A stretch of DNA of 64,000 bases from an uncultured Spirochaetota bacterium (GCA_963835575.1 CAWIGG010000002.1:96001-160000), one strand, 5' to 3'. Positions 1 to 64,000 are shown, numbered from the stretch's first letter. Numbers and translations are program-made. Notes: a model not told the origin generated them from the sequence alone.

Positions 1-388
<388 letters not shown>

Positions 389-622
389 CCGCAAACATGT
401 GTCTTCTCTCTTCTATTATTATAGCGGATGACACGACTATATATTGAGATATTTGGTGTTCAGATTATGGTTAATGGAAAATGGCCTCGGGTACGGGGGA
501 ACGGGAAGCAACTGCCGGGAGACGATAATGGAGAAAATTAAAAATAAAAAATAAAATTGTATTTTTGCTTTTAAAGCCTGGCTTTATTAAAATGATTTAA
601 ACTGAATTAATGGGATAAAATA

Positions 623-799
623 ATGGCTAAAGGAAATTCTTCTAAATCCAGCGAATCCTTTGAATCCACTCTATGGCAGGCGGCTGATAAGCTCAGGAAA
701 AACATGGACGCCGCCGAATATAAGCATATCGAAGCCATACGCAGAAACCTTGGCAGATTAGTTATAAAAAAAACAAATAGTAAAGAGGCAGCCGGATGA
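623..799 (+). pseudogene. hsdM: Collapsed type I R-M methyltransferase (HsdM) remnant, 58 aa
   Basis: Manual translation MAKGNSSKSSESFESTLWQAADKLRKNMDAAEYKHI (HsdM N-terminus) joined directly to EAIRRNLGRL (HsdM C-terminus-like). Confidence 0.75.
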
Positions 800-1086
800 A
801 AGACATGGATATTCCCAGGATTGAGGATTTTATTAAAAAGCTAGGCGAAAAAGACCTGATTTACCTGAACCGGCTGATCATCGAGCGCCTGAAAATACTT
901 TCGCAGGTGCGTTCGAGCGAGAAAATGGCCGAGTTCCATGCCTCCCAGCGCATCAGCTTTACCGGCCCGGACGGCGCTATCAAGAAAGGGACTATTATGC
1001 GAATGCACAAGAAAACCGTGTCGATCCGAACCGATGACGGCGAAAACTGGAACGTGGCCCCGGGGTTTTTAAGGGGTGAGGATTAA
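796..1086 (+). CDS. Conserved hypothetical protein with a small beta-barrel (SH3-like) C-terminus
   Basis: 96-aa ORF, RBS GAGG, ATGA-coupled to the hsdM remnant; GTIMRMHKKTVSIRTDDGENWNVAPGFL. Confidence 0.65.
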   Translation: MKDMDIPRIEDFIKKLGEKDLIYLNRLIIERLKILSQVRSSEKMAEFHASQRISFTGPDGAIKKGTIMRMHKKTVSIRTDDGENWNVAPGFLRGED

Positions 1087-1215
1087 ATGAGAAAGTATGG
1101 AGCCTTTCATATATGGATTTTACTTGAATTCCATACATATATCAACCGATATGTATAGAAAAACGCCATTTCCTATTATATAGGATGTGGTCATATCGTA
1201 ATTAAACCGGTAAGG

Positions 1216-1280
1216 AAAGTAAAATATAATAATTTATATTTTACTTTGGGCTTGATAAGTAAATTAGAATAACTTATAAT
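1216..1280 (+). promoter_or_regulatory. sigma70 promoter of fic with upstream palindromic operator
   Basis: Perfect 14-bp inverted repeat AAAGTAAAATATAA-taat-TTATATTTTACTTT (1216-1247); TTGATA-17-TATAAT at 1252-1280. Confidence 0.7.
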
Positions 1281-1297
1281 ATATTCAGGAATTTGGA

Positions 1298-2431
1298 ATG
1301 AATATAAAAGACTTTAAAGCCGGTTCTCTTCAAAACGGCGGCCATTATCAATATTTTATGCCCGCGAGTATCAACCATACTTTTTACTGGACTGATGAAG
1401 CGCTGAATGAGCTGCTGGAAAAAGCGGCGATTAAACTTGGAGAACTTAATTCCTTCGCGCGCCTTGTGCCCGATATTCGCATGTTCATTATCATGCATGT
1501 CTATAAGGAAGCGGTTTTATCCAGCAGGATTGAAGGTACAAAAACTATGCTGGAAGAAGCACTGCTTGAAGAAAAAGATGTCGATCCCGAGAAAAGGAAT
1601 GACTGGAAAGAAGTGAACAATTATGCCGCCGCAATGAATTTTGCCATTGATTCGCTCAATAAGCTGCCGCTATCCGGCCGCCTTATCAGGGATACCCACC
1701 GCATTCTTCTCCAGAGCGTAAGGGGAGAGCATAAAGCCCCCGGGGAATTCAGGAAAAGCCAGAACTGGATCGGCGGCGCTGCCATTCAGGACGCTGTGTT
1801 TATCCCGCCCCTGCATACCGACGTTCCGGAATTAATGTCCGATCTCGAAAAATTCCTGCATAACGAGGAGATCAAAGTTCCCCATCTCGTCCGCATTGCC
1901 ATCGCCCATTATCAATTTGAAACGATACATCCTTTCCTGGACGGCAACGGCAGGATCGGCAGGCTTCTTATAACACTCTACCTTATCAGCAAAGAGATAA
2001 TGGAAAAGCCGCTCCTGTATCTTTCCGATTTTTTTGAAAAGAATAAAGGGCTGTATTATGACAACCTTTCCGAAGTCAGGAGAAAAGACGGGCTGGCGCA
2101 GTGGATCAGGTTCTTCCTTTCCGCGGTTATTGAAACAGCCGATAAGTCCGCTCAAACCCTGAAAAAGATCATTAATTTAAAGAGCTCCCTTGAACAGGAA
2201 AAAATCCTGAACCTGGGCAAGCGGGTGAAAACGGGACAGAAGCTCCTGCAAGCCCTGTTCTGTAGGCCGGTCATACAGGTAAAGGATGTCGAAAAAGAGA
2301 TTGGCTTAAGCCCGAAAGCGGCTAATGATATGATCAGGGAATTTTTAAGGCTGAAAATTTTAAATGAGATTACAGGCTATCAGCGGAACCGTGTCTTCGC
2401 TTTTGAGGAATATATCAAGCTGTTTGATTGA
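1298..2431 (+). CDS. Fic family protein (Fic_N + Fic + C-terminal HTH)
   Basis: Fic motif HPFLDGNGRIGR; EAVLSSRIEGT inhibitory-type helix. Confidence 0.95.
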   Translation: MNIKDFKAGSLQNGGHYQYFMPASINHTFYWTDEALNELLEKAAIKLGELNSFARLVPDIRMFIIMHVYKEAVLSSRIEGTKTMLEEALLEEKDVDPEKRNDWKEVNNYAAAMNFAIDSLNKLPLSGRLIRDTHRILLQSVRGEHKAPGEFRKSQNWIGGAAIQDAVFIPPLHTDVPELMSDLEKFLHNEEIKVPHLVRIAIAHYQFETIHPFLDGNGRIGRLLITLYLISKEIMEKPLLYLSDFFEKNKGLYYDNLSEVRRKDGLAQWIRFFLSAVIETADKSAQTLKKIINLKSSLEQEKILNLGKRVKTGQKLLQALFCRPVIQVKDVEKEIGLSPKAANDMIREFLRLKILNEITGYQRNRVFAFEEYIKLFD

Positions 2432-2685
2432 TGCACTACCAGTATAATAGGCCGGTAAAGCCGGTCTATTTTTAGGAATACAGCCGTATTGATGACGAGT
2501 TCAAGCAGGAAAAACAGGCGCGAAATATCCGGACAAACTTGCCGGACCGTCAAATGAAACCTTGACTTCCATTGACTCAGGCAATTCATATCGTTCGTTC
2601 TTTTTAAATTTCATTTATAGGTTTTTTTTATCCGACAGGCTGTCGTAAAAAAAAACGGCAATTGTTGCCGGACAACAAGACTCTC

Positions 2686-2714
2686 TTGACATAAGATATC
2701 CCCATCAATAAAAT
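2686..2714 (+). promoter_or_regulatory. sigma70 promoter of the WYL regulator
   Basis: TTGACA-17-TAAAAT, then RBS AGGAG before ATG 2752. Confidence 0.65.
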
Positions 2715-2751
2715 AATCTTGGGCTCGGTCTCAGCCCTTAGGAGACAATAA

Positions 2752-3678
2752 ATGAAGTCCGACAGGCTTTTAGCCATAACGCTTCTATTAATCAATAGGA
2801 AGCGGATGAGTTCCGTCGAGCTGGCAAAACGCTTCGAAGTGACCGAGCGGACAATCTACCGCGATATGGAATCGATCAGCCAGGCCGGCGTGCCGGTCGT
2901 CGCCTATCCGGGAAGAAACGGCGGGTTCGGCGTTTTAGAGAATTACAAGATTGACAGGAACGTATTCCGCTCCGATGAGATGACCATGCTCATCACCGCC
3001 CTGAAGGGACTGAACACGGCCTTCCGGGATAAAAAGCTTGCGGAGACGCTGGAGAAGATCAAAGCGCTTCAGCCGGGAAAAGCGGCCGGACAGCGGAAAG
3101 AGTCTGTCTATTTTTCCCTGACGCCCCAGGGTAACGACAAAATGAGCTCTTTGATATCGCAAATCCGCGGCGCCATAGAGGAAAACAGGATCATCTCATT
3201 TCAATACAGGGATTCGGCGGGGAAAGAGACAAAAAGAACAGCCGAGCCGTATATGCTCAGCTGTTACGGCTATACATGGTATCTTTACTGCTATTGTTAT
3301 CTCAGGAATGATTTCCGCCAGTTCCGTCTTTCCCGCGTCAGGGCGCTTGAAATAAAAAACGATAGTTTTATTCCGAGAGACGTTGACCTGGAAAGCCGGC
3401 CCTGGGAATCGGACTGGGGACATACGGAAATGGTCCCTCTTGTCCTCAAATTCAATCCAAAAGCGCGGGGCAGGGTTGAGGACTTTTTCGACCCTTCTTT
3501 AATTGAAAAGCAGAAGGACGGCTCGCTTGTCGTCAGGGTTCCTTATCCGGAAGACCCCTGGGTTTACAGCTTTATCCTGGGGTTCGGCGAGGATGCGGAA
3601 GTCCTGGAACCGGAGCATGTCCGGGAAGTCATTAAAGAAAAAAGCGGTAAGATCTTTGATATATACCGGCCAAAATAA
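2752..3678 (+). CDS. YafY-like HTH-WYL-WCX transcriptional regulator
   Basis: N-terminal HTH ELAKRFEVTERTIYRD; WYL motif WYLYCYC...RQFRLSR; WCX end LEPEHVRE. Confidence 0.95.
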   Translation: MKSDRLLAITLLLINRKRMSSVELAKRFEVTERTIYRDMESISQAGVPVVAYPGRNGGFGVLENYKIDRNVFRSDEMTMLITALKGLNTAFRDKKLAETLEKIKALQPGKAAGQRKESVYFSLTPQGNDKMSSLISQIRGAIEENRIISFQYRDSAGKETKRTAEPYMLSCYGYTWYLYCYCYLRNDFRQFRLSRVRALEIKNDSFIPRDVDLESRPWESDWGHTEMVPLVLKFNPKARGRVEDFFDPSLIEKQKDGSLVVRVPYPEDPWVYSFILGFGEDAEVLEPEHVREVIKEKSGKIFDIYRPK

Positions 3679-3711
3679 AAAATGTTCAATTACGATAAGA
3701 CTTGATATTTG

Positions 3712-3930
3712 CCGCAGAAGGCACGGAGATTAATTCACGCCCATCGACAAGCTCAGGACAGGCGCCGACGCAGAGACCGCAAAGAAGGAAAATGGGGTTG
3801 ATAACAGAATGCGCACTGATTCCTCAATTCTCTTTATTTCCAGATTTGAAAGAGGAAAGTCCGGGTAATGAAGAGGCGTAATTACAAGTTTTACTGGTTG
3901 AAAACTTTGCGAAGGCGGCTTTGCGCGGCA
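3712..3930. repeat. Periodic inverted-repeat element with a nested REP-like palindrome
   Basis: Left arm CGCAGAAGGCACGGAG...CGCAGAGACCGCAAAG interrupted by CCATCGACAAGCTCAGGACAGG; right arm CTTTGCGAAGGCGGCTTTGCG. Confidence 0.55.
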
Positions 3931-3977
3931 TTTATTTAAAACTATAAATTGTAATCAGAATATCATAATTGTTGAAA

Positions 3978-4244
3978 TCAGCGGGGCGCCGTCGCTTTCT
4001 CAAGCATCGCCAGATCCTCAAGGGCTTCCTCCCTTGTGTTCCCGCAATATTCATGCGAGGCCCTGAAATTCCGGCAGACGGCCGGCCTTTCGTCATAGAT
4101 CAGGCAGGTATAATCAGCGTCAAGCTGGACGCATCTCACGCCGGCGGGCTTGCCGCCCGGCATGCCTTTGATCGGCGAGGAAATGGATATGGCGACGCAG
4201 CATGCGCCGCATCCGGCACGGCATTCCATAAATTTATAAAACAA
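3978..4244 (-). CDS. YkgJ-family cysteine-cluster (zinc/iron-chelating) protein
   Basis: CRAGCGACC...GKPAGVRCVQL...CLIYDERPAVC motif. Confidence 0.9.
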   Translation of the reverse strand: MFYKFMECRAGCGACCVAISISSPIKGMPGGKPAGVRCVQLDADYTCLIYDERPAVCRNFRASHEYCGNTREEALEDLAMLEKATAPR

Positions 4245-4253
4245 GACCTCTCT

Positions 4254-4433
4254 TTATGCGGAATGGATCAGACGGCTTTTATCCTTGAGATTATGAATCA
4301 ACGGAGATTCTTTTATGTATTTTTCCATTTTTTTAAAATAATCCTTATAGGAAGACGCGTTAAATTGATTATACATATTTTCCTGAATGGAAAGCTTCAT
4401 TTCTACGCAGTCGAAATCCTTCTTTTTATTCAT
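4254..4433 (-). CDS. Small partner (putative antitoxin) of a PIN toxin, 59 aa
   Basis: Manual translation MNKKKDFDCVEMKLSIQENMYNQ...; KxFDCVEMK type, overlaps the end of the PIN remnant. Confidence 0.6.
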   Translation of the reverse strand: MNKKKDFDCVEMKLSIQENMYNQFNASSYKDYFKKMEKYIKESPLIHNLKDKSRLIHSA

Positions 4434-4610
4434 TTTCTATCACCTCTTTCGGGGCCCTTATTTTTAAAATACCATAAAATACCATAACCGGCTTTAAGAT
4501 TTATCGAGTTAAACTGGTTTATCTTCTGCAGATTTACGATATGCTTGAAATTCAATATCGAACATTCCGCCGAAAACTGATGTATCCAGATAAACTCTCG
4601 GTTTATTCAT
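4426..4610 (-). pseudogene. PIN-domain toxin remnant with internal deletion and frameshift
   Basis: MNKPRVYLDTSVFGGMFDIEF in one frame, then FKHIVNLQKIK and NLKAGYGIL / PKEVIENE-like C-terminal pieces in shifted frames. Confidence 0.7.
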
Positions 4611-4828
4611 AGTGATATAGTAATCATTTTTTCCGGCAATTTCAAGTTTTTAAGAGTACTGCCCTTTTTCTCAATGCCCGGCGCCTGCCATGAGTGTTAA
4701 TTGAAGGGAACGCTGTAGCTACATATATGAATCGGACAAAAGAACTGTCATTGCAATGACGCTTCTCTATAAAACCGGCGTGGCCGCCCCAAAATCCTCG
4801 TCTCCAATCGTCCTATGATATACAAGGC

Positions 4829-4937
4829 ATCGAGTATGAGAATACAGGCGGCTTTGGAATTACTAAATCCTATTAATCCGCATTAATCCGTGAAATCTGT
4901 GTGAAATTGGGGTTATATATAAAAGCTTTAATAAAAT
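4829..4937 (+). repeat. Degenerate direct repeat, copy 1 (copy 2 at 6152-6258)
   Basis: ATCGAGTAyGAsAATrCAGGCGGCTTT...AAATCCTATyAATCCGCATTAATCCGTGwAATCTGTG...ATTGGGGT shared by both copies. Confidence 0.8.
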
Positions 4938-4970
4938 ATACAAAGGATTTTAAACCGAAAAGCTTGTGTA

Positions 4971-5873
4971 TTACTGGCGAAGCCCGCCGCCTTTGATCCC
5001 CGTGTCCTTACGTGTAATTCTGTGGCTACCCCCGGCCCCCTCATTCCACTGCACCGGCATCCTGCGCCCGTTCACCTTGTTTTTAAATTTAACCGCCGGC
5101 CAGCCTATGCAGAGCGTTCCAAAAATCCTCTCGTGCTTTTTCAGGTTCAGCTTTTTCCTCAATTCTTTGCTTCCGTTCAGGATCATCTGGTTGCCGACAA
5201 GGTTCCGGCAGGCCAGCCCGCGGGCCTGGGCGTAAAGGTCCATATTATAGAGGGCATACTGCGCGCTCTCGAGCGACAGGTAGACGCGCTTATCGGCGAT
5301 GATGAACAGGATTGCCGCCGGAGGTGTTTTGAATTGTCTGCCTCTTTCCAGCGACGCTTCCAGCTTCGGCTTGACTTTCAGATATTCGTTTTTATAGGCC
5401 GGGGCGAAAAGATTTGCCAGCTTTTCGAATATCTTCGGTTTAAAGAAAAAATTGTATATTCCTTTTGTATAATTGAAAATGATCCGGTCGATCAGGCCGA
5501 TGATGGACTCGTTGTCAATGATAATTGTCCTCAGATTGAAATTATGCGTGGGGGCATAAACGCCGTAGTCTGCGATCTCTTCCAGAAGGGCCCTGCCGAC
5601 GGGGCGTTTGACAAAATCCCTTGTCGTGCGCCTTTCCTTTAACAGCTCGTCCATCTGCGCCGGGGAGGGATAAAGCTTTTTATTAAAGGGGACGGGTTTG
5701 GACTTATCCCACGAGAGCGCCTGGAACGGGCAAACGGCTATGCACTGGGAGCATGTACTGCAGAAGGCATGGTTGATTTTGACAGTTTTATTTTCGATCG
5801 ACATACAGTGCTCATGGCAGATTTTAACGCAGATCCCGCACGCCGTACATTTTTTCTGATTGATTGTGACCAT
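4971..5873 (-). CDS. Nitroreductase family protein with N-terminal 2x[4Fe-4S] ferredoxin domain
   Basis: CTACGICVKIC and CSTCSQCIAVCP; ERRTTRDF and YAPTHNF; start set at MVTINQKK. Confidence 0.9.
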   Translation of the reverse strand: MVTINQKKCTACGICVKICHEHCMSIENKTVKINHAFCSTCSQCIAVCPFQALSWDKSKPVPFNKKLYPSPAQMDELLKERRTTRDFVKRPVGRALLEEIADYGVYAPTHNFNLRTIIIDNESIIGLIDRIIFNYTKGIYNFFFKPKIFEKLANLFAPAYKNEYLKVKPKLEASLERGRQFKTPPAAILFIIADKRVYLSLESAQYALYNMDLYAQARGLACRNLVGNQMILNGSKELRKKLNLKKHERIFGTLCIGWPAVKFKNKVNGRRMPVQWNEGAGGSHRITRKDTGIKGGGLRQ

Positions 5874-6151
5874 AAAAAACTCCTTTTGTGCAGACCCCAA
5901 TTTATCAGGATTCTCAGGATAACTCAGGATTTTCAGGATTAATATATGATTAAAAAACATTTAAATATAAAGTTCAAAATAAAAGATGTCTTTAAATGAA
6001 ATTTGAATATATCTTTATTAATTCGAGTCATCGCCATGCAATTGGGTTCTGTACAAAGGTTTCTATCAAATAAAAAAAGAATTTAAAACGAAAGTCTTTG
6101 TAATTCCAGCGAAGCCATCTAAAAACTTCCCGGTTCCCAATTATCCTAAGT

Positions 6152-6258
6152 ATCGAGTACGACAATGCAGGCGGCTTTAAGAAAAATAAATCCTATCAAT
6201 CCGCATTAATCCGTGTAATCTGTGCTGCATTGGGGTCAATTTATAAAACTTGAATAAA
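6152..6258 (+). repeat. Degenerate direct repeat, copy 2
   Basis: Aligns by eye with 4829-4937. Confidence 0.8.
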
Positions 6259-6390
6259 GAACAAGAAGGTATTCTATTTCATAATTATTTTGTATTGCGG
6301 GCGAAGCCCTTTGTGCCTTCCCATCTTCTTGTTAATCTTTTTAAATCCTGCCAATCCTGTTGAATTGGGATATTATAATAAGGAAAACTT

Positions 6391-7584
6391 TTATTGATCA
6401 CCTGTCCATCCGTTCTCATGATAAAGAATGGAAATCTCTTCGGCGGTGAGCGCCCGGCCGTAGATACGGACATCGTCCAGCATGCCGAAAAAGCTGTAGT
6501 AAGAAGGCTCGGCCGGCCACCGGTTCAATGTGTCGTATCCGACGCGCCACCAGCCTTCATAGGAAAGGGCGTTTGTCACTATGGTATTGGACACGGCCGG
6601 ATTCCCGTCGATGTAGAGGCACATTCCGGCCTTTGAAAAAACGGCGGCGGCATAATGCCATGTGCCGTCGTTATATGTCAGCGGCGTCCTGATGATGACA
6701 GGGCAATCAATATTGGTAAGAATGCCGAAATAAACCCGGCCGCTGTTGTCCATGTAAAGATGGCGGTCCTTGTACCGGCTCATATCAGCCTGAGTATCCC
6801 CGAACCCCAGCATGCGGCCGCCGGTGGTGCTGTCGGTATTGAACCAGATGGAAAGCGTCAGCGGGAAGGGGTTTGAAAATTTGACCTGGCTGTAGATATA
6901 GTTGATATCAGGCTTCATGAGGAAAGCCGATTTCTGCCTTCCGAAGCGGTCGTTGGCCGCAAAAACATTATTAGGAACGCCGTGATTATTGTTGCCGCTT
7001 AAATCTCCGGCGTTCTTATCAAGCGGATAATAGAGGATTAAACCGTTCGTCGGCACCGGTCCGGATATAATTATTTTTGTAATTGAACTTGCCGGGGATG
7101 AAATCTTTTCATCCAGGGCTTTGCCGATCAGGTTCTGCGCCATCTTCGGCACCTGCTTTAAAAGCTCCGGCAGAGAAGCGCCGGAAGCGCTCTCGCTGAT
7201 CTCCACAACGCCCGTGGAAACATCGATCCCTTTTATGACAAGAATATAAGTTTTATCCATCCTGGACAGGGTCCCCATGATGATCTTGTCGGCGTTCAAA
7301 AGCTTCCCGACCCGGGAGGCCTGGCTTTCCGTAATACCTGCCGTTTCCAGCTTCTGCTCTTCCAGTATTTTATTCAGCGCCTTTCTCTCAAGGACATTAA
7401 AGGTCTTCGAGTTAACCAGCTCGGACTGGAGCAGCTCGCCGAATGCCTGGAGGTCGGGCTTTTCGCTTTTCACTGTATTGACGATATCCAGCACGGCCGC
7501 CTTGAGCTGTGTGATATTCTCCCACTTGGAAAATGAAAAGCCGGCGATGAGAATTAAAACCATTATGGCAAACCATTTCTTCAT
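6391..7584 (-). CDS. Secreted CsgG/HfaB-like domain + LamG (concanavalin A-like) domain protein
   Basis: Signal peptide; FNVLERKALNKILEEQKL...VGKLLNADKIIMG; GLILYYPLD...YNDGTWHY...FFGMLDDVRIYGRALTAEEI. Confidence 0.85.
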   Translation of the reverse strand: MKKWFAIMVLILIAGFSFSKWENITQLKAAVLDIVNTVKSEKPDLQAFGELLQSELVNSKTFNVLERKALNKILEEQKLETAGITESQASRVGKLLNADKIIMGTLSRMDKTYILVIKGIDVSTGVVEISESASGASLPELLKQVPKMAQNLIGKALDEKISSPASSITKIIISGPVPTNGLILYYPLDKNAGDLSGNNNHGVPNNVFAANDRFGRQKSAFLMKPDINYIYSQVKFSNPFPLTLSIWFNTDSTTGGRMLGFGDTQADMSRYKDRHLYMDNSGRVYFGILTNIDCPVIIRTPLTYNDGTWHYAAAVFSKAGMCLYIDGNPAVSNTIVTNALSYEGWWRVGYDTLNRWPAEPSYYSFFGMLDDVRIYGRALTAEEISILYHENGWTGDQ

Positions 7585-7836
7585 AAAACCCTCTCTCAGG
7601 ATATTTTAATGAAACTGGATTCATTAATCAAATAAAGAAGTCTTAGCCTTTGATTGGGATATCCAACCATAAGGGCCTATCGTTGAATGATGTCCGGCTT
7701 CTTATATTCATGAATTACCAGGCCGATAAATACCATTGACTAAATCGATTTGTATTATATAATTTATTATTGGATGAAGAAATCTAATTCAAATTGTAAG
7801 AAGTTTAAAGAATAAAATAATCATGTTCAAACGGAC

Positions 7837-9210
7837 ATGGTATGCCAGATTATAGATATGAAGGTCGTCATGAGCATTTCAATTTATTTTATTATCGGCC
7901 TCGCGGCCCTGGTCCCTGTCATCGGTTTTATATTATGGCTTTTTATCCGGCGTTCAAACCCGTCAGGGTTTTACACCCCTATTGAGAAAGCCCTGCAGGA
8001 GCAGGATTTCCAGAGCGCGAAAAAGCTCTGCCTCAAACGGATTGACAGCCAGCCGAACGATTTTGTCATCAAGTATTATCTCGGCCAGGCGCTCGAAGGT
8101 TTAAAGGATTTCACGACAGCCATACTCTATTATGAAAAGGCGGCAATCTCCGCATCGACCGCGGGGAACGATATTCTTAAAACCCAGATCCATTTAAAAA
8201 CCGCGCTCCTGTTTAAGAAAATGCATAATGACAAAGAGGCATTGGGGTATTTCGCCCTTGTGCTTGACCGCGAGCCGCAGAACAGCAGGGCATTATTCGC
8301 CTGCGGGGAAATCTATAATGAATTTAAAAATTATGAAAAGGCAATAAAATATCTGGAAAGCCATCTCGCGATAAAGCCCGATCATATCAGAACCCGCTAT
8401 CTTCTCGGCGAGATCAATATGACGATCAGGAAATACCCCGAAGCCATTGAGCAATTTGAATTCATCCTTGAAAATGAGCATGCCGGTGACGATGTCATAA
8501 GACCGAAAATCATGATGCGTCTGACAGAAGCATATCTGGAAACAAAAAATTATGATAAGGCAAAGGATGTTTTACAGGAATTGATGAAGGATGATGATTA
8601 TTTTGAAGATGCCGTCATAAAAATGGTCCAGATCAAAATCAAGAAAGACGAAATTGATGATGCCCTCAATTTCATAAATCTGCATATAAATAACCTTTCG
8701 CCTGCCAATAAAAGCCTGGCCCTCTATCATCTGGGGAATGTTTATTATAAGAAGAATAAGTATGTCGAAGCGGTCAGCGCATGGCGGAAAGCGTATGAAA
8801 TCAATCCCGGAAATAAGGACTTGAAAGACCTGATGAGCCGTTACTCCCTGATCGTCGATAATCCGAAGGTGGAAGGCCTTTATACGGATGACATGAACAA
8901 AGGCGAGGTTTTTATTCATAACCTGATGAAAAACGATCATATTAAAGATATCGTCAAACAGCCGAAATACTGGATCTTCCTGAATTACGACAACTATTAT
9001 GTTATATACCGTGTTCCTCAGCCCATCCCGGCGAATGAAATTACCGAGATAAAGGCTGCGGTCAAAAAATATTTCATTAAGTGCAATTCATTTAACCTCT
9101 ATACTTTATTCGGTCTGGAATTTTCAGCCGCCGACCAGGCTGACAGCAGGGATTTGATACTTGTCAGCCAGAGGGACTTACTCAAACTGATCAACGCGAA
9201 TATTAATTAA
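7837..9210 (+). CDS. Membrane-anchored TPR-repeat protein
   Basis: N-terminal TM helix and multiple TPR repeats (YYLGQALE, YLLGEIN, YHLGNVYY). Confidence 0.85.
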   Translation: MVCQIIDMKVVMSISIYFIIGLAALVPVIGFILWLFIRRSNPSGFYTPIEKALQEQDFQSAKKLCLKRIDSQPNDFVIKYYLGQALEGLKDFTTAILYYEKAAISASTAGNDILKTQIHLKTALLFKKMHNDKEALGYFALVLDREPQNSRALFACGEIYNEFKNYEKAIKYLESHLAIKPDHIRTRYLLGEINMTIRKYPEAIEQFEFILENEHAGDDVIRPKIMMRLTEAYLETKNYDKAKDVLQELMKDDDYFEDAVIKMVQIKIKKDEIDDALNFINLHINNLSPANKSLALYHLGNVYYKKNKYVEAVSAWRKAYEINPGNKDLKDLMSRYSLIVDNPKVEGLYTDDMNKGEVFIHNLMKNDHIKDIVKQPKYWIFLNYDNYYVIYRVPQPIPANEITEIKAAVKKYFIKCNSFNLYTLFGLEFSAADQADSRDLILVSQRDLLKLINANIN

Positions 9211-9212
9211 AC

Positions 9213-9290
9213 AGTCGTCAGTCGACAGCCCTCAGTCAGGAGCCGGAAGTCGACAGTGATGCAATGCCCATCGACAGGCCTGGGTATATG
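9213..9290. repeat. 7-bp period repeat tract plus REP-like remnant
   Basis: AGTCGTC AGTCGAC AGCCCTC AGTCAGG AGCCGGA AGTCGAC AGT, followed by CCCATCGACAGGC. Confidence 0.5.
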
Positions 9291-9547
9291 GTTCCCCTGT
9301 GCGTCTTCGCGTTTAGCTATAACCGGTCTTCTTCAAGTCCATCAGCGGATTTCATATTAATCCATCTTTATTAAGCTTGATTATCATGACACAGTTGCAT
9401 CATGAAACTTGACAGGCATAGCCGCGGCCAAAAATATTTCCAATGACGGGTAAAATTGACAAAATCAAATCCGGTTTTTAAATTTATATTTAATTTATAG
9501 TAATGCCGGTTTAGTAAGCATAACGCACCGGCGGCAGGAGTCTAATT

Positions 9548-11764
9548 ATGAATAATCCCCGTGAAATATTATTGAATACATTCGGCTACAGTTCATTCCT
9601 GCCTCTGCAGGAAGACATCATCGGCGCGGTCATGTCAAAAAACGATGTTTTGGCCGTCCTTCCCACCGGGGGAGGAAAATCCATCTGCTACCAGATCCCT
9701 TCGATCCTGCTTCCGGGCCTGACGGTGGTCATTTCTCCCCTGATATCCCTGATGAAAGACCAGGTCGACCAGCTGGATAAGGCCGGAATCAAGGCCGTTA
9801 TGCTGAACAGTACCCTCAATCCCAATGAATATCATGAAAACAAGGCACATTTACTTAACGGGCATGCCAGGCTCCTCTACATAGCCCCGGAGTCCCTCTT
9901 CAAAGCGGATATCCAGGCGATGCTTGCCCGCGCCCAGCCTGCATTGATAGCCGTCGATGAAGCGCACTGTGTTTCCGTCTGGGGCCATGACTTCCGGCCG
10001 GAATACAGGCAGTTGATCAAACTGCGGCGGATTTTCCCGGAAGCGGTATGGATCGCACTGACAGCTACGGCCACCGGCCGGGTCCGTCAGGACATCTGCG
10101 GATGTCTCGGCCTCGATAGCCCGAAGGTGTTCATCGGCAGCTTCAACCGGAAGAATTTATTCCTTGAAGTGAGGCCGAAATCGGACAGCTACGGCCAGTT
10201 AAAAGAAATCCTGGGCGCTCATAAAGACCAATCAGGTATCGTTTATTGTTTTTCCAGGAACCAGGTGGATATTTTGTCGCAGAAACTGGCCGGTGAAGGC
10301 TATTCCGTCAAACCCTACCATGCCGGGTTGCCTGATGAAGAACGGCATTTAAACCAGCGCCTGTTCGTGAATGATAACGCGTCGGTGATGATCGCGACCA
10401 TCGCGTTCGGCATGGGGATCAACAAACCGGATGTCCGTTTTGTCGTCCATTACGACATTCCGAAAAACCTGGAATCTTATTATCAGGAAATCGGCAGGGC
10501 CGGAAGGGACGGCCTGCCGTCGGACTGCGTCCTTCTTTATAATTACGCCGACATTCATAAGCACATGAATTTTATCAATGAGATAAGCGATCCTGAACTC
10601 AAAGCCTCCGCCGTGAAGCACCTCAATGAAATGGCCGCTTTTGCCGAGAACCTGGACTGCCGGAGAAAGCCCCTTCTGCGGTATTTCGGCGAGGAATACC
10701 ATGAAGACAACTGCGGCGGCTGCGACAACTGCGCATCCGGGAAGCCGGAAGGGGATGAAACGGACCTGACGGACGAGGCGCGCCTGTTCCTTTCCGCTTT
10801 GACGGAAGTGAATGAAAGGTTCGGCAGCGAGCATATTATCGCCATCCTGCGGGGCTCTGCCGGTGAAAAAGTCAGGAAATTCCATCATGAAGAACTCGCC
10901 TCCTACAATCTGGGTAAAAACAAATCAAAAAACGAATGGCAGGTAATCCGGGATCTGATGGTACGGTCCAGGCTGATCAAAAAGGACATCGATAATTTCG
11001 GCGTCCTGAAAATAACGCCTGAAGGGAAGGAAGTTCTGGGCGGGAGAAGAAAATTTACCGGGCATATTCCAGAGGAAAAAACCGCTGCCGCGATACCCGC
11101 AAGGGGGATGAACAGCGCCTTTCAGTATGATAAAACATTGTTTGAATCCCTGAGGAAACTCCGCAAGCAGCTCGCCGAACAGGAAAATGTGCCTCCTTAT
11201 GTCATATTCCCGGACACGTCGCTCATCCAGATGTCCCGGGAATTTCCGGAAAACAGGGCGGAATTTGCCCGCATCACGGGCGTCGGCCGGGTGAAGCTGG
11301 AAAAATACGCCGGGGTATTTGTTTCCGCAGTCATAAAATACTTGAAAGATAATCCCGCAGCGGGGAAAAAACCGGCGGCCCCGGATAATCATGGCGGCAT
11401 TCCGGTAAAATTAAAAAGAATACCGGAAGGCAAAAATCTTCCGAAACATATGACGACCGGTAAGCTTTTTAACGCGGGACGGTCTATTGAATCCATAGGG
11501 GATGAATTCTCGATAAAAAAAGAAACAGTCTTTGAACACTTATTTCGCTGTGTAAAAGACGGAATGGCCGTCGATACAGGACTATTGCTGAAATACGCTC
11601 CCCGGAGCGGGGATGAGTCCCGCCGGATACTGGAAGTATTTAATAAGAACAGCGGCGGTTATTTAAAACCGGTCTTTGAGGCGTTTAATGAGAAATACAC
11701 CTATGAAGAACTGAGAATCTATCAATTGATCTATTTGAGCGGGCTTCAATCACCCGATAAGTGA
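9548..11764 (+). CDS. recQ: ATP-dependent DNA helicase RecQ
   Basis: PTGGGKS, DEAHC, HDFRPEY, QEIGRAGRDG, Zn-binding Cys, RQC and HRDC domains. Confidence 0.97.
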   Translation: MNNPREILLNTFGYSSFLPLQEDIIGAVMSKNDVLAVLPTGGGKSICYQIPSILLPGLTVVISPLISLMKDQVDQLDKAGIKAVMLNSTLNPNEYHENKAHLLNGHARLLYIAPESLFKADIQAMLARAQPALIAVDEAHCVSVWGHDFRPEYRQLIKLRRIFPEAVWIALTATATGRVRQDICGCLGLDSPKVFIGSFNRKNLFLEVRPKSDSYGQLKEILGAHKDQSGIVYCFSRNQVDILSQKLAGEGYSVKPYHAGLPDEERHLNQRLFVNDNASVMIATIAFGMGINKPDVRFVVHYDIPKNLESYYQEIGRAGRDGLPSDCVLLYNYADIHKHMNFINEISDPELKASAVKHLNEMAAFAENLDCRRKPLLRYFGEEYHEDNCGGCDNCASGKPEGDETDLTDEARLFLSALTEVNERFGSEHIIAILRGSAGEKVRKFHHEELASYNLGKNKSKNEWQVIRDLMVRSRLIKKDIDNFGVLKITPEGKEVLGGRRKFTGHIPEEKTAAAIPARGMNSAFQYDKTLFESLRKLRKQLAEQENVPPYVIFPDTSLIQMSREFPENRAEFARITGVGRVKLEKYAGVFVSAVIKYLKDNPAAGKKPAAPDNHGGIPVKLKRIPEGKNLPKHMTTGKLFNAGRSIESIGDEFSIKKETVFEHLFRCVKDGMAVDTGLLLKYAPRSGDESRRILEVFNKNSGGYLKPVFEAFNEKYTYEELRIYQLIYLSGLQSPDK

Positions 11765-12081
11765 AGCCCGGTGTGCCATTTTTTGATCCTCCGCGCTGAT
11801 TTCATGAAAAACCCTGTCAATTTACTGTCGGTCACCCTTATATTCGTTGATACTTTAATTGTTTTATCCGGCAAAACAATAAATCATTTAATTCTTAATT
11901 ATATATCATCAATTCCTTTTACAATCTAATTCCAGGGGATAAGTCCAAAAGTGATATGACAAAAAAATAGATTTCAATCTTGAATCTTTTTTAATGTATT
12001 ATTACCTTAGATATATATAAGGCACATGGTTTTACTTAATGAAAAAGGCTGATCAGAATATTTAAAAAAAGGAGGCATGGG

Positions 12082-12975
12082 GTGAAGAAAACATCAATTA
12101 TCAAATATTTCATAAAGACATCAATTATTCTTTTACCGCTGCTCGGCTTTTCATTTTCCGGGCTCTTCTCTGAGGACGTTAACGTGATAATGAACAACGG
12201 TTCATATATAAAAGGAAGCCTGCTGGGTAAAACGGCCGATGAAATCGTTATTCAGGAAGCGGGTGGAAAAACGGACACGATAAAATTGGCAGATATCAAG
12301 GGCGTTTTCGATCCGCAGACCGGAAATCCCGTCGATCTTTCGGTAAATGAAAATACAAGTCAGGTAAGTCCGCAAAGGCCCGGCAGGGTCATTATCTACC
12401 GTCCGAAACCTGTCATAATCGAAGGACCGCGGAACGCGTTCGGGATCGATCTTCTGGGAGCGTCGCTCGGCTCCATAAGGCTGTCTTACGAAAGGGCGCT
12501 TTCGGATTGGTTTTCCCTGAGGATCGACGCCGCTTACAGCCCGGACTATTTCTGGCAGAGCGGGGTCAGCCTATGGTCGGCGGCGGTTTACGGACGGGTC
12601 TATTTCGGCCATTATATTCCATGGTTCAACACATGGTATAAAGGCCTGGGGGGAATGTTCTTCGAGGCAGGGGCCGGCTATGAAGGCGCGGCGATCAATT
12701 ACTCCTATTCGGACAGGAAAGGTTCGGTCAGCATCAATGGAAGCTTTCCGCCGTCGCCGATGGCAAGGTTTGTTTTCGGCAACAAGATTATCTTCGGAAA
12801 TGAAAGCGGTTTTTACCTGGAACCCTACGCGGGCTTTGAAGTGTCCTTCGGGTCCTGGAATATCGATTACAGCGGCACGGGACGCTATTCCCCTCAAAAT
12901 AGCGATATCTTTCCCTATGTCGAAGGGCTGGGGCAGGGCTATCTTTTCGGCATTGATTTCGGTTACACGTTTTAA
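12082..12975 (+). CDS. Secreted protein: small N-terminal beta domain + outer-membrane beta-barrel
   Basis: GTG start with GGAGG RBS, signal peptide, amphipathic strands, C-terminal FGIDFGYTF barrel signal. Confidence 0.7.
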   Translation: MKKTSIIKYFIKTSIILLPLLGFSFSGLFSEDVNVIMNNGSYIKGSLLGKTADEIVIQEAGGKTDTIKLADIKGVFDPQTGNPVDLSVNENTSQVSPQRPGRVIIYRPKPVIIEGPRNAFGIDLLGASLGSIRLSYERALSDWFSLRIDAAYSPDYFWQSGVSLWSAAVYGRVYFGHYIPWFNTWYKGLGGMFFEAGAGYEGAAINYSYSDRKGSVSINGSFPPSPMARFVFGNKIIFGNESGFYLEPYAGFEVSFGSWNIDYSGTGRYSPQNSDIFPYVEGLGQGYLFGIDFGYTF

Positions 12976-12998
12976 ATTATTATTTTGGAGGCCGGACA

Positions 12999-13538
12999 AT
13001 GAAAAAAATATTATTTATAATTCTGATTCTTGTTTTTACGGCGGGTATTTCATCAGCCGTTGAAGTTAATATAATCATGAAGGACGGCAGTGTCGTGAAA
13101 GGGAATATGCTGGGGAAAACCGCCGATGAGATTTATCTTCAGGGCGATAATGGAAAAGCCAGTACAATGAAGATAACAGACATAAAGGCCGTGTTCAACG
13201 CAGGCAATGGCGAGCCTGTTGTTCTTACCGCCAGGACGGATTCCCAGCAGGTCCTGACAAACGGCCAGACCGTCACAAACGATAAAAACTCCATTGTTGT
13301 CTCGGAAATCCAGGGAACGGGGGTTTATTACGGGGATTATAACGGCGATGTGGTCTATTATTACGGCGGGGCATGGTGGAAATACACCGGCGGCCTGTGG
13401 TACAGGGCTTACGGATTTGACGGGCCCTGGTTCTTTATCGGCGGCAGCTTTATACCTTACCCGGTCGCTTATATCGGGCCCAGATGGTTTTATTACGGTC
13501 CGCGTCATATTTATTACAGACACTGGCGCAGATGGTGA
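12999..13538 (+). CDS. Secreted protein sharing the N-terminal domain of 12082, with an aromatic/Gly-rich tail
   Basis: VNIIMKDGSVVKGNMLGKTADEI; YYYGGAWWKYTGGLWY. Confidence 0.75.
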   Translation: MKKILFIILILVFTAGISSAVEVNIIMKDGSVVKGNMLGKTADEIYLQGDNGKASTMKITDIKAVFNAGNGEPVVLTARTDSQQVLTNGQTVTNDKNSIVVSEIQGTGVYYGDYNGDVVYYYGGAWWKYTGGLWYRAYGFDGPWFFIGGSFIPYPVAYIGPRWFYYGPRHIYYRHWRRW

Positions 13539-13621
13539 TAAGCACATAAAGTGATACGGACGGCTGATCCATATGTAGTAATTAAATAACCCGAATTCGG
13601 ATTTCACAGGAGGAGAATAAT

Positions 13622-14077
13622 TTGAAAGAAAAATTTAGTGGAATACTGATGCTCCTGCCTTTTTCTTTCCTTTTTCTGCTCACAGGATGCGGCGATACGC
13701 AAAAGTTCATTGACAGAATGAAGCTGAGTAATGAAGAGGCGGTTAAAGTTAAACCGGTTATTGAAGAATACCTGAAAAAACAGAGCGAAATCTTTGAAAT
13801 CATAAAAAAATACAAGAAACCTTCCGGAGGTACCGGGGGGGACAGTACAGACCGGTCAGCCATGAAAGATGACATGGAAAAGCAAAAGGAAGAAATCGGC
13901 TCTTTTTTTGAATCGAATGACAATGACGCTATGAAAGAATTAAAGCCTCTTGTTACTGAAGAACAGTTAAATGTATTTTTGAACACGGCTAAAGAATACA
14001 GGCAGGAGAAAATAAAAGAGATGATGGGAGGAACCGGAAGTACGGAAAGGCATGAAGGACGCGGAAGACATAAATAA
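13622..14077 (+). CDS. Hypothetical helical lipoprotein
   Basis: TTG start after AGGAGG; lipobox LTGC. Confidence 0.7.
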   Translation: MKEKFSGILMLLPFSFLFLLTGCGDTQKFIDRMKLSNEEAVKVKPVIEEYLKKQSEIFEIIKKYKKPSGGTGGDSTDRSAMKDDMEKQKEEIGSFFESNDNDAMKELKPLVTEEQLNVFLNTAKEYRQEKIKEMMGGTGSTERHEGRGRHK

Positions 14078-14297
14078 TTCTTAATATACAGGGTTTTGAA
14101 AGTTCATTCATATTCGACCTCCTTACCAAAAGTCCTCTATCCGATATTGTTGATTATGCAATCGGATAGAGGGCTTTATTTTTGAGAAGGGATAACTACA
14201 GAGATTATCCTTTGATGCCCGGGGCAGGCGCCGGACATGGAGAAAGGTATGGAAAAAATTATTAAGTATTAGAATAAATAATAGATTTAAGGGTCTG

Positions 14298-14360
14298 CTT
14301 TGCGTGCTTTGCGTCTTTGCGGGAATTTTAATCTCTCGCAAAGACGCAAAGCACGCAAAG
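14298..14360. repeat. Perfect 24-bp inverted repeat built from CGCAAAG units
   Basis: CTTTGCGTGCTTTGCGTCTTTGCG / CGCAAAGACGCAAAGCACGCAAAG with a 15-nt spacer. Confidence 0.9.
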
Positions 14361-14611
14361 AAAAGGACTTTGTTAATTTGTTTTTACCATCCGCTGAATG
14401 CCGCCAGCCATTTGTTTACGCCGCCTCTGACGCTGACATTTACACCCCCGGGGGTAAATGTAAAAAGCCGGATTTGCTTTTCGGCATCGTAATGAAGTTA
14501 TATGTCTTTATTAAAAAAGGTGCAGGCTGTTGAATGAAAAACCGTTTAAATAATTTGTATTAAACGGCCGATCCTTTACCGAACCCATATTATCCATTTC
14601 CGGATGTCCCC

Positions 14612-15493
14612 TTATTCTGCCGTCCTGATACTTACCCGAATGCTCTCCTGGAGCCGCTCGATTTCATCGCCGGCCTGATAAGAAAAGCTGACTTGAGCAA
14701 GATCGCCGGAATTAACGGGAACGGATGAAGAAAGCGGAATGATCAGGTTCTGGTTCATCCAGTTGACGGCCCGGTTTTCTTTCATATGATAGAAGAGCCT
14801 GTTATTTGTGATAAAGCGGAGGGCGTTGAGTTCGCCGCTCTTCTTTATAAGGATTTCCTTGCCGCAATGGAGCGACTGATGAAAATCCTCTCCATACTGA
14901 ACAATCGCGTAAACTGACGGATCGCTGAGCGGACAGACGCTGGCGGATTCCCCGGGGTATTGAAAATTTGGCAGCGGCGCGTAATAGCCGAAAAAATTGA
15001 AATCCTGGCTGATAAGCTCCGCTCCCAGCACAGTCGCTTCAGGCACAAAGCGGGGAAGCTTTTTGCCGAACCTGGCTTTATACCGTTCCTTAAAAGATGC
15101 AATGACCTGTGTCTGCTTCTCCCGCAGTAAGGCGGAATGCAGCATTTCACAGATGACAACGTCAACCGGCTCCGGCGGAAGATAGCTCGCCGCGTCGGCC
15201 TTTACAACTTCCACTTCCGCTTGAAATGAATTGAGGGCCAGCAGCTCCTTCGCCTTGCCGGCCAGGGCCGGCTGCCGCTCAACGCACCAGACCTTTGAGG
15301 CGCGTTCCGCCGCAAAAAAAGACAGGACCCCCGTGCCGCCCCCAAGTTCCAGGACCTTTCCGTTCGAAGGAACAGCTAATCGGATGGCCTCCTTGAAACT
15401 CAGCATCCTGGCTTCGTCCTGCAGCATTTGAAAATGATAATGAAGGGGAATATACTGTCCCAGCTGTAATTCGCGATCGTCTTTCAGTCCCAT
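14612..15493 (-). CDS. SAM-dependent methyltransferase (PRMT-like / predicted RNA methylase)
   Basis: HFQMLQDEAR, VLELGGGTGVLS, VDVVICEML. Confidence 0.85.
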   Translation of the reverse strand: MGLKDDRELQLGQYIPLHYHFQMLQDEARMLSFKEAIRLAVPSNGKVLELGGGTGVLSFFAAERASKVWCVERQPALAGKAKELLALNSFQAEVEVVKADAASYLPPEPVDVVICEMLHSALLREKQTQVIASFKERYKARFGKKLPRFVPEATVLGAELISQDFNFFGYYAPLPNFQYPGESASVCPLSDPSVYAIVQYGEDFHQSLHCGKEILIKKSGELNALRFITNNRLFYHMKENRAVNWMNQNLIIPLSSSVPVNSGDLAQVSFSYQAGDEIERLQESIRVSIRTAE

Positions 15494-15782
15494 TGCTGTT
15501 CTCCATATATAAAGGTTTTAATCCGGCGAATATCAATCGATTATGACTGCGCCGGTTCCAGTTCCGCGATTCGATTTCTGATGATAAGCCTGTTTCATTG
15601 CCCGGGAAAAGGATTATTTCACAGGTTAAAGATCAAAATCCAGCGCCGATTCCATTATTTCGGATTTTATCATATTATATTGAGCGAATTATGTTTTATT
15701 TTCAATCAAACGCCTGTTTTTGAGAGATAATAAAGCCGGGTATTATATTTGTTGAAAAAAAGGATCAGGCAGACCGGACCCT

Positions 15783-16865
15783 CTATTTGATGTCGAACGC
15801 GAATTCCATATCGGCCTTCATCATCTGGTCATACCGGATCATCAGCCAGCTGAACTGCGTTCCCGGATGCGGCATAAAGACGCCGTTGACAAAACCGATC
15901 TTCAGGTCTATGTCCTTCTCAATATGAAAGGTCCGGTAGATATTCAGGCCGAAGTAAAAAGGGACCCGGTAAAAAGGATCGCCTTCTATGGAGATGTACT
16001 GATGGTTCGTATTAATGAACTCGTCTGAAACGAAAAGCTGAGACTGCCACTGAAGATCGAAAAGGGAGAAATTGTATTCGAGGTAAATCCCTTCACCGAA
16101 GACATTCAGCCGGGGATTGAATTCCCGGTCCGGAATAAAATAGGAGCAAAGGTAGAGCACGCTGAAATTCGTATTCCTGAGGCCGAAAGCGCCGGTGTAA
16201 TCCTCAGTTATAGAAACCGGATGCGGGTTTTCATGTCCGCCGTTATGCCAGTAATGCAGGCCGGCATAAAAAGGGTCCGTTTTATGGATCAAACCGACAT
16301 CAAAACGCTCGCGGTGATTTGTCGTGTCCGGGAGCTGCCAGTTCATATAAAGGTCTCCCTTCCCGAAGGGCTGGTCCCAGAGCGCCTCCAGGCCGTATTC
16401 ATACATGCCATGGCTGTCAATACCGTAAGGGAATGTCTCGTAAGTTACCGGGACCTGGGATTTTGTGATCACCCTCATTTCGGGCGTCATATTAACCAGC
16501 GGATCGAGTATCGCGGGCGGAAAATCATGATTGCCGTCCAGGCTTCCCAGCATCAGGGTAAATCCCTGGAACATAAAGCGGGACTGAACATACGGATAAT
16601 AATTGAAAATCTTCTCTTCCTGGTTGAATGGAATAAGAAAACCGGCCCCCAGCTTAAATTCAACATTCGAATCCACATTAATATCCAGGTAAGGCTGAAC
16701 GACATCCTCAAAATAGGTGAGTGTATACCGGGTTTCCTCCCAATATGTGCCGTTTTCACCGTTATAAGCCAATCCCTGGTTTTTTATACGGAATTGAGTT
16801 ATGGTTTCGGGAAACAAAGCGGCCGCGGCCGATAACAGCAGTAAAATAAATATAAACTTTTTCAT
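15783..16865 (-). CDS. Secreted hypothetical protein, probable outer-membrane beta-barrel
   Basis: Signal peptide, aromatic-rich alternating strands. Confidence 0.7.
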   Translation of the reverse strand: MKKFIFILLLLSAAAALFPETITQFRIKNQGLAYNGENGTYWEETRYTLTYFEDVVQPYLDINVDSNVEFKLGAGFLIPFNQEEKIFNYYPYVQSRFMFQGFTLMLGSLDGNHDFPPAILDPLVNMTPEMRVITKSQVPVTYETFPYGIDSHGMYEYGLEALWDQPFGKGDLYMNWQLPDTTNHRERFDVGLIHKTDPFYAGLHYWHNGGHENPHPVSITEDYTGAFGLRNTNFSVLYLCSYFIPDREFNPRLNVFGEGIYLEYNFSLFDLQWQSQLFVSDEFINTNHQYISIEGDPFYRVPFYFGLNIYRTFHIEKDIDLKIGFVNGVFMPHPGTQFSWLMIRYDQMMKADMEFAFDIK

Positions 16866-17022
16866 TCAGTAACTCCTGCGAAAAAATACAAAAAAACCGT
16901 AAACTGACAAATGTATAACTCTTTATTTTAGAGTTATCATTCGGGAATGTAAAATATTAAAGCTGTATATCAGAAGAAGATTTCAGAATCGTACGCAAAA
17001 TAAAGTTTTGCGCCGGTCCAGC

Positions 17023-18697
17023 TTGCCTGTCGGTTATTTCATTTTCGGAGTCAAACCAGCCCCTTACAATAAGCGGGCAAATAAAAATTTTGTCAGCTTA
17101 GCTGATTTTAATAATAAATTTCGAATAATCGATACTCAGACTATACAAAATCCTCTCTATTTTCTCAAATATTGGGCATATTTCATAAAATTATGCGCAA
17201 GGGATACCCAGCATAGCTCCAAATTCACTTTCCGTTGACCTCTGTAAACTGTCTGAACATAACCCTTCTGTGTTTTGATGTTTGAAAATACGTGTTCTTT
17301 ACCTATCCTGCGGTTGTATATCTTTTGCCCTTCTTCGCTGTAAAGTTTTGTTAAATAAGCATCAATCTTAGACCGATTATTCAATTCAAACTCACTGAAA
17401 ATTACTGTCTTTTGCTGTGTTTTCGGTTTGATGTTTTTATAACACTCACTGAAAAATGGACATCTTTCACAGCCCTTCCGTGAATACAAAAATGTATATC
17501 TTTGGTTATTTCGATCTAAATACCCATTTTCCTTACGGCCGCCCCGGCATCCCAGGATATATTCGTCATCAATCTTTTCCAGTTTAAAGTCTCTTCGCTT
17601 CTGTGATTTATCACTGAAATCCCGCTCTTTCGTATCCACATAAAGGTCTTTTCCTTCCTCCACCATCCGGATTGTCTCTTCCATGTCCTGAAAACCCGAA
17701 TCAAAAAGGTATTTGCTAGCCTTATCAACTTTTAATTCCGCTTTTTTCTGTTCCACCCTCTTTACCATTTCTTCCGTATGCTGTTTTTCCGGTGTTGTGA
17801 TTGCTTCAAAATCTATAATCACATCATTATTACTGACCATCATCGCCGAATTATATCCCTGTATAAACACACTATGCGGATTTCCAGACATCAGCTTGCT
17901 TTCGGGATCAGTCAGGTTGGTGAATTCTTCGTCTGTCTTTTCCCCTCTCTCTACCTGTTTTTTGTATTCATCGATTTGGTTCAAAACACTATCGTAAATC
18001 TTTTTCCGCCTTGATACCCGCTTCTTCTCCGCTTCGTAATAAGGCTGCTCCAGCTTGCCTTCCCGGTAAGATTCTTCCAGTTCCAGGTCTTGTTTCACAA
18101 TCTTTTCCGCCATCTTCTGGTAAGTGTCCATCAGCTTCCGGGTATGTTTCTTTCCCACATTCTTATTCTTACTCGCGTAGGCCTTGATCTTTGTGCCGTC
18201 ACCCACTACCATGTCCCAATCTATAGACCCCATTTCGTTGAGTATATATAAAAGCTGGCTGAACAACTCCTCGATCTTTTCCTGAAAAAGTACCTTGAAC
18301 TCGCAAATTACCGAATGGTCAATTTTCAGCCGGTTTGAAACATACATAAACCCAATGTGTTTTTTCAGCAAATCTTCTATCTTTCGGCTGATACGATTTC
18401 CCGTAATGTAACCGTAGAGTACCGCACAGATCACATCCCGAGGATTTTTAATCTCTCTGCCTCTATGGTTGTTCTTATAGTAAGCCGCGAAATCCTCCAG
18501 TTTAATACGGTTTTTGATGAATTCTTTTAGTATAAATTCTCTGGAATTCTCATCAAACTGCTCGCCTATATTGATCGCGAGGAACTCACCCTGCTCCAGG
18601 CTGTTCTTTTCAAATCTTGCCATCTTTTTCTCCCGTTTTATTTTAACGGGAACCCTGCCGTATGTCCATGAAGCATGTTATAAAAACCGACAGGCAA
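17023..18697 (-). mobile_element. IS1182-family insertion sequence, 1675 bp
   Basis: 13-bp terminal inverted repeats TTGCCTGTCGGTT / AACCGACAGGCAA flanked by the 4-bp direct repeat CAGC (17019-17022, 18698-18701). Confidence 0.85.
17157..18623 (-). CDS. IS1182-family DDE transposase
   Basis: VLYGY...SRKIE, DGTKIKAYASK, NLTDPESKLM, GYN, DSGF, EHVFSNIK motifs. Confidence 0.92.
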   Translation of the reverse strand: MARFEKNSLEQGEFLAINIGEQFDENSREFILKEFIKNRIKLEDFAAYYKNNHRGREIKNPRDVICAVLYGYITGNRISRKIEDLLKKHIGFMYVSNRLKIDHSVICEFKVLFQEKIEELFSQLLYILNEMGSIDWDMVVGDGTKIKAYASKNKNVGKKHTRKLMDTYQKMAEKIVKQDLELEESYREGKLEQPYYEAEKKRVSRRKKIYDSVLNQIDEYKKQVERGEKTDEEFTNLTDPESKLMSGNPHSVFIQGYNSAMMVSNNDVIIDFEAITTPEKQHTEEMVKRVEQKKAELKVDKASKYLFDSGFQDMEETIRMVEEGKDLYVDTKERDFSDKSQKRRDFKLEKIDDEYILGCRGGRKENGYLDRNNQRYTFLYSRKGCERCPFFSECYKNIKPKTQQKTVIFSEFELNNRSKIDAYLTKLYSEEGQKIYNRRIGKEHVFSNIKTQKGYVQTVYRGQRKVNLELCWVSLAHNFMKYAQYLRK

Positions 18698-18744
18698 CAG
18701 CATGAAAAAAGCATAGTTATAAAAAGCTCCCCCGTAATATCAGA

Positions 18745-18768
18745 AAGGGCGGCATAAATGCCGCCCTT
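18745..18768. terminator. Intrinsic terminator downstream of 18794..20836
   Basis: AAGGGCGGCA-TAAA-TGCCGCCCTT hairpin with T runs. Confidence 0.7.
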
Positions 18769-18793
18769 CTTTATTAATTGTCTGATTTAAATC

Positions 18794-20836
18794 CTACTGA
18801 TAGATCTGAGTTATTTTAATATAACCGGTCGCTTTAAATTTATCGCCGGACTGAATCATCGGGATCTGTTCCGCCTGGTCCAGGATCAAATAGGTGGTGG
18901 GCGGGCTTGTGCCTATGGAGTCATAATCGTCGCTCTTCCACCAATGGGTGGTGACGCCGATGCCGCTGACGCTGACGATTATATTATCGCCCGGCTGGAG
19001 ATAGGAATAATCCCTGTACTGATTGATATTATAATATATATTGGCATTTCCGGAACCGGGTTTGACATCAAACAGCCAGCTTGGGTTATTGGGGACAGAA
19101 ACCGCGAAATGCATTTCATACCTGTCGCAGCCGTAAGTGCTCATAAAATTCTGGAAGTAAACCCGCGCGGTATAGCTGTACTTGCCGACATAAAGGGACT
19201 GGCTCAGGGTGTTATTGCCTTCATTCGCCTCGTCGATCGTGTTATTCGGGTCTGCCGCGACCGTGAATGTGTAATTTCCGGAATTAGCGATCCGGAATGA
19301 AGATGACACCAGGTCGACATAGTTATTCTGCTGGGCCGATGAAATATCCCCGGGAAGCACATTGATATTAAAAGGCTGAGTGTCCGGCGGCGTGACGGTG
19401 ACCCTCACGCTGAAATTGTTTTTAATGGATTCCGGGTGTGAAAAACCCAGCCGGACGCGGATCGTTGTGTCCCTGCCTTTAACCGCGAAACCATTGTTCC
19501 AGACGACGCTCTGGACCCAGATGTCCGGTTTGGGGGGCGGCGGCGGCGGGTTCTGGACGCTTAAATACTGAGGGGCTTCAATGCGGTTGGTGCCCTGGTA
19601 AACGCGGAGCCCGTAATCCCCGTCCTGGAGTTTGAATTGACTGGCGAAAAAGCCGCGGACGGCGTTCATCGCCGCAACGGGATCGATTAAACTGAATGAG
19701 CTTTTGTAAACCTCTTTAATATCAGCCGCTTTAATGCGCGTGCTCGCCATGATCCTGGGGGCCGCGTGAACGGTCTTTAAACTGTAAGTGATATTCCGCA
19801 CCGGCATCATCCGTTTTTCCAGCTGATTTCCCAGATTGGCGTATTCTTCCGCCACGCCGGGATTGGCATTCGTGCCGATGACGGATGATTTGAACGTTTC
19901 ATAGCTCGGCAAAACCCACCCCAGGTTTTTATCAAAGTTGCCCAGGATAATCCGGCTTTTGGTGGCTTCCACGACATTCTGGGCGGGAAACTGGAAGGTC
20001 ATCTGGTCGCCCTGATACAGCCCGACCTTGTAGTTATTAAGTTTGTTCAAATAATTTCCATAAATGATGATCCTCGCGTTTTTACCGATGACAAACTGTT
20101 CCGGTATAACCCCGACAATCTGGGGAAGCATCTGTGTTCCCTCATACTTTTTGCCGAAGTCAAAACCCGCTATGATGTAGCCGCGGACCGGGGTCACAAA
20201 AATCATCAGCATGAAGAAAACGACATAAATACCAACCAGGCTTAATCCGACGATGGTGCCTGTATTCATCTTGTCTTTCCGGAGTAATAATATAATGGCG
20301 AAAATGATCAGGCCGATGGCCAGCAGCACGATGCTGCCGATGATTACGGCGGAATTGGTCGCTTTGTCGAGCAGGATGAAGGTGTTGCCGAACGTCAGAA
20401 CAACCAGGTCCTGAACCTGCGACGAAAGATTGTCGACCTGAAGCGTCAGCTGGGAAGAAATGTTGTCCAGAATGGCGGGGACCGAATCGTCCAGGATCCC
20501 TGTTTTAATCTGGTCCAGCAGCTGGCTGATATTGGCGAAAGTCAGATTGATCGTGCCGTTCGCGGAATCAAACAGATGTCCTCCGCTCTGGTCGATTGTG
20601 CCTTCCACCTGGTCCAGTAATTTTGAGATCCGGTCGTCAAGAAAAGCCCCTGCTTCCCGAGACAGCTCGCCGGACTCAACCTTTCCGTCAACCAGCTTGG
20701 TGAGATCATTGGCCTGGCTGACAATGCTGTTCGCCGAATCCGTGATTTCCTTGAGATTCTGCATAATACTGCATCCGCTCAGCATTAATCCCATGGAAAT
20801 AAAAATCAGCGGCAGGAAACGGACATACTTTTTCAT
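18794..20836 (-). CDS. Lipoprotein with helical N-domain, two TM helices, Pro linker and CARDB domain
   Basis: Lipobox LSGC; two hydrophobic segments; PPPPPPKPDIWV...GNYTFTVAADPNNTIDEANEGNN. Confidence 0.8.
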   Translation of the reverse strand: MKKYVRFLPLIFISMGLMLSGCSIMQNLKEITDSANSIVSQANDLTKLVDGKVESGELSREAGAFLDDRISKLLDQVEGTIDQSGGHLFDSANGTINLTFANISQLLDQIKTGILDDSVPAILDNISSQLTLQVDNLSSQVQDLVVLTFGNTFILLDKATNSAVIIGSIVLLAIGLIIFAIILLLRKDKMNTGTIVGLSLVGIYVVFFMLMIFVTPVRGYIIAGFDFGKKYEGTQMLPQIVGVIPEQFVIGKNARIIIYGNYLNKLNNYKVGLYQGDQMTFQFPAQNVVEATKSRIILGNFDKNLGWVLPSYETFKSSVIGTNANPGVAEEYANLGNQLEKRMMPVRNITYSLKTVHAAPRIMASTRIKAADIKEVYKSSFSLIDPVAAMNAVRGFFASQFKLQDGDYGLRVYQGTNRIEAPQYLSVQNPPPPPPKPDIWVQSVVWNNGFAVKGRDTTIRVRLGFSHPESIKNNFSVRVTVTPPDTQPFNINVLPGDISSAQQNNYVDLVSSSFRIANSGNYTFTVAADPNNTIDEANEGNNTLSQSLYVGKYSYTARVYFQNFMSTYGCDRYEMHFAVSVPNNPSWLFDVKPGSGNANIYYNINQYRDYSYLQPGDNIIVSVSGIGVTTHWWKSDDYDSIGTSPPTTYLILDQAEQIPMIQSGDKFKATGYIKITQIYQ

Positions 20837-21135
20837 TATGTATCCTCCTTAAAATAATTTGTCATAATTAAGATATTGTTTATCCGACTTAGTAATGAGA
20901 AATGAAGTTCCGTGTCCGATCTGCTTTACTCAATAAGAACTTCAACGCCTTCGCGCTTAAAAAAATTAATATTATTGTATCGGCCGGGCAATAAGTCCTA
21001 TTAATTATTTTTTATATTTCCCGGGGTTAAAGCTCATTGTCAGCTTTCAGAATATAATTTTCCTGACTGCCGAGAGAGGATTTGATACTGTAAACTTCAC
21101 CTCCGGTATATTTATATCCGCTTATATATCCTTCC

Positions 21136-22440
21136 TTATGAAAGGAAACGCCGCGAGGTTTCTCCCATCATCTTTTCAAGATCAGACTGCTGAAACGTAT
21201 CAACAAAATATTGGTCATAATCCTCCAAGATGATCTTTCCAGGATTAGTAAAATATAACACATCAAAATCGCTCCCGAACATCGTCTGGGATAATATATC
21301 AGAATTTTGTCCATAATTAGGATTCTTTGCCCATTTTTCCAGATCTTCTATATGAGATGTGCAGGACATATCTGAGAATACACGATCCGGATAATCTTTT
21401 ATAAGTTGGGCGATCGTGTCGGCCCACGGAACATTGGCAGCGCTGTCCCCGAAATGCGCAAGGTTTATTTTAAGATTTCTATATGTTTCGAAAACACTTC
21501 CATAATTTTTAGGATCGCCGTAATTGCAATAGGGCCAATCTTTGAAGATGCAGGACGGAAATCCGCCGTAACTGCAATGCGTAGTGATGGGGATTTGTTT
21601 TTCATCACAATATTTATAGAGAGGACCATATTCGGTAATATCAGGCTGATAGCCAAGCTGGGGATAGATCTTGATCCCGAAAAACGGGCCGTTGCTTTTA
21701 TTTACCAGATTCCCGTCGCAGATATATTTAATTAAACCCTCCCGTCTCGGATCGACAGCCAGAAACGGATAAATGCTGTCCGGATGTTTTTTCCGGAGAG
21801 CTGCCAAACAGTCAATCTCATGCTGAAAGCCCGGCGTGGTGTAATAACCGGTAAAAACCTTGACTTGCGCTATGGCTGTTTTAACTTGTTCCGCGGCGAT
21901 GTTGATCATGTTTTTTATATCCGCATTCTCAAATTGTTTTTTATTCTCAGCCTGTAATTCAGCGTTTGCTTTAATTTCTTTATTCGCTTTTTCGATTTCC
22001 GCTTGATTTTCCGTGATGACGCCCTGAATAAAATTTTTAAAATCTTTTTCCGGGTCGCCGCTGGTTTTCATGGCAGGTATGGTTCCGGGTTTTACATTAT
22101 TTTTCCGGGGCAGGACCGGAGGGTAAAACATATAGTAAATATCCATCATCAATGGCGTGATGCATATGTCCTTATTAAAAACACCTCTCGCTTTGTTAAT
22201 TACAAAGTCTGCGTTGTCTTCTTCGGAACGTATCGCGGCCGCGCCGAGCTGGATACACCACTTGAAAAACAGTTTAATCCGGTCCAGCGGTGAAGCCGCA
22301 GCTTTGAGCAGGAAATCAGTATTTTTCGGGTAACGGCCGATAATATGGTCCCAGGCCATCTGTGCCAATTCCAGGAAAAGATACTCCAGGTTAAAAACAT
22401 GACAATGCGCGTCGAAATATTTCCCATCAAGTTGCGGCAT
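21136..22440 (-). CDS. Amidohydrolase_2 family metal-dependent hydrolase
   Basis: DAHCH, GIKIYPQLGY, PITTHCS, LAHFG, MFGSDF; start reset to MPQLD after AAGGAGG RBS. Confidence 0.88.
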   Translation of the reverse strand: MPQLDGKYFDAHCHVFNLEYLFLELAQMAWDHIIGRYPKNTDFLLKAAASPLDRIKLFFKWCIQLGAAAIRSEEDNADFVINKARGVFNKDICITPLMMDIYYMFYPPVLPRKNNVKPGTIPAMKTSGDPEKDFKNFIQGVITENQAEIEKANKEIKANAELQAENKKQFENADIKNMINIAAEQVKTAIAQVKVFTGYYTTPGFQHEIDCLAALRKKHPDSIYPFLAVDPRREGLIKYICDGNLVNKSNGPFFGIKIYPQLGYQPDITEYGPLYKYCDEKQIPITTHCSYGGFPSCIFKDWPYCNYGDPKNYGSVFETYRNLKINLAHFGDSAANVPWADTIAQLIKDYPDRVFSDMSCTSHIEDLEKWAKNPNYGQNSDILSQTMFGSDFDVLYFTNPGKIILEDYDQYFVDTFQQSDLEKMMGETSRRFLS

Positions 22441-22531
22441 AGTAAACACCTCCTTAATTTCCTGCAATTTTTTATTCCTCTTCAATAATATCCTCAATTG
22501 AGTAGGAGGCGGGTTTACACCCGCCGACCTC

Positions 22532-22930
22532 TCACACCACCGTACGTACGGTTCCGTATACGGCGGTTCCAAAATATAATTTCTGATAAATACAAATCTT
22601 GTTCAGCATCGATACGAGTCCCATACTGTCGAATAATTTCTTAGGAAAGGCGATGTTCATATGTTTGTTGATGAAGCCTTTTAGCTGTTTTACAGTGACT
22701 CCGTCAACTCCCGCCGCCCCCTTATTGCTTACCACCCTGTGATAAGCTTCCAGCATGTTCTCGCGTTTGACCAGACGCTCTATTAAATTTGTTTCATCCG
22801 GTGTACTCCTTCTTTGACTCTCTGCACGGATACACGCGCTTTGGCTATTCTTCGGAATTCCGTCCCTATCCTTTGTCAAAGCCGGAAAGTTTCCTTCCGC
22901 TTCTGCGTAAGTTACCGTGTCAGGATTCAT
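22532..22930 (-). pseudogene. ltrA: Collapsed intron-encoded RT/maturase (RT0 fused to the C-terminal tail)
   Basis: RENMLEAYHRVVSNKGAAGVDG joined in frame to MNIAFPKKLFDSMGLVSM; no YADD. Confidence 0.88.
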
Positions 22931-23260
22931 AGCGGTACTCCTATAGTTTGGTTCTGCCCTTCGCCTCCGGTCAAGAGGTTACTATGGCTTCTGCTGACTT
23001 CTGAAAACCCCTCTTATCACCTTTCGATGACAATAGCCAATATGTGGCAGGCTGTCAGACCTCCCCGGGTAATGCGCTCGTTCCTTCACACTTATGTCTG
23101 CCGCATCTACGTCATTGCTTTCTGTGTAAGTATCGGGCTTTAACGATAATTGCCGTCTCACCCAGCAGTGCCGCCTCTATGCGGTTTCTGTTCGTCAGAC
23201 CAGTGCTTTGCCTGCAGCTTCCTTCAGATTCCGCCTCACGGCGGACACCCTTGCCGTCTG

Positions 23261-23312
23261 TCCCTCACCAGTTTGTCCGGCTGCCCGGAGAAGTTCACAA
23301 ACTGGTGAGGGA
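23261..23312. repeat. Palindromic element with 16-bp arms inside intron domain I
   Basis: TCCCTCACCAGTTTGT-20nt-ACAAACTGGTGAGGGA; identical arms at 37518-37570. Confidence 0.9.
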
Positions 23313-23374
23313 TTCCCCTTACCGGGTGCATACGGGACTTTCACCCGCAAGAACGTGCGCCCTGCCGGGCGCAC

Positions 23375-23403
23375 AACAAAAAAGCGATGGAATGATCCAT
23401 CGC
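23375..23403 (-). terminator. Intrinsic terminator (class C intron target)
   Basis: GCGATGGA-TCAT-TCCATCGC-TTTTTTGTT immediately before GTGCG. Confidence 0.85.
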
Positions 23404-23460
23404 CCATTAATCCCCACTCTCGCCGCAATTGTCAGCACATATCCTAATATTTGATTAAAT

Positions 23461-23489
23461 ATATTATTGAACCGGAAGCGTTTAGTCAA
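23461..23489 (-). promoter_or_regulatory. sigma70 promoter facing the terminator, intron and amidohydrolase
   Basis: TTGACT-17-TAATAT on the minus strand. Confidence 0.5.
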
Positions 23490-23623
23490 ATAAAAAGAAG
23501 ATTCTGTGTGTCAAGCAAATTAAATTGGCCCCGAGTTTGCTTGACGCATAATGTTATTTTTTTCATTGACAAAAAATGAAGTATTAAATATTATGATATG
23601 AATTTAAACGTGGAGCGGGCTTT

Positions 23624-24655
23624 ATGAAGAAGATAATTTTTGGTAAAACCATGCTGGAAGTCAGCAGAATAGCGTTTGGCGGAATACCGATCATGCGCCT
23701 TTCAACGGCCCAGGCTGTCGAGGTAATAAAAGAGTCTTTAAGCCTGGGAATAAATTTTATCGATACGGCGGCCGGATATGCCGACAGCCAGGAAAAAATC
23801 GGCCTGGCAATCAGCGGCATCCCGAGGAGCGAGCTGGTGTTAGCGACAAAATCGACGGCAAACGATAAAAAAACTATTTTAGAGCATATAGATAATTCTT
23901 TGAAAAAGTTGAAAACAGATTATATAGATATTTATCAGCTTCATAATGTAAGCTCTGAAGATAAATTTAACGCTGTGATGGCTGATGACGGGGCCTATGA
24001 AGGGCTCATGCTTGCCGTAAAGCAGGGTAAAGTAAGATTTCCCGGTTTCAGCTCTCACACAATGAGTTATGCCAAAAAAATGATACTGACCGGTCATTTC
24101 TATTCCGTTCAAATTCCCTATAATTTTATAGACAGGCAGGCGGAAGAAGAGGTTATTCCTCTGGCTGAAAAAAAGAACCTGGGCATAATCGCCATGAAGC
24201 CTTTGGGCGGCGGCCTTTTGAATAAAGCGGAACTCTGCTTTAAATACCTTCTGCAGTTTGACAGCGTCGTTCCCGACCCGGGAATTGAAAAACTTGGTGA
24301 AATGAGAGAAATAGCTGAAATTCTTGATAAGATGGAGCCGCTTTCCCAATCGGAAATCGAAGAGATGGATAGAATACGCAATGAAGTCGGCAATAGCTGG
24401 TGCCACAGGTGCGATTATTGCCAGCCATGCCCCCAGAATATCAGCATCAGCTCAGTGCTGGTGGTTAATTCATTTATTAAAAGAATGCCGTTTGAAAAAG
24501 CGTTTTCAATGATTAACGGGCAGGTTAAACAGGTTGACCGGTGCACTGAATGCAGGAATTGCGCCGACAGATGCCCTTATAACCTGGACATTCCAAAATT
24601 ACTGAAACAAAATCAATTAATCTGGAATGAATATGTGGAAAGGAGGGCCTTATGA
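23624..24655 (+). CDS. Aldo/keto reductase with C-terminal 4Fe-4S domain
   Basis: GINFIDTAAGY, LATK, DYIDIYQLHN, AMKPLGGG, CHRCDYCQPCP, CTECRNCADRCP. Confidence 0.93.
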   Translation: MKKIIFGKTMLEVSRIAFGGIPIMRLSTAQAVEVIKESLSLGINFIDTAAGYADSQEKIGLAISGIPRSELVLATKSTANDKKTILEHIDNSLKKLKTDYIDIYQLHNVSSEDKFNAVMADDGAYEGLMLAVKQGKVRFPGFSSHTMSYAKKMILTGHFYSVQIPYNFIDRQAEEEVIPLAEKKNLGIIAMKPLGGGLLNKAELCFKYLLQFDSVVPDPGIEKLGEMREIAEILDKMEPLSQSEIEEMDRIRNEVGNSWCHRCDYCQPCPQNISISSVLVVNSFIKRMPFEKAFSMINGQVKQVDRCTECRNCADRCPYNLDIPKLLKQNQLIWNEYVERRAL

Positions 24656-25335
24656 TTGATAAAGGTAAAATGAAAGATAAAAAGACGGCTATTACGGCAG
24701 GAGAGGTTATCGAATTGCCGGGACCCGGATTTAATAATGACGTTACAGTATTTAACGCTTTAAAAAAAAGAGAAACAATACGTGAAATAAGCGAAAAAAA
24801 GCTTTCCCTGCAGGAAATCTCAAGCTTGCTCTGGGCAGCCAACGGTGTAAACCGGGGAAAAGGCCCTTTTGGAATTGCCGGAAGGACTGCCGCATCAGCC
24901 AGCAATTCCCAGGAAATTGATCTTTATGTTCTCATGAGCGAAGGCGTTTATTTATTTGACGCATTTAAACACAGGCTTTTACCGGTAATCTCCGAAGACA
25001 TCCGGCCGCTTGCGATTGGAAAGGGGCAGTTAAAGCTCGGGGACAACGCGCCGCTTCGAATAGTCTTCATTGTCGATATCAGAAAACTTTCCCATACATC
25101 AGGCTATCAGGAACCGGGGCTGCAGAATCCGGAAGTTCAGAAATCATATTATTTTGTGGATACAGGCATCATCGCGGGCAATATATATTTGTTTGCGGCA
25201 TCTCAGGGCCTTGCTTCCTGGTTCCATAATTGCAACAAAGCCGGAATCGAGGCTAAACTGAAATTACGCCCCGAACAGAAAGTGCTTTTCGGGCAGACAG
25301 TCGGTTATCCCAAAGGAAAAAAAATTAAGGAGTGA
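24652..25335 (+). CDS. Nitroreductase family (SagB/ThcOx-like) oxidoreductase
   Basis: LLWAANGVNR...RTAASASNSQEIDLY, DTGIIAGNIYLFAAS. Confidence 0.88.
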   Translation: MIDKGKMKDKKTAITAGEVIELPGPGFNNDVTVFNALKKRETIREISEKKLSLQEISSLLWAANGVNRGKGPFGIAGRTAASASNSQEIDLYVLMSEGVYLFDAFKHRLLPVISEDIRPLAIGKGQLKLGDNAPLRIVFIVDIRKLSHTSGYQEPGLQNPEVQKSYYFVDTGIIAGNIYLFAASQGLASWFHNCNKAGIEAKLKLRPEQKVLFGQTVGYPKGKKIKE

Positions 25336-25340
25336 TATTT

Positions 25341-25526
25341 ATGCCGGTTATCAAATTGGAAATTACCCGTCAATCCAGAGAAAAGAAAAAAGAGATGATC
25401 GAGAAATTGACAAAGACCATGGTGGAAATAACCAATATTCCAGCCCAGGCATTTACCGTATTAATCAATGAGTATGATGCGGAAAGTATAGGTTCAGGCG
25501 GGGTTCCATTGCCTGAGCGCAAATAG
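25341..25526 (+). CDS. 4-oxalocrotonate tautomerase (DmpI-like)
   Basis: Starts M-P-V-I (catalytic Pro1), ~61 aa, ends IGSGGVPL. Confidence 0.9.
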   Translation: MPVIKLEITRQSREKKKEMIEKLTKTMVEITNIPAQAFTVLINEYDAESIGSGGVPLPERK

Positions 25527-25694
25527 AGGCCGCTCAGAAAACGGGAAATCCCGGGCTTGCTTCTTTGACTTTTATGCCCTGCGTTTATCGCCCGGGTCTT
25601 TTATCGTCATTTCTGTTCCAATATTATCAGATAATGAAAAATCAGGACAGGACACTGTCAAAGCGGCAGCCGCCCGGCCGGGTATTATTATTTC

Positions 25695-26366
25695 TCAAAA
25701 TTTGAACGCCGCCATAGGAAACGGTTTTCCATGACCGGGGTATACATTACGGATGTTTATCTTTCTGATCTTCTCCAGGCTTGATGTCAGCGCGGGCTCA
25801 TTTTCCACAATGTCGGCAGCGGCCGGTTTTTTTCTGTTATTAATTGTATCGCCCGAGAAAAAGTCGCCTTCACCGGTCAGGATTCCGATGGACCCCATGG
25901 AATGCCCCGGTATATGAACAACCTTCGCGTTAAATCCGATATTATTGAAGTCTTCCCCGTCGGAAAGGACCATGTCCGGTTCAAAAGTCTCAACAGGGAA
26001 CTTCTTCATCATCGGTTTTAAAAATATTGAGTATATGACCGGCGTGAAGATCCTCATAAGAGATGATGATTTCCTTTTTCGATTAAAATTTGTCCTGCCG
26101 GTCCTGCATTGAGCGGCATCGGCTTCATGAACAGCGATTTTTAATCCGTATTGTTTTTGAAGAAACGCGCAGCTGCCGGTATGGTCCAGGTCCCCATGAG
26201 TAATGATAACGAGTTTGATATTGCCTGGTGTACCGCATTCCTGTTCAAGCGTTTTTACCAGTTTTGACCGGTTCATTGCCAATCCGGTGTCGATCAGGAA
26301 ATATCCATTATCGGTTTTTACGAGATAAGCGTTTACCATACCAAGCGCGAGATGTTTAATTTCCAT
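25695..26366 (-). CDS. MBL-fold metallo-hydrolase
   Basis: VNAYLV, IDTG, THGDLDHTG, HIPGHSMG, FSGDT, YPGHG. Confidence 0.92.
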   Translation of the reverse strand: MEIKHLALGMVNAYLVKTDNGYFLIDTGLAMNRSKLVKTLEQECGTPGNIKLVIITHGDLDHTGSCAFLQKQYGLKIAVHEADAAQCRTGRTNFNRKRKSSSLMRIFTPVIYSIFLKPMMKKFPVETFEPDMVLSDGEDFNNIGFNAKVVHIPGHSMGSIGILTGEGDFFSGDTINNRKKPAAADIVENEPALTSSLEKIRKINIRNVYPGHGKPFPMAAFKF

Positions 26367-26801
26367 AATACTGCTTCCTATTCTTAATTTACTTTGCGAA
26401 CTGCCCTTTTTTATCATTTTAATCAAAGAAATGATATTGAAATATCATAAAAATCGCAAAAAAATGAAGCTTTATTTAGAAAAAAAGACAAAACCGGGAT
26501 AGAGTGGCGATAGTTGCAGATGACAAGCGGAACATTGATAAAGCTTTCTTGATAAAAGACAGCAGTAATAGTTATGTCCGTACTTCAGCCCTGGCTGAAA
26601 GGACTTATTTTGACTGGTGATGGTTGAGGTTTATTTGTTATGCTCCGGCCGGAACGGCTATTTATTCTTTTCAGCGCACTGCTTTCCATGCCGGAGGATG
26701 GCTTTTTTGCCCGTTAACTGCTTATTGAAAGATAATAAAGCTGGAAAATGAAAAATTGGCGATTTAAAACAACGAATATATCCGGATAAGAAAGCTGGAA
26801 G

Positions 26802-26960
26802 CTAATTGTCATTAATTAAAGCGGGTTTTTTGAAGTAAAAACCGTTTTCTCCGGTTAAATCATCCATTTTGGTTTTGGACAACTTTTCTTCGCTTTCAAA
26901 CCCGGTATTTGTTTGAAAGCTATTAAATTCAGGCTCTTTCTTCGAAAAATCCATCCGCAT
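26802..26960 (-). CDS. Small hypothetical protein, 52 aa
   Basis: Strong RBS AAAGGAGG before ATG; MRMDFSKKEPEFNSFQTNTGFESEEKLSKTKMDDLTGENGFYFKKPALINDN. Confidence 0.4.
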   Translation of the reverse strand: MRMDFSKKEPEFNSFQTNTGFESEEKLSKTKMDDLTGENGFYFKKPALINDN

Positions 26961-27157
26961 AATCGAACCTCCTTTAATCGTTTTTGAGTAAAAAACGCGT
27001 ACAACTCTAAAATCATCAAAAAAGCTATTGAGAAAAACCCAAGCCGGATTTAAAGATCAGACTAATCGCTAAGAATGGATTGTTACTGATTGTATATGGA
27101 AATATTTCTGATTTGCATACCAAGCATATCACATAAATAAAATATGTCAATACTAAT

Positions 27158-27991
27158 TTATAATTTATTTTTCACAGCTTTTCTCCGCATCACCTCCGCC
27201 ATCACCACAGAAAAAGCGCTCGCGACATTGAGGCTGTTCTTTTTTCCCAGAAGCGGTATCTCGACAAATTCATCGCAGACGCCGAGCGTTTCCTCCATCA
27301 TGCCGAATTCCTCGTTCCCGAAAACAAAGGCGCTTTTTTCCGGCCATTTCGCCTCATAAAGCGGCGCAGCTTCCTTCACAGTTTCAACACCGATGATGCG
27401 GAAGCCCTTTTCTCTGTAACAGGCCGCGGCCTCAGCAGTTTTTTCAAAGTACTTCCATGGGATGAGTTCCAGCGTACCCATGGCCGTCCGTTCGATCTTC
27501 GGCATCGGCGGCCGGGGTGTGATGCCGCAGAGGGCGAGGCTTCCCACGCCGAAGCAGTCGGAGGAGCGGAAGATGCTGCCGACGTTGAAAGGCGAGCGGA
27601 GGTTGTCGAGTATGGCCGCGTGGGTAAAGCGGACGGCGTTTTTATTATTATCGAACTGCCGCTGGACGCTGACAAAGCGGGATTCGTCAACCTTCTCGTG
27701 AATAAGCTCCATCAGGCCGTGAAAGGCGAAATTAACTTTTTCAATAATGGGGCGGGGAAGAACTCCGTTTTGCGGTAAAGCGGTGTCTTTCGGAAGAGTC
27801 TCTATGATTTTCAGGGCTTTATCGATCTGAGGGCTGTTAATTTCCTTCATAAATCCGGTATAGCTTTTCAGCTGGCCGGTCAGCTTCGGATTGGATGAAG
27901 GATTGTTATCCATGAGCATGTGGAGCGTTTCCGCCAGTTTATAGATCTGCTTTTTGGAATGAAGCTTGAGAAAATGCTCTTTCCTGATCAT
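27158..27991 (-). CDS. TrmH/SpoU family RNA 2'-O-methyltransferase
   Basis: LDNLRSPFNVGSIFRS, FGNEEFG, IPLLGKKNSLNVASA. Confidence 0.93.
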   Translation of the reverse strand: MIRKEHFLKLHSKKQIYKLAETLHMLMDNNPSSNPKLTGQLKSYTGFMKEINSPQIDKALKIIETLPKDTALPQNGVLPRPIIEKVNFAFHGLMELIHEKVDESRFVSVQRQFDNNKNAVRFTHAAILDNLRSPFNVGSIFRSSDCFGVGSLALCGITPRPPMPKIERTAMGTLELIPWKYFEKTAEAAACYREKGFRIIGVETVKEAAPLYEAKWPEKSAFVFGNEEFGMMEETLGVCDEFVEIPLLGKKNSLNVASAFSVVMAEVMRRKAVKNKL

Positions 27992-28005
27992 GATATACTC
28001 CCGAT

Positions 28006-28057
28006 TGCCTCACCCCCGTCCCCTCTCCAAATTTGGAGAGGGGACGGGGGTGAGGCA
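28006..28057. repeat. Perfect 52-bp palindrome (CCTCACCCC...CCTCTCC / GGAGAGG...GGGGTGAGG type)
   Basis: TGCCTCACCCCCGTCCCCTCTCCAAA / TTTGGAGAGGGGACGGGGGTGAGGCA. Confidence 0.9.
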
Positions 28058-28061
28058 TTCT

Positions 28062-29957
28062 TTACGAAGCAACTCCCAGGCTGAAGATGATGCTTAAAAT
28101 CACGAACGCCGAGATCAGGATATAGCCGATCGCTTCCATCTTGACCCAGCCTTTCTTCCGGTACTTGATGACGCTGTAGCCCATAAAAGCGGAAAACGTG
28201 ATCAGTATTGGCACGATATAACGGAAGTCTATATTCGCCGGGAACGAGATCCTCAGATAGGTTATTGCAAGCCAGAGAAGAATGAAATTCAATATCAGGA
28301 CCAGGTGCTCCTTGAAATCCTCTTTTGTCATGAGGAAGAGGCCGCCGATGATGTACAGGAACATGCAGATGAACAGGAAGCTGATCATTACGGCCGTGTT
28401 CCTGCAGACAGGCGGGCTGTAATCGAATTCGCCGAAGAGTCCCGTTTTCCACAGATAATTCCAGAAATACTGCCTTCCCAGGCGGTCGTCAAACGGCGAC
28501 GTGAACGGTTCGGTAATGAAGATCTTGCTGTCGAACCAGAAATAATTGGACGCCGTGTTCCCGACCAGGTTGGCTTCAGACAGCAGGTGGATGTTCGAAA
28601 TGAAGAGCCTGTCCCTTTTCCCCTCGATCTTCAGGATAACCCCCTGGTAATAGGCCGCTGAAATAGTCACTATGAAAATGACAATGGGCACGACGGCCAT
28701 TTTCGCGTAGGCTTTCCAATCCCTGTCCCTCAGGAAGCGCAGGATGAAAACGATGCCCAGGATGAAGAACACGAACATGGCGTTTGTTTTCGTCAGGGTC
28801 GCCAGCGCCGTAAAGACGCATGACAAGACAAGGTATTTATTGTCTTCCTTTATATGCCATTCAAGGGCATAGAAAAGCCCGACGGCATATAGAAAATACA
28901 TCAGGCAGTCGTTCCCGATCCTTGCGGAATGGATCACGTTGACCGGCCAGAAAACCAGGATGCTTGAGATCAGGATGGTGAAGTTATCCCTTGTGAAGAG
29001 GGCGCCTTTGCCGAAGATCTTTTTTAAGGAGAATTTCCCGCCCTGGGGGGCCGGTTCCTTGAAATCGGCCTTGATCATATTTACAAAGCGCCGGATGATC
29101 AGGATGGAGAAATAGAGGAAGCCCATCATGCAGAAGACCGAATAAAGCTGGAGGACCAGGTAGGCCGTGAAAATATTATGGTTGGAGATCAGCATGGCTG
29201 CAGAATAGACAACGGCCGCCGTGGCGTAATAGACCGGTGGATGGTACCAGGCCCCGCCGGCCGCCCATTCGATGGGAGGAAGGGATACGTGCTCGGCCAG
29301 ATAGACTACATAAGCTATATGCGCCGAAACGTCATGCGTCCTGGTTTCGAACGATGTCCCCGACAGGTAGACGAACCTGACCAGAAGGCCGGCCAGGAGG
29401 AGCAGGACGATCTTTTTGTCCATTTTAAAAAGGGTCAGGACCTCATAAAGGAGCATGATAAAAAAGACGGTTAGAAGCGAGTAGAGGATAAGATAGGTCA
29501 GGCCCACGCTTGAATTGAAGACGCCCACTCCGAACCTGCCGCCGTAGTCCTCGATTTTGATCTCAAACTTATTATCTCCCGGATGGAGATATTTTCCCAG
29601 GTTTATAGGAAAGCCCCTCATGTAGTCCTTGAGTTCGTCGGGGCCGATCCCCTGGAGCGAAACCTGCTGATCGTTGATTTTAATATAAATGATAATATCG
29701 TCGGGAACGATCTGCGCCCAGTTCGGCTGGAACGGGCCGGCGCTCAGAATCCCGGAGAAGATATATGCGCCGGGCGCCTTTGACAGTTCGTTAAAGGGCA
29801 TCTTTACGGCCTCGGATTTGCCGTCCGGCCCTGTCATGGTCACGTTTTTAAAAACAAAAGCGGTCTGCGCCAGGACTATTAAAAAAAGGACAGTGAATAA
29901 GAAATAAATCCCCATGCGGACCAGCTTGAAGCGGGATATTTCCTTTATAATTTTCAT
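28062..29957 (-). CDS. Polytopic GT-C fold glycosyltransferase (ArnT/PMT-like, GT39-like)
   Basis: Multiple TM helices; RTHDVSAHIAY, YHPPVYY, SARIGND, LATLTK. Confidence 0.8.
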   Translation of the reverse strand: MKIIKEISRFKLVRMGIYFLFTVLFLIVLAQTAFVFKNVTMTGPDGKSEAVKMPFNELSKAPGAYIFSGILSAGPFQPNWAQIVPDDIIIYIKINDQQVSLQGIGPDELKDYMRGFPINLGKYLHPGDNKFEIKIEDYGGRFGVGVFNSSVGLTYLILYSLLTVFFIMLLYEVLTLFKMDKKIVLLLLAGLLVRFVYLSGTSFETRTHDVSAHIAYVVYLAEHVSLPPIEWAAGGAWYHPPVYYATAAVVYSAAMLISNHNIFTAYLVLQLYSVFCMMGFLYFSILIIRRFVNMIKADFKEPAPQGGKFSLKKIFGKGALFTRDNFTILISSILVFWPVNVIHSARIGNDCLMYFLYAVGLFYALEWHIKEDNKYLVLSCVFTALATLTKTNAMFVFFILGIVFILRFLRDRDWKAYAKMAVVPIVIFIVTISAAYYQGVILKIEGKRDRLFISNIHLLSEANLVGNTASNYFWFDSKIFITEPFTSPFDDRLGRQYFWNYLWKTGLFGEFDYSPPVCRNTAVMISFLFICMFLYIIGGLFLMTKEDFKEHLVLILNFILLWLAITYLRISFPANIDFRYIVPILITFSAFMGYSVIKYRKKGWVKMEAIGYILISAFVILSIIFSLGVAS

Positions 29958-29996
29958 AAAATAACCTCCGGCAATAAATATTCTATTTTTTTATCA

Positions 29997-30386
29997 TCAA
30001 CCATGGCTTTGCAGCGGCGACTGTGAAATAAGGATGATTCCGACGCCGATTAAAACGGACCCGATGATCTGGGATGGGGAAAAATTTTCATGAAAAATGA
30101 TAGAGGCGGAAACCAGGTTTAGTATATAGGTCAGCGATGTGACTGGTATGACAATGGACAGTTTATAATTGGAAAGCATGTAGAAAAACATGATCATGGA
30201 AACAACGTACAGGAAACCGCCGATCAGGATATTGACTGAAAAGATCGTGGATATTATTTTTGGAAGACTGGAAAAATCAAAAGGCCTCGCGGCAAATTCT
30301 ATTTTCCAGAGCGCGTTCGCTATGGTGTTGAACACGCTCGATATGACACCCAAGATCAATAATTTTAAAAAACTCACAATCAGCAC
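29997..30386 (-). CDS. EamA/SMR-type small transporter (ArnE/F-like flippase)
   Basis: Four TM helices; LSIVIPVTSLTY...IFHE...IIGSVLIGVGI. Confidence 0.8.
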   Translation of the reverse strand: MLIVSFLKLLILGVISSVFNTIANALWKIEFAARPFDFSSLPKIISTIFSVNILIGGFLYVVSMIMFFYMLSNYKLSIVIPVTSLTYILNLVSASIIFHENFSPSQIIGSVLIGVGIILISQSPLQSHG

Positions 30387-30438
30387 CTCTTTAATTTGAT
30401 GATCCGCCGGATATTTTCAGGTGTTGTGCCCGGCGGTA

Positions 30439-30825
30439 TTATTTTTTCCTGCCTTTTTTCAGTTTTTCCAGCTCCGTTTTCAGTATGCCCACTTCCTGCA
30501 CCAGCGTTTTATTCATGTTGGAAAGCCTGGAAATGACAACCGAGTACTGGATCAGAATGAAAAACATCGCCATGACCAGAACTAAAAAAAGCGCGGCAGG
30601 TGCGTAGGCTATGCCGATCGAATGGGCGAATATCTCCAGACCGTTCCTCCAGACGGAGAAAATGATGAAAATGACGCTGAAAAAAAGCCAGAGAAGGGAA
30701 TATTCCTCTTTTAATTTTCTGTTCCTGACCAGGTAGATGATGAAGATAAAAAGCGCGGCGCTGAACAGGACCGATAAATAGGTGATGATGCTGGTATTGA
30801 CCGGGGTGCTTAACGGCTCGTTCAT
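30439..30825 (-). CDS. DUF2304 family membrane protein
   Basis: LVRNRKLKEEYSLLW...GIAYAP...ISRL...LVQEVGI. Confidence 0.9.
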   Translation of the reverse strand: MNEPLSTPVNTSIITYLSVLFSAALFIFIIYLVRNRKLKEEYSLLWLFFSVIFIIFSVWRNGLEIFAHSIGIAYAPAALFLVLVMAMFFILIQYSVVISRLSNMNKTLVQEVGILKTELEKLKKGRKK

Positions 30826-30829
30826 TGGA

Positions 30830-31540
30830 TTAAGGCCTCCTTTCTTTTGTGCGGCTGGCGGCCATCAGCTCGGAAATCAGCACTTTGATCATATAGTAAA
30901 AATTCCTCAGGCCGAAGATGGAAGACCTGCCGCCCTGCCGTTCCCGCATTTCCGCGTAGACTTCCTTAATGATAAAGCCGTTCTTTCCCAGAAGTATGAC
31001 AGCCTCGGGTTCGGGATAGTCCGACGGATAATTATCGGCGAGAAAAGTAAAGGCCTTTCTGTTCATCGCCCTGAAGCCCGATGTATTGTCTGTGATCTTC
31101 TGCCTGATGATCAAAGAATTGACGATCTCGAAAACCTTTATCCCGATGCGTCGGCTGAATGTCGATTTAAAACCCTTATTTTTTCTGCAGAACCTGGAGC
31201 CGATGACGACGTCCGCTTCCCGGCTGATTATCGGGGCGAGCAGTTTCGGTATTTCCTCCGCCTTGTGCTGGCCGTCCCCGTCAAACTGGACCGCTATATC
31301 GTAACCGTATTTTCCGGCGATTTTGAACCCGGTCTGCACGGCGCCGCCGATGCCGAGATTATAAGGAAGGTTGATGACCGTCGCTTTGCCGGTCGAAGCG
31401 GCCAGTCCGCCGGTATCATCTTTAGAGCAGTCGTTGATCACGGCTATGTCCCACCGGGGGTTGACGCTTTTCAATGACCGTATGACTTTTACTATATTTT
31501 CAGCCTCATTATAAGCCGGGATTATGATCAGCGTCTTCAT
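30830..31540 (-). CDS. GT2 glycosyltransferase (polyprenol-phosphate glycosyltransferase, DPM1-like)
   Basis: IPAYNE, INDCSKD, NLGIGGAVQTG, QFDGDGQH, GSRF, DNTSGFRA. Confidence 0.93.
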   Translation of the reverse strand: MKTLIIIPAYNEAENIVKVIRSLKSVNPRWDIAVINDCSKDDTGGLAASTGKATVINLPYNLGIGGAVQTGFKIAGKYGYDIAVQFDGDGQHKAEEIPKLLAPIISREADVVIGSRFCRKNKGFKSTFSRRIGIKVFEIVNSLIIRQKITDNTSGFRAMNRKAFTFLADNYPSDYPEPEAVILLGKNGFIIKEVYAEMRERQGGRSSIFGLRNFYYMIKVLISELMAASRTKERRP

Positions 31541-31681
31541 TTCACTCTCCGTTAATCAAATTCATCATGCCTCAAAAAAATATTTCCGGCATAATAACTT
31601 GATTTTAATATTTAAAAACCCCGACGCCAGAAATTCTAGCTGGCCTTCTAAAATATTGCAAAAAAAAACAGTTTTATTGAT

Positions 31682-31843
31682 TGGATTGGCAGGAACGGTA
31701 TGCATAGATATAACAATATGGACCCTTCGATGCTGACGGCCTTGACGGCTGTGGAGAATATCATCAACGGGTTCAAAACCAAGGACAACATCCGGCAGGT
31801 GAACGCCGAGGAAGAATACCACGAGGAAAAGGAAGGTTATTAA
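31682..31843 (+). pseudogene. C-terminal remnant of an FAD-dependent oxidoreductase (UDP-galactopyranose mutase/PPOX-like family)
   Basis: Manual translation WIGRNGMHRYNNMDPSMLTALTAVENIINGFKTKDNIRQVNAEEEYHEEK. Confidence 0.75.
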
Positions 31844-32553
31844 TAGGCTTCTATTTTAAAATCATCAACATAGGTATTAAGCGCGCTTCCTCCAAAATAT
31901 CCGCCGCCGAGAACTATTTTTGAAAAACTGTCAAAAGGGCTGCCGTCTACAGCGGAGATACTTTTTGTGCTGGAATTATTATTATCAGTTAATTTTAAAG
32001 TCAAAGTATTGCTAGCCTTGGTAATTTCACATATGTTAGTATGACTTGTATTAAAAAAAGAATATGTGTCTGATGCCAGAGTACCCCCGTTTCTATGGAT
32101 ACTGATATCAGAACCGGTAATTTCAAATTCATAACAATAACTTACGTCCATCAAGTTAAAATACATTGTACTACCGCTGTCCATATGAAAAATTATTGTG
32201 GTTTTTGTATTGGTATTAATTGTAATAATCAGGTTTACAGCGGGCATATAAGTGGCGCTGGTCCCGCTTGAGTATCCGCCCCTGCATACCAGTTCGTTGT
32301 TCATAATATAAAGCTCGCTGAATGTGCCGGAATCGCCGTTTCCTTCCCCTTCAGTCCAGCCGTTGCCGACGGCGGAGTTGGCCGGGCGGTTGAAATCATC
32401 ATGGAATGGCAGACTTTTCGGTGCGCTGCTGCCGCTGCTGCTGTTACTGCCGTCTCCTCCGGGAGCATTCGCACATGATACAGTCAGCGATGTGAATATT
32501 AAACCGCCGGCTGCAAACGCAAGAATAAAAATCATAACCTTTAGGCATTTCAT
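31840..32553 (-). CDS. Lipoprotein with beta-sandwich (ConA-like) domain
   Basis: Lipobox VSC-ANAPGG, Ser/Gly tether, FHDDFNR...YVDDFKI. Confidence 0.75.
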   Translation of the reverse strand: MKCLKVMIFILAFAAGGLIFTSLTVSCANAPGGDGSNSSSGSSAPKSLPFHDDFNRPANSAVGNGWTEGEGNGDSGTFSELYIMNNELVCRGGYSSGTSATYMPAVNLIITINTNTKTTIIFHMDSGSTMYFNLMDVSYCYEFEITGSDISIHRNGGTLASDTYSFFNTSHTNICEITKASNTLTLKLTDNNNSSTKSISAVDGSPFDSFSKIVLGGGYFGGSALNTYVDDFKIEAY

Positions 32554-32782
32554 TTGATACCTCCATAACAAAAATCCTTACAATAAGTTATTCTATATTA
32601 AATATACTTATTGTCGATTGCTTTTTTGCAATTTTTAACCAAAAATATTTTCAATTTTGGAAAATGAAATTTCTTCCGATGATATAAAAGCAGGCTTGAA
32701 AAGGCAGTAACTGGCAAAAACTATTCAAATGTATAATTTTAATGTATAATAATTACGGTTCATACCGGAGGTGAGACTTAAT

Positions 32783-34174
32783 ATGGAAGGGTTGGGGAAT
32801 TTAAAAAAGTTTTTTCTTATCGGAATCGGCGGCATCGGAATGTCGGCTCTCGCGGTGATCCTGAGAGCGAGGGGCTATCAGGTTTCCGGTTCGGACCGCG
32901 CCGAATCGTCGACAACGGCGAATCTGCAGAAGCAGGGCATTCAGGTCCGGATAGGGCACAGCGAAGAAAATATCACGGACGATACGGACGCAGTTGTTTA
33001 TACCAGCGCTATCACGGAAGATAATCCGGAGTATATTAAAGCAAAAAACAAAGGCATAGCGGTCTATGAAAGAGCGACAATGCTGGATCTGCTGGCTTCC
33101 GGCAAGTTTTCGGTGGGTGTTTCGGGAACGCATGGAAAAACAACGACGACGTCCATGACGGCAAAGATCTTTCTGGCCGCAGGGCTGGAACCGACGCTCG
33201 CTGTCGGCGGCTATATCGGCCAGATAGACGGCTCGGGATATGAAGGGAAGGGCAAGTTTTTTATCTATGAGGCCTGCGAGGCTTATGCTTCTTTTTTGAA
33301 GCTTCACCCGAATATCGCCGTGATTACCAATATCGACGCCGACCATCTGGATTATTACGGAAACCTGGGAAAAATAAAAGACGCGTTTGAAAAATATATC
33401 AGGGAAAATATCCCCGCTTTCGGGACCGTTATTTATAACATGGACAACGCCAATCTCAGGAATGTCGTGAGGAAAGTGAATCTTCCCCATTCTGTTTCTG
33501 TCGGCATCCGGCAGAGGGCCGAATTCACGGCCTCGAAGATCCGCCTGGATGATTTCTCATCCTCATTTACAGTAAAAAAACATGGCAAGCTCTACGGCGA
33601 GTTTTTTGTCAATATTCCCGGACAGCATAATGTTTATAACGCGCTTCTGGCAATAGCCTGCGCTAATGTGAACGGGATTTCCAGAGAGGTCATAGCGGAT
33701 ACGCTGGCGCATTTCAAGAACGCCGACAGGCGCTTCCAGCTGAAATTCAGCGCGAAGAACCTGATGGTGATCGACGACTATGCCCACCATCCGGCCGAGA
33801 TCGACGCGACGCTGAACGCCGCGAAAAATCTTTCGCAGAAAAAACATGCAAGGCTGATCGCCGTTTTTCAGCCGCACCTTTATTCACGGACACAGTATCT
33901 CTATAAGGAATTCGCCCGGTCGCTTTCCAGGGCGGACAGGGTTGTCCTGACTGAAATTTATGCCGCCAGGGAAATTAATCACGGCAATATCAGCACAAAA
34001 ATGATCTATGATGAAATAGTCAAGATAAAAGGCTACGAAAAAGTCGCCCTGACAAAGACCCTGAAGGAGATCCCGGATAAGGTCAGGGCTTTTTTTCAGG
34101 GGAACAATATTGTCATCACTTTAGGAGCGGGAGATGTCTGGAAAGTTTCGGATATGTTTTGTCCTCAGCCTTAG
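32783..34174 (+). CDS. murC: UDP-N-acetylmuramate--L-alanine ligase
   Basis: IGIGGIGMSALA, GTHGKTTT, TNIDADHLD, DDYAHHP, FQPHLYSRT, LGAGD. Confidence 0.97.
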   Translation: MEGLGNLKKFFLIGIGGIGMSALAVILRARGYQVSGSDRAESSTTANLQKQGIQVRIGHSEENITDDTDAVVYTSAITEDNPEYIKAKNKGIAVYERATMLDLLASGKFSVGVSGTHGKTTTTSMTAKIFLAAGLEPTLAVGGYIGQIDGSGYEGKGKFFIYEACEAYASFLKLHPNIAVITNIDADHLDYYGNLGKIKDAFEKYIRENIPAFGTVIYNMDNANLRNVVRKVNLPHSVSVGIRQRAEFTASKIRLDDFSSSFTVKKHGKLYGEFFVNIPGQHNVYNALLAIACANVNGISREVIADTLAHFKNADRRFQLKFSAKNLMVIDDYAHHPAEIDATLNAAKNLSQKKHARLIAVFQPHLYSRTQYLYKEFARSLSRADRVVLTEIYAAREINHGNISTKMIYDEIVKIKGYEKVALTKTLKEIPDKVRAFFQGNNIVITLGAGDVWKVSDMFCPQP

Positions 34175-34727
34175 CCTGTTTTGCTTTTTTCAGCCTGCCT
34201 TTGCCCAGGATGACCTCCCGGTAAAGGAGAAGCTCAATGTCAACGGCTATAATTTTTTTAACAGTATTGACACCAAACAGATCATCGGCCTCAGATTGAA
34301 AGCGCGGGCAGACCTCTATTATAATAAAAAGAAATTCGCCAACGCGATCAAGTATTACGAGGAAGCGTCCCGCTATCTGCCCGGCGAGGCGGATATATTT
34401 TTTAACCTGGGGAATATCTATAAAGAAGAAGCTATTTTTAATATGGCCGCGGTCTATTATAAAATGGCTTATGAAAAATACCTTCTACCGGAAAACTTCA
34501 ACAAAACCCAGAAGTATTACTATTTTTCATTGATCCGTTACGCTATTTCCTTATCCAAAGTCAAGGATATTAATAACGATAATGAGAAAAAAGCGAAAGA
34601 AGTCCTATCGGGTTTGATGGACCAGGAAAAAGAGTTTACGGTCAAATTTCCGGAAACCGTTCAGGAATACAGCAACCTGAACAAACTTATCTACGGCGAT
34701 GTGATGATCATCAATAAACAAAAATAA
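34134..34727 (+). CDS. Secreted TPR protein
   Basis: Signal peptide ending AFA; TPR ...ANAIKYYEEA...FFNLGNIY; overlaps the murC end. Confidence 0.75.
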   Translation: MSGKFRICFVLSLSLFCFFQPAFAQDDLPVKEKLNVNGYNFFNSIDTKQIIGLRLKARADLYYNKKKFANAIKYYEEASRYLPGEADIFFNLGNIYKEEAIFNMAAVYYKMAYEKYLLPENFNKTQKYYYFSLIRYAISLSKVKDINNDNEKKAKEVLSGLMDQEKEFTVKFPETVQEYSNLNKLIYGDVMIINKQK

Positions 34728-34762
34728 AATTGGATGTTTTTTTTATTTCTTATGATTTATCG

Positions 34763-34992
34763 CATTAGCGGATTACTACGTAATCTTCCGCGAAGCCACG
34801 CTAATTCACGCTAATGTAAATTTGCTTTGAAAACCTTCGAGATCATTCATAATCCCAAATTTATTCGTGTTAATTTGTGTTATCCGCTGTTTCCAGTTTC
34901 CCGTCTTAGCGTTCATAGATTCGGCAAGCTCACCACAGGTTCGCGTGTATTAGCGGATTACCCAAACCGGTCTTCCGCTAAGCCGCGTTAAT
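34763..34992. repeat. Cluster of periodic CGCTAA/TTAGCG inverted arms with a nested REP-like unit
   Basis: CCGCGAAGCCACGCTAATTCACGCTAAT ... TTAGCGTTC-(TTCGGCAAGCTCACCACAGG)-TTCGCGTGTATTAGCGG. Confidence 0.6.
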
Positions 34993-35106
34993 AATATGAC
35001 TGGATTTATATTTTATTTCCCCATGCTGTTTCTAAAAAAATCGTTCGTTTTAAGTAAAATAAACCAGGCAATAATCCGATAGTTTAGATACCGGGGGTTA
35101 TTTTTA

Positions 35107-36303
35107 ATGGATCAAAATGATGGATTGAATTTAAAAACGCCTGAAAAAAAGAAAAATACCGGACTATTTGTTTTTACCGTGTTCGCTATTTTGTTTTTCC
35201 TGTTTCTGGCGGGATTGAATATTTATCTTTTGAAAGACAGCGAATGGGATGCCGTATTCAATCCTGAGTTTGACACTGAAGGGGATTATTACAATCAATT
35301 CCCCGGTTATAATATGGAAGAAGTGTTTGACGGCATAAAGGGCAGGATCCCGATCCTGGAATACCATATCATTAAAACGCCCGCATGGGAAAAAAAGCTC
35401 TTCAGTAAAGGCAGAATCAGAAAAGACAAGTGGATTGAGCGGTTTATTGTCAGCTCCGACGAGCTCCGGGGCCATCTTGAGCGGCTTTATGAGGCCGGCT
35501 TCCGCAATATTTCCCTGGATGAATATCTTTCCCTTCAAAAAGGGCAGTTTAAGGCCCTGGACAGGATCCCGCCGGATTCCAAGCTTTATATTCTGACCTT
35601 TGACGACGCGACATACGGCCAGTTTGATATTACAGGCCTGGATGACAAAGGAAATCCTATTGTAGATCCCGATTGCGCCGTCGGCATTATGATGGAATTC
35701 GCGAAAATCCATCCCGATTTCAAGCTGAACGCGGCTTTTAGTATTACTTTTGAACACGCCCCTTTTATGCAGGGATCTTTTATCAAAAGAAAACTCAATA
35801 TGCTGATGGACATGGGTTTTGAGATCGTCAATCATACCAAGAACCATAGGAAGCTGACGCAGTATGTCAAAAGCGATCCCGATATAGCGGCTTATGAGAT
35901 CGGAAGGGCCATGGAGCTGTTCGAATCCTATCTGGGATACCGGGCTTCGGCGATTGATAAGATCTGCTATCCGGACGGGAAGGCGAATGCCGATGTCTGG
36001 AAATTTGTCCAGAATGTGACGTATAACGGCCGGACCTATCATTTCAGGGCGGCGCTGGACGCCGAAGGGCTGCAGGCAAAAAACCCCAACGAGACGAATT
36101 TTAATGTTTATAATATAGCGCGGATTGAAACCAGCAGCCGAACTTTTGAAACATATATACTGAATGCGAAGAACATTTACCGCACGCCGGATTTAAAGGA
36201 AAAAGTGAGACCGGATAATGAAAACCTGGCTTTTTACCAGCCGGTAACGGTAAAGAAAGATGTAAAGAAAGATCCGAAAAAAACAAAACGGCATTCATTT
36301 TAA
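35107..36303 (+). CDS. Membrane-anchored polysaccharide deacetylase family protein
   Basis: TM anchor; IPILEYH, LTFDDA, VNHTKNH, CYPDG. Confidence 0.8.
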   Translation: MDQNDGLNLKTPEKKKNTGLFVFTVFAILFFLFLAGLNIYLLKDSEWDAVFNPEFDTEGDYYNQFPGYNMEEVFDGIKGRIPILEYHIIKTPAWEKKLFSKGRIRKDKWIERFIVSSDELRGHLERLYEAGFRNISLDEYLSLQKGQFKALDRIPPDSKLYILTFDDATYGQFDITGLDDKGNPIVDPDCAVGIMMEFAKIHPDFKLNAAFSITFEHAPFMQGSFIKRKLNMLMDMGFEIVNHTKNHRKLTQYVKSDPDIAAYEIGRAMELFESYLGYRASAIDKICYPDGKANADVWKFVQNVTYNGRTYHFRAALDAEGLQAKNPNETNFNVYNIARIETSSRTFETYILNAKNIYRTPDLKEKVRPDNENLAFYQPVTVKKDVKKDPKKTKRHSF

Positions 36304-37428
36304 GCTGTAGGTTTTATAGGGATTCCTGCAGGGCGGGCCGACAGAGACCTCCATTTTCCGTTCCCTGATGTTCAGGATGACCGAAGCCAGCGTTGATAGC
36401 ACATCGCTGTGCCGGCAGATCGTATTGTCATTCCCCTCTTTTTCCCCGCCATGGTCTTTGAGGATCGATTTCATTTTCCGGATTGAAAGGCGTTTTAAAA
36501 CCGTTTTATTCAAAAGTTCATTGATCCGGTCATACCGCATATGATTGGTCGTGTTTATCAGCATGCCCTGGTACGGCTTCGGCGAAAGAAAATTGTCGTA
36601 CCTGTCCGTGTCCTTATAGTTAAACCTGACCATATCGGGATGCAGGAATATATTTGACGCGGCGGCAAAGCCGTTTTCCCTGCGCCTGACGGCAGAATGC
36701 CTGCCAAGAACTTCCAGTATCAGCCCGTCGCCTGTTTCATCCAGGATGAAAATAATGGCCCCGTTAGAAGTTCCCATGTCCCGGATAAACTCCACCGCCT
36801 GTTTTGTCCGGGCGAAGTTTTCAAGAACATACTGGCAGTTCAAGGTCGGCGAAAGGTTCTTATTGAAAATGGTCCTCTCCATTCCATAATTATATGAAAC
36901 GGCCAGCCCGGCCTCATTCAATCCGATGTGATTGCCTGTGAGCGCCGATATAATGAGTTCGAGGCTTTTCAACCGGGAATTCGGACTGCTCCGTCTGACG
37001 CAGGTTGTCATCGGAAGGACTGTAAAGAGGTCATAGTCTTTTATGATAAGGCTTGAGCGGGTTCTGGTCCTTGATCTATCCAGCATAGCGGTAGTGCACC
37101 CGGAGGTGGTCATAAAAGGCGTTGAAATCAGGCTCTCGAAAAACTGGATAAAAAGGAACAGATTGATATTTAATCCGGAACCGTCCGCCAAGCCTTTTAT
37201 GCGCTGGTAGGCTTCCGGGTCAAATTCGTCCATCTTTTTCATGAGAAAGTTATAGGCGATAACGCCGGCGGTTTCGGCTATAAAGTCGCTGTTCAGGTAT
37301 TTCGGCCGCATTCTTTTAATCGGCTCAAACTCAAAAAAGCTGTCAAAGGATTTTTTTATGGAATCTTTGAGGATCCTGCCCTGCTGAAAACCCATTTCAT
37401 AATGTGTTCCGCCGCATTCCAGATACAT
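36295..37428 (-). CDS. C45 family Ntn-hydrolase (acyl-CoA:6-APA acyltransferase-like)
   Basis: GTHYEMGFQQG, GCTT nucleophile site, GLNEAGLAV, ILKDH...ICRH, GPPC. Confidence 0.85.
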   Translation of the reverse strand: MYLECGGTHYEMGFQQGRILKDSIKKSFDSFFEFEPIKRMRPKYLNSDFIAETAGVIAYNFLMKKMDEFDPEAYQRIKGLADGSGLNINLFLFIQFFESLISTPFMTTSGCTTAMLDRSRTRTRSSLIIKDYDLFTVLPMTTCVRRSSPNSRLKSLELIISALTGNHIGLNEAGLAVSYNYGMERTIFNKNLSPTLNCQYVLENFARTKQAVEFIRDMGTSNGAIIFILDETGDGLILEVLGRHSAVRRRENGFAAASNIFLHPDMVRFNYKDTDRYDNFLSPKPYQGMLINTTNHMRYDRINELLNKTVLKRLSIRKMKSILKDHGGEKEGNDNTICRHSDVLSTLASVILNIRERKMEVSVGPPCRNPYKTYSLK

Positions 37429-37517
37429 AAATATTCCCTCTCTCTATTTATATCATACAGCACAAAAACCTTTATTTAAACATAATTTAAAAATAAAGTG
37501 ATAAAATGTCAAAATTA

Positions 37518-37570
37518 TCCCTCACCAGTTTGTCAAGTTCCACCTGAGAAGCAAACAAACTGGTGAGGGA
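37518..37570. repeat. Palindromic element with 16-bp arms (second copy)
   Basis: TCCCTCACCAGTTTGT-21nt-ACAAACTGGTGAGGGA. Confidence 0.9.
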
Positions 37571-37696
37571 TTAATCTATTTGTTTACTGAAGCGCCGATT
37601 ATATTTTATAATGGAAACTAACCCGGGTTTTCTTATTGAATTAAATAAAATTCCGATAGGATATAAGAGTAAAAAGGTTTTTGCCGGAGGGAGCAT

Positions 37697-38887
37697 ATGG
37701 CAAAGAGATTTCTGTTTTTTGCTGTTTTTATTTATCTGGGCTTTTCTATGGCGTATTCTCAATTCCAGAAGTTTGAGTACGGGATCATATCATGGTACGG
37801 AGATGATTTCGCGGGAAAGACAACTGCCAGCGGCGATCAATACGATCCCGATAAAATGACGGCGGCGCATAAGATATTCCCGTTCGGGACGCTTATTGAA
37901 GTGGAAAACCTGGAAAACGGCAGGAAAGTGACGCTGAAGATCAACGACAGAGGTCCCTATGCGGCCAACAGGGTCCTGGATGTTTCAAAAAAAGCGGCTG
38001 ATGACCTGGGTTTTCTGAAAAAAGGCACTGTTTATGCCCGCATAACGCTTATTAAACTTGGCGATAACAAGGTCAAGGACATCCTGCCTCCGTCAACAAT
38101 CGCTTCATCGGAATCGAACGCCAGTTCCGCGGCCGTATCGTCAAATGAAATGCTTCAGGAGGCTTTGGCCCCGACGAATAAAGAGCCGCAGTATAAAATT
38201 GTCATCACAACGAATATGATAGAAGTCTATTCGACAAATCAACTGGTCCAGACAAATTTTGTGGCGGTACCCATAACAAACGTGATTAATGTTGAGCCTT
38301 ATGAAGAAAAGATTGTCGAAAACAATTTGTCGGACTCAAATCAGAATTCCTTTGTCATGGATACTAATTCGCTCAAGCCTGACGATCAATTTATTATGGA
38401 AGAGCCTCCGGTTATAACGCCTCCTGTCACTACGCCGTCATTAACTACGCCGATACCGGTGCTGGAAACGTCTAAAACAAATGAAGTAAAAACTAAAGAA
38501 CCGGAAAAAGTCTATTATACTGAAAAAGAAGTGACGCCGGAAACTCTACTTTCCAATGAAACGGCGATTCAAATCGAAGATAATGAGCCGGCAAACAAAA
38601 GGGTTTTCAAGGACGGGGTGATGATAGAAAAAGTAGGGGATGAGGAAAATGGAGGCTCATATCTTGTACAGGCGGGGGCTTTTCATAAGGAATTCCAGGC
38701 GCTCAAGCTTTATGATATCCTTAAAAAGAAGAAATATGATGTATTTACGACTGAAAATACTGTAAAAGGAAAGAAGTGGATCCGGGTCCGGATAGGCTAT
38801 TTTAACAGTATCTCGGACGCGAAGGATGTATTTGAGGAACTCAAGAAGCTCAAGATCAATGCCCTTGTCATCCGTGCCAGGAAATAA
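37697..38887 (+). CDS. rlpA: Septal ring lytic transglycosylase RlpA family protein with C-terminal SPOR domain
   Basis: SWYG...TASG...TAAHK..PFGT...INDRGPY...DVSKKAA; YLVQAGAF...RVRIG. Confidence 0.92.
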   Translation: MAKRFLFFAVFIYLGFSMAYSQFQKFEYGIISWYGDDFAGKTTASGDQYDPDKMTAAHKIFPFGTLIEVENLENGRKVTLKINDRGPYAANRVLDVSKKAADDLGFLKKGTVYARITLIKLGDNKVKDILPPSTIASSESNASSAAVSSNEMLQEALAPTNKEPQYKIVITTNMIEVYSTNQLVQTNFVAVPITNVINVEPYEEKIVENNLSDSNQNSFVMDTNSLKPDDQFIMEEPPVITPPVTTPSLTTPIPVLETSKTNEVKTKEPEKVYYTEKEVTPETLLSNETAIQIEDNEPANKRVFKDGVMIEKVGDEENGGSYLVQAGAFHKEFQALKLYDILKKKKYDVFTTENTVKGKKWIRVRIGYFNSISDAKDVFEELKKLKINALVIRARK

Positions 38888-38903
38888 GTTTAATACCGGT
38901 TGT

Positions 38904-39097
38904 AACCACAGATTTCACTGATTACACTGATTTTAAGGATATTTTTATAAATTTTGTAGCGAGCCTATTTTTTGGTGAGTACTTTTGAACCATAAGTTCG
39001 TAGATCGTTCCTAATTCTTTTCCTATATTCATAATTATAATATAATATCTCTTATTTATAGCGAGACTATTAAATCTTTTCTGTGTAATCTGTGGTT
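38904..39097. repeat. Gene-less periodic inverted-repeat element
   Basis: AACCACAGATTTCACTGATTACACTGATT ... AATCTTTTCTGTGTAATCTGTGGTT around an AT-rich core. Confidence 0.75.
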
Positions 39098-39199
39098 TCT
39101 TTTCGTTGCTCCTATCCCAATTGTATTGATATATGCTGATTATTATTTATATTTAAAATGACCGAATAATCCTCTTTCGCCATACGCATCTCCTTCTTT

Positions 39200-39553
39200 T
39201 TATTTCCATTTGAAGCCGAATGCCGCATAGATCAGCCTTTCAAGATAAGGGTTTTTAAACAGAAAATAGAGTATCAGATCGATGCCTGCCATTGTAATAT
39301 TGATCAGGATATATGCGAGAAGGGCTTTCTTCCAGTTTCTGAGAATAAGAAGGCAGAGGAGATAAAGAACAACCGAAGCGAGAACGGAAATACTCCAGAA
39401 TTGCCCTCTGTCCGGGCTGAAATGGAAGAGAGGCGCGATCAGATAAACGGCATTGATTCCGAAGCCGAAGAATAAAAATAGCAGAGCGCATATTGTGATG
39501 ATTTTTAAAATAAAACTTCCGCCTTTCCCGGCCGGATTCCCAATAATTTCCAT
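39200..39553 (-). CDS. Hypothetical membrane protein
   Basis: 117 aa, three TM helices, AAAGGAG RBS. Confidence 0.7.
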   Translation of the reverse strand: MEIIGNPAGKGGSFILKIITICALLFLFFGFGINAVYLIAPLFHFSPDRGQFWSISVLASVVLYLLCLLILRNWKKALLAYILINITMAGIDLILYFLFKNPYLERLIYAAFGFKWK

Positions 39554-39717
39554 AATGATATACTCCTTTAACAGTTAATCTGCATTATTTTAAGGGCATT
39601 TGCATGTTATGGCAATTTTGTAAAAATACTTGAATTGAGCGGTTCTTTTATCTAATAATTTTGACTTATTGAATTATTTTTACCATATTTAAAGAAGAGT
39701 TTTTTGAGGAGGCGCGC

Positions 39718-41382
39718 ATGAGATACGAGGTCAAAGGTGATATATCCATCGTTCTGGCCGGTGAGGCGGGCCAGGGCATTCAATCCATAGAATCCATACT
39801 GTCAAAAACACTGAAGAAAGGCGGATATCACCTCTTTGCCACAAAGGAATATATGTCGCGGATCAGGGGCGGCGTCAACACGACGGAAATCCGCGCGTCA
39901 TCAAAACGGGTGAGCGCTTTTGTGGATAAAATAGATGTTTTAATTACTCTGACCGGTGAAGGCGCGGAGCACTTGAAGAAAAGGATTAAACCGGAAACGC
40001 TGGTTATTGACGGCGCGCCGTTTGAAAAAATCGCGGCGGAAGCGGGGAATCCCATATATTCAAGCTCGGCGGCGGCCGGTTTTGTCTGCGGCCTTCTGGG
40101 TATCGATAGAAATATTATGACGGATGTCATTACCGGACAGTTCTCAAAAAAAAGCGCTGATATTCAGGACCAAAATAAGGAAAGTTCGCTCAAGGGCTAT
40201 GAATTGGGCCTGGAATATGCCCGGGACCGGATTGCCGTCAAAATCGACAAGGATAACAAAGTTTCTTCGGAAATGGTGATAAGCGGCGCCGAAGCCGTAG
40301 CCCTGGGCGCGCTGGCCGGCGGCTGCAATTACGCATGCGCCTATCCGATGTCGCCGTCGACTGGCGTGCTGACCGCGCTGGCCGCTTATTCAAGGGATTA
40401 TGATATTATTGTAGAGCAGATAGAGGACGAAGTCGGCGCGCTGAACATGGCTCTGGGCGCCTGGTACGCCGGGGCCAGAGCCATAGTCACGACTTCAGGC
40501 GGAGGTTTTGCCCTGATGACGGAAGCCTTCAGCCTCGCCGGAATGATCGAATCGCCGGCTGTCATCCTTCTCGCCCAGCGGCCGGGGCCCGCCACAGGCC
40601 TGCCGACACGGACGGAGCAGGGCGACTTGAATCTTGTTCTTTATGCCGGGCATGGTGTATTTCCCCGCGTTATTCTGGCGCCGGGAAGCCTGGAGGAAGC
40701 GTTCAACCTTTCTCAGAAGGCCTTTTATATCGCGGACCGTTATCAGATCCCGGCCGTCATTCTTATCGATCAGTATTTTGCCGATTCGTATTATAATATA
40801 CCCGCCTTTAAGCTTCCCGATAAACTGCCTGAAAATTATTTTATCAGGACGGCAAAGGGATATAAGCGTTATCGATTGACCCGGGAAGGGCTTTCACCGC
40901 GCGGCATTCCGGGATTCGGCGAGGGCCTGGTCAGATTGGACAGCGATGAGCATGATGAAGACGGACATATTACTGAGGACCAGGACCTCCGGGTCAGGAT
41001 GGCGGACAAGCGGCTGGCTAAGGAAAAGCTTCTGGAAAGGGAAATTATTCCGCCTGATTTTACCGGGGATAAAAATTATGAGACCCTTATCATCGGCTGG
41101 GGTTCCACGGATGCGATGATTCAAGAGGCGCTGGAAAGGCTCGCACTAAAAAAGACGGCTTACCTGCATTTCTCCCAGGTCTATCCCCTGCATTCAGGCA
41201 CAGAAGGATATTTGAAAAAAGCTAAAAATATAATCATAATTGAGAATAATGAAACAGGCCAGTTCGCGGACCTGATAAAACTGCAGACCGGCCGCGATAT
41301 AAAAAAAAGGATTTTAAAGTACGACGGTTTGCCGTTCTCTGTGGAAGAGATTTGTGAGCAGGTTAAGAAGTTCATTAATTAG
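39718..41382 (+). CDS. korA: 2-oxoacid:acceptor oxidoreductase alpha subunit
   Basis: GEAGQGI, EYMSRIRGG, AYPMSPST, TTSGGGF, QRPGPATGLPTRTEQGDL. Confidence 0.95.
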   Translation: MRYEVKGDISIVLAGEAGQGIQSIESILSKTLKKGGYHLFATKEYMSRIRGGVNTTEIRASSKRVSAFVDKIDVLITLTGEGAEHLKKRIKPETLVIDGAPFEKIAAEAGNPIYSSSAAAGFVCGLLGIDRNIMTDVITGQFSKKSADIQDQNKESSLKGYELGLEYARDRIAVKIDKDNKVSSEMVISGAEAVALGALAGGCNYACAYPMSPSTGVLTALAAYSRDYDIIVEQIEDEVGALNMALGAWYAGARAIVTTSGGGFALMTEAFSLAGMIESPAVILLAQRPGPATGLPTRTEQGDLNLVLYAGHGVFPRVILAPGSLEEAFNLSQKAFYIADRYQIPAVILIDQYFADSYYNIPAFKLPDKLPENYFIRTAKGYKRYRLTREGLSPRGIPGFGEGLVRLDSDEHDEDGHITEDQDLRVRMADKRLAKEKLLEREIIPPDFTGDKNYETLIIGWGSTDAMIQEALERLALKKTAYLHFSQVYPLHSGTEGYLKKAKNIIIIENNETGQFADLIKLQTGRDIKKRILKYDGLPFSVEEICEQVKKFIN

Positions 41383-41394
41383 GTTAATATATTT

Positions 41395-41847
41395 TCACCA
41401 CGAAGTACGCGAAGACCACGAAGTTATTTAGGAGGTTGGGTATTGGAATTTGACAAATTATCAAATAAAGTGATAGGGTTGGCTTTAGAAGTTCACAAAC
41501 AATTAGGTCCTGGTTTATTGGAAAGTACTTACAAACAATGTCTTGCCTATGAATTAAGTAAGGCAAATATTAGTTTTAATTTAGAATGTGAAATTCCTAT
41601 AAAATATAAAGAAATACAGATATCTTGCGGATACAGAATTGATATATTAGTAGAAAATAAAATTATTCTTGAGTTAAAAAGTGTTGAAAAAATACTTCCT
41701 ATTCATGAAGCACAAATACTTACATATATGAAATTAAGTAATAAAAAGATAGGATTGCTTATAAATTTTAATGTTAGTTTATTGAAAGAAGGTATTAAAA
41801 GATTTATTTTATAATTATCTTCGTGAAGTTCGTTTTCTTCGTGGTGA
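41395..41847 (+). mobile_element. GxxExxY cassette bounded by 29-bp periodic inverted repeats
   Basis: TCACCACGAAGTACGCGAAGACCACGAAG / CTTCGTGAAGTTCGTTTTCTTCGTGGTGA (23/29 complementary); AT-rich; lies between korA and korB. Confidence 0.7.
41443..41814 (+). CDS. GxxExxY protein (PD-(D/E)XK nuclease-like)
   Basis: VHKQLGPGLLESTY, YRIDILVENKIILELKSV, HEAQILTY, GLLINF. Confidence 0.95.
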   Translation: MEFDKLSNKVIGLALEVHKQLGPGLLESTYKQCLAYELSKANISFNLECEIPIKYKEIQISCGYRIDILVENKIILELKSVEKILPIHEAQILTYMKLSNKKIGLLINFNVSLLKEGIKRFIL

Positions 41848-41914
41848 TTATTAATTTAATTGTTGTTAAGGGCTTTAATTTTTATAAAACTTTTATTATA
41901 TATGGGAGGCAAAT

Positions 41915-42775
41915 ATGAATGAAAATACATTTGATTTAAAAGTCGATGACATCACCTGGTGCCCCGGATGCGGGAATTTCGCGATACGAAAAGCCGTTAT
42001 CGGCGCCCTGGACGAACTGGGACTGGACAAACAGAAAACCGTCTTTGTCTCGGGGATCGGCCAGGCCGCCAAAATGCCTCATTATATCGACGTTCATTAT
42101 TTTAACGGACTGCATGGCAGGGCCCTGCCGCCGGCGACGGCGATTAAAGCGGCCAACCCGGAGCAGACCGTCATCACGGAAAGCGGCGACGGCGATATTT
42201 ACGGAGAGGGCGGCAATCATTTCCTCCATGCCATCCGGCGGAATCCGGACATTACCGTCATTGTCCACGACAATATGGTGTACGGACTGACAAAGGGTCA
42301 GGCTTCGCCGACCTCGCGGATCGGTATGCAGACGCCGGTGCAGGTTTTCGGTGTTTTTGAAAACCCGGTCAATCCCATGGCGCTGGCCGTCGCCATGGAC
42401 GCCCCGTTTGTCGCGCGGGCTTTCGCGGGAGATATCGATAAAACAAAGGAAATCATTAAAAAGGCCATTCAGCACAAAGGGTTCAGCCTGGTGGATGTTT
42501 TCCAGCCCTGCGTGTCGTTCAACAAACTCAACACGTTCCAGTGGTTCAAAGCGCATGCCTATTATCTTGAGGATTCCTACGACCCGTCAGACCGCGTTAA
42601 AGCCTTCCAGCGCGCGATTGAGGAAGACCCGCTTCCGATGGGGATATTTTATGTGAATGAAAAAAGAAAGCCTTTCGAGGAAAACCTGGAAGTGTATAAG
42701 AGAAGCCCCGAGCCGCTTTTTAAACGGAAAGCGGATATGCAGAAAATAAGGAATTTAATAGAGAAGTATATATGA
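41915..42775 (+). CDS. korB: 2-oxoacid:ferredoxin oxidoreductase beta subunit
   Basis: WCPGCGN, VSGIGQ, LHGRALP, TPP motif GDGD...[22 protein letters not shown]. Confidence 0.95.
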
Positions 42776-42810
42776 ATACAGCTCCAAGCACTATTATTTT
42801 CTAAGGCATT

Positions 42811-42937
42811 CAGCCACAGAATTTCACAGAAGAACACGGAAAAGAATATTGACTTTATAAACCTTTAAAAGCACAACCGTTGATTCCTCTAAAATAATAT
42901 TTAAAATTCAGTGATATTCTGTGATATTCCGTGGCTG
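42811..42937. repeat. Gene-less periodic inverted-repeat element (10-bp period)
   Basis: CAGCCACAGAATTTCACAGAAGAACACGGAA / TTCAGTGATATTCTGTGATATTCCGTGGCTG. Confidence 0.8.
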
Positions 42938-42971
42938 GCATCTTATGCAAGTTTTTAAAACTGCCTATTAA

Positions 42972-43634
42972 TCACTTATTTTTTTGAGTTCTTTTTTCTT
43001 CCTCAAGCCATTCAACGGCTTCCTCAAAACCCGTTTCTTTTTTACATGAAACAAAGAACACTTTCGCTTTCTTATTGAGCTTTCTGATTCCGTCCATAAA
43101 GAAATCCCTGTCGAAGTCGACATACGGGAGCAGGTCGTCTTTATTGACAATGACGGCGTCGGCCTTCTCAAAGGCGAGAGGATATTTATAGGGTTTGTCG
43201 CTTCCGTCCGCGACGGAGCAGATGATGAGCCTCTTGTGTTCGCCGATGTCGAACTCCGCCGGGCAGATCAAATTGCCTATGTTTTCTATAAAAAGAAAGG
43301 AATTCTCTTTCGGCGGGAATTTATCAAGGGCTTGCGTTATCATCAGCGCGTCCAGGTGGCAGCCGCCCATGGTATTGATCTGCAGGGCATCTATACCCTG
43401 TTTTTTCAGGTCCTGAGTGTCTAAGTCGGACTCCACGTCCCCTTCAATGACCGAAGAGGATATTGAGAGTCTTTTTATTAGCTGTTTCAGGACAGATGTT
43501 TTTCCGGCGCCCGGCGCTCCCATCACATTGACGGTCAGGACATTCCCGGCCGTAAGTTTTTTTCGGATACCCTGCGCTATTTTTTCATTTTCGGACAATA
43601 TGTTTTCCATCACCTGTATTTTTTCTTCAGACAT
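42972..43634 (-). CDS. hypB: Hydrogenase nickel incorporation GTPase HypB
   Basis: GAPGAGKT, IEGD, GGCHLDA, ENIGNLICPAEF, DKPYKYP, NKDD. Confidence 0.96.
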   Translation of the reverse strand: MSEEKIQVMENILSENEKIAQGIRKKLTAGNVLTVNVMGAPGAGKTSVLKQLIKRLSISSSVIEGDVESDLDTQDLKKQGIDALQINTMGGCHLDALMITQALDKFPPKENSFLFIENIGNLICPAEFDIGEHKRLIICSVADGSDKPYKYPLAFEKADAVIVNKDDLLPYVDFDRDFFMDGIRKLNKKAKVFFVSCKKETGFEEAVEWLEEEKRTQKNK

Positions 43635-43744
43635 AGAGTCTCCTTTTCAATATTATAAAACTGTTATTGTCTATTGTTGGCTTTTAGGTGGATCAGTCTG
43701 CCTTCGTTATAAATAAAATATTCCATTGGCGTATACCGCCGGTT

Positions 43745-44095
43745 TTATCCTTCCGTTTCTATATCGATGCTTTCAATATAAAATTCCCTGCCCGTTTCCG
43801 ATAATACGCCTTCCTTTCCGCAGACGGGACAGGTGAAGGAATATCCTTCCCTCTCAAAATGGGTTCCGCAGGAAGTGCATTTCAGTTTGGGTTTTATGCT
43901 TTTCACGGTGATTTTCGCGCCTTCCGCGGGACTTCCCTTTGAGAGGATATCAAAATACATCTGGATTGATTCGCCGATAAAGCCGGATAACTCGCCGATG
44001 ACCAGGTTTACCCTGTTAACCTTATAAGCTTTCTTTTCCCGCGCTGTTTTTAAGGCAACCTCAAGTATTCTCCGGGTTACGGGGTATTCATGCAT
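43745..44095 (-). CDS. hypA: Hydrogenase maturation nickel metallochaperone HypA
   Basis: MHE start, CTSC and CPVC Zn finger, GREFYIESI. Confidence 0.96.
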   Translation of the reverse strand: MHEYPVTRRILEVALKTAREKKAYKVNRVNLVIGELSGFIGESIQMYFDILSKGSPAEGAKITVKSIKPKLKCTSCGTHFEREGYSFTCPVCGKEGVLSETGREFYIESIDIETEG

Positions 44096-44253
44096 TTTCA
44101 CCGCCTGAAACGGTGATTATAAATTTGGAAGGGAGTTTTGTCAAAAAAATAGTGAAGGGCGGCTCCGGAAACAATGTTTCCAAAAACCGCCCTTCATATT
44201 TATCGGTAAAGGGCTGACAGCGCCAGGAGCGGCCGGCCTTTTATTTTCCGGGT

Positions 44254-44910
44254 TTAGAACCAGCCGAACTGTAATTTTACTCCGAAATCAATACCCTGTA
44301 AATCCGTGTCTTTAATTCCGCTTATATCAAACGGGCCGTATATATAATGGTATCCGGCGAAAGCGATAACTTTCATCCAGCGTGTTACATTAAGTTCCAG
44401 GCCCGCCTCTCCATCCAGCGCAAAGAAAGGCATGGCATTCCTGACAAAATCATTTGTATTATCGTTATGGTTATGATAATAACTCCATGGATCTGAAACC
44501 TCGGTAATACCGCCGGCCCCGATGGTTGTCTTAATATAAGGGTGCAGCATCTGGTCGGGCAGAAAAACATAACCGAGCATTAAGCCGCCGTATCCCAGAT
44601 AAAGCCCTGTATTGCCGGCTGTCATAATAGGGGTCCCTAATGCTTTGCCGCTGAAACCGATAATAAACTGATGGTTGAGGATGACAGCTCCTTCACCGCC
44701 GCCCATAGCATAAACTTTGCCGTTCATGATCGTACCCTGGACAATCGGGCCTCCGAAACAGCCGAAAGAAAACTGATGTTCGCCGAAGAGCGTGCTCGGC
44801 TGATAACCGGAAACGCTGCTATTTTGATTGCTGGAATCGTCGCCATTTTCTTCCGCGAAAACCGCGGTAAATGCCAAAAGCATTACGGCCAGAATTGTGA
44901 TTTTCTTCAT
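44254..44910 (-). CDS. Outer-membrane beta-barrel hypothetical protein
   Basis: Signal peptide; YGGLMLGY, GLELNVTRW, C-terminal LQFGWF. Confidence 0.75.
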   Translation of the reverse strand: MKKITILAVMLLAFTAVFAEENGDDSSNQNSSVSGYQPSTLFGEHQFSFGCFGGPIVQGTIMNGKVYAMGGGEGAVILNHQFIIGFSGKALGTPIMTAGNTGLYLGYGGLMLGYVFLPDQMLHPYIKTTIGAGGITEVSDPWSYYHNHNDNTNDFVRNAMPFFALDGEAGLELNVTRWMKVIAFAGYHYIYGPFDISGIKDTDLQGIDFGVKLQFGWF

Positions 44911-44947
44911 ATAATTACTCCTTAAAAATTAATCTTATTTATATAAC

Positions 44948-44962
44948 GCAAACGATGTGCCA
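44948..44962 (-). promoter_or_regulatory. sigma-54 (-24/-12) promoter
   Basis: TGGCAC-ATCGT-TTGC, 38 nt upstream of ATG 44910. Confidence 0.7.
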
Positions 44963-45195
44963 GAGTTGAAAATCGGCTGGAAGTTTATCATTTTTTTATA
45001 GTAATATATTGACAGGTAATAGAATAGCAGAAAGCAAGGATTTTATTATTATTTTAAGATGATTTTAACCGGCCGGATATAATACAGCGCTTATCGCATG
45101 TGATATATCAGAATTGAGATGGTTTTAAAGCATGGATACACAAAATAATTTTAAATGTAAGTAGTATCCCCGGGTCTTTGAAATGGTCCTGAAAC

Positions 45196-45229
45196 AATAA
45201 AAGAGCAGCATTTCGGCTGCTCTTTTATT
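45196..45229. terminator. Intrinsic terminator at the end of the lipoprotein array
   Basis: AATAAAAGAGCAGC-ATTTCG-GCTGCTCTTTTATT. Confidence 0.8.
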
Positions 45230-45272
45230 TATCGTATCTGCAGGATTGATAATCTGGAGTCATCCATGCCGT

Positions 45273-47942
45273 TCAGGGATTGGTCATGTCCGAAGCCAGA
45301 TTGAGCTGAATTGTATTGATGAAATTCGTGGGATTGATGACCTTGAACCCGCCGGGCAGAACATAGGCCGACTGGAAAAGGTAATTGGTGATCTTCGCGA
45401 TGGAAAGGTCCGGGTTAACCTGCCAGCCCATGACCAGCACGCCGGCAATGTAGGGAATAGTCCAGCTCGTGCCACCGGCGCCCGTGTATTGGTAGGAAAA
45501 AACGCCGCTGTTATATTCTTCGGCCTGGCTCCTGCGGGGTGCGGGCGCATAAAAGATATTCGGATCATTTTGGATCTGAGTGTTCGGTTCCCCCGGCATA
45601 AAGCTGGTAATATCATCCGGGTTTTCAAGATTACAACAGCCGACGTCGTTTATACGGTGCGCGCCACAATCCAGCACGAGGATATTCGAAGCGCTTGCCC
45701 TCTGGACGGCTTGGTCCCAGAGGATATTATTTGAGTCGGGCGAACCCGGTCCCGAAGGGGCGGCCGATACGGAGACAACCCGTATTTTCTGATCGGCGGA
45801 AAGGCCGGCGTTCTGCGCGACGATCCAGTCGAGCGCCTGAGCGAAGTATTTCGCATCCGCCAGCCACGTGGGTGTTGCGGCAAAATAGAGTCTGGCTCCG
45901 GGGGCCGTGCCGGTATGGGTCCCGACAAGAAGGCTGGCTACGGCCGGAGCGTGCATGCTGCCCACGTTCGCGGGCTGGCCGGTGCCGGTATCAAAATATG
46001 CCGCTATTTTATTGGAAAATTCCGGATGGCCGAAATCCTGGCAGAGGTTCTGGTCGATGACGGCCACGTTAATATTAGAGCCTGTTATGCCCAGCGAATG
46101 AAGATAATTGACCCCTAACCCAGGGTTTTTGCCCGATTCCAGGATCTGACCGGCGTAGGTCTGATCTCCCGGGCTGAAGATTGTCGTGCCGTCAAACCAG
46201 AGAGTTTTAATCAGATCGCAGCCCAAATTGTCCTTTGACAGATCTTTCCCTCTCACATCATCATAAGGTAAGACATCAATATTTGTTTCATAAAGGATAA
46301 CGTCGTCTATATAAATATTTCCAGTATTGCTCAGGCCAAGATGAAAGTTGAATCCGGCATTGGTATCGGTCGGGCTGTTCATTTTGAATAAGAAGGTAAA
46401 TGTCTGCATACTTTGAGTGAGATTAAAGTAATTAAGTGCATAGGAATTCCATGGAGGAGTGTCATATTGAAAAACCGCTCTGATCACTGTTAGGGCCGGC
46501 GAATCCGTCCTGGCCCTGAAGCTGAAAAAGTACAACTTCCCGTTCTCAAGGTCCAGCCCGTGCTGAGCTATGCCGACGTCCCAGATATTTGTCCCGCCGT
46601 TAATAACCGCCGCTTTCATTTCTCCGTTGACTATGCTCATGGAAGCGCTGCCGTTCTCATTCGTCCAGAAATCCCAGTACAGGCTGCCGGAGGAGAAATC
46701 CCCGTTCCTGATTATGTTGCCGCCGGCATAAGGGTATTCCGGGTTCTGGAGCACATTAATGTTCCCGGTCCATGGCACGACATTATACAGGTCATCCATA
46801 CAGCATTGCAGGGCCATTCCGTCCGAGCCCCAGTTGGTGTATGCCCAGAACGTGCTGTCCAGCGTCATATGCGCGGTATAAAAAGTACAGCCGTCGTCTG
46901 AAATATCGCAGAGCAGGTTTACTCCCCCCATGTTTATGTTTGACGACAGCTGGCGGACATTGGTAAAGCTTCCGTCACCCGCTATGTCGGCCGAGCAGAT
47001 GTAGGTCTGTATTAGGCGCGGGTCATGCAGGTCTGTAATGCCGGTATTCCCGAAATTATGGTTATTGGGTATGGGAGCGACAAAAGCGCTATTCGTCTTC
47101 ATGATGCCGCAGTCGCTCATGGTATTCAGACAGTTGAAAAAGGCCTTCTTCCCATCCAGCGTGATAGACATTCTTCCTATCCACCATAAGCCCATTCTCC
47201 CCGGAAAATCGGCCTCGGTATGCCATTTCCCGTCTATGTAATGAACGGGATTGAAGGGATTGATCTCGCCGCTCAGTTCGGATGGAGCGCCGAATGTCAC
47301 GCTGTTGAGTGCGGACTCATATACCCTGATCTTGATATAGTCGCCCTTGACGGCGTTTTCCACCCACCAGCAGAGGGTAAAGTAGAGAGTTTTCCTGGCG
47401 TCATTGTATGCCGGACAGAGGATCCAGGCGTCATTTGTACCTTTATACATAATCGATTTGACATAGTTCCCTATAGCGGAAAAATTCCAGAGACTGCAGG
47501 AAGCGAAATAGACGTAATTGTCATCCTCGGACTGATATTCATAGATGGAAAACTCCCCGCTGCCCCATCCGAAAAGCATGTACCTCTTCCCTCCAAGGTC
47601 AAAGGCGATCGGATAGGGGGCGGGCGGCGTTTCCTTGCCGTCAAAGAGAACTGTTTTTGAATTATAGGAAACGGTCCGAGATTTTCCCGCTCCGTCCGCG
47701 ACAGTGGCGCTTCCTGTTTTGTCGAAACCCGCAGGAATAACGCCTGCGGCTACTGTAGAACCGAAGACTTTCATGGAAACTTTATCCCCGCTTTTGCCTG
47801 TGATAAAGCAGGCGTACTGCGAACCGATTGGAGAGCCGCCGGTAACTGTCTGATTGCCGCCGCCTCTTCCATCGCCCGGCTGAACAGCGCATCCGGCCAG
47901 AATCCAGGCTGCAACTAAAACCCAGAGATAAATTTTCTTCAT
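45273..47942 (-). CDS. Lipoprotein: unknown N-domain + CBM4/9-like domain + S8 subtilase
   Basis: Lipobox LAGC; NIIRNGDFS...IYIDDV; triad VAVID / HAPAVASL / GTSWTIP. Confidence 0.85.
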   Translation of the reverse strand: MKKIYLWVLVAAWILAGCAVQPGDGRGGGNQTVTGGSPIGSQYACFITGKSGDKVSMKVFGSTVAAGVIPAGFDKTGSATVADGAGKSRTVSYNSKTVLFDGKETPPAPYPIAFDLGGKRYMLFGWGSGEFSIYEYQSEDDNYVYFASCSLWNFSAIGNYVKSIMYKGTNDAWILCPAYNDARKTLYFTLCWWVENAVKGDYIKIRVYESALNSVTFGAPSELSGEINPFNPVHYIDGKWHTEADFPGRMGLWWIGRMSITLDGKKAFFNCLNTMSDCGIMKTNSAFVAPIPNNHNFGNTGITDLHDPRLIQTYICSADIAGDGSFTNVRQLSSNINMGGVNLLCDISDDGCTFYTAHMTLDSTFWAYTNWGSDGMALQCCMDDLYNVVPWTGNINVLQNPEYPYAGGNIIRNGDFSSGSLYWDFWTNENGSASMSIVNGEMKAAVINGGTNIWDVGIAQHGLDLENGKLYFFSFRARTDSPALTVIRAVFQYDTPPWNSYALNYFNLTQSMQTFTFLFKMNSPTDTNAGFNFHLGLSNTGNIYIDDVILYETNIDVLPYDDVRGKDLSKDNLGCDLIKTLWFDGTTIFSPGDQTYAGQILESGKNPGLGVNYLHSLGITGSNINVAVIDQNLCQDFGHPEFSNKIAAYFDTGTGQPANVGSMHAPAVASLLVGTHTGTAPGARLYFAATPTWLADAKYFAQALDWIVAQNAGLSADQKIRVVSVSAAPSGPGSPDSNNILWDQAVQRASASNILVLDCGAHRINDVGCCNLENPDDITSFMPGEPNTQIQNDPNIFYAPAPRRSQAEEYNSGVFSYQYTGAGGTSWTIPYIAGVLVMGWQVNPDLSIAKITNYLFQSAYVLPGGFKVINPTNFINTIQLNLASDMTNP

Positions 47943-48116
47943 GGTATATCCTCCATTGATAAATGTTTTAAAATATTATTAAAAAATATCATAATCTATT
48001 ATCTCCATTGCAGGATTGCTGCCCGCTATTAGTGGTGGGTGAATACCGTAAAATCCGTTTATGCCGGCTTACCCTGTAAGCGATACCTATTGAGTCTATT
48101 AAATAATCCCTCATCC

Positions 48117-48149
48117 TATATATAATACGTTTTGAAACATTCATTTTCG
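48117..48149 (-). promoter_or_regulatory. Conserved ECF-like promoter motif, copy 1
   Basis: CGAAAATGAATGTTTCAAAACGTATTATATATA. Confidence 0.6.
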
Positions 48150-48245
48150 ATGAAGTTTGAAAAATATTTTTTTAAAAGAATGAGTGAAAACATGGATTGG
48201 ATATAACCGCTGCCGGTATTATTGAAGATAACGCCGTTGACAGTA

Positions 48246-50270
48246 TCATTCATTCGACACGCTGTTGCCGCCGGCTGTTACGGCGTCATGACGGATATCG
48301 CCGGGGGTGTTCAGCGCATTGATATCATCCAGGCCGATGTCGCCGTCGGCGAAATCGTGATAGAGATATTCCAGCGTATTGGTCAGGAAGATATTCCCGC
48401 TGATGGTTTTCCATGTATTATCCTCTGCTCCCTCATATAGAGCATATCCTCTGCCGTCTCCGCCGACCGTGCATGAAATGAGGCTGTTAAAATTGTATCC
48501 GCTGCCGAGATAGATGACTCCGTTTGCCGCGGAATTATACAAAAGCCTTGAATTTGTGATCATGGCGCAATTTGCTCCGCTGTCTAATAAATATATACCG
48601 CCGCCGATAAGCGCTGAATTACTGATGATATCGGCGCTGACGGTATTATTGCCGTCATAAAAAAGATCCCCTTCCAGATAGATCCCTCCACCGTTGGAAG
48701 AGGAATTATTAAGGATCAGGCCTTTGATCTCGCTCTGCGATCCGTTGAAGCTGATTCCGCCGCCCTGGTATAATGAAGAATTGCTGACAAGAGTGCAGTC
48801 AATTAAATTATAATATCCTCCGCCGTCGATACCGCCGCCGTAATAAGAACTGTTCTGGACAATAGAACAGAATAAGGTATTATAATATCCGTAAGAATTG
48901 AGCTGCTCCCATAAGTATATGCCTCCGCCGTAAGAGGCCTGGTTGCTGTTTATGACTGCCCGGATGATACAGTAATCGGCAGAAAGAAAGATCCCTCCGC
49001 CGAAGCCGCCGGATGTTGAAGCTGAGTTCCCGGCAAAAGTCCCTTCTATAATGGAATAATTCGCAGTTGATTCAGGGCCGTATAAATATAATCCTCCTCC
49101 ATTCTCTGCAGTATTGCTGCAGATAGAGGCGTCTATCTTATTATGTGTTCCATAATATATACAGAGACCGCCGCCATCGTTTCTGGCGAAATTACCGGCG
49201 GCGATGCCGGTGATAGTATTGTAATTGCCGCTTAAATAAAGCCCACCCCCATAACCGGAGCTGAAAAGGCTTTCACTACCGGCTGTATTACTTAATATTG
49301 AACCGGCAATCTTATTATGATTGCCATGAAGGAACATGCCCCCTCCGTATACCGCGGTATTATTCAATAATAAGCAGTCAATATCATTATAATGGCCGTA
49401 GTCATATGTTATTCCCAGGTAGTCGCCGCCTATCATGATTCCTCCTCCGTTGCTTGATGCGGTATTGCTTATATAAATGCCGCGGACCGTATTGGAATTG
49501 CCGCAAAGGTCCAGCCCGCCGCCGAATTGAGAAGCGTTGTTATTTTTCATGATGCAGTTTATGGTATTACCGGAGCCGTAAATATACACTCCGGCGCCAT
49601 AAAGGCCGCGGTTGTCATAAAGTTCGCAGTTCAGGGTGATGAGGCTTCCATGGCTGATATAGATGCCTCCTCCGTACCAGGAGACCTGGTTGCTCATGAT
49701 AACGCAGTTGGACAGGACGCAGAGCGATGAATATAATATTGATATGCCGCCGCCGTTCATATAATTTGTATAAAGATTGTCTTTTATGATAAAACCCTCG
49801 ATTGTAATTCCGGTTGAATCGCTGATTGAAATGATATGAAAAATACCGTTTGTCCCGTCCAGGACGCTTTCGCCCGTCTGAGCGGAGAAATCCCCGTTCC
49901 AGCCGCCCAGGACCATGATATTGTTTTTATTTGAGATCATGATGCCGTTTGTCCCGTCGCCGCGCAGTCCGGCGCCCCTGACATAGAGGCCGCTTCCGAC
50001 GTATATGACAGCGGCTGAATTCGGGGCCGAATCCAGCGCTTTCTGTATGCTGAGGAAGGGAAATTCCTTTGTCCCCGGGTTCGCGTCGCTGCCGTTCGCC
50101 GCGACGAAGTACTCCGCGTATGAAGGCGGTATGCCCAGAGAAGATTTGCCTTCCCCTGAAGTACTGCCGTTATTTTCGCCGTTTCCGGGCGAGAGCGCGC
50201 ATGAATTTATGATAAATAAAAAGGCCGGGATGATAATAGATAGATATTTTGTTCCTTTCTTAATTCGCAT
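48246..50270 (-). CDS. Right-handed beta-helix lipoprotein (DUF1565-like N-terminus, GGGIY repeats)
   Basis: Lipobox NSC-ALSPG; YFVAANGSDANPGTKEFPFLSIQKALD; many NxAxxGGGIY repeats; start reset to MRIKKG. Confidence 0.85.
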   Translation of the reverse strand: MRIKKGTKYLSIIIPAFLFIINSCALSPGNGENNGSTSGEGKSSLGIPPSYAEYFVAANGSDANPGTKEFPFLSIQKALDSAPNSAAVIYVGSGLYVRGAGLRGDGTNGIMISNKNNIMVLGGWNGDFSAQTGESVLDGTNGIFHIISISDSTGITIEGFIIKDNLYTNYMNGGGISILYSSLCVLSNCVIMSNQVSWYGGGIYISHGSLITLNCELYDNRGLYGAGVYIYGSGNTINCIMKNNNASQFGGGLDLCGNSNTVRGIYISNTASSNGGGIMIGGDYLGITYDYGHYNDIDCLLLNNTAVYGGGMFLHGNHNKIAGSILSNTAGSESLFSSGYGGGLYLSGNYNTITGIAAGNFARNDGGGLCIYYGTHNKIDASICSNTAENGGGLYLYGPESTANYSIIEGTFAGNSASTSGGFGGGIFLSADYCIIRAVINSNQASYGGGIYLWEQLNSYGYYNTLFCSIVQNSSYYGGGIDGGGYYNLIDCTLVSNSSLYQGGGISFNGSQSEIKGLILNNSSSNGGGIYLEGDLFYDGNNTVSADIISNSALIGGGIYLLDSGANCAMITNSRLLYNSAANGVIYLGSGYNFNSLISCTVGGDGRGYALYEGAEDNTWKTISGNIFLTNTLEYLYHDFADGDIGLDDINALNTPGDIRHDAVTAGGNSVSNE

Positions 50271-50289
50271 AAAAAATTCCTCTCTTTTT

Positions 50290-52098
50290 TTACCTGATGC
50301 CGGCGCCCTGGTTTGAAACAACCATGCTGTAGGAAGAACTGCCGGAAAAGGCATTGACGCAGACGATATGCCAGCCGGTTTTTTCAGCGTTAAATCCGAT
50401 ATGCTCGCTCTGGTTGCTGGATGCGGAATAACCAACTATGATATTGTCTGGATCGAACAGGTATAGATCGAAGTCGTTTGTCCCGTAGTTCCAGAGGTCG
50501 ATGGACAATAATCCGGGCGTCTCAACATAGAACTGATAAAAGGCGTTTGATTCCTCCAATAAAAAACTGCTTTGAATGCTGTTTGTGCCGGTCCATATTT
50601 CCGGCGGGAAGAGGTAATAATCAAGGAGAAAGCTGTCCCATGAGGAATCGATATTGAACAGAGTAAAGTTGCTGTAAATATAATCGACCCTGCAGCTGAT
50701 TGAGGAAGAACTTGCGAAAGTGCCTGCGTAAACGGCCATTCCGCTTGAATACGGGTTCCCGCTGAAAATATCTCCCGAAGGGTTATGCCATTCGTAAACG
50801 ACGGCGTTTTTTACCGCCGATTTTAACATTTCGGAATTACTGCTTATGGAGATTTTTTGGGCCAGGTCATAGATGTCGAGATGAAAATAGCCGCCGGCTT
50901 CAGTATCGATATACTGCTCTACTGAATTCACGATGGTATTCCATAAAGCGGGTTTTCTGTTGATATGGCCGGTGTTCCAAAGATAATTTGACAGGTCGGA
51001 AACGTACGAGTTAAAAGCCGCCATGATCGAATCCATTCTGGAAAGTTTATACGCGGCCAGCGTCGCGCCTCTTGTAGAAACATATCTCCTGCTATAAGAA
51101 TCAATGATATTTAAAATCAGGTCGGGGGCCGTCATTTTTGACTGGGAGTATTGTGAAAGCCAGTCGCTGTATGACCAGCCGCCAGCAAGTTCAACCTCCG
51201 GTGACGCGATGAGATAATCGGCTGTGTTCCTGAGTTCATAAGCCGTCTCAGCCATTCCCATAAGGCATGCGTCGAAACCGATTATTTTGATGCCTTTTCC
51301 TGTGAGGGCTGTCCGGACCTCGGAGTTGTAAAGCACATCGTTTCCGGATGTTTCGTCCCAGCAGACTTCTTTGGTAATATCTGATGCGCTTTTTTCTGTT
51401 TGGACGGGATAGGGGTTGTTCATTATTGCTGATGGGCTCTTTTTTAAAATTGCTTTTTTACCGTTGATATTTGTAAACTGGCCGGTTAATTCCGCTTCCG
51501 ATGATGTGTTTAATAAGAAACTGCCGGTGGTATTGACGCTTCCGGTACGGCTTCTCCATCCGCCGCCATGGTTCCACAGGATCAGCATATAACCTTCCGA
51601 GGGATAATTCGCCCTGACATAATCGACAAATCCGCTCAGGGTCTGGGGGTCGGCCATATTGAGCTCTTCGCTGTCGCCGCTGGTTGTCAGATTCACGCCG
51701 TTGATCAATCCGCCGAGCCGGGTTGAGCGTATGGTGTTGTCGGCGCCGTTCGGGTCATGGACAATTTTATAAAGCCGGGTACCGGTCCAGTCCCCGTCGG
51801 ATGTGTCATGGCCGGGCGCCCGGTCGAAAAGAACGATCACGTTCAGATCGGGATTGTTCAGGCCGGCCTCCATCTCGTTGAAATTCTGAAGCGCATACTG
51901 TTCCAGGTTGTTATCGCCGTCCAGATAGACCATTATGGTTTTTATGGTTGTGTTTGTGTCAGACAGCAGTTCGCCTGAAATAGTATCCCGGACTGGAGAG
52001 CTGTTTCCGCCGGCTGGCTGGAGAGAGCATGATGCGGCTATGACCGCCATCGTGATTAATGAGCAATAAAGAAAAACGGCTCTGATCTTCTCTTTCAT
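50290..52098 (-). CDS. Clostripain-family (C11) cysteine peptidase lipoprotein with C-terminal PPC-like domain
   Basis: MVYLDGDNNLE, LILWNHGGGW (His), GFDACLMG (Cys), NDFDLYL. Confidence 0.92.
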   Translation of the reverse strand: MKEKIRAVFLYCSLITMAVIAASCSLQPAGGNSSPVRDTISGELLSDTNTTIKTIMVYLDGDNNLEQYALQNFNEMEAGLNNPDLNVIVLFDRAPGHDTSDGDWTGTRLYKIVHDPNGADNTIRSTRLGGLINGVNLTTSGDSEELNMADPQTLSGFVDYVRANYPSEGYMLILWNHGGGWRSRTGSVNTTGSFLLNTSSEAELTGQFTNINGKKAILKKSPSAIMNNPYPVQTEKSASDITKEVCWDETSGNDVLYNSEVRTALTGKGIKIIGFDACLMGMAETAYELRNTADYLIASPEVELAGGWSYSDWLSQYSQSKMTAPDLILNIIDSYSRRYVSTRGATLAAYKLSRMDSIMAAFNSYVSDLSNYLWNTGHINRKPALWNTIVNSVEQYIDTEAGGYFHLDIYDLAQKISISSNSEMLKSAVKNAVVYEWHNPSGDIFSGNPYSSGMAVYAGTFASSSSISCRVDYIYSNFTLFNIDSSWDSFLLDYYLFPPEIWTGTNSIQSSFLLEESNAFYQFYVETPGLLSIDLWNYGTNDFDLYLFDPDNIIVGYSASSNQSEHIGFNAEKTGWHIVCVNAFSGSSSYSMVVSNQGAGIR

Positions 52099-52152
52099 TT
52101 TAAACCCCTCAAGGATTTATAAATTATTCATCTATAGTATCTATTCACAATT

Positions 52153-53826
52153 CTATTCATTTGACACACTATTGCCTTCAGCGGTTATCGCGTCATGGCG
52201 GATATCGCCGGGAGTGTTCAGCACGCCGATTTCATCCAGGCCGGTGTCTCCGTCGGCAAAATCATGATAGAGATACTCCATTGTGTTGGTTAAAAATATA
52301 TTATCGACGAGAGTATTGTTGGAACTATCCGACTGATACTCATAAATGCCATAACCCGGACCCTGCCCGCCGATGGTGTTTCCGATAAACTGATTATTGC
52401 TGCAATTTGTTCCGATGCATATGCTGCCATGGCCAGCCCGGTTGAACAGGAGCAGTGTATTTGTAATCATGTTGTTAATAACGGGATAACCGGCTGACAC
52501 GTTGACAAAATAAATGCCGCCGCCGTATTGGCTGGAATTGCTGCTGATATTTCCGCTGATTGTATTAAGCCAGCTGTCGATAATTGTCAATCCTCCGCCG
52601 TTGCTTTCGGCCGTATTGCCGCTTATTGTGCAGTCAACAGTATTATAATGGCTGTATGCTATGAGCATACCGCCGTAATTGTTCCGGGCATAGTTGCCGC
52701 TGATTGTACAATTGATATCAGAATAAGAGTTATAATAAATCTGCAGTCCGCCGATGTTTGTCGCAGTGTTATTGCTGATTATTCCGCTGACCGTATTATT
52801 TGAACCCGAAATCATATTGATCCCGCCGATTCCGAAGGCTGTGTTATTGATAACGCTTGCGTTGATATTGTTGAAAGAAGCCTGATCCAGATATATTCCG
52901 CCGCCGCTGTAGGCTGAATTGCCGCTGATGACGCCGCCGATCGAATTATGAGAGCTGTGGCCGATGTATATTCCTCCTCCGTATATGTCCAATGTGTTGG
53001 TTAAATTGCCGCTGTAAATCCCGCTGATTGTATTGAAAGAGGTGTAGTCAATGAGTAATCCGCCTCCGGAATTGCTTGTGAAGCTTCCGGATATATTGAA
53101 ATTGGAACCGGACATAATTTCCATTCCGCCGCCGAAGTAGGCCGAATTATGGGAGACCGCCCCGCTGACAATGACATTGGAACAGTAAAAAAAACATAAT
53201 CCCCCTCCTCTTCCGGAAGAGGTATTATTGGTGATGACGATATTTGTGAATTGGCAGGAAACGGATGATATCGCTAAGATTCCGGCGCCCAGCCAATTCC
53301 ATCCTTCATTGATGCTGCCCTGAAGCCTCCATCCGTTTCTTACGACAAAACCGTCGAAAAGGAAGCCTGAGGTGTTTGATAAGAAGAGGATGTGAACAAG
53401 CGTTTTATTGCCGTCCAGTTCGCTGTATCCGTTACGGGAGGTGAAATCCGCGTCCCATCCGCCGAGGAGATGAAGATTGTTTTTATTGAGTATGACGACC
53501 CCCGTTCCTATTTCGGCGTAATTCAATCCGCTTCCGTTTGTGTAAATACCCTCCGCTACATTGATAACGGCGCCATCCGCCGCTGTATCAACGGCCCTCT
53601 GGATGTTCATGAACGGATGCTCTTTCGAGCCGCTATTCAGGTCGCTGCCGTTCGTGGCGACATAAATTTCGCTCAGCGTGCCCGGACTGCTGGATGAACT
53701 GCTGGAGGAACTTGTTCCGCCTCCTCCGCTACTTCCGCTGCCGGGCTGAAGCGTGCAGGATTCCGATAAAAAGAAAAATGCCGTCAATATGAGTATTGGG
53801 GCAAATAAATGTTTCCTGTCATTCAT
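52153..53826 (-). CDS. Right-handed beta-helix lipoprotein
   Basis: SC-TLQPG; IYVATNGSD...IQRAVD; LLGGWDADF; GGGIY repeats; conserved ...GNSVSNE end. Confidence 0.85.
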   Translation of the reverse strand: MNDRKHLFAPILILTAFFFLSESCTLQPGSGSSGGGGTSSSSSSSSSPGTLSEIYVATNGSDLNSGSKEHPFMNIQRAVDTAADGAVINVAEGIYTNGSGLNYAEIGTGVVILNKNNLHLLGGWDADFTSRNGYSELDGNKTLVHILFLSNTSGFLFDGFVVRNGWRLQGSINEGWNWLGAGILAISSVSCQFTNIVITNNTSSGRGGGLCFFYCSNVIVSGAVSHNSAYFGGGMEIMSGSNFNISGSFTSNSGGGLLIDYTSFNTISGIYSGNLTNTLDIYGGGIYIGHSSHNSIGGVISGNSAYSGGGIYLDQASFNNINASVINNTAFGIGGINMISGSNNTVSGIISNNTATNIGGLQIYYNSYSDINCTISGNYARNNYGGMLIAYSHYNTVDCTISGNTAESNGGGLTIIDSWLNTISGNISSNSSQYGGGIYFVNVSAGYPVINNMITNTLLLFNRAGHGSICIGTNCSNNQFIGNTIGGQGPGYGIYEYQSDSSNNTLVDNIFLTNTMEYLYHDFADGDTGLDEIGVLNTPGDIRHDAITAEGNSVSNE

Positions 53827-53903
53827 CGTATTTCTTCTCCTTAAAATGTTTAACATTTTTCAGCGATTATAAACTGATATAAAGAAAAAAAATTTTATTA
53901 TCT

Positions 53904-53936
53904 TATATATAATACGTTTTGAGGCGTTCAATTTTG
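53904..53936 (-). promoter_or_regulatory. Conserved ECF-like promoter motif, copy 2
   Basis: CAAAATTGAACGCCTCAAAACGTATTATATATA. Confidence 0.6.
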
Positions 53937-53997
53937 AAAAAAATTAAAAATATATTTTGAGACTGAATAATGATTTTATTGCAATGCAATAAAGGAT

Positions 53998-54261
53998 TAA
54001 CCACAGATTACACTGGCTTGTAGTGAGCTTGCCGAACTATGACACAGATGGATTCGGCGAGACTGGTTGGTGAACTTGCAGATTGTGTAATAATGCTTTA
54101 AGTCGCTCCCTGAGTGATTTTTTGGGTTTCTCCTTACTTATCTTTCCCAAAAAATCGTATCGAAGGGAGCTTAATAAATATTAGGGTTCCCTTCGATACG
54201 ATTTTTGTAAGTATAAGGGAAAGCCGGACAAAAATCACTCAGGGAACGCTCTTTTCACACA
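53998..54261. repeat. Composite repeat region: periodic arm with nested REP, plus an inverted REP pair (BIME/MITE-like)
   Basis: AACCACAGATTACAC-(CTTGTAGTGAGCTTGCCGAAC)-ACACAGAT; CCCTGAGTGATTTTT..AAAAATCGTATCGAAGGG followed by its inverse CCCTTCGATACGATTTTT..AAAAATCACTCAGGG. Confidence 0.8.
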
Positions 54262-54359
54262 GCCAACGGATGCGGGCACAAAAATAAACCATTTATCCCT
54301 TTCCAGTCATTTCAAGACTGCCGATGATTGCGGATAAAATGACGGCCATTAGCAATTCA

Positions 54360-55616
54360 TTAAAAGTTTGTATAAGGTCCCGGCGTATTGTTTACAACTG
54401 TCTCGAAATCATTCCCTGTCATAATCCCGTTCGTTGCGATGCCGTAATTGGTGTTGAAGGAGACCGTGCCGGCAATGATGTTGTTGGTGGCGTTCTGCAG
54501 GGCGATCCCCCCTCCGACGGTAGCGTAATTACTCATAATATCGCCCATAATGGAATTCCAGGCCGAGCCGCCTTCGATAAACAATCCGCCGCCGAATTGG
54601 GCGGAATTGTTGTAAACGGCGCCGCTGATCAGGTTATGGCTGGATTGATAGATATCCATTCCTCCTCCAAAACCGCCTGGCACGTTATTGCAGTAGACCG
54701 CGGAGCTGATTGAGTTGTACATTGAATTAGCAATTCCCAGCCCCCCTCCGTAAGCTGATGATGTATTATTATAGACGGAACCGCTTATTGTGTTCGAGTC
54801 CGCGGACAATAAATAAATTCCACCACCGTATTGCGCCGTGTTGCTGCAAATTACAGCATTAATTGTATTATAACTTGAATTATACAGATAAATTCCTCCT
54901 CCGCCTACGCCCACTGTCGAATTGTTGCAGATGATTCCGCTGATCATAATAAGGCTTGATAAGAAGATACTGATTCCTCCGCCGTCAGATCCGTTTTTAT
55001 TATTATTATTACTGCATATGAAATTGGTGATGATGGCATTGGTTACATACAGAAGATACATTCCCCCGTCATCGCCTGTCCCGCCGGTGAACACAAACCC
55101 GTCCAGCTGAATGTTCGTGACATTATTTATGAAGATGAGCTGGTAAGGCCATGGCTTCGTATGGGAATCCAGAACGCTCCTCCCTGCCTGGTTGTTGAAG
55201 CCGGAGTCGCATCCGCCGTAGAGACGGATATTGTTGTTTGATATCGTGAGACCGGGACTGTCTGTCGATAATCCCGCTCCCTGGGTGTACGTACCCTGTC
55301 CGACGTAGATTTTCGTGAAACCCAGCGCAGCGGCGTTCGATACCGCCTTCTGGATGGTCAGCAGGGGCGCTGCCTTGTTCGTGCCCACGCTCGCGTCACT
55401 TCCGGTTGTTGCGACATAAACGATGTTGTTGCCCTGGGGCAGCGGAACGGGGCTGCTTACAGACGAACTGCCGTCTCCTGTTGAAGAACTGCCTCCTCCT
55501 CCTCCGCCATTCCCGCCGCCCGGTTGGAGAGTGCAGGCTGTAAACAAAGCCATTATCAGTACAAAAACTGTGAGAGCATAAAAAACCGCGGGGATATGAT
55601 CTTTAATCCTATTCAT
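54360..55616 (-). CDS. Right-handed beta-helix lipoprotein (short form lacking the conserved C-terminal cap)
   Basis: AC-TLQPG; VYVATTGSD...IQKAVS; GGGIY repeats. Confidence 0.85.
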   Translation of the reverse strand: MNRIKDHIPAVFYALTVFVLIMALFTACTLQPGGGNGGGGGGSSSTGDGSSSVSSPVPLPQGNNIVYVATTGSDASVGTNKAAPLLTIQKAVSNAAALGFTKIYVGQGTYTQGAGLSTDSPGLTISNNNIRLYGGCDSGFNNQAGRSVLDSHTKPWPYQLIFINNVTNIQLDGFVFTGGTGDDGGMYLLYVTNAIITNFICSNNNNKNGSDGGGISIFLSSLIMISGIICNNSTVGVGGGGIYLYNSSYNTINAVICSNTAQYGGGIYLLSADSNTISGSVYNNTSSAYGGGLGIANSMYNSISSAVYCNNVPGGFGGGMDIYQSSHNLISGAVYNNSAQFGGGLFIEGGSAWNSIMGDIMSNYATVGGGIALQNATNNIIAGTVSFNTNYGIATNGIMTGNDFETVVNNTPGPYTNF

Positions 55617-55640
55617 TAAATATTCTCCTTATTAATCAAA

Positions 55641-57215
55641 TCATTCGTTCGACACGATGTTGCCGGAGGCTGTCGAGGCGTCATGCCTGGGATCATTAAC
55701 TGTATTCAGCACAGCGATTTCATCCAGGCCGGTGTCGCCGTCGGCAAAATCATGGTAAAGTAAGCCCAGCGTATTGGTTAAAAAGATGTTGCCGGTCATG
55801 GTATGGTTGGTAAAATCGAGTCCCATTTCATAAATCCCGTATCCGGCCCCCTGTCCGCCGATGGTATTGCCGGCTAAGATATTAAAACTGTTATTGGTAA
55901 TTAAGCTCGTATAGACTGTGTTGGTCCCGATGCAGATCGCTCCATGATCGGCCTGGTTGTAAAGAAGGCGGGAATTGGTAATCAGATTATTTGTGGTCAC
56001 CTGTCCTATATATATTCCGCCTCCGTTTGCCGCGGAATTGCTGCTGATATTCCCTGTTATAGTATTGTTCCATAAGAATTCGAGAAATATCCCGCCGCCG
56101 CATATTGCCGTGTTGCCCGTTATATTCGCGTCGATGGTGTCGTAAAAAACCCAATAAATATAAACTCCTCCTCCTAATTGAGCGGTGTTGCCGGTTATAT
56201 TTCCATTAATGACGCTGTGGGATGTGCCGTTTTCAACATATAATCCGCCCCCTCTATTTGCGGAATTTCCGGCTATCACGGCGTTTACGGATGTAAAGGG
56301 GCAATTATTGAAATAGATACCTCCGCCGTCATAAAGGGCTGTGTTGCTGCTGATATTTCCGCCGACGGTATTGACAGGGCTCCAGAAAAAGTATATTCCC
56401 CCGCCCTGGACGGCGTTATTTCCGGTAATGCCGCAGTTGATTACCGTATTGGAAGAGTAATCGATTTCCAGGCCGCCCCCGGAATTGCTGTTGACGTTCC
56501 CTGTGATTGCTGTGTTCGTGCAGTGGTCCGCCAACATGCCTCCGGCATAGCCTGCCGAATTATTATAAATATTCATATTAATGGTATTATAGAAGCATTT
56601 AGATATATAAATGCCTCCGCCGCTTTCCTTTGCAATGTTATTACTGATAATACCGTTTGAAAGGGTGCAGTTTGAGGATTTTATCACAAAAACCCCTCCG
56701 CCCTTGTATTCTGATGGGACGTTCGTTGCGTTTCCGTTCCTCAGCACAAATCCATCCAGAAAGATATGGGATGAATTGGATATAAAGATTATATGGTAAA
56801 GCTCTTTATTACCATCCAGCTCGCTATAACCGTTCGTTTCAGAAAAGTCTTCATTCCAACCTCCAATGAGCCGGATGTTTTTTTTATTTAGAATGACGAT
56901 ACCCGATCCTGTTTCAGAATAATTCAGCCCGTCCCCATTGGTATAGATACCCTGTGCCACATTGATTACAGCCCCGTCTGCCGCCGTATCGACAGCTTTT
57001 TGAATGTTTTTGAATGGTTCGGTTTTATTGGCGCCGCTGTTAGTGTCGCTGCCGTTTGTTGCGACATAAACTACACTTAGAGTGCCCGGACTGCTGGATG
57101 AAATACCAGTGGAGCTTGTATTGCCTCCACCGTTCCCGCTACCCGGCTGGAGCGTGCAGGAATAAAATACTAGTGCGAGAACCAAAAAGATTGCCCCATA
57201 GAAATATTTTGACAT
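55641..57215 (-). CDS. Right-handed beta-helix lipoprotein
   Basis: SC-TLQPG; DUF1565-like start; GGGIY repeats; ...GNIVSNE end. Confidence 0.85.
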   Translation of the reverse strand: MSKYFYGAIFLVLALVFYSCTLQPGSGNGGGNTSSTGISSSSPGTLSVVYVATNGSDTNSGANKTEPFKNIQKAVDTAADGAVINVAQGIYTNGDGLNYSETGSGIVILNKKNIRLIGGWNEDFSETNGYSELDGNKELYHIIFISNSSHIFLDGFVLRNGNATNVPSEYKGGGVFVIKSSNCTLSNGIISNNIAKESGGGIYISKCFYNTINMNIYNNSAGYAGGMLADHCTNTAITGNVNSNSGGGLEIDYSSNTVINCGITGNNAVQGGGIYFFWSPVNTVGGNISSNTALYDGGGIYFNNCPFTSVNAVIAGNSANRGGGLYVENGTSHSVINGNITGNTAQLGGGVYIYWVFYDTIDANITGNTAICGGGIFLEFLWNNTITGNISSNSAANGGGIYIGQVTTNNLITNSRLLYNQADHGAICIGTNTVYTSLITNNSFNILAGNTIGGQGAGYGIYEMGLDFTNHTMTGNIFLTNTLGLLYHDFADGDTGLDEIAVLNTVNDPRHDASTASGNIVSNE

Positions 57216-57231
57216 GAATATTCTCCTTTAA

Positions 57232-59004
57232 TTATTTTATAACAGCATCCTGGTTCGAAACAACCAGGTTGAATGGACCCGCGCCGTCAAAGGAATATAC
57301 CCTGATCACATACCAGCCGGCCGTAGTGGAATTATGGACGATCCGTTCGGCCGGGTTTACGGTCAGCGATGAGTCGGCATAGTTCCCGGAGCCGTCGTAC
57401 ATATAGAGATCGAAATCATTGGCGCCGAAATTGTATAAATCGACTGAAAAAGAGCCCGGCGCGGAGACATAAACCTGGTAGTTCTTTTCCCCGCCGGCGG
57501 GTATATTCCCGGTTTTAATGGAATTTGCCGTTATCCATTCATAGGGCGGGAATCCGTAGAGGTCCGCCAGATAGGTGTCCCATGCGCTGTCCTGATTGAA
57601 CAGAGTAAAGTTGCTGAAGGCGTAATCGTCCCTCAGATATGTCCCGCTGCCTGTCGTCGTACCGAAATAGACGGCCATGCCGTGCGAGCGGGTGTCGTCG
57701 GCGTATATATCCCCGCCGCCTGAGTGGTGCCATTCATAGGCGACAACGGCATTAACTGCGTTTTTAAGGTCCGCCGACAGACTGCCCTTGTTCACCGTAT
57801 CGGCCAGGTCGTAGAGGTCGATATGGTAGCCGCTGCCGTAATACACTTCGCATCCGGAGAGAATTGAATTGTATCTTCCTGATGCGGTATTATTATATCC
57901 CGGGTTCCATAAGTCGCCTGATAAGGCGGCTGTATAAGCGTCAAAAGCCGTTTTGAGGTTGTTTATTTTTGACAGGTCATAGGCCGCGAGGGTTGTACAG
58001 CATGTGTCCGCGTATCTTTCCTTGTAGGAATTGATGATGTTAGTGGCCAGAGCCGCGACGGTCAATGACGTGCCGCAGAACCGGGAAAGCCACACGTCGT
58101 ATTCCCAGCCGTCGCCCGGTTCCGTGTCCGCCGAGGCTATCATATATTCCGCCACGTCCTTGAATTCATACGCGGCTTCGATCATGCCCATATAGCAGGC
58201 GTCAAACCCGAGCACCTTGATGCCTTTTCCCGCCAGGGCGGCCCTGATCTCGGAATTATAAAGCCTGTCATTCCCGGACGATTCGTCGACGCAGGCGCCT
58301 TTAAGGGGGTCCAGAGTATTATCATTATTGACCGGATTTATTAAAAGACCTGAATTTTGACTTTTCGCTTCCGGGATACTTTTAGAATGGGTCAGGGGAG
58401 GCAGGGCAAAGGGATTTTGATTGCTTACCGGGCGGCTTAAATTTCCGGGAGAGCTTCTCCAGCCGTCGCCGTGGTCCCAGAGAATGAGCATATAATTCTG
58501 GGATGGGTAATTCGCCTCGACAAAATCGACAAAATCGGAGAGGGTTTTCCCGTCTCCCATATTCAGATCCTGGTTATTGCCGGTTGTCGTCAGCGCGACC
58601 CCGTTTATCGTGCCGCTGAGGCGCTTTGAGCGGATCGTGCTGTCAAAGCCGAATGGGTCGTGCAGGACCTCGTAAAGCCGCGCACCCGTCCAGTTGCCCT
58701 GGCTTGTGTCATAACCGGGAGACCTGTCGAAGAGAACAATGACTTTAACAAGAGGGTTGTTCAGGCCGGCTTCCATCTCGTTAAAATCATCGAGCCCGTA
58801 TGATTCCAGGTTGTTATCGGCGTCCAGGTATACCATGATGACCTGGATTTTGTTTGTGTCTTTCATCATATCCGATAAGCCCGCAGAGGATGTGCCTGAT
58901 GTGCCGCCGCCGGTGTTCCCTCCCGGCGCCATAGAGCACCCGTACAGATGAATAAACAAAATGCTGATAATTATAAATTTTATATAGGATAATATTTTAT
59001 TCAT
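57232..59004 (-). CDS. Clostripain-family (C11) cysteine peptidase lipoprotein with C-terminal PPC-like domain
   Basis: MVYLDADNNLE, LILWDHGDGW, GFDACYMG, NDFDLYM. Confidence 0.92.
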   Translation of the reverse strand: MNKILSYIKFIIISILFIHLYGCSMAPGGNTGGGTSGTSSAGLSDMMKDTNKIQVIMVYLDADNNLESYGLDDFNEMEAGLNNPLVKVIVLFDRSPGYDTSQGNWTGARLYEVLHDPFGFDSTIRSKRLSGTINGVALTTTGNNQDLNMGDGKTLSDFVDFVEANYPSQNYMLILWDHGDGWRSSPGNLSRPVSNQNPFALPPLTHSKSIPEAKSQNSGLLINPVNNDNTLDPLKGACVDESSGNDRLYNSEIRAALAGKGIKVLGFDACYMGMIEAAYEFKDVAEYMIASADTEPGDGWEYDVWLSRFCGTSLTVAALATNIINSYKERYADTCCTTLAAYDLSKINNLKTAFDAYTAALSGDLWNPGYNNTASGRYNSILSGCEVYYGSGYHIDLYDLADTVNKGSLSADLKNAVNAVVAYEWHHSGGGDIYADDTRSHGMAVYFGTTTGSGTYLRDDYAFSNFTLFNQDSAWDTYLADLYGFPPYEWITANSIKTGNIPAGGEKNYQVYVSAPGSFSVDLYNFGANDFDLYMYDGSGNYADSSLTVNPAERIVHNSTTAGWYVIRVYSFDGAGPFNLVVSNQDAVIK

Positions 59005-59016
59005 AAAATTCTCCTC

Positions 59017-60399
59017 TTAATAATTAGAAACGATGTTGCCGCCCGCGAACGCGCTTCCCGAATAGGAGCTGTCATTAACGGCGGCAATGGAAACCGTACT
59101 GCCTTTTTTAGAGTCATAATAAAGGTAAGCCAATTTATTGGTAAAGAATACGTTGTCCTTTATGGTCTGGCCTGTAATATCGAAGAGATAATATTCGTAA
59201 ATCGCGCAGCCGGAACCGTCCCCGCCGATATAGTTGCTGACGATCTGGACATTATTTGCTTCCTCCATGTATATAGCATTGGTTTCATGGTTATTGATGA
59301 TCGTAGTGCCGGTTATCAATATGCTTTTAGTTTGAAAGAGATCAATTACGCCTTCTCCATTCAACTCTGATGCTGTATTATCAAAAATCAATGCGGTAAT
59401 GACATTCCCGTCGCCGTACCAGTCGCTTATTCCGCTGATATATTTTACCGTATTGCTGAAAATGCTTCCTGTAACGGCAACATTCTTGCAGTACTGCAGA
59501 TGCAATGTATAGCCTGACGCGGCCGAAAAATTGTCGTATATATCCGCTTTTAAGGAAATATTATAGCCGTTGAAAACCTCCGCTCCAACTCCCTCGTTCC
59601 AGCTGCCTGTTATCGAATTGCCGGAAATAGACCCGGATATTACGGCGTTTGAGACCTCAGCCAGAAATAATCCGCCGCCGCAGCCGGTTGAGCAGTTATC
59701 TCTGACGGTCCCGTCAAAAATGAGATTATAACAGTCCATAATGAATATTCCGCCTCCGTACGCGAGTGAATAATTGCTCATAACGGCTATATTCGACAGG
59801 CTCAAATTAATCACATTATTGACATACAACCCGCCTCCATAACCGGTGCCGAATCCGGTATACACCCCATTGGTCCCGCCTTTGATGACAAAGCCTTCAA
59901 TCGCGATGTTTTTCGAGTCCCGGATGCAGACGATATTGGACAATACCTGCATGCCGTCCAGAACGCTCGCGCTTCCGCGGCTTGAATAATCCGTGTTCCA
60001 GCCCCCGCAGAGGTACAGGGCCGGGGATTTGTCGATCAGGAGGCCGCTGCCGTTTATGTTGGTCAGTCCGGAATTGACTGTATATGTTCCAGCCTGAACG
60101 AAGACATTTGTATAATGGGACGCTTTCGCGATCTCCAGCGCCCTCTGGATTGTCAGGACCGGCGCGGCAAGCGTGCCGTCTGCGGTGTCGAGGCCCGAGG
60201 GGGAAACATACACAGGCCCTTCGGAATACAGGCTGGTTAACGAGGATGATGAGCCGGAAGAACCCGTCGAACTCGCCGCGGACACTGCTGAAGACGCCGC
60301 GCCGCTGGAATTTCCTTCCGCCGCCGGGGATACGGAACATCCCTGATAAAAGGCTGTTATTGTAATAATTGAGCAGAAAATTAAAATGGATTTTTTCAT
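59017..60399 (-). CDS. Right-handed beta-helix lipoprotein (divergent)
   Basis: GC-SVSPA; VYVSPSGLDTADGTLAAPVLTIQRALE; GGGLY repeats; ...GNIVSNY end. Confidence 0.85.
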   Translation of the reverse strand: MKKSILIFCSIITITAFYQGCSVSPAAEGNSSGAASSAVSAASSTGSSGSSSSLTSLYSEGPVYVSPSGLDTADGTLAAPVLTIQRALEIAKASHYTNVFVQAGTYTVNSGLTNINGSGLLIDKSPALYLCGGWNTDYSSRGSASVLDGMQVLSNIVCIRDSKNIAIEGFVIKGGTNGVYTGFGTGYGGGLYVNNVINLSLSNIAVMSNYSLAYGGGIFIMDCYNLIFDGTVRDNCSTGCGGGLFLAEVSNAVISGSISGNSITGSWNEGVGAEVFNGYNISLKADIYDNFSAASGYTLHLQYCKNVAVTGSIFSNTVKYISGISDWYGDGNVITALIFDNTASELNGEGVIDLFQTKSILITGTTIINNHETNAIYMEEANNVQIVSNYIGGDGSGCAIYEYYLFDITGQTIKDNVFFTNKLAYLYYDSKKGSTVSIAAVNDSSYSGSAFAGGNIVSNY

Positions 60400-60430
60400 C
60401 GGTTCGGACCTCCTATGGGCCGTATAAATT

Positions 60431-61489
60431 TTATTTTATGACCGCTATGGAATAGGCGCGCGTGTCGTTCGTTCCTTCGCCGGTGAGGTCTGTCCGGCTT
60501 GTCCCCGTCCAGTAGCAGGCCGTGATATTGGAACCGGTATTATAGTATCCTGCGGTATAAACCGTGCCGTCCAGAACGGCTATCGCATAGGCGATGGCGT
60601 TGCTGCCCGGCAGGTCCGTTTTAACGGTCCCGGTCCAATAGCATGCGACGCTGACCGTACCGATTAAGTAGCATCCCGCGGTGTAGACCGTCCCTCCGGA
60701 CAGCGTCAAGGCATACGCGTAAGTATTATAACCTGTAATCAGGTCGGTTTTGTTTGTTCCGGCCCAGTAACATGCCCGGTAATCCGGGTATATGCCGTAA
60801 GTCCCGGCGGTATAATTGGTGCCGTTTAAAACGGCTATCCCGTAACCCCATGCGTCATTTGTGCCGGTGCCGGGCAGGTCTGTCCTGTTGGTACCGGTCC
60901 AAGTGCAGGCGATCCTGTTGGACGGGCAATAGCTTCCGGCCGTATAGACCGTTCCGTTCAATACCGTTATTGACCGGGCCAGGGCCGAATGCGTTCCGTC
61001 TCCCGGCAGGTTTGTCAGGTTTGGGCCTTCCCAGGCGCCGGCGTTATATGTGGAGCCGGCATAGTATTCGCCGGCCGTATAAATAATTCCTTCCGACAGG
61101 GCTATGGAATAGACCCGGCTGTCAGAGCCGGGATTCAAATCCGCTTCGTTCGTGTTTGACCAGAAACAGGCGACGTCAAACGAACTATTCCAATAATATC
61201 CGCTCGTGTAGACCGTTCCGCCGGAAACGGCTATGGAATTGGCCTGGGAATAAGTGAAGCCGGGAATTTTTGTGATATTTGTGCCAGTCCAGTAGCAGGC
61301 TTTCGCACTGCCGGCTCCGTTTACGTAATAGCCGACGGTGTAGACTGTTGCCCCCTGAGCGCCTCCTCCGTTGTTGCTGCCGCCGCTTCCGCCGCCTCCC
61401 GGCTGGATCGTACAGGTGATCAATAAAGCTGTCATCATTACTAAACTTGCAAAGAAAACCGAAAAGATATATTTTTTGATCCTGTTCAT
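60431..61489 (-). CDS. Lipoprotein with seven ~44-aa repeats (probable beta-propeller)
   Basis: TC-TIQPG; repeat AxSIAVxxGTVYTAGxY...ACYWTGTNxTDLPG. Confidence 0.85.
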   Translation of the reverse strand: MNRIKKYIFSVFFASLVMMTALLITCTIQPGGGGSGGSNNGGGAQGATVYTVGYYVNGAGSAKACYWTGTNITKIPGFTYSQANSIAVSGGTVYTSGYYWNSSFDVACFWSNTNEADLNPGSDSRVYSIALSEGIIYTAGEYYAGSTYNAGAWEGPNLTNLPGDGTHSALARSITVLNGTVYTAGSYCPSNRIACTWTGTNRTDLPGTGTNDAWGYGIAVLNGTNYTAGTYGIYPDYRACYWAGTNKTDLITGYNTYAYALTLSGGTVYTAGCYLIGTVSVACYWTGTVKTDLPGSNAIAYAIAVLDGTVYTAGYYNTGSNITACYWTGTSRTDLTGEGTNDTRAYSIAVIK

Positions 61490-61528
61490 AATTTATTCTC
61501 CTCATTTATTCCAGTTTTATAGATAATG

Positions 61529-63169
61529 TCATTCATTCGAAACGCTGTTGCCGTAGGTTGTAAAGGCGTCATGCCTGGGATCGTTTGGGGTGTTCAGCAC
61601 GCCGATTTCCGTCAGGCCGATATCGCCGTCAGCGAAGTCGTGGTAGAGATAATCCAGGGTATTTGTGAGGAATATATTATTGGCGATGGTCTGTCCGGAG
61701 ACGTCTTTCTTATATTCATATATTCCGTATCCTGTGCCCTGCCCGCCGATTGTGCTGTCGATGATCAGGTTGGGGAAATTGGTTTCCATGCAGATCACGC
61801 CTCCCGCCCCGCTGTTATAAAAGAGAAAAGCATTGGTGATGAGATTAAGCCTGGAAAATTCCTGCAGGTAAATGGCGCCTCCCCATTGCGCGGTATTGCT
61901 GACTATCCTGCCTGTTATGGTATTGCTGACGCAGGACCGGATGAGAATACCGCCGCCGATAGACGCGGCCGTGTTCCCGGTTATGTTCCCGCTGATAAGG
62001 CAGTTGGAACTAAATTCGATCTGGATGCCCCCTCCGTAATTGGCGGTATTGCCGGTTATATTCCCGCTGATAATATTGGAAATCATGAACTGACCGGAAA
62101 AAGCGAAATCGATCCCGCCTCCCACTGAAGAGGCCGAATTGAGAGTGATATTCCCTGTGACCGTGTTGAAGGAGCATCTTCCCTCAAACTCAACCCCTCC
62201 GCCGGCTAGTGCGGAATTGCTTGAAACAAGGGCGCTCATAATATTGAACGAGCTGTTCCAGAAATAGATCCCGCCGCCATATAGATCGCAGGAATTGGAC
62301 ATAATACAGCCGCCGACTGTATTGGAAACGCCTCCTATCGAGCCACCGCCGCCGTTCGCGCCTGAGGTGTTCCAGCAGATAAAGGCATTAATGTTATTGA
62401 ATGAGCCCGATACTGAAACTCCGCCTCCATTTTGTAAGCCTGCGTGATTACTGCAGATGACCCCTTCTATGGTATTGCTTGTCCCATATACTATAATTCC
62501 TGTACCAGGGTTTCCGGTTACGGTCAGATCGAATGTGTTTTCCCGGCCGCTGATATCCGCAATCCCGCCGCCGGAATTATTGCTGACGACGGTATTGGAC
62601 AGCGTACAGTGCGAGCAGTTTGTCATAACAATTCCCCCTCCGTAATTGTCGGGAGAGGCAGAGTTTGTCGCGCTGCCGTTCCTGATGACAAATCCGTCGA
62701 TGAGGATATGAGATGAATTAAGGATGAAGATGATGTGATAGAGTAGTTTATTTCCGTCAAGTTCGCTGTATCCGGAGCGGGATGTAAAATCCGCGTCCCA
62801 GCCGCCGAGGAGACGGATGTTATTCTTGTTGATGATGACGGCGCCTGTCCCCGTCTCCGGGATATTCAGGCCGTTTCCGTTCGTATAAACGCCTAGCGCT
62901 ACGTTAATTGAAGCCCCGTCCGAAGCCATGTCGAGAGCCTTCTGAAGGTTCAGGAAAGGCTCCGTCTTATTCGTGCCGCTGTTCGTGTCGCTGCCGTTCG
63001 AGGCGACATAAACAACGCTCAATGTGCCGGGATTGCTGGAAGAAACGCCCGTGGAACTTGTATTACCTCCGCCGTTCCCGCCGCCCGGCTGGAGCGTGCA
63101 GGAATAAGTTACAAAGAAAAATGCCGTTAAAATGAGTATTAGGATAATCAACTGTTTCTGATAATTCAT
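61529..63169 (-). CDS. Right-handed beta-helix lipoprotein
   Basis: SC-TLQPG; VYVASNGSD...LQKALD; GGGI repeats; ...GNSVSNE end. Confidence 0.85.
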   Translation of the reverse strand: MNYQKQLIILILILTAFFFVTYSCTLQPGGGNGGGNTSSTGVSSSNPGTLSVVYVASNGSDTNSGTNKTEPFLNLQKALDMASDGASINVALGVYTNGNGLNIPETGTGAVIINKNNIRLLGGWDADFTSRSGYSELDGNKLLYHIIFILNSSHILIDGFVIRNGSATNSASPDNYGGGIVMTNCSHCTLSNTVVSNNSGGGIADISGRENTFDLTVTGNPGTGIIVYGTSNTIEGVICSNHAGLQNGGGVSVSGSFNNINAFICWNTSGANGGGGSIGGVSNTVGGCIMSNSCDLYGGGIYFWNSSFNIMSALVSSNSALAGGGVEFEGRCSFNTVTGNITLNSASSVGGGIDFAFSGQFMISNIISGNITGNTANYGGGIQIEFSSNCLISGNITGNTAASIGGGILIRSCVSNTITGRIVSNTAQWGGAIYLQEFSRLNLITNAFLFYNSGAGGVICMETNFPNLIIDSTIGGQGTGYGIYEYKKDVSGQTIANNIFLTNTLDYLYHDFADGDIGLTEIGVLNTPNDPRHDAFTTYGNSVSNE

Positions 63170-63253
63170 GATTTATTTCTCCTTAATATATCTAAGATAT
63201 TTGGGCAATGATAATAAATAAACACAGAAATGTTTCAAATCAGTTCGCTATCT

Positions 63254-63286
63254 TATATATAATACGTTTAGACATATTCGATTTTG
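63254..63286 (-). promoter_or_regulatory. Conserved ECF-like promoter motif, copy 3
   Basis: CAAAATCGAATATGTCTAAACGTATTATATATA. Confidence 0.6.
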
Positions 63287-63576
63287 CTAAAATAGAAAAA
63301 TATTTTTTAATTCCGGATAATCCGCTCATGCGATGCCCAGAGCACTTCGGCTTCCTCAGTGTAAACAGTTGAATGGGTACATGACGGACATCAAGAAGAG
63401 CGGAAGTAATGAAAACCATGAATACCACTAATGAATACAAATAGCATTTGATTAACTTTAGAATAAAACAGAATGAAATGGAAAAGAATTACACTAATTG
63501 TTTTAATATAAATTCAGACACATTATTAGCGTGTCTTGGCGCGGTTTAGCGGAAGGTCAGTTGCCTGCCGGTTAAT

Positions 63577-64000
63577 TTATTTTTTGACTATGCCTTCATA
63601 AACCGCGAGCATCTTTTTGGCCATAATTTCCGACGTCCAGTTCTGGGCGTACTGATAGGCTTCCTCGGATTTGGCCTTGTACAGTTTTTCGTCCGTCAGG
63701 AGGAGCCTGACTTTGCCGGTGAATTCCTCAATATCTTCATTGACCATATATCCGCCGTTATCGCCGTTCATCACCTCGCGCGTCCCCATGACGCCGACTG
63801 CGACCACAGGCGTTCTGCAGAGCATCGCTTCGGTTGTGACAAGCCCCTGCGTTTCGGTTTTGGAAGCGAATGTAAAAATATCCGCGAGAGTGTAGATGGA
63901 TTTGAGCTTTTTCCGGTCGACATATCCCAGAAGGATGATGTTTTTACCGAGGTTTTCGCTTTCGATGATCTTTTCCAGCGCCTCCCTGTGAGGACCGTCG
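63577..64000 (-). CDS. GT4 glycosyltransferase, C-terminal part (truncated by the window edge)
   Basis: ADIFTFASKTETQGLVTTEAMLCRTPVVAV. Confidence 0.88.
   Translation of the reverse strand, partial: DGPHREALEKIIESENLGKNIILLGYVDRKKLKSIYTLADIFTFASKTETQGLVTTEAMLCRTPVVAVGVMGTREVMNGDNGGYMVNEDIEEFTGKVRLLLTDEKLYKAKSEEAYQYAQNWTSEIMAKKMLAVYEGIVKK

What the first reader, a model, noticed from the sequence alone, without database searches (positions are those of the whole stretch)
45273..63286. 18-kb array of ten surface lipoproteins: beta-helix paralogues interleaved with proteases
Seen: ten co-oriented lipoprotein genes in transcription order bH, propeller, bH, clostripain, bH, bH | bH, clostripain, bH | subtilase+CBM (bH = beta-helix). 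The bH-clostripain-bH triplet occurs twice. Both clostripains keep the His/Cys dyad and the subtilase keeps D/H/S. No transporter, regulator or secretion gene lies inside. Known: C11 peptidases can act as maturases of other exported proteins (fragipain), and GGGI/GGAI-type beta-helix repeats occur in adhesins such as chlamydial Pmp. Inference: an expanded, co-regulated surface adhesin or effector system with dedicated processing proteases. I do not recognise it as a described system.
Basis: partly seen in the sequence, partly recalled or inferred. Interest (0 to 1): 0.78.

Follow-up and report, generated by a model that had tools for sequence, protein, structure and literature searches.

The report
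Spirochaete surface-lipoprotein cluster with shared promoter
An uncultured spirochaete keeps ten lipid-anchored protein genes in a row (six predicted rod-shaped binding proteins, one predicted propeller, three proteases) behind three copies of an undescribed promoter-like signal that also precedes about twenty other, mostly exported-protein genes, so this is likely one co-regulated stick-and-digest surface kit rather than adhesins with their own processing proteases.

Summary
The array is real: ten minus-strand lipoprotein genes in the stated order, with intact C11 dyads and an S8 triad. The proposed maturase link is not supported. Only 1 of 33 other C11 loci has a beta-helix gene nearby, and 0 of 18 beta-helix loci have a C11. 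One relative has 35 beta-helix matches and no C11 was found in it. The C11s look Arg/Lys-specific, yet 5 of 6 beta-helix tethers lack Arg/Lys. The 'triplet' is not a duplicated unit. The beta-helices fold as right-handed helices with no conserved charged residue in the rungs, so they are likely binders, not lyases.

Three likely transcription units each start behind a fixed-spacing motif (A/T tract, CAAAA-N15-CGTATTAT). It has 25 strong copies in the genome (0 in the reversed control), mostly before exported proteins. Single copies precede similar genes in a few relatives. The best candidate regulator is an ECF sigma with a FecR-type anti-sigma, encoded beside another beta-helix gene (inferred). 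This scan has noted other tandem beta-helix lipoprotein arrays in other spirochaetes; the motif was not found among its earlier notes.

The parts
63249..63321 (-). Promoter-like motif copy 1 (A/T tract, CAAAA-N15-CGTATTATA), about 100 nt before bH1
   Evidence: repeat family D19
61529..63169 (-). bH1, 546-aa lipoprotein, right-handed beta-helix (GGGI rungs), recent paralogue of bH3 and bH5
60431..61489 (-). 352-aa lipoprotein, predicted seven-bladed beta-propeller of ACYW repeats; three paralogues elsewhere in the genome
   Evidence: model pLDDT 90.7; Foldseek hits are Kelch-type propellers
59017..60399 (-). bH2, 460 aa, the most divergent beta-helix; DUF1565 hit on N-cap only
57232..59004 (-). 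C11a, clostripain-family lipoprotein protease with PPC domain; His178/Cys270, Asp before the Cys, activation linker containing Arg/Lys
55641..57215 (-). bH3, 524 aa; mature part modelled as a right-handed beta-helix with N-cap and C-cap
   Evidence: pLDDT 93.6
54360..55616 (-). bH4, 418 aa, lacks the C-terminal cap of the others; last gene of unit 1
54100..54250 (.). Long nested hairpin (about -73 kcal/mol) between units 1 and 2; partial copies elsewhere in the genome
53899..53971 (-). Promoter-like motif copy 2, before bH5
52153..53856 (-). bH5, 567 aa (probably 557 from the second ATG)
50290..52098 (-). C11b, second clostripain-family lipoprotein with PPC; His177/Cys278; 46% identical to C11a
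48246..50270 (-). bH6, 674 aa, the longest beta-helix (about 15 rungs)
48112..48184 (-). Promoter-like motif copy 3, before the subtilase
45273..47942 (-). 889-aa lipoprotein: unannotated 360-aa N-domain (about 49% identical to two LamG lipoproteins of this genome), CBM4_9 and S8 peptidase (D630/H664/S826)
45196..45229 (-). Intrinsic-terminator-like hairpin closing the array (coordinates counted by hand from the printed sequence)

Best explanation
These ten lipoprotein genes are a locally expanded cluster within a genome-wide set of exported-protein genes that share one promoter-like motif and are likely switched on together, so that predicted non-catalytic binding rods and propellers would be displayed beside proteases that likely digest outside protein rather than process the rods. 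Shown: gene order, lipid-anchor signals, shared tether, catalytic residues, three motif copies at the unit starts, and the genome-wide distribution of the motif. Predicted: beta-helix and propeller folds. Inferred: surface location; binding through variable aromatic rung positions; self-activation of the C11s at Arg/Lys in their own linker; transcription by an alternative (ECF) sigma factor, best candidate G000:C4:942608 with its FecR-type anti-sigma (about 45% within this reading); growth of the array by tandem duplication of promoter-plus-gene units with older paralogues accreting.
For: Motif: three copies, each before the first gene of a unit (D19). Count peaks at one spacer length (16 sites versus 0-3 at the other 11 lengths). 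25 matrix sites score >=20 against 0 in the reversed genome and 0 in four column-permuted matrices. 11 of 15 non-seed sites scoring >=15.9 precede a signal-peptide gene, against 421 of 1944 leader genes (p about 3e-5). Targets include LamG, CBM4-amylase, omptin, OmpA, SH3/WG and propeller proteins. Relatives have single copies before a bH locus (G002), a C11 lipoprotein (G014), an amylase-like lipoprotein (G024) and a lipoprotein array beside the sigma orthologue (G006). Of 15 sigma70-family genes only C4:942608 has motif copies within 4 kb (scores 24 and 35; next best 11), and a bH gene follows its anti-sigma in both G000 and G006. bH: confident right-handed helix; no acidic, basic or His column conserved in >=50% of 19 rows between positions 118 and 419; rung number varies from about 3 to 15 by a rough motif count. 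Lineage-specific expansions recur (G012, G005, G004). C11 enzymes self-mature after Lys/Arg (10.1101/522870, passages).
Against: No expression data were obtained, so co-transcription and promoter activity are unproven. The signal-peptide classifier was my own crude script, the score threshold was picked after seeing the list, and two of the 11 sites point to the same gene (10 of 14 distinct genes). Only 6 of 37 tether-type lipoprotein genes have the motif directly upstream, and the cellulase island has none. In relatives the strict pattern is close to chance (41 matches versus 24 control in 40 genomes), most hits there are not before exported genes, and six further sites examined led to no exported gene. 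G002 and G014 carry motif sites but only 42-43% homologues of the candidate sigma. The motif copy inside the sigma gene could be a coding coincidence. The motif can also be read as a sigma70 promoter (TTCAAA-N18-TATTAT). The best fold matches are carbohydrate-active enzymes. No ligand or substrate is identified.
Confidence: 0.62

Rival explanations
1. One reading: the C11 proteases are dedicated maturases that cleave the neighbouring beta-helix lipoproteins to activate or shed them.
For: Each C11 sits between bH genes with 12-54 nt gaps. Fragipain activates another exported protein (10.1101/522870, passage). bH1, 3, 5 and 6 share an Arg 14 residues from the C-terminus and bH6 has one Lys in its tether. 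One C11 homologue of 2580 aa carries a beta-helix domain. G017 has a bH 2.7 kb from its C11, on the other strand.
Against: 1 of 33 C11 loci (26 with >=2.5 kb on both sides) has a bH and 0 of 18 bH loci have a C11. G012 has 35 bH matches and no C11 found. This genome's third C11 and its four other bH genes are unlinked. Five of six tethers have no Arg/Lys, and Arg+Lys is only 2-4% of the mature chains.
Confidence: 0.1
2. The beta-helices are carbohydrate-binding or carbohydrate-active modules serving this plant-fibre degrader, for example gripping pectin or other cells' polysaccharide, with idiosyncratic active sites in some paralogues.
For: Top fold matches are AlgE4, GH/PL enzymes and tailspikes (Z up to 29.8, identity <=19%). 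The genome encodes GH9-CBM2 lipoproteins. The S8 carries a CBM4. Rungs expose Tyr/Phe/Trp. Four of 120 listed relatives of the S8 domain are fused to beta-helix or Pmp-repeat domains.
Against: No conserved Asp/Glu/Lys/Arg/His along the rungs. PfbA and Vag8 adhesins and NosD score in the same Z range. The cellulase island lacks the motif. Glycan binding without catalysis is compatible with the best explanation; only catalysis is argued against.
Confidence: 0.15
3. The motif is not a regulon signal but a strong housekeeping (sigma70, UP-element) promoter copied along with the 5' ends of lipoprotein genes during duplication and domain shuffling.
For: Two array copies score as TTCAAA-18-TATTAT and TCGAAA-17-TATTAT. 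Some copies share spacer sequence (C2:149919 with C2:657031; three copies before related lipoproteins). The copy number is high only in this genome.
Against: Most spacers are unrelated while C, AAAA, CG and TATTAT are kept. Targets include unrelated omptin, OmpA and SH3 genes without the tether. Copies precede comparable genes in other families of the order.
Confidence: 0.13

Closest known systems
Leptospira LIC10774/LIC10365 (DUF1565, NF047854) surface lipoproteins
   Same: Spirochaete lipoproteins with the same N-cap motif; LIC10774 is reported as a calcium-binding surface protein that binds host components (PMC13066512 and PMC8657130, passages)
   Different: Only weak partial hits (bH5 27.6 bits against a cut-off of 380; bH2 N-cap only); long GGGI rung arrays and a C-cap; the host is an uncultured fibre degrader
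Chlamydial Pmp passenger domains (PF02415)
   Same: GG[AG][ILV]-type rungs forming a beta-helix, where the motif is structural (PMC11166332, passages)
   Different: Lipid-anchored, no autotransporter barrel, few FxxN motifs, no PF02415 hit in the six array proteins
Clostripain family C11 (clostripain, thetapain, iotapain, fragipain, PmC11)
   Same: His/Cys dyad, Asp before the Cys, lipoprotein signal, activation linker with Arg/Lys
   Different: C-terminal PPC domain, 90-100-residue His-to-Cys spacing; no evidence of a dedicated client protein
SigI-RsgI regulons of cellulolytic clostridia (AAA-N13/14-CGWA; PMC4711584, passages)
   Same: A-tract plus CGTA promoter ahead of exported proteins in a fibre degrader
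   Different: Spacer is 15, no SigI in the genome, the cellulase island lacks the motif; the candidate is an ECF with a FecR-type anti-sigma
FecI-FecR-type ECF systems, including Leptospira LIC_12757/LIC_12756 (PMC12655853, passages)
   Same: ECF sigma followed by a FecR-domain gene
   Different: The anti-sigma also has PEGA and PQQ-type propeller domains and is flanked by an unannotated exported protein and a bH gene rather than a TonB-dependent receptor

Membership tests
Clostripain family C11 | PF03415 above cut-off | tested here: met
   193 and 198 bits against 25.8
Clostripain family C11 | His/Cys dyad with the Asp before the Cys (S1 role of this Asp recalled) | tested here: met
   HGxGW and FDAC in both
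Clostripain family C11 | Self-maturation and Arg/Lys cleavage | not testable with these tools
   linkers contain Arg/Lys; needs an assay
Dedicated C11 maturase-client pair (fragipain-like role) | Conserved linkage or fusion of protease and client | tested here: not met
   1 of 33 C11 loci, 0 of 18 bH loci, 1 of 240 listed homologues fused
Dedicated C11 maturase-client pair (fragipain-like role) | Accessible Arg/Lys site in the client's tether or pro-region | tested here: not met
   0 in 5 of 6 tethers
Subtilase S8 | PF00082 and Asp/His/Ser triad | tested here: met
   34.7 bits against 21.8; D630/H664/S826
Subtilase S8 | Oxyanion-hole Asn (AAGN motif, recalled) | tested here: inconclusive
   the likely equivalent reads LDCGAH; two relatives also lack AAGN; no structure of this domain was made
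Beta-helix polysaccharide lyases, hydrolases and epimerases | Right-handed parallel beta-helix | tested here: met
   model of bH3 and fold searches
Beta-helix polysaccharide lyases, hydrolases and epimerases | Conserved catalytic Asp/Glu/Lys/Arg/His on the groove | tested here: not met
   none conserved at >=50% in positions 118-419 of 19 rows; single paralogues were not docked
Chlamydial Pmp | C-terminal autotransporter barrel | tested here: not met
   no Pfam hit; the model ends in a small cap
Chlamydial Pmp | GGA(I/L/V) alternating with FxxN | tested here: not met
   3-13 GG[AG][ILV] but only 1-4 FxxN per protein
LIC10774/LIC10365 family (NF047854) | Score above cut-off | tested here: not met
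   27.6 against 380
SigI-dependent promoter | AAA-N13/14-CGWA and a sigI gene | tested here: not met
   spacer 15; TIGR02895 best 24.6 against 185
ECF sigma regulon | Bipartite fixed-spacing motif, with copies at a sigma/anti-sigma locus | tested here: met
ECF sigma regulon | Transcription depends on that sigma | not testable with these tools
   needs start-site mapping and reconstitution

The most novel reading that the evidence does not exclude
The array is the output arm of an undescribed trans-envelope sensing circuit of Brevinematales: a surface beta-helix lipoprotein and an unannotated 450-480-aa exported protein relay contact with a particle or cell to a FecR/propeller anti-sigma, without a TonB-dependent receptor. 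The released ECF sigma then turns on about 25 CAAAA-N15-CGTATTAT promoters, coating the cell with variable binding rods and proteases, a diderm counterpart of clostridial SigI-RsgI sensing.
Probability: 0.15. Interest if true: 0.68.

Novelty: new variant of a known kind. Interest (0 to 1): 0.36.

Why it matters
It removes a tempting but unsupported 'adhesin plus maturase' system. It replaces it with a concrete, testable promoter motif and candidate sigma factor for surface proteins in a poorly known spirochaete order; my searches found no paper pairing that order with sigma factors. If confirmed, it defines how a fibre-degrading spirochaete controls a second surface programme separate from its cellulases. 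The protein families themselves are common, so the significance is moderate.

Tried and rejected
No RNA holder was listed for the array. One small-share DNA run gave five short pieces, three of them without differences, and none bridged genes, so it was not used for habitat or expression. Rfam found nothing in 44000-64000. The generic sigma70 and terminator scan was at or near shuffle level. The search for related loci with the C11 pair returned only 3 loci, one of them the same contig as L214, so it was counted once. The C11 tree did not resolve whether C11a and C11b are sisters. The one-clade test for the six bH was not run (script error), so only the bH1/3/5 clade is claimed. The S8 N-domain found no Pfam or PDB match and only weak PD40-like Atlas leads below 0.9. 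The Atlas hits for the propeller were unnamed clusters or carried unreliable automatic names. No complex prediction was run, because I do not claim binding and an enzyme-substrate pair is a poor use of it. I listed the genome's tyrosine recombinases to ask whether the motif is the 'integron promoter module' of e1-9909382. A sequence look-up found no match, but I could not compare the two directly. Literature searches found no description of a clostripain/beta-helix cluster or of this motif; subscription journals are not covered. Papers were read as passages only, and no supplements were opened.

Full report
Observation. The window is G000:C2:96001-160000 of a 4.39-Mb genome. Its C11 proteins are closest to records named Brevinematales or Spirochaetes, so I treat it as a Brevinematales-type spirochaete. 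All ten genes are present on the minus strand in the order given. Each begins with a signal peptide, a Cys, an x-x-x-P motif and a 22-43-residue Gly/Ser-rich tether. Pfam gives C11+PPC twice, CBM4_9+S8 once, and NosD/Beta_helix for 4 of 6 beta-helix (bH) proteins; DUF1565 hits only the N-cap of bH2. The C11 dyads and the S8 triad are intact. Gaps are 12-54 nt except 503 nt (bH4 to bH5, with a long hairpin) and 303 nt (bH6 to S8), and a terminator-like hairpin follows S8. The array is therefore probably three units. GC3 is 0.52-0.63 against a genome median of 0.49 (10th-90th percentile 0.35-0.61), so there is no sign of recent foreign origin.

Proteins. Mature bH3, modelled on a 19-row alignment, is a right-handed beta-helix (pLDDT 93.6). 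Fold matches are generic: AlgE4 Z 29.8, tailspikes, NosD, Vag8 and PfbA, all at <=19% identity. Conserved charged residues lie only in the N-cap and C-cap. None reaches 50% between positions 118 and 419, while positions after GGGI are often aromatic and variable, and rung number ranges from about 3 to 15 by a rough motif count. In Pmps the GGA(I/L/V) motif is structural (PMC11166332, passages). The repeat family is very large: 42,278 representatives at E<=1e-10, many of them giant proteins. The propeller model is confident (pLDDT 90.7). The S8 domain belongs to a widespread subfamily, and 4 of 120 listed relatives carry beta-helix or Pmp repeats. Its N-domain is shared with two LamG lipoproteins of this genome.

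Test of the maturase idea. C11 was found in 17 of 41 genomes and bH in 24 of 41, counting G000. I fetched up to 10 kb on each side of 33 distinct C11 loci from relatives, the wider phylum and one other phylum, 26 of them with >=2.5 kb on both sides. One has a bH gene, 2.7 kb away on the other strand. None of 18 bH-centred loci, chosen from among the listed matches, has a C11. G012 has 35 bH matches and no C11 found (95% complete). In G000 the third C11 and four further bH genes are unlinked. Among 240 listed C11 homologues one carries PF13229. C11 enzymes mature after Lys/Arg (10.1101/522870, passages). Both array enzymes keep the Asp before the Cys and have Arg/Lys in their own linkers, but 5 of 6 bH tethers have none. 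bH1, bH3 and bH5 form a clade (100/99), while bH2, bH4 and bH6 fall elsewhere, so the 'triplet' is not a duplicated block. Separate lineage-specific expansions appear in G012, G005 and G004. The C11 tree is unresolved for C11a and C11b.

What does unite the genes. A 73-nt non-coding element precedes bH1, bH5 and S8. Its conserved parts are an A/T tract, (T)TTCAAAA and CGTATTATA at fixed spacing. Genome-wide there are 16 sites at that spacer against 0-3 at other lengths. A matrix finds 25 sites scoring >=20, against 0 in the reversed genome and in four permuted matrices. Of 15 non-seed sites scoring >=15.9, 11 precede genes my crude script calls exported (10 of 14 distinct genes), against 421 of 1944 leader genes; the threshold was set after viewing the list. 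Targets include LamG, CBM4-amylase, DUF5122 propeller, omptin, OmpA and SH3/WG proteins. The genome has at least 38 lipoproteins with the same tether, but only 6 of 37 re-tested have the motif directly upstream, and the cellulase island has none. In relatives the strict pattern is near chance (41 against 24 control in 40 genomes, against 19 versus 0 in G000). Most hits there are irrelevant. Full-looking copies do sit before a bH locus in G002, the C11 lipoprotein in G014, an amylase-like lipoprotein in G024 and a lipoprotein array in G006. So bH and C11 genes appear to share a control signal rather than a partnership.

Regulator. Of 15 sigma70-family genes only C4:942608 has copies within 4 kb, one divergent and one inside the gene upstream of the anti-sigma. 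It is an ECF followed by a FecR/PEGA/PQQ-propeller gene and a bH gene, and the same layout with the divergent motif recurs in G006. This is suggestive only. Other motif-bearing relatives have just 42-43% homologues, the internal copy may be a coding coincidence, and the motif can be read as sigma70 TTCAAA-N18-TATTAT. The resemblance to SigI promoters (AAA-N13/14-CGWA; PMC4711584, passages) fails on spacing and on the absence of sigI.

Mechanism and verdict. Most likely (0.62) a signal releases an ECF sigma, the three units are transcribed with about twenty other surface genes, and the lipoproteins are displayed on flexible tethers. Rods and propeller would bind particles, cells or matrix, while self-activating C11s and the CBM-bearing subtilase digest nearby protein. 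Export to the surface, ligands and substrates are inferred. Tandem paralogous lipoprotein arrays are a known feature of spirochaetes (recalled; this scan's notes e1-2388196, e1-3558142 and e1-6996378 describe others, unchecked). The closest characterised relative by N-cap is Leptospira LIC10774 (PMC13066512, PMC8657130, passages). Searches found no description of this cluster or motif. New variant of a known kind; interest 0.36.

Noticed in passing
window about 44948-44962, minus strand: A sigma54-like -24/-12 site (TGGCAC-N5-TTGC, consensus recalled) lies just upstream of the 218-aa exported gene at 44254-44910, outside the array.
   Followed up: no
window about 48194-48244, minus strand: Right after the bH6 stop, another frame reads like one beta-helix rung, possibly the remnant of a lost or recombined bH gene.
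   Followed up: no
G000:C4:941114-945503, C2:1912148-1916121, C5:375475-379453; L069: A recurring cassette: unannotated 450-480-aa exported protein, ECF sigma, FecR/PQQ-propeller anti-sigma, each beside a tethered lipoprotein. The first protein family has up to 16 matches per genome in the order and sits next to bH genes in several relatives.
   Followed up: partly
G000:C2:1029020-1029685 and C3:198576-199247: Two 221-223-aa subtilase-like genes without signal peptide or an obvious catalytic-Ser segment, each behind a copy of the motif.
   Followed up: partly
window 54100-54250: Nested palindrome (about -73 kcal/mol) with a partial copy on C6, like a REP or miniature element; possibly the family of e1-2194056.
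   Followed up: partly
window 46731-47828: A 360-aa domain with no Pfam or PDB match, shared by the subtilase and two 1100-aa LamG lipoproteins (G000:C2:267989, C3:281977), all behind the motif.
   Followed up: partly
proteins P0281-P0340: Many long C11 homologues are fused with S8 and dockerin-type (PF00404) domains, so C11+S8 pairing in one chain is common elsewhere.
   Followed up: no
window 18794-22572: A 680-aa exported protein with an N-terminal helical or membrane region next to an amidohydrolase-like gene, downstream side of a transposase gene; not examined.
   Followed up: no
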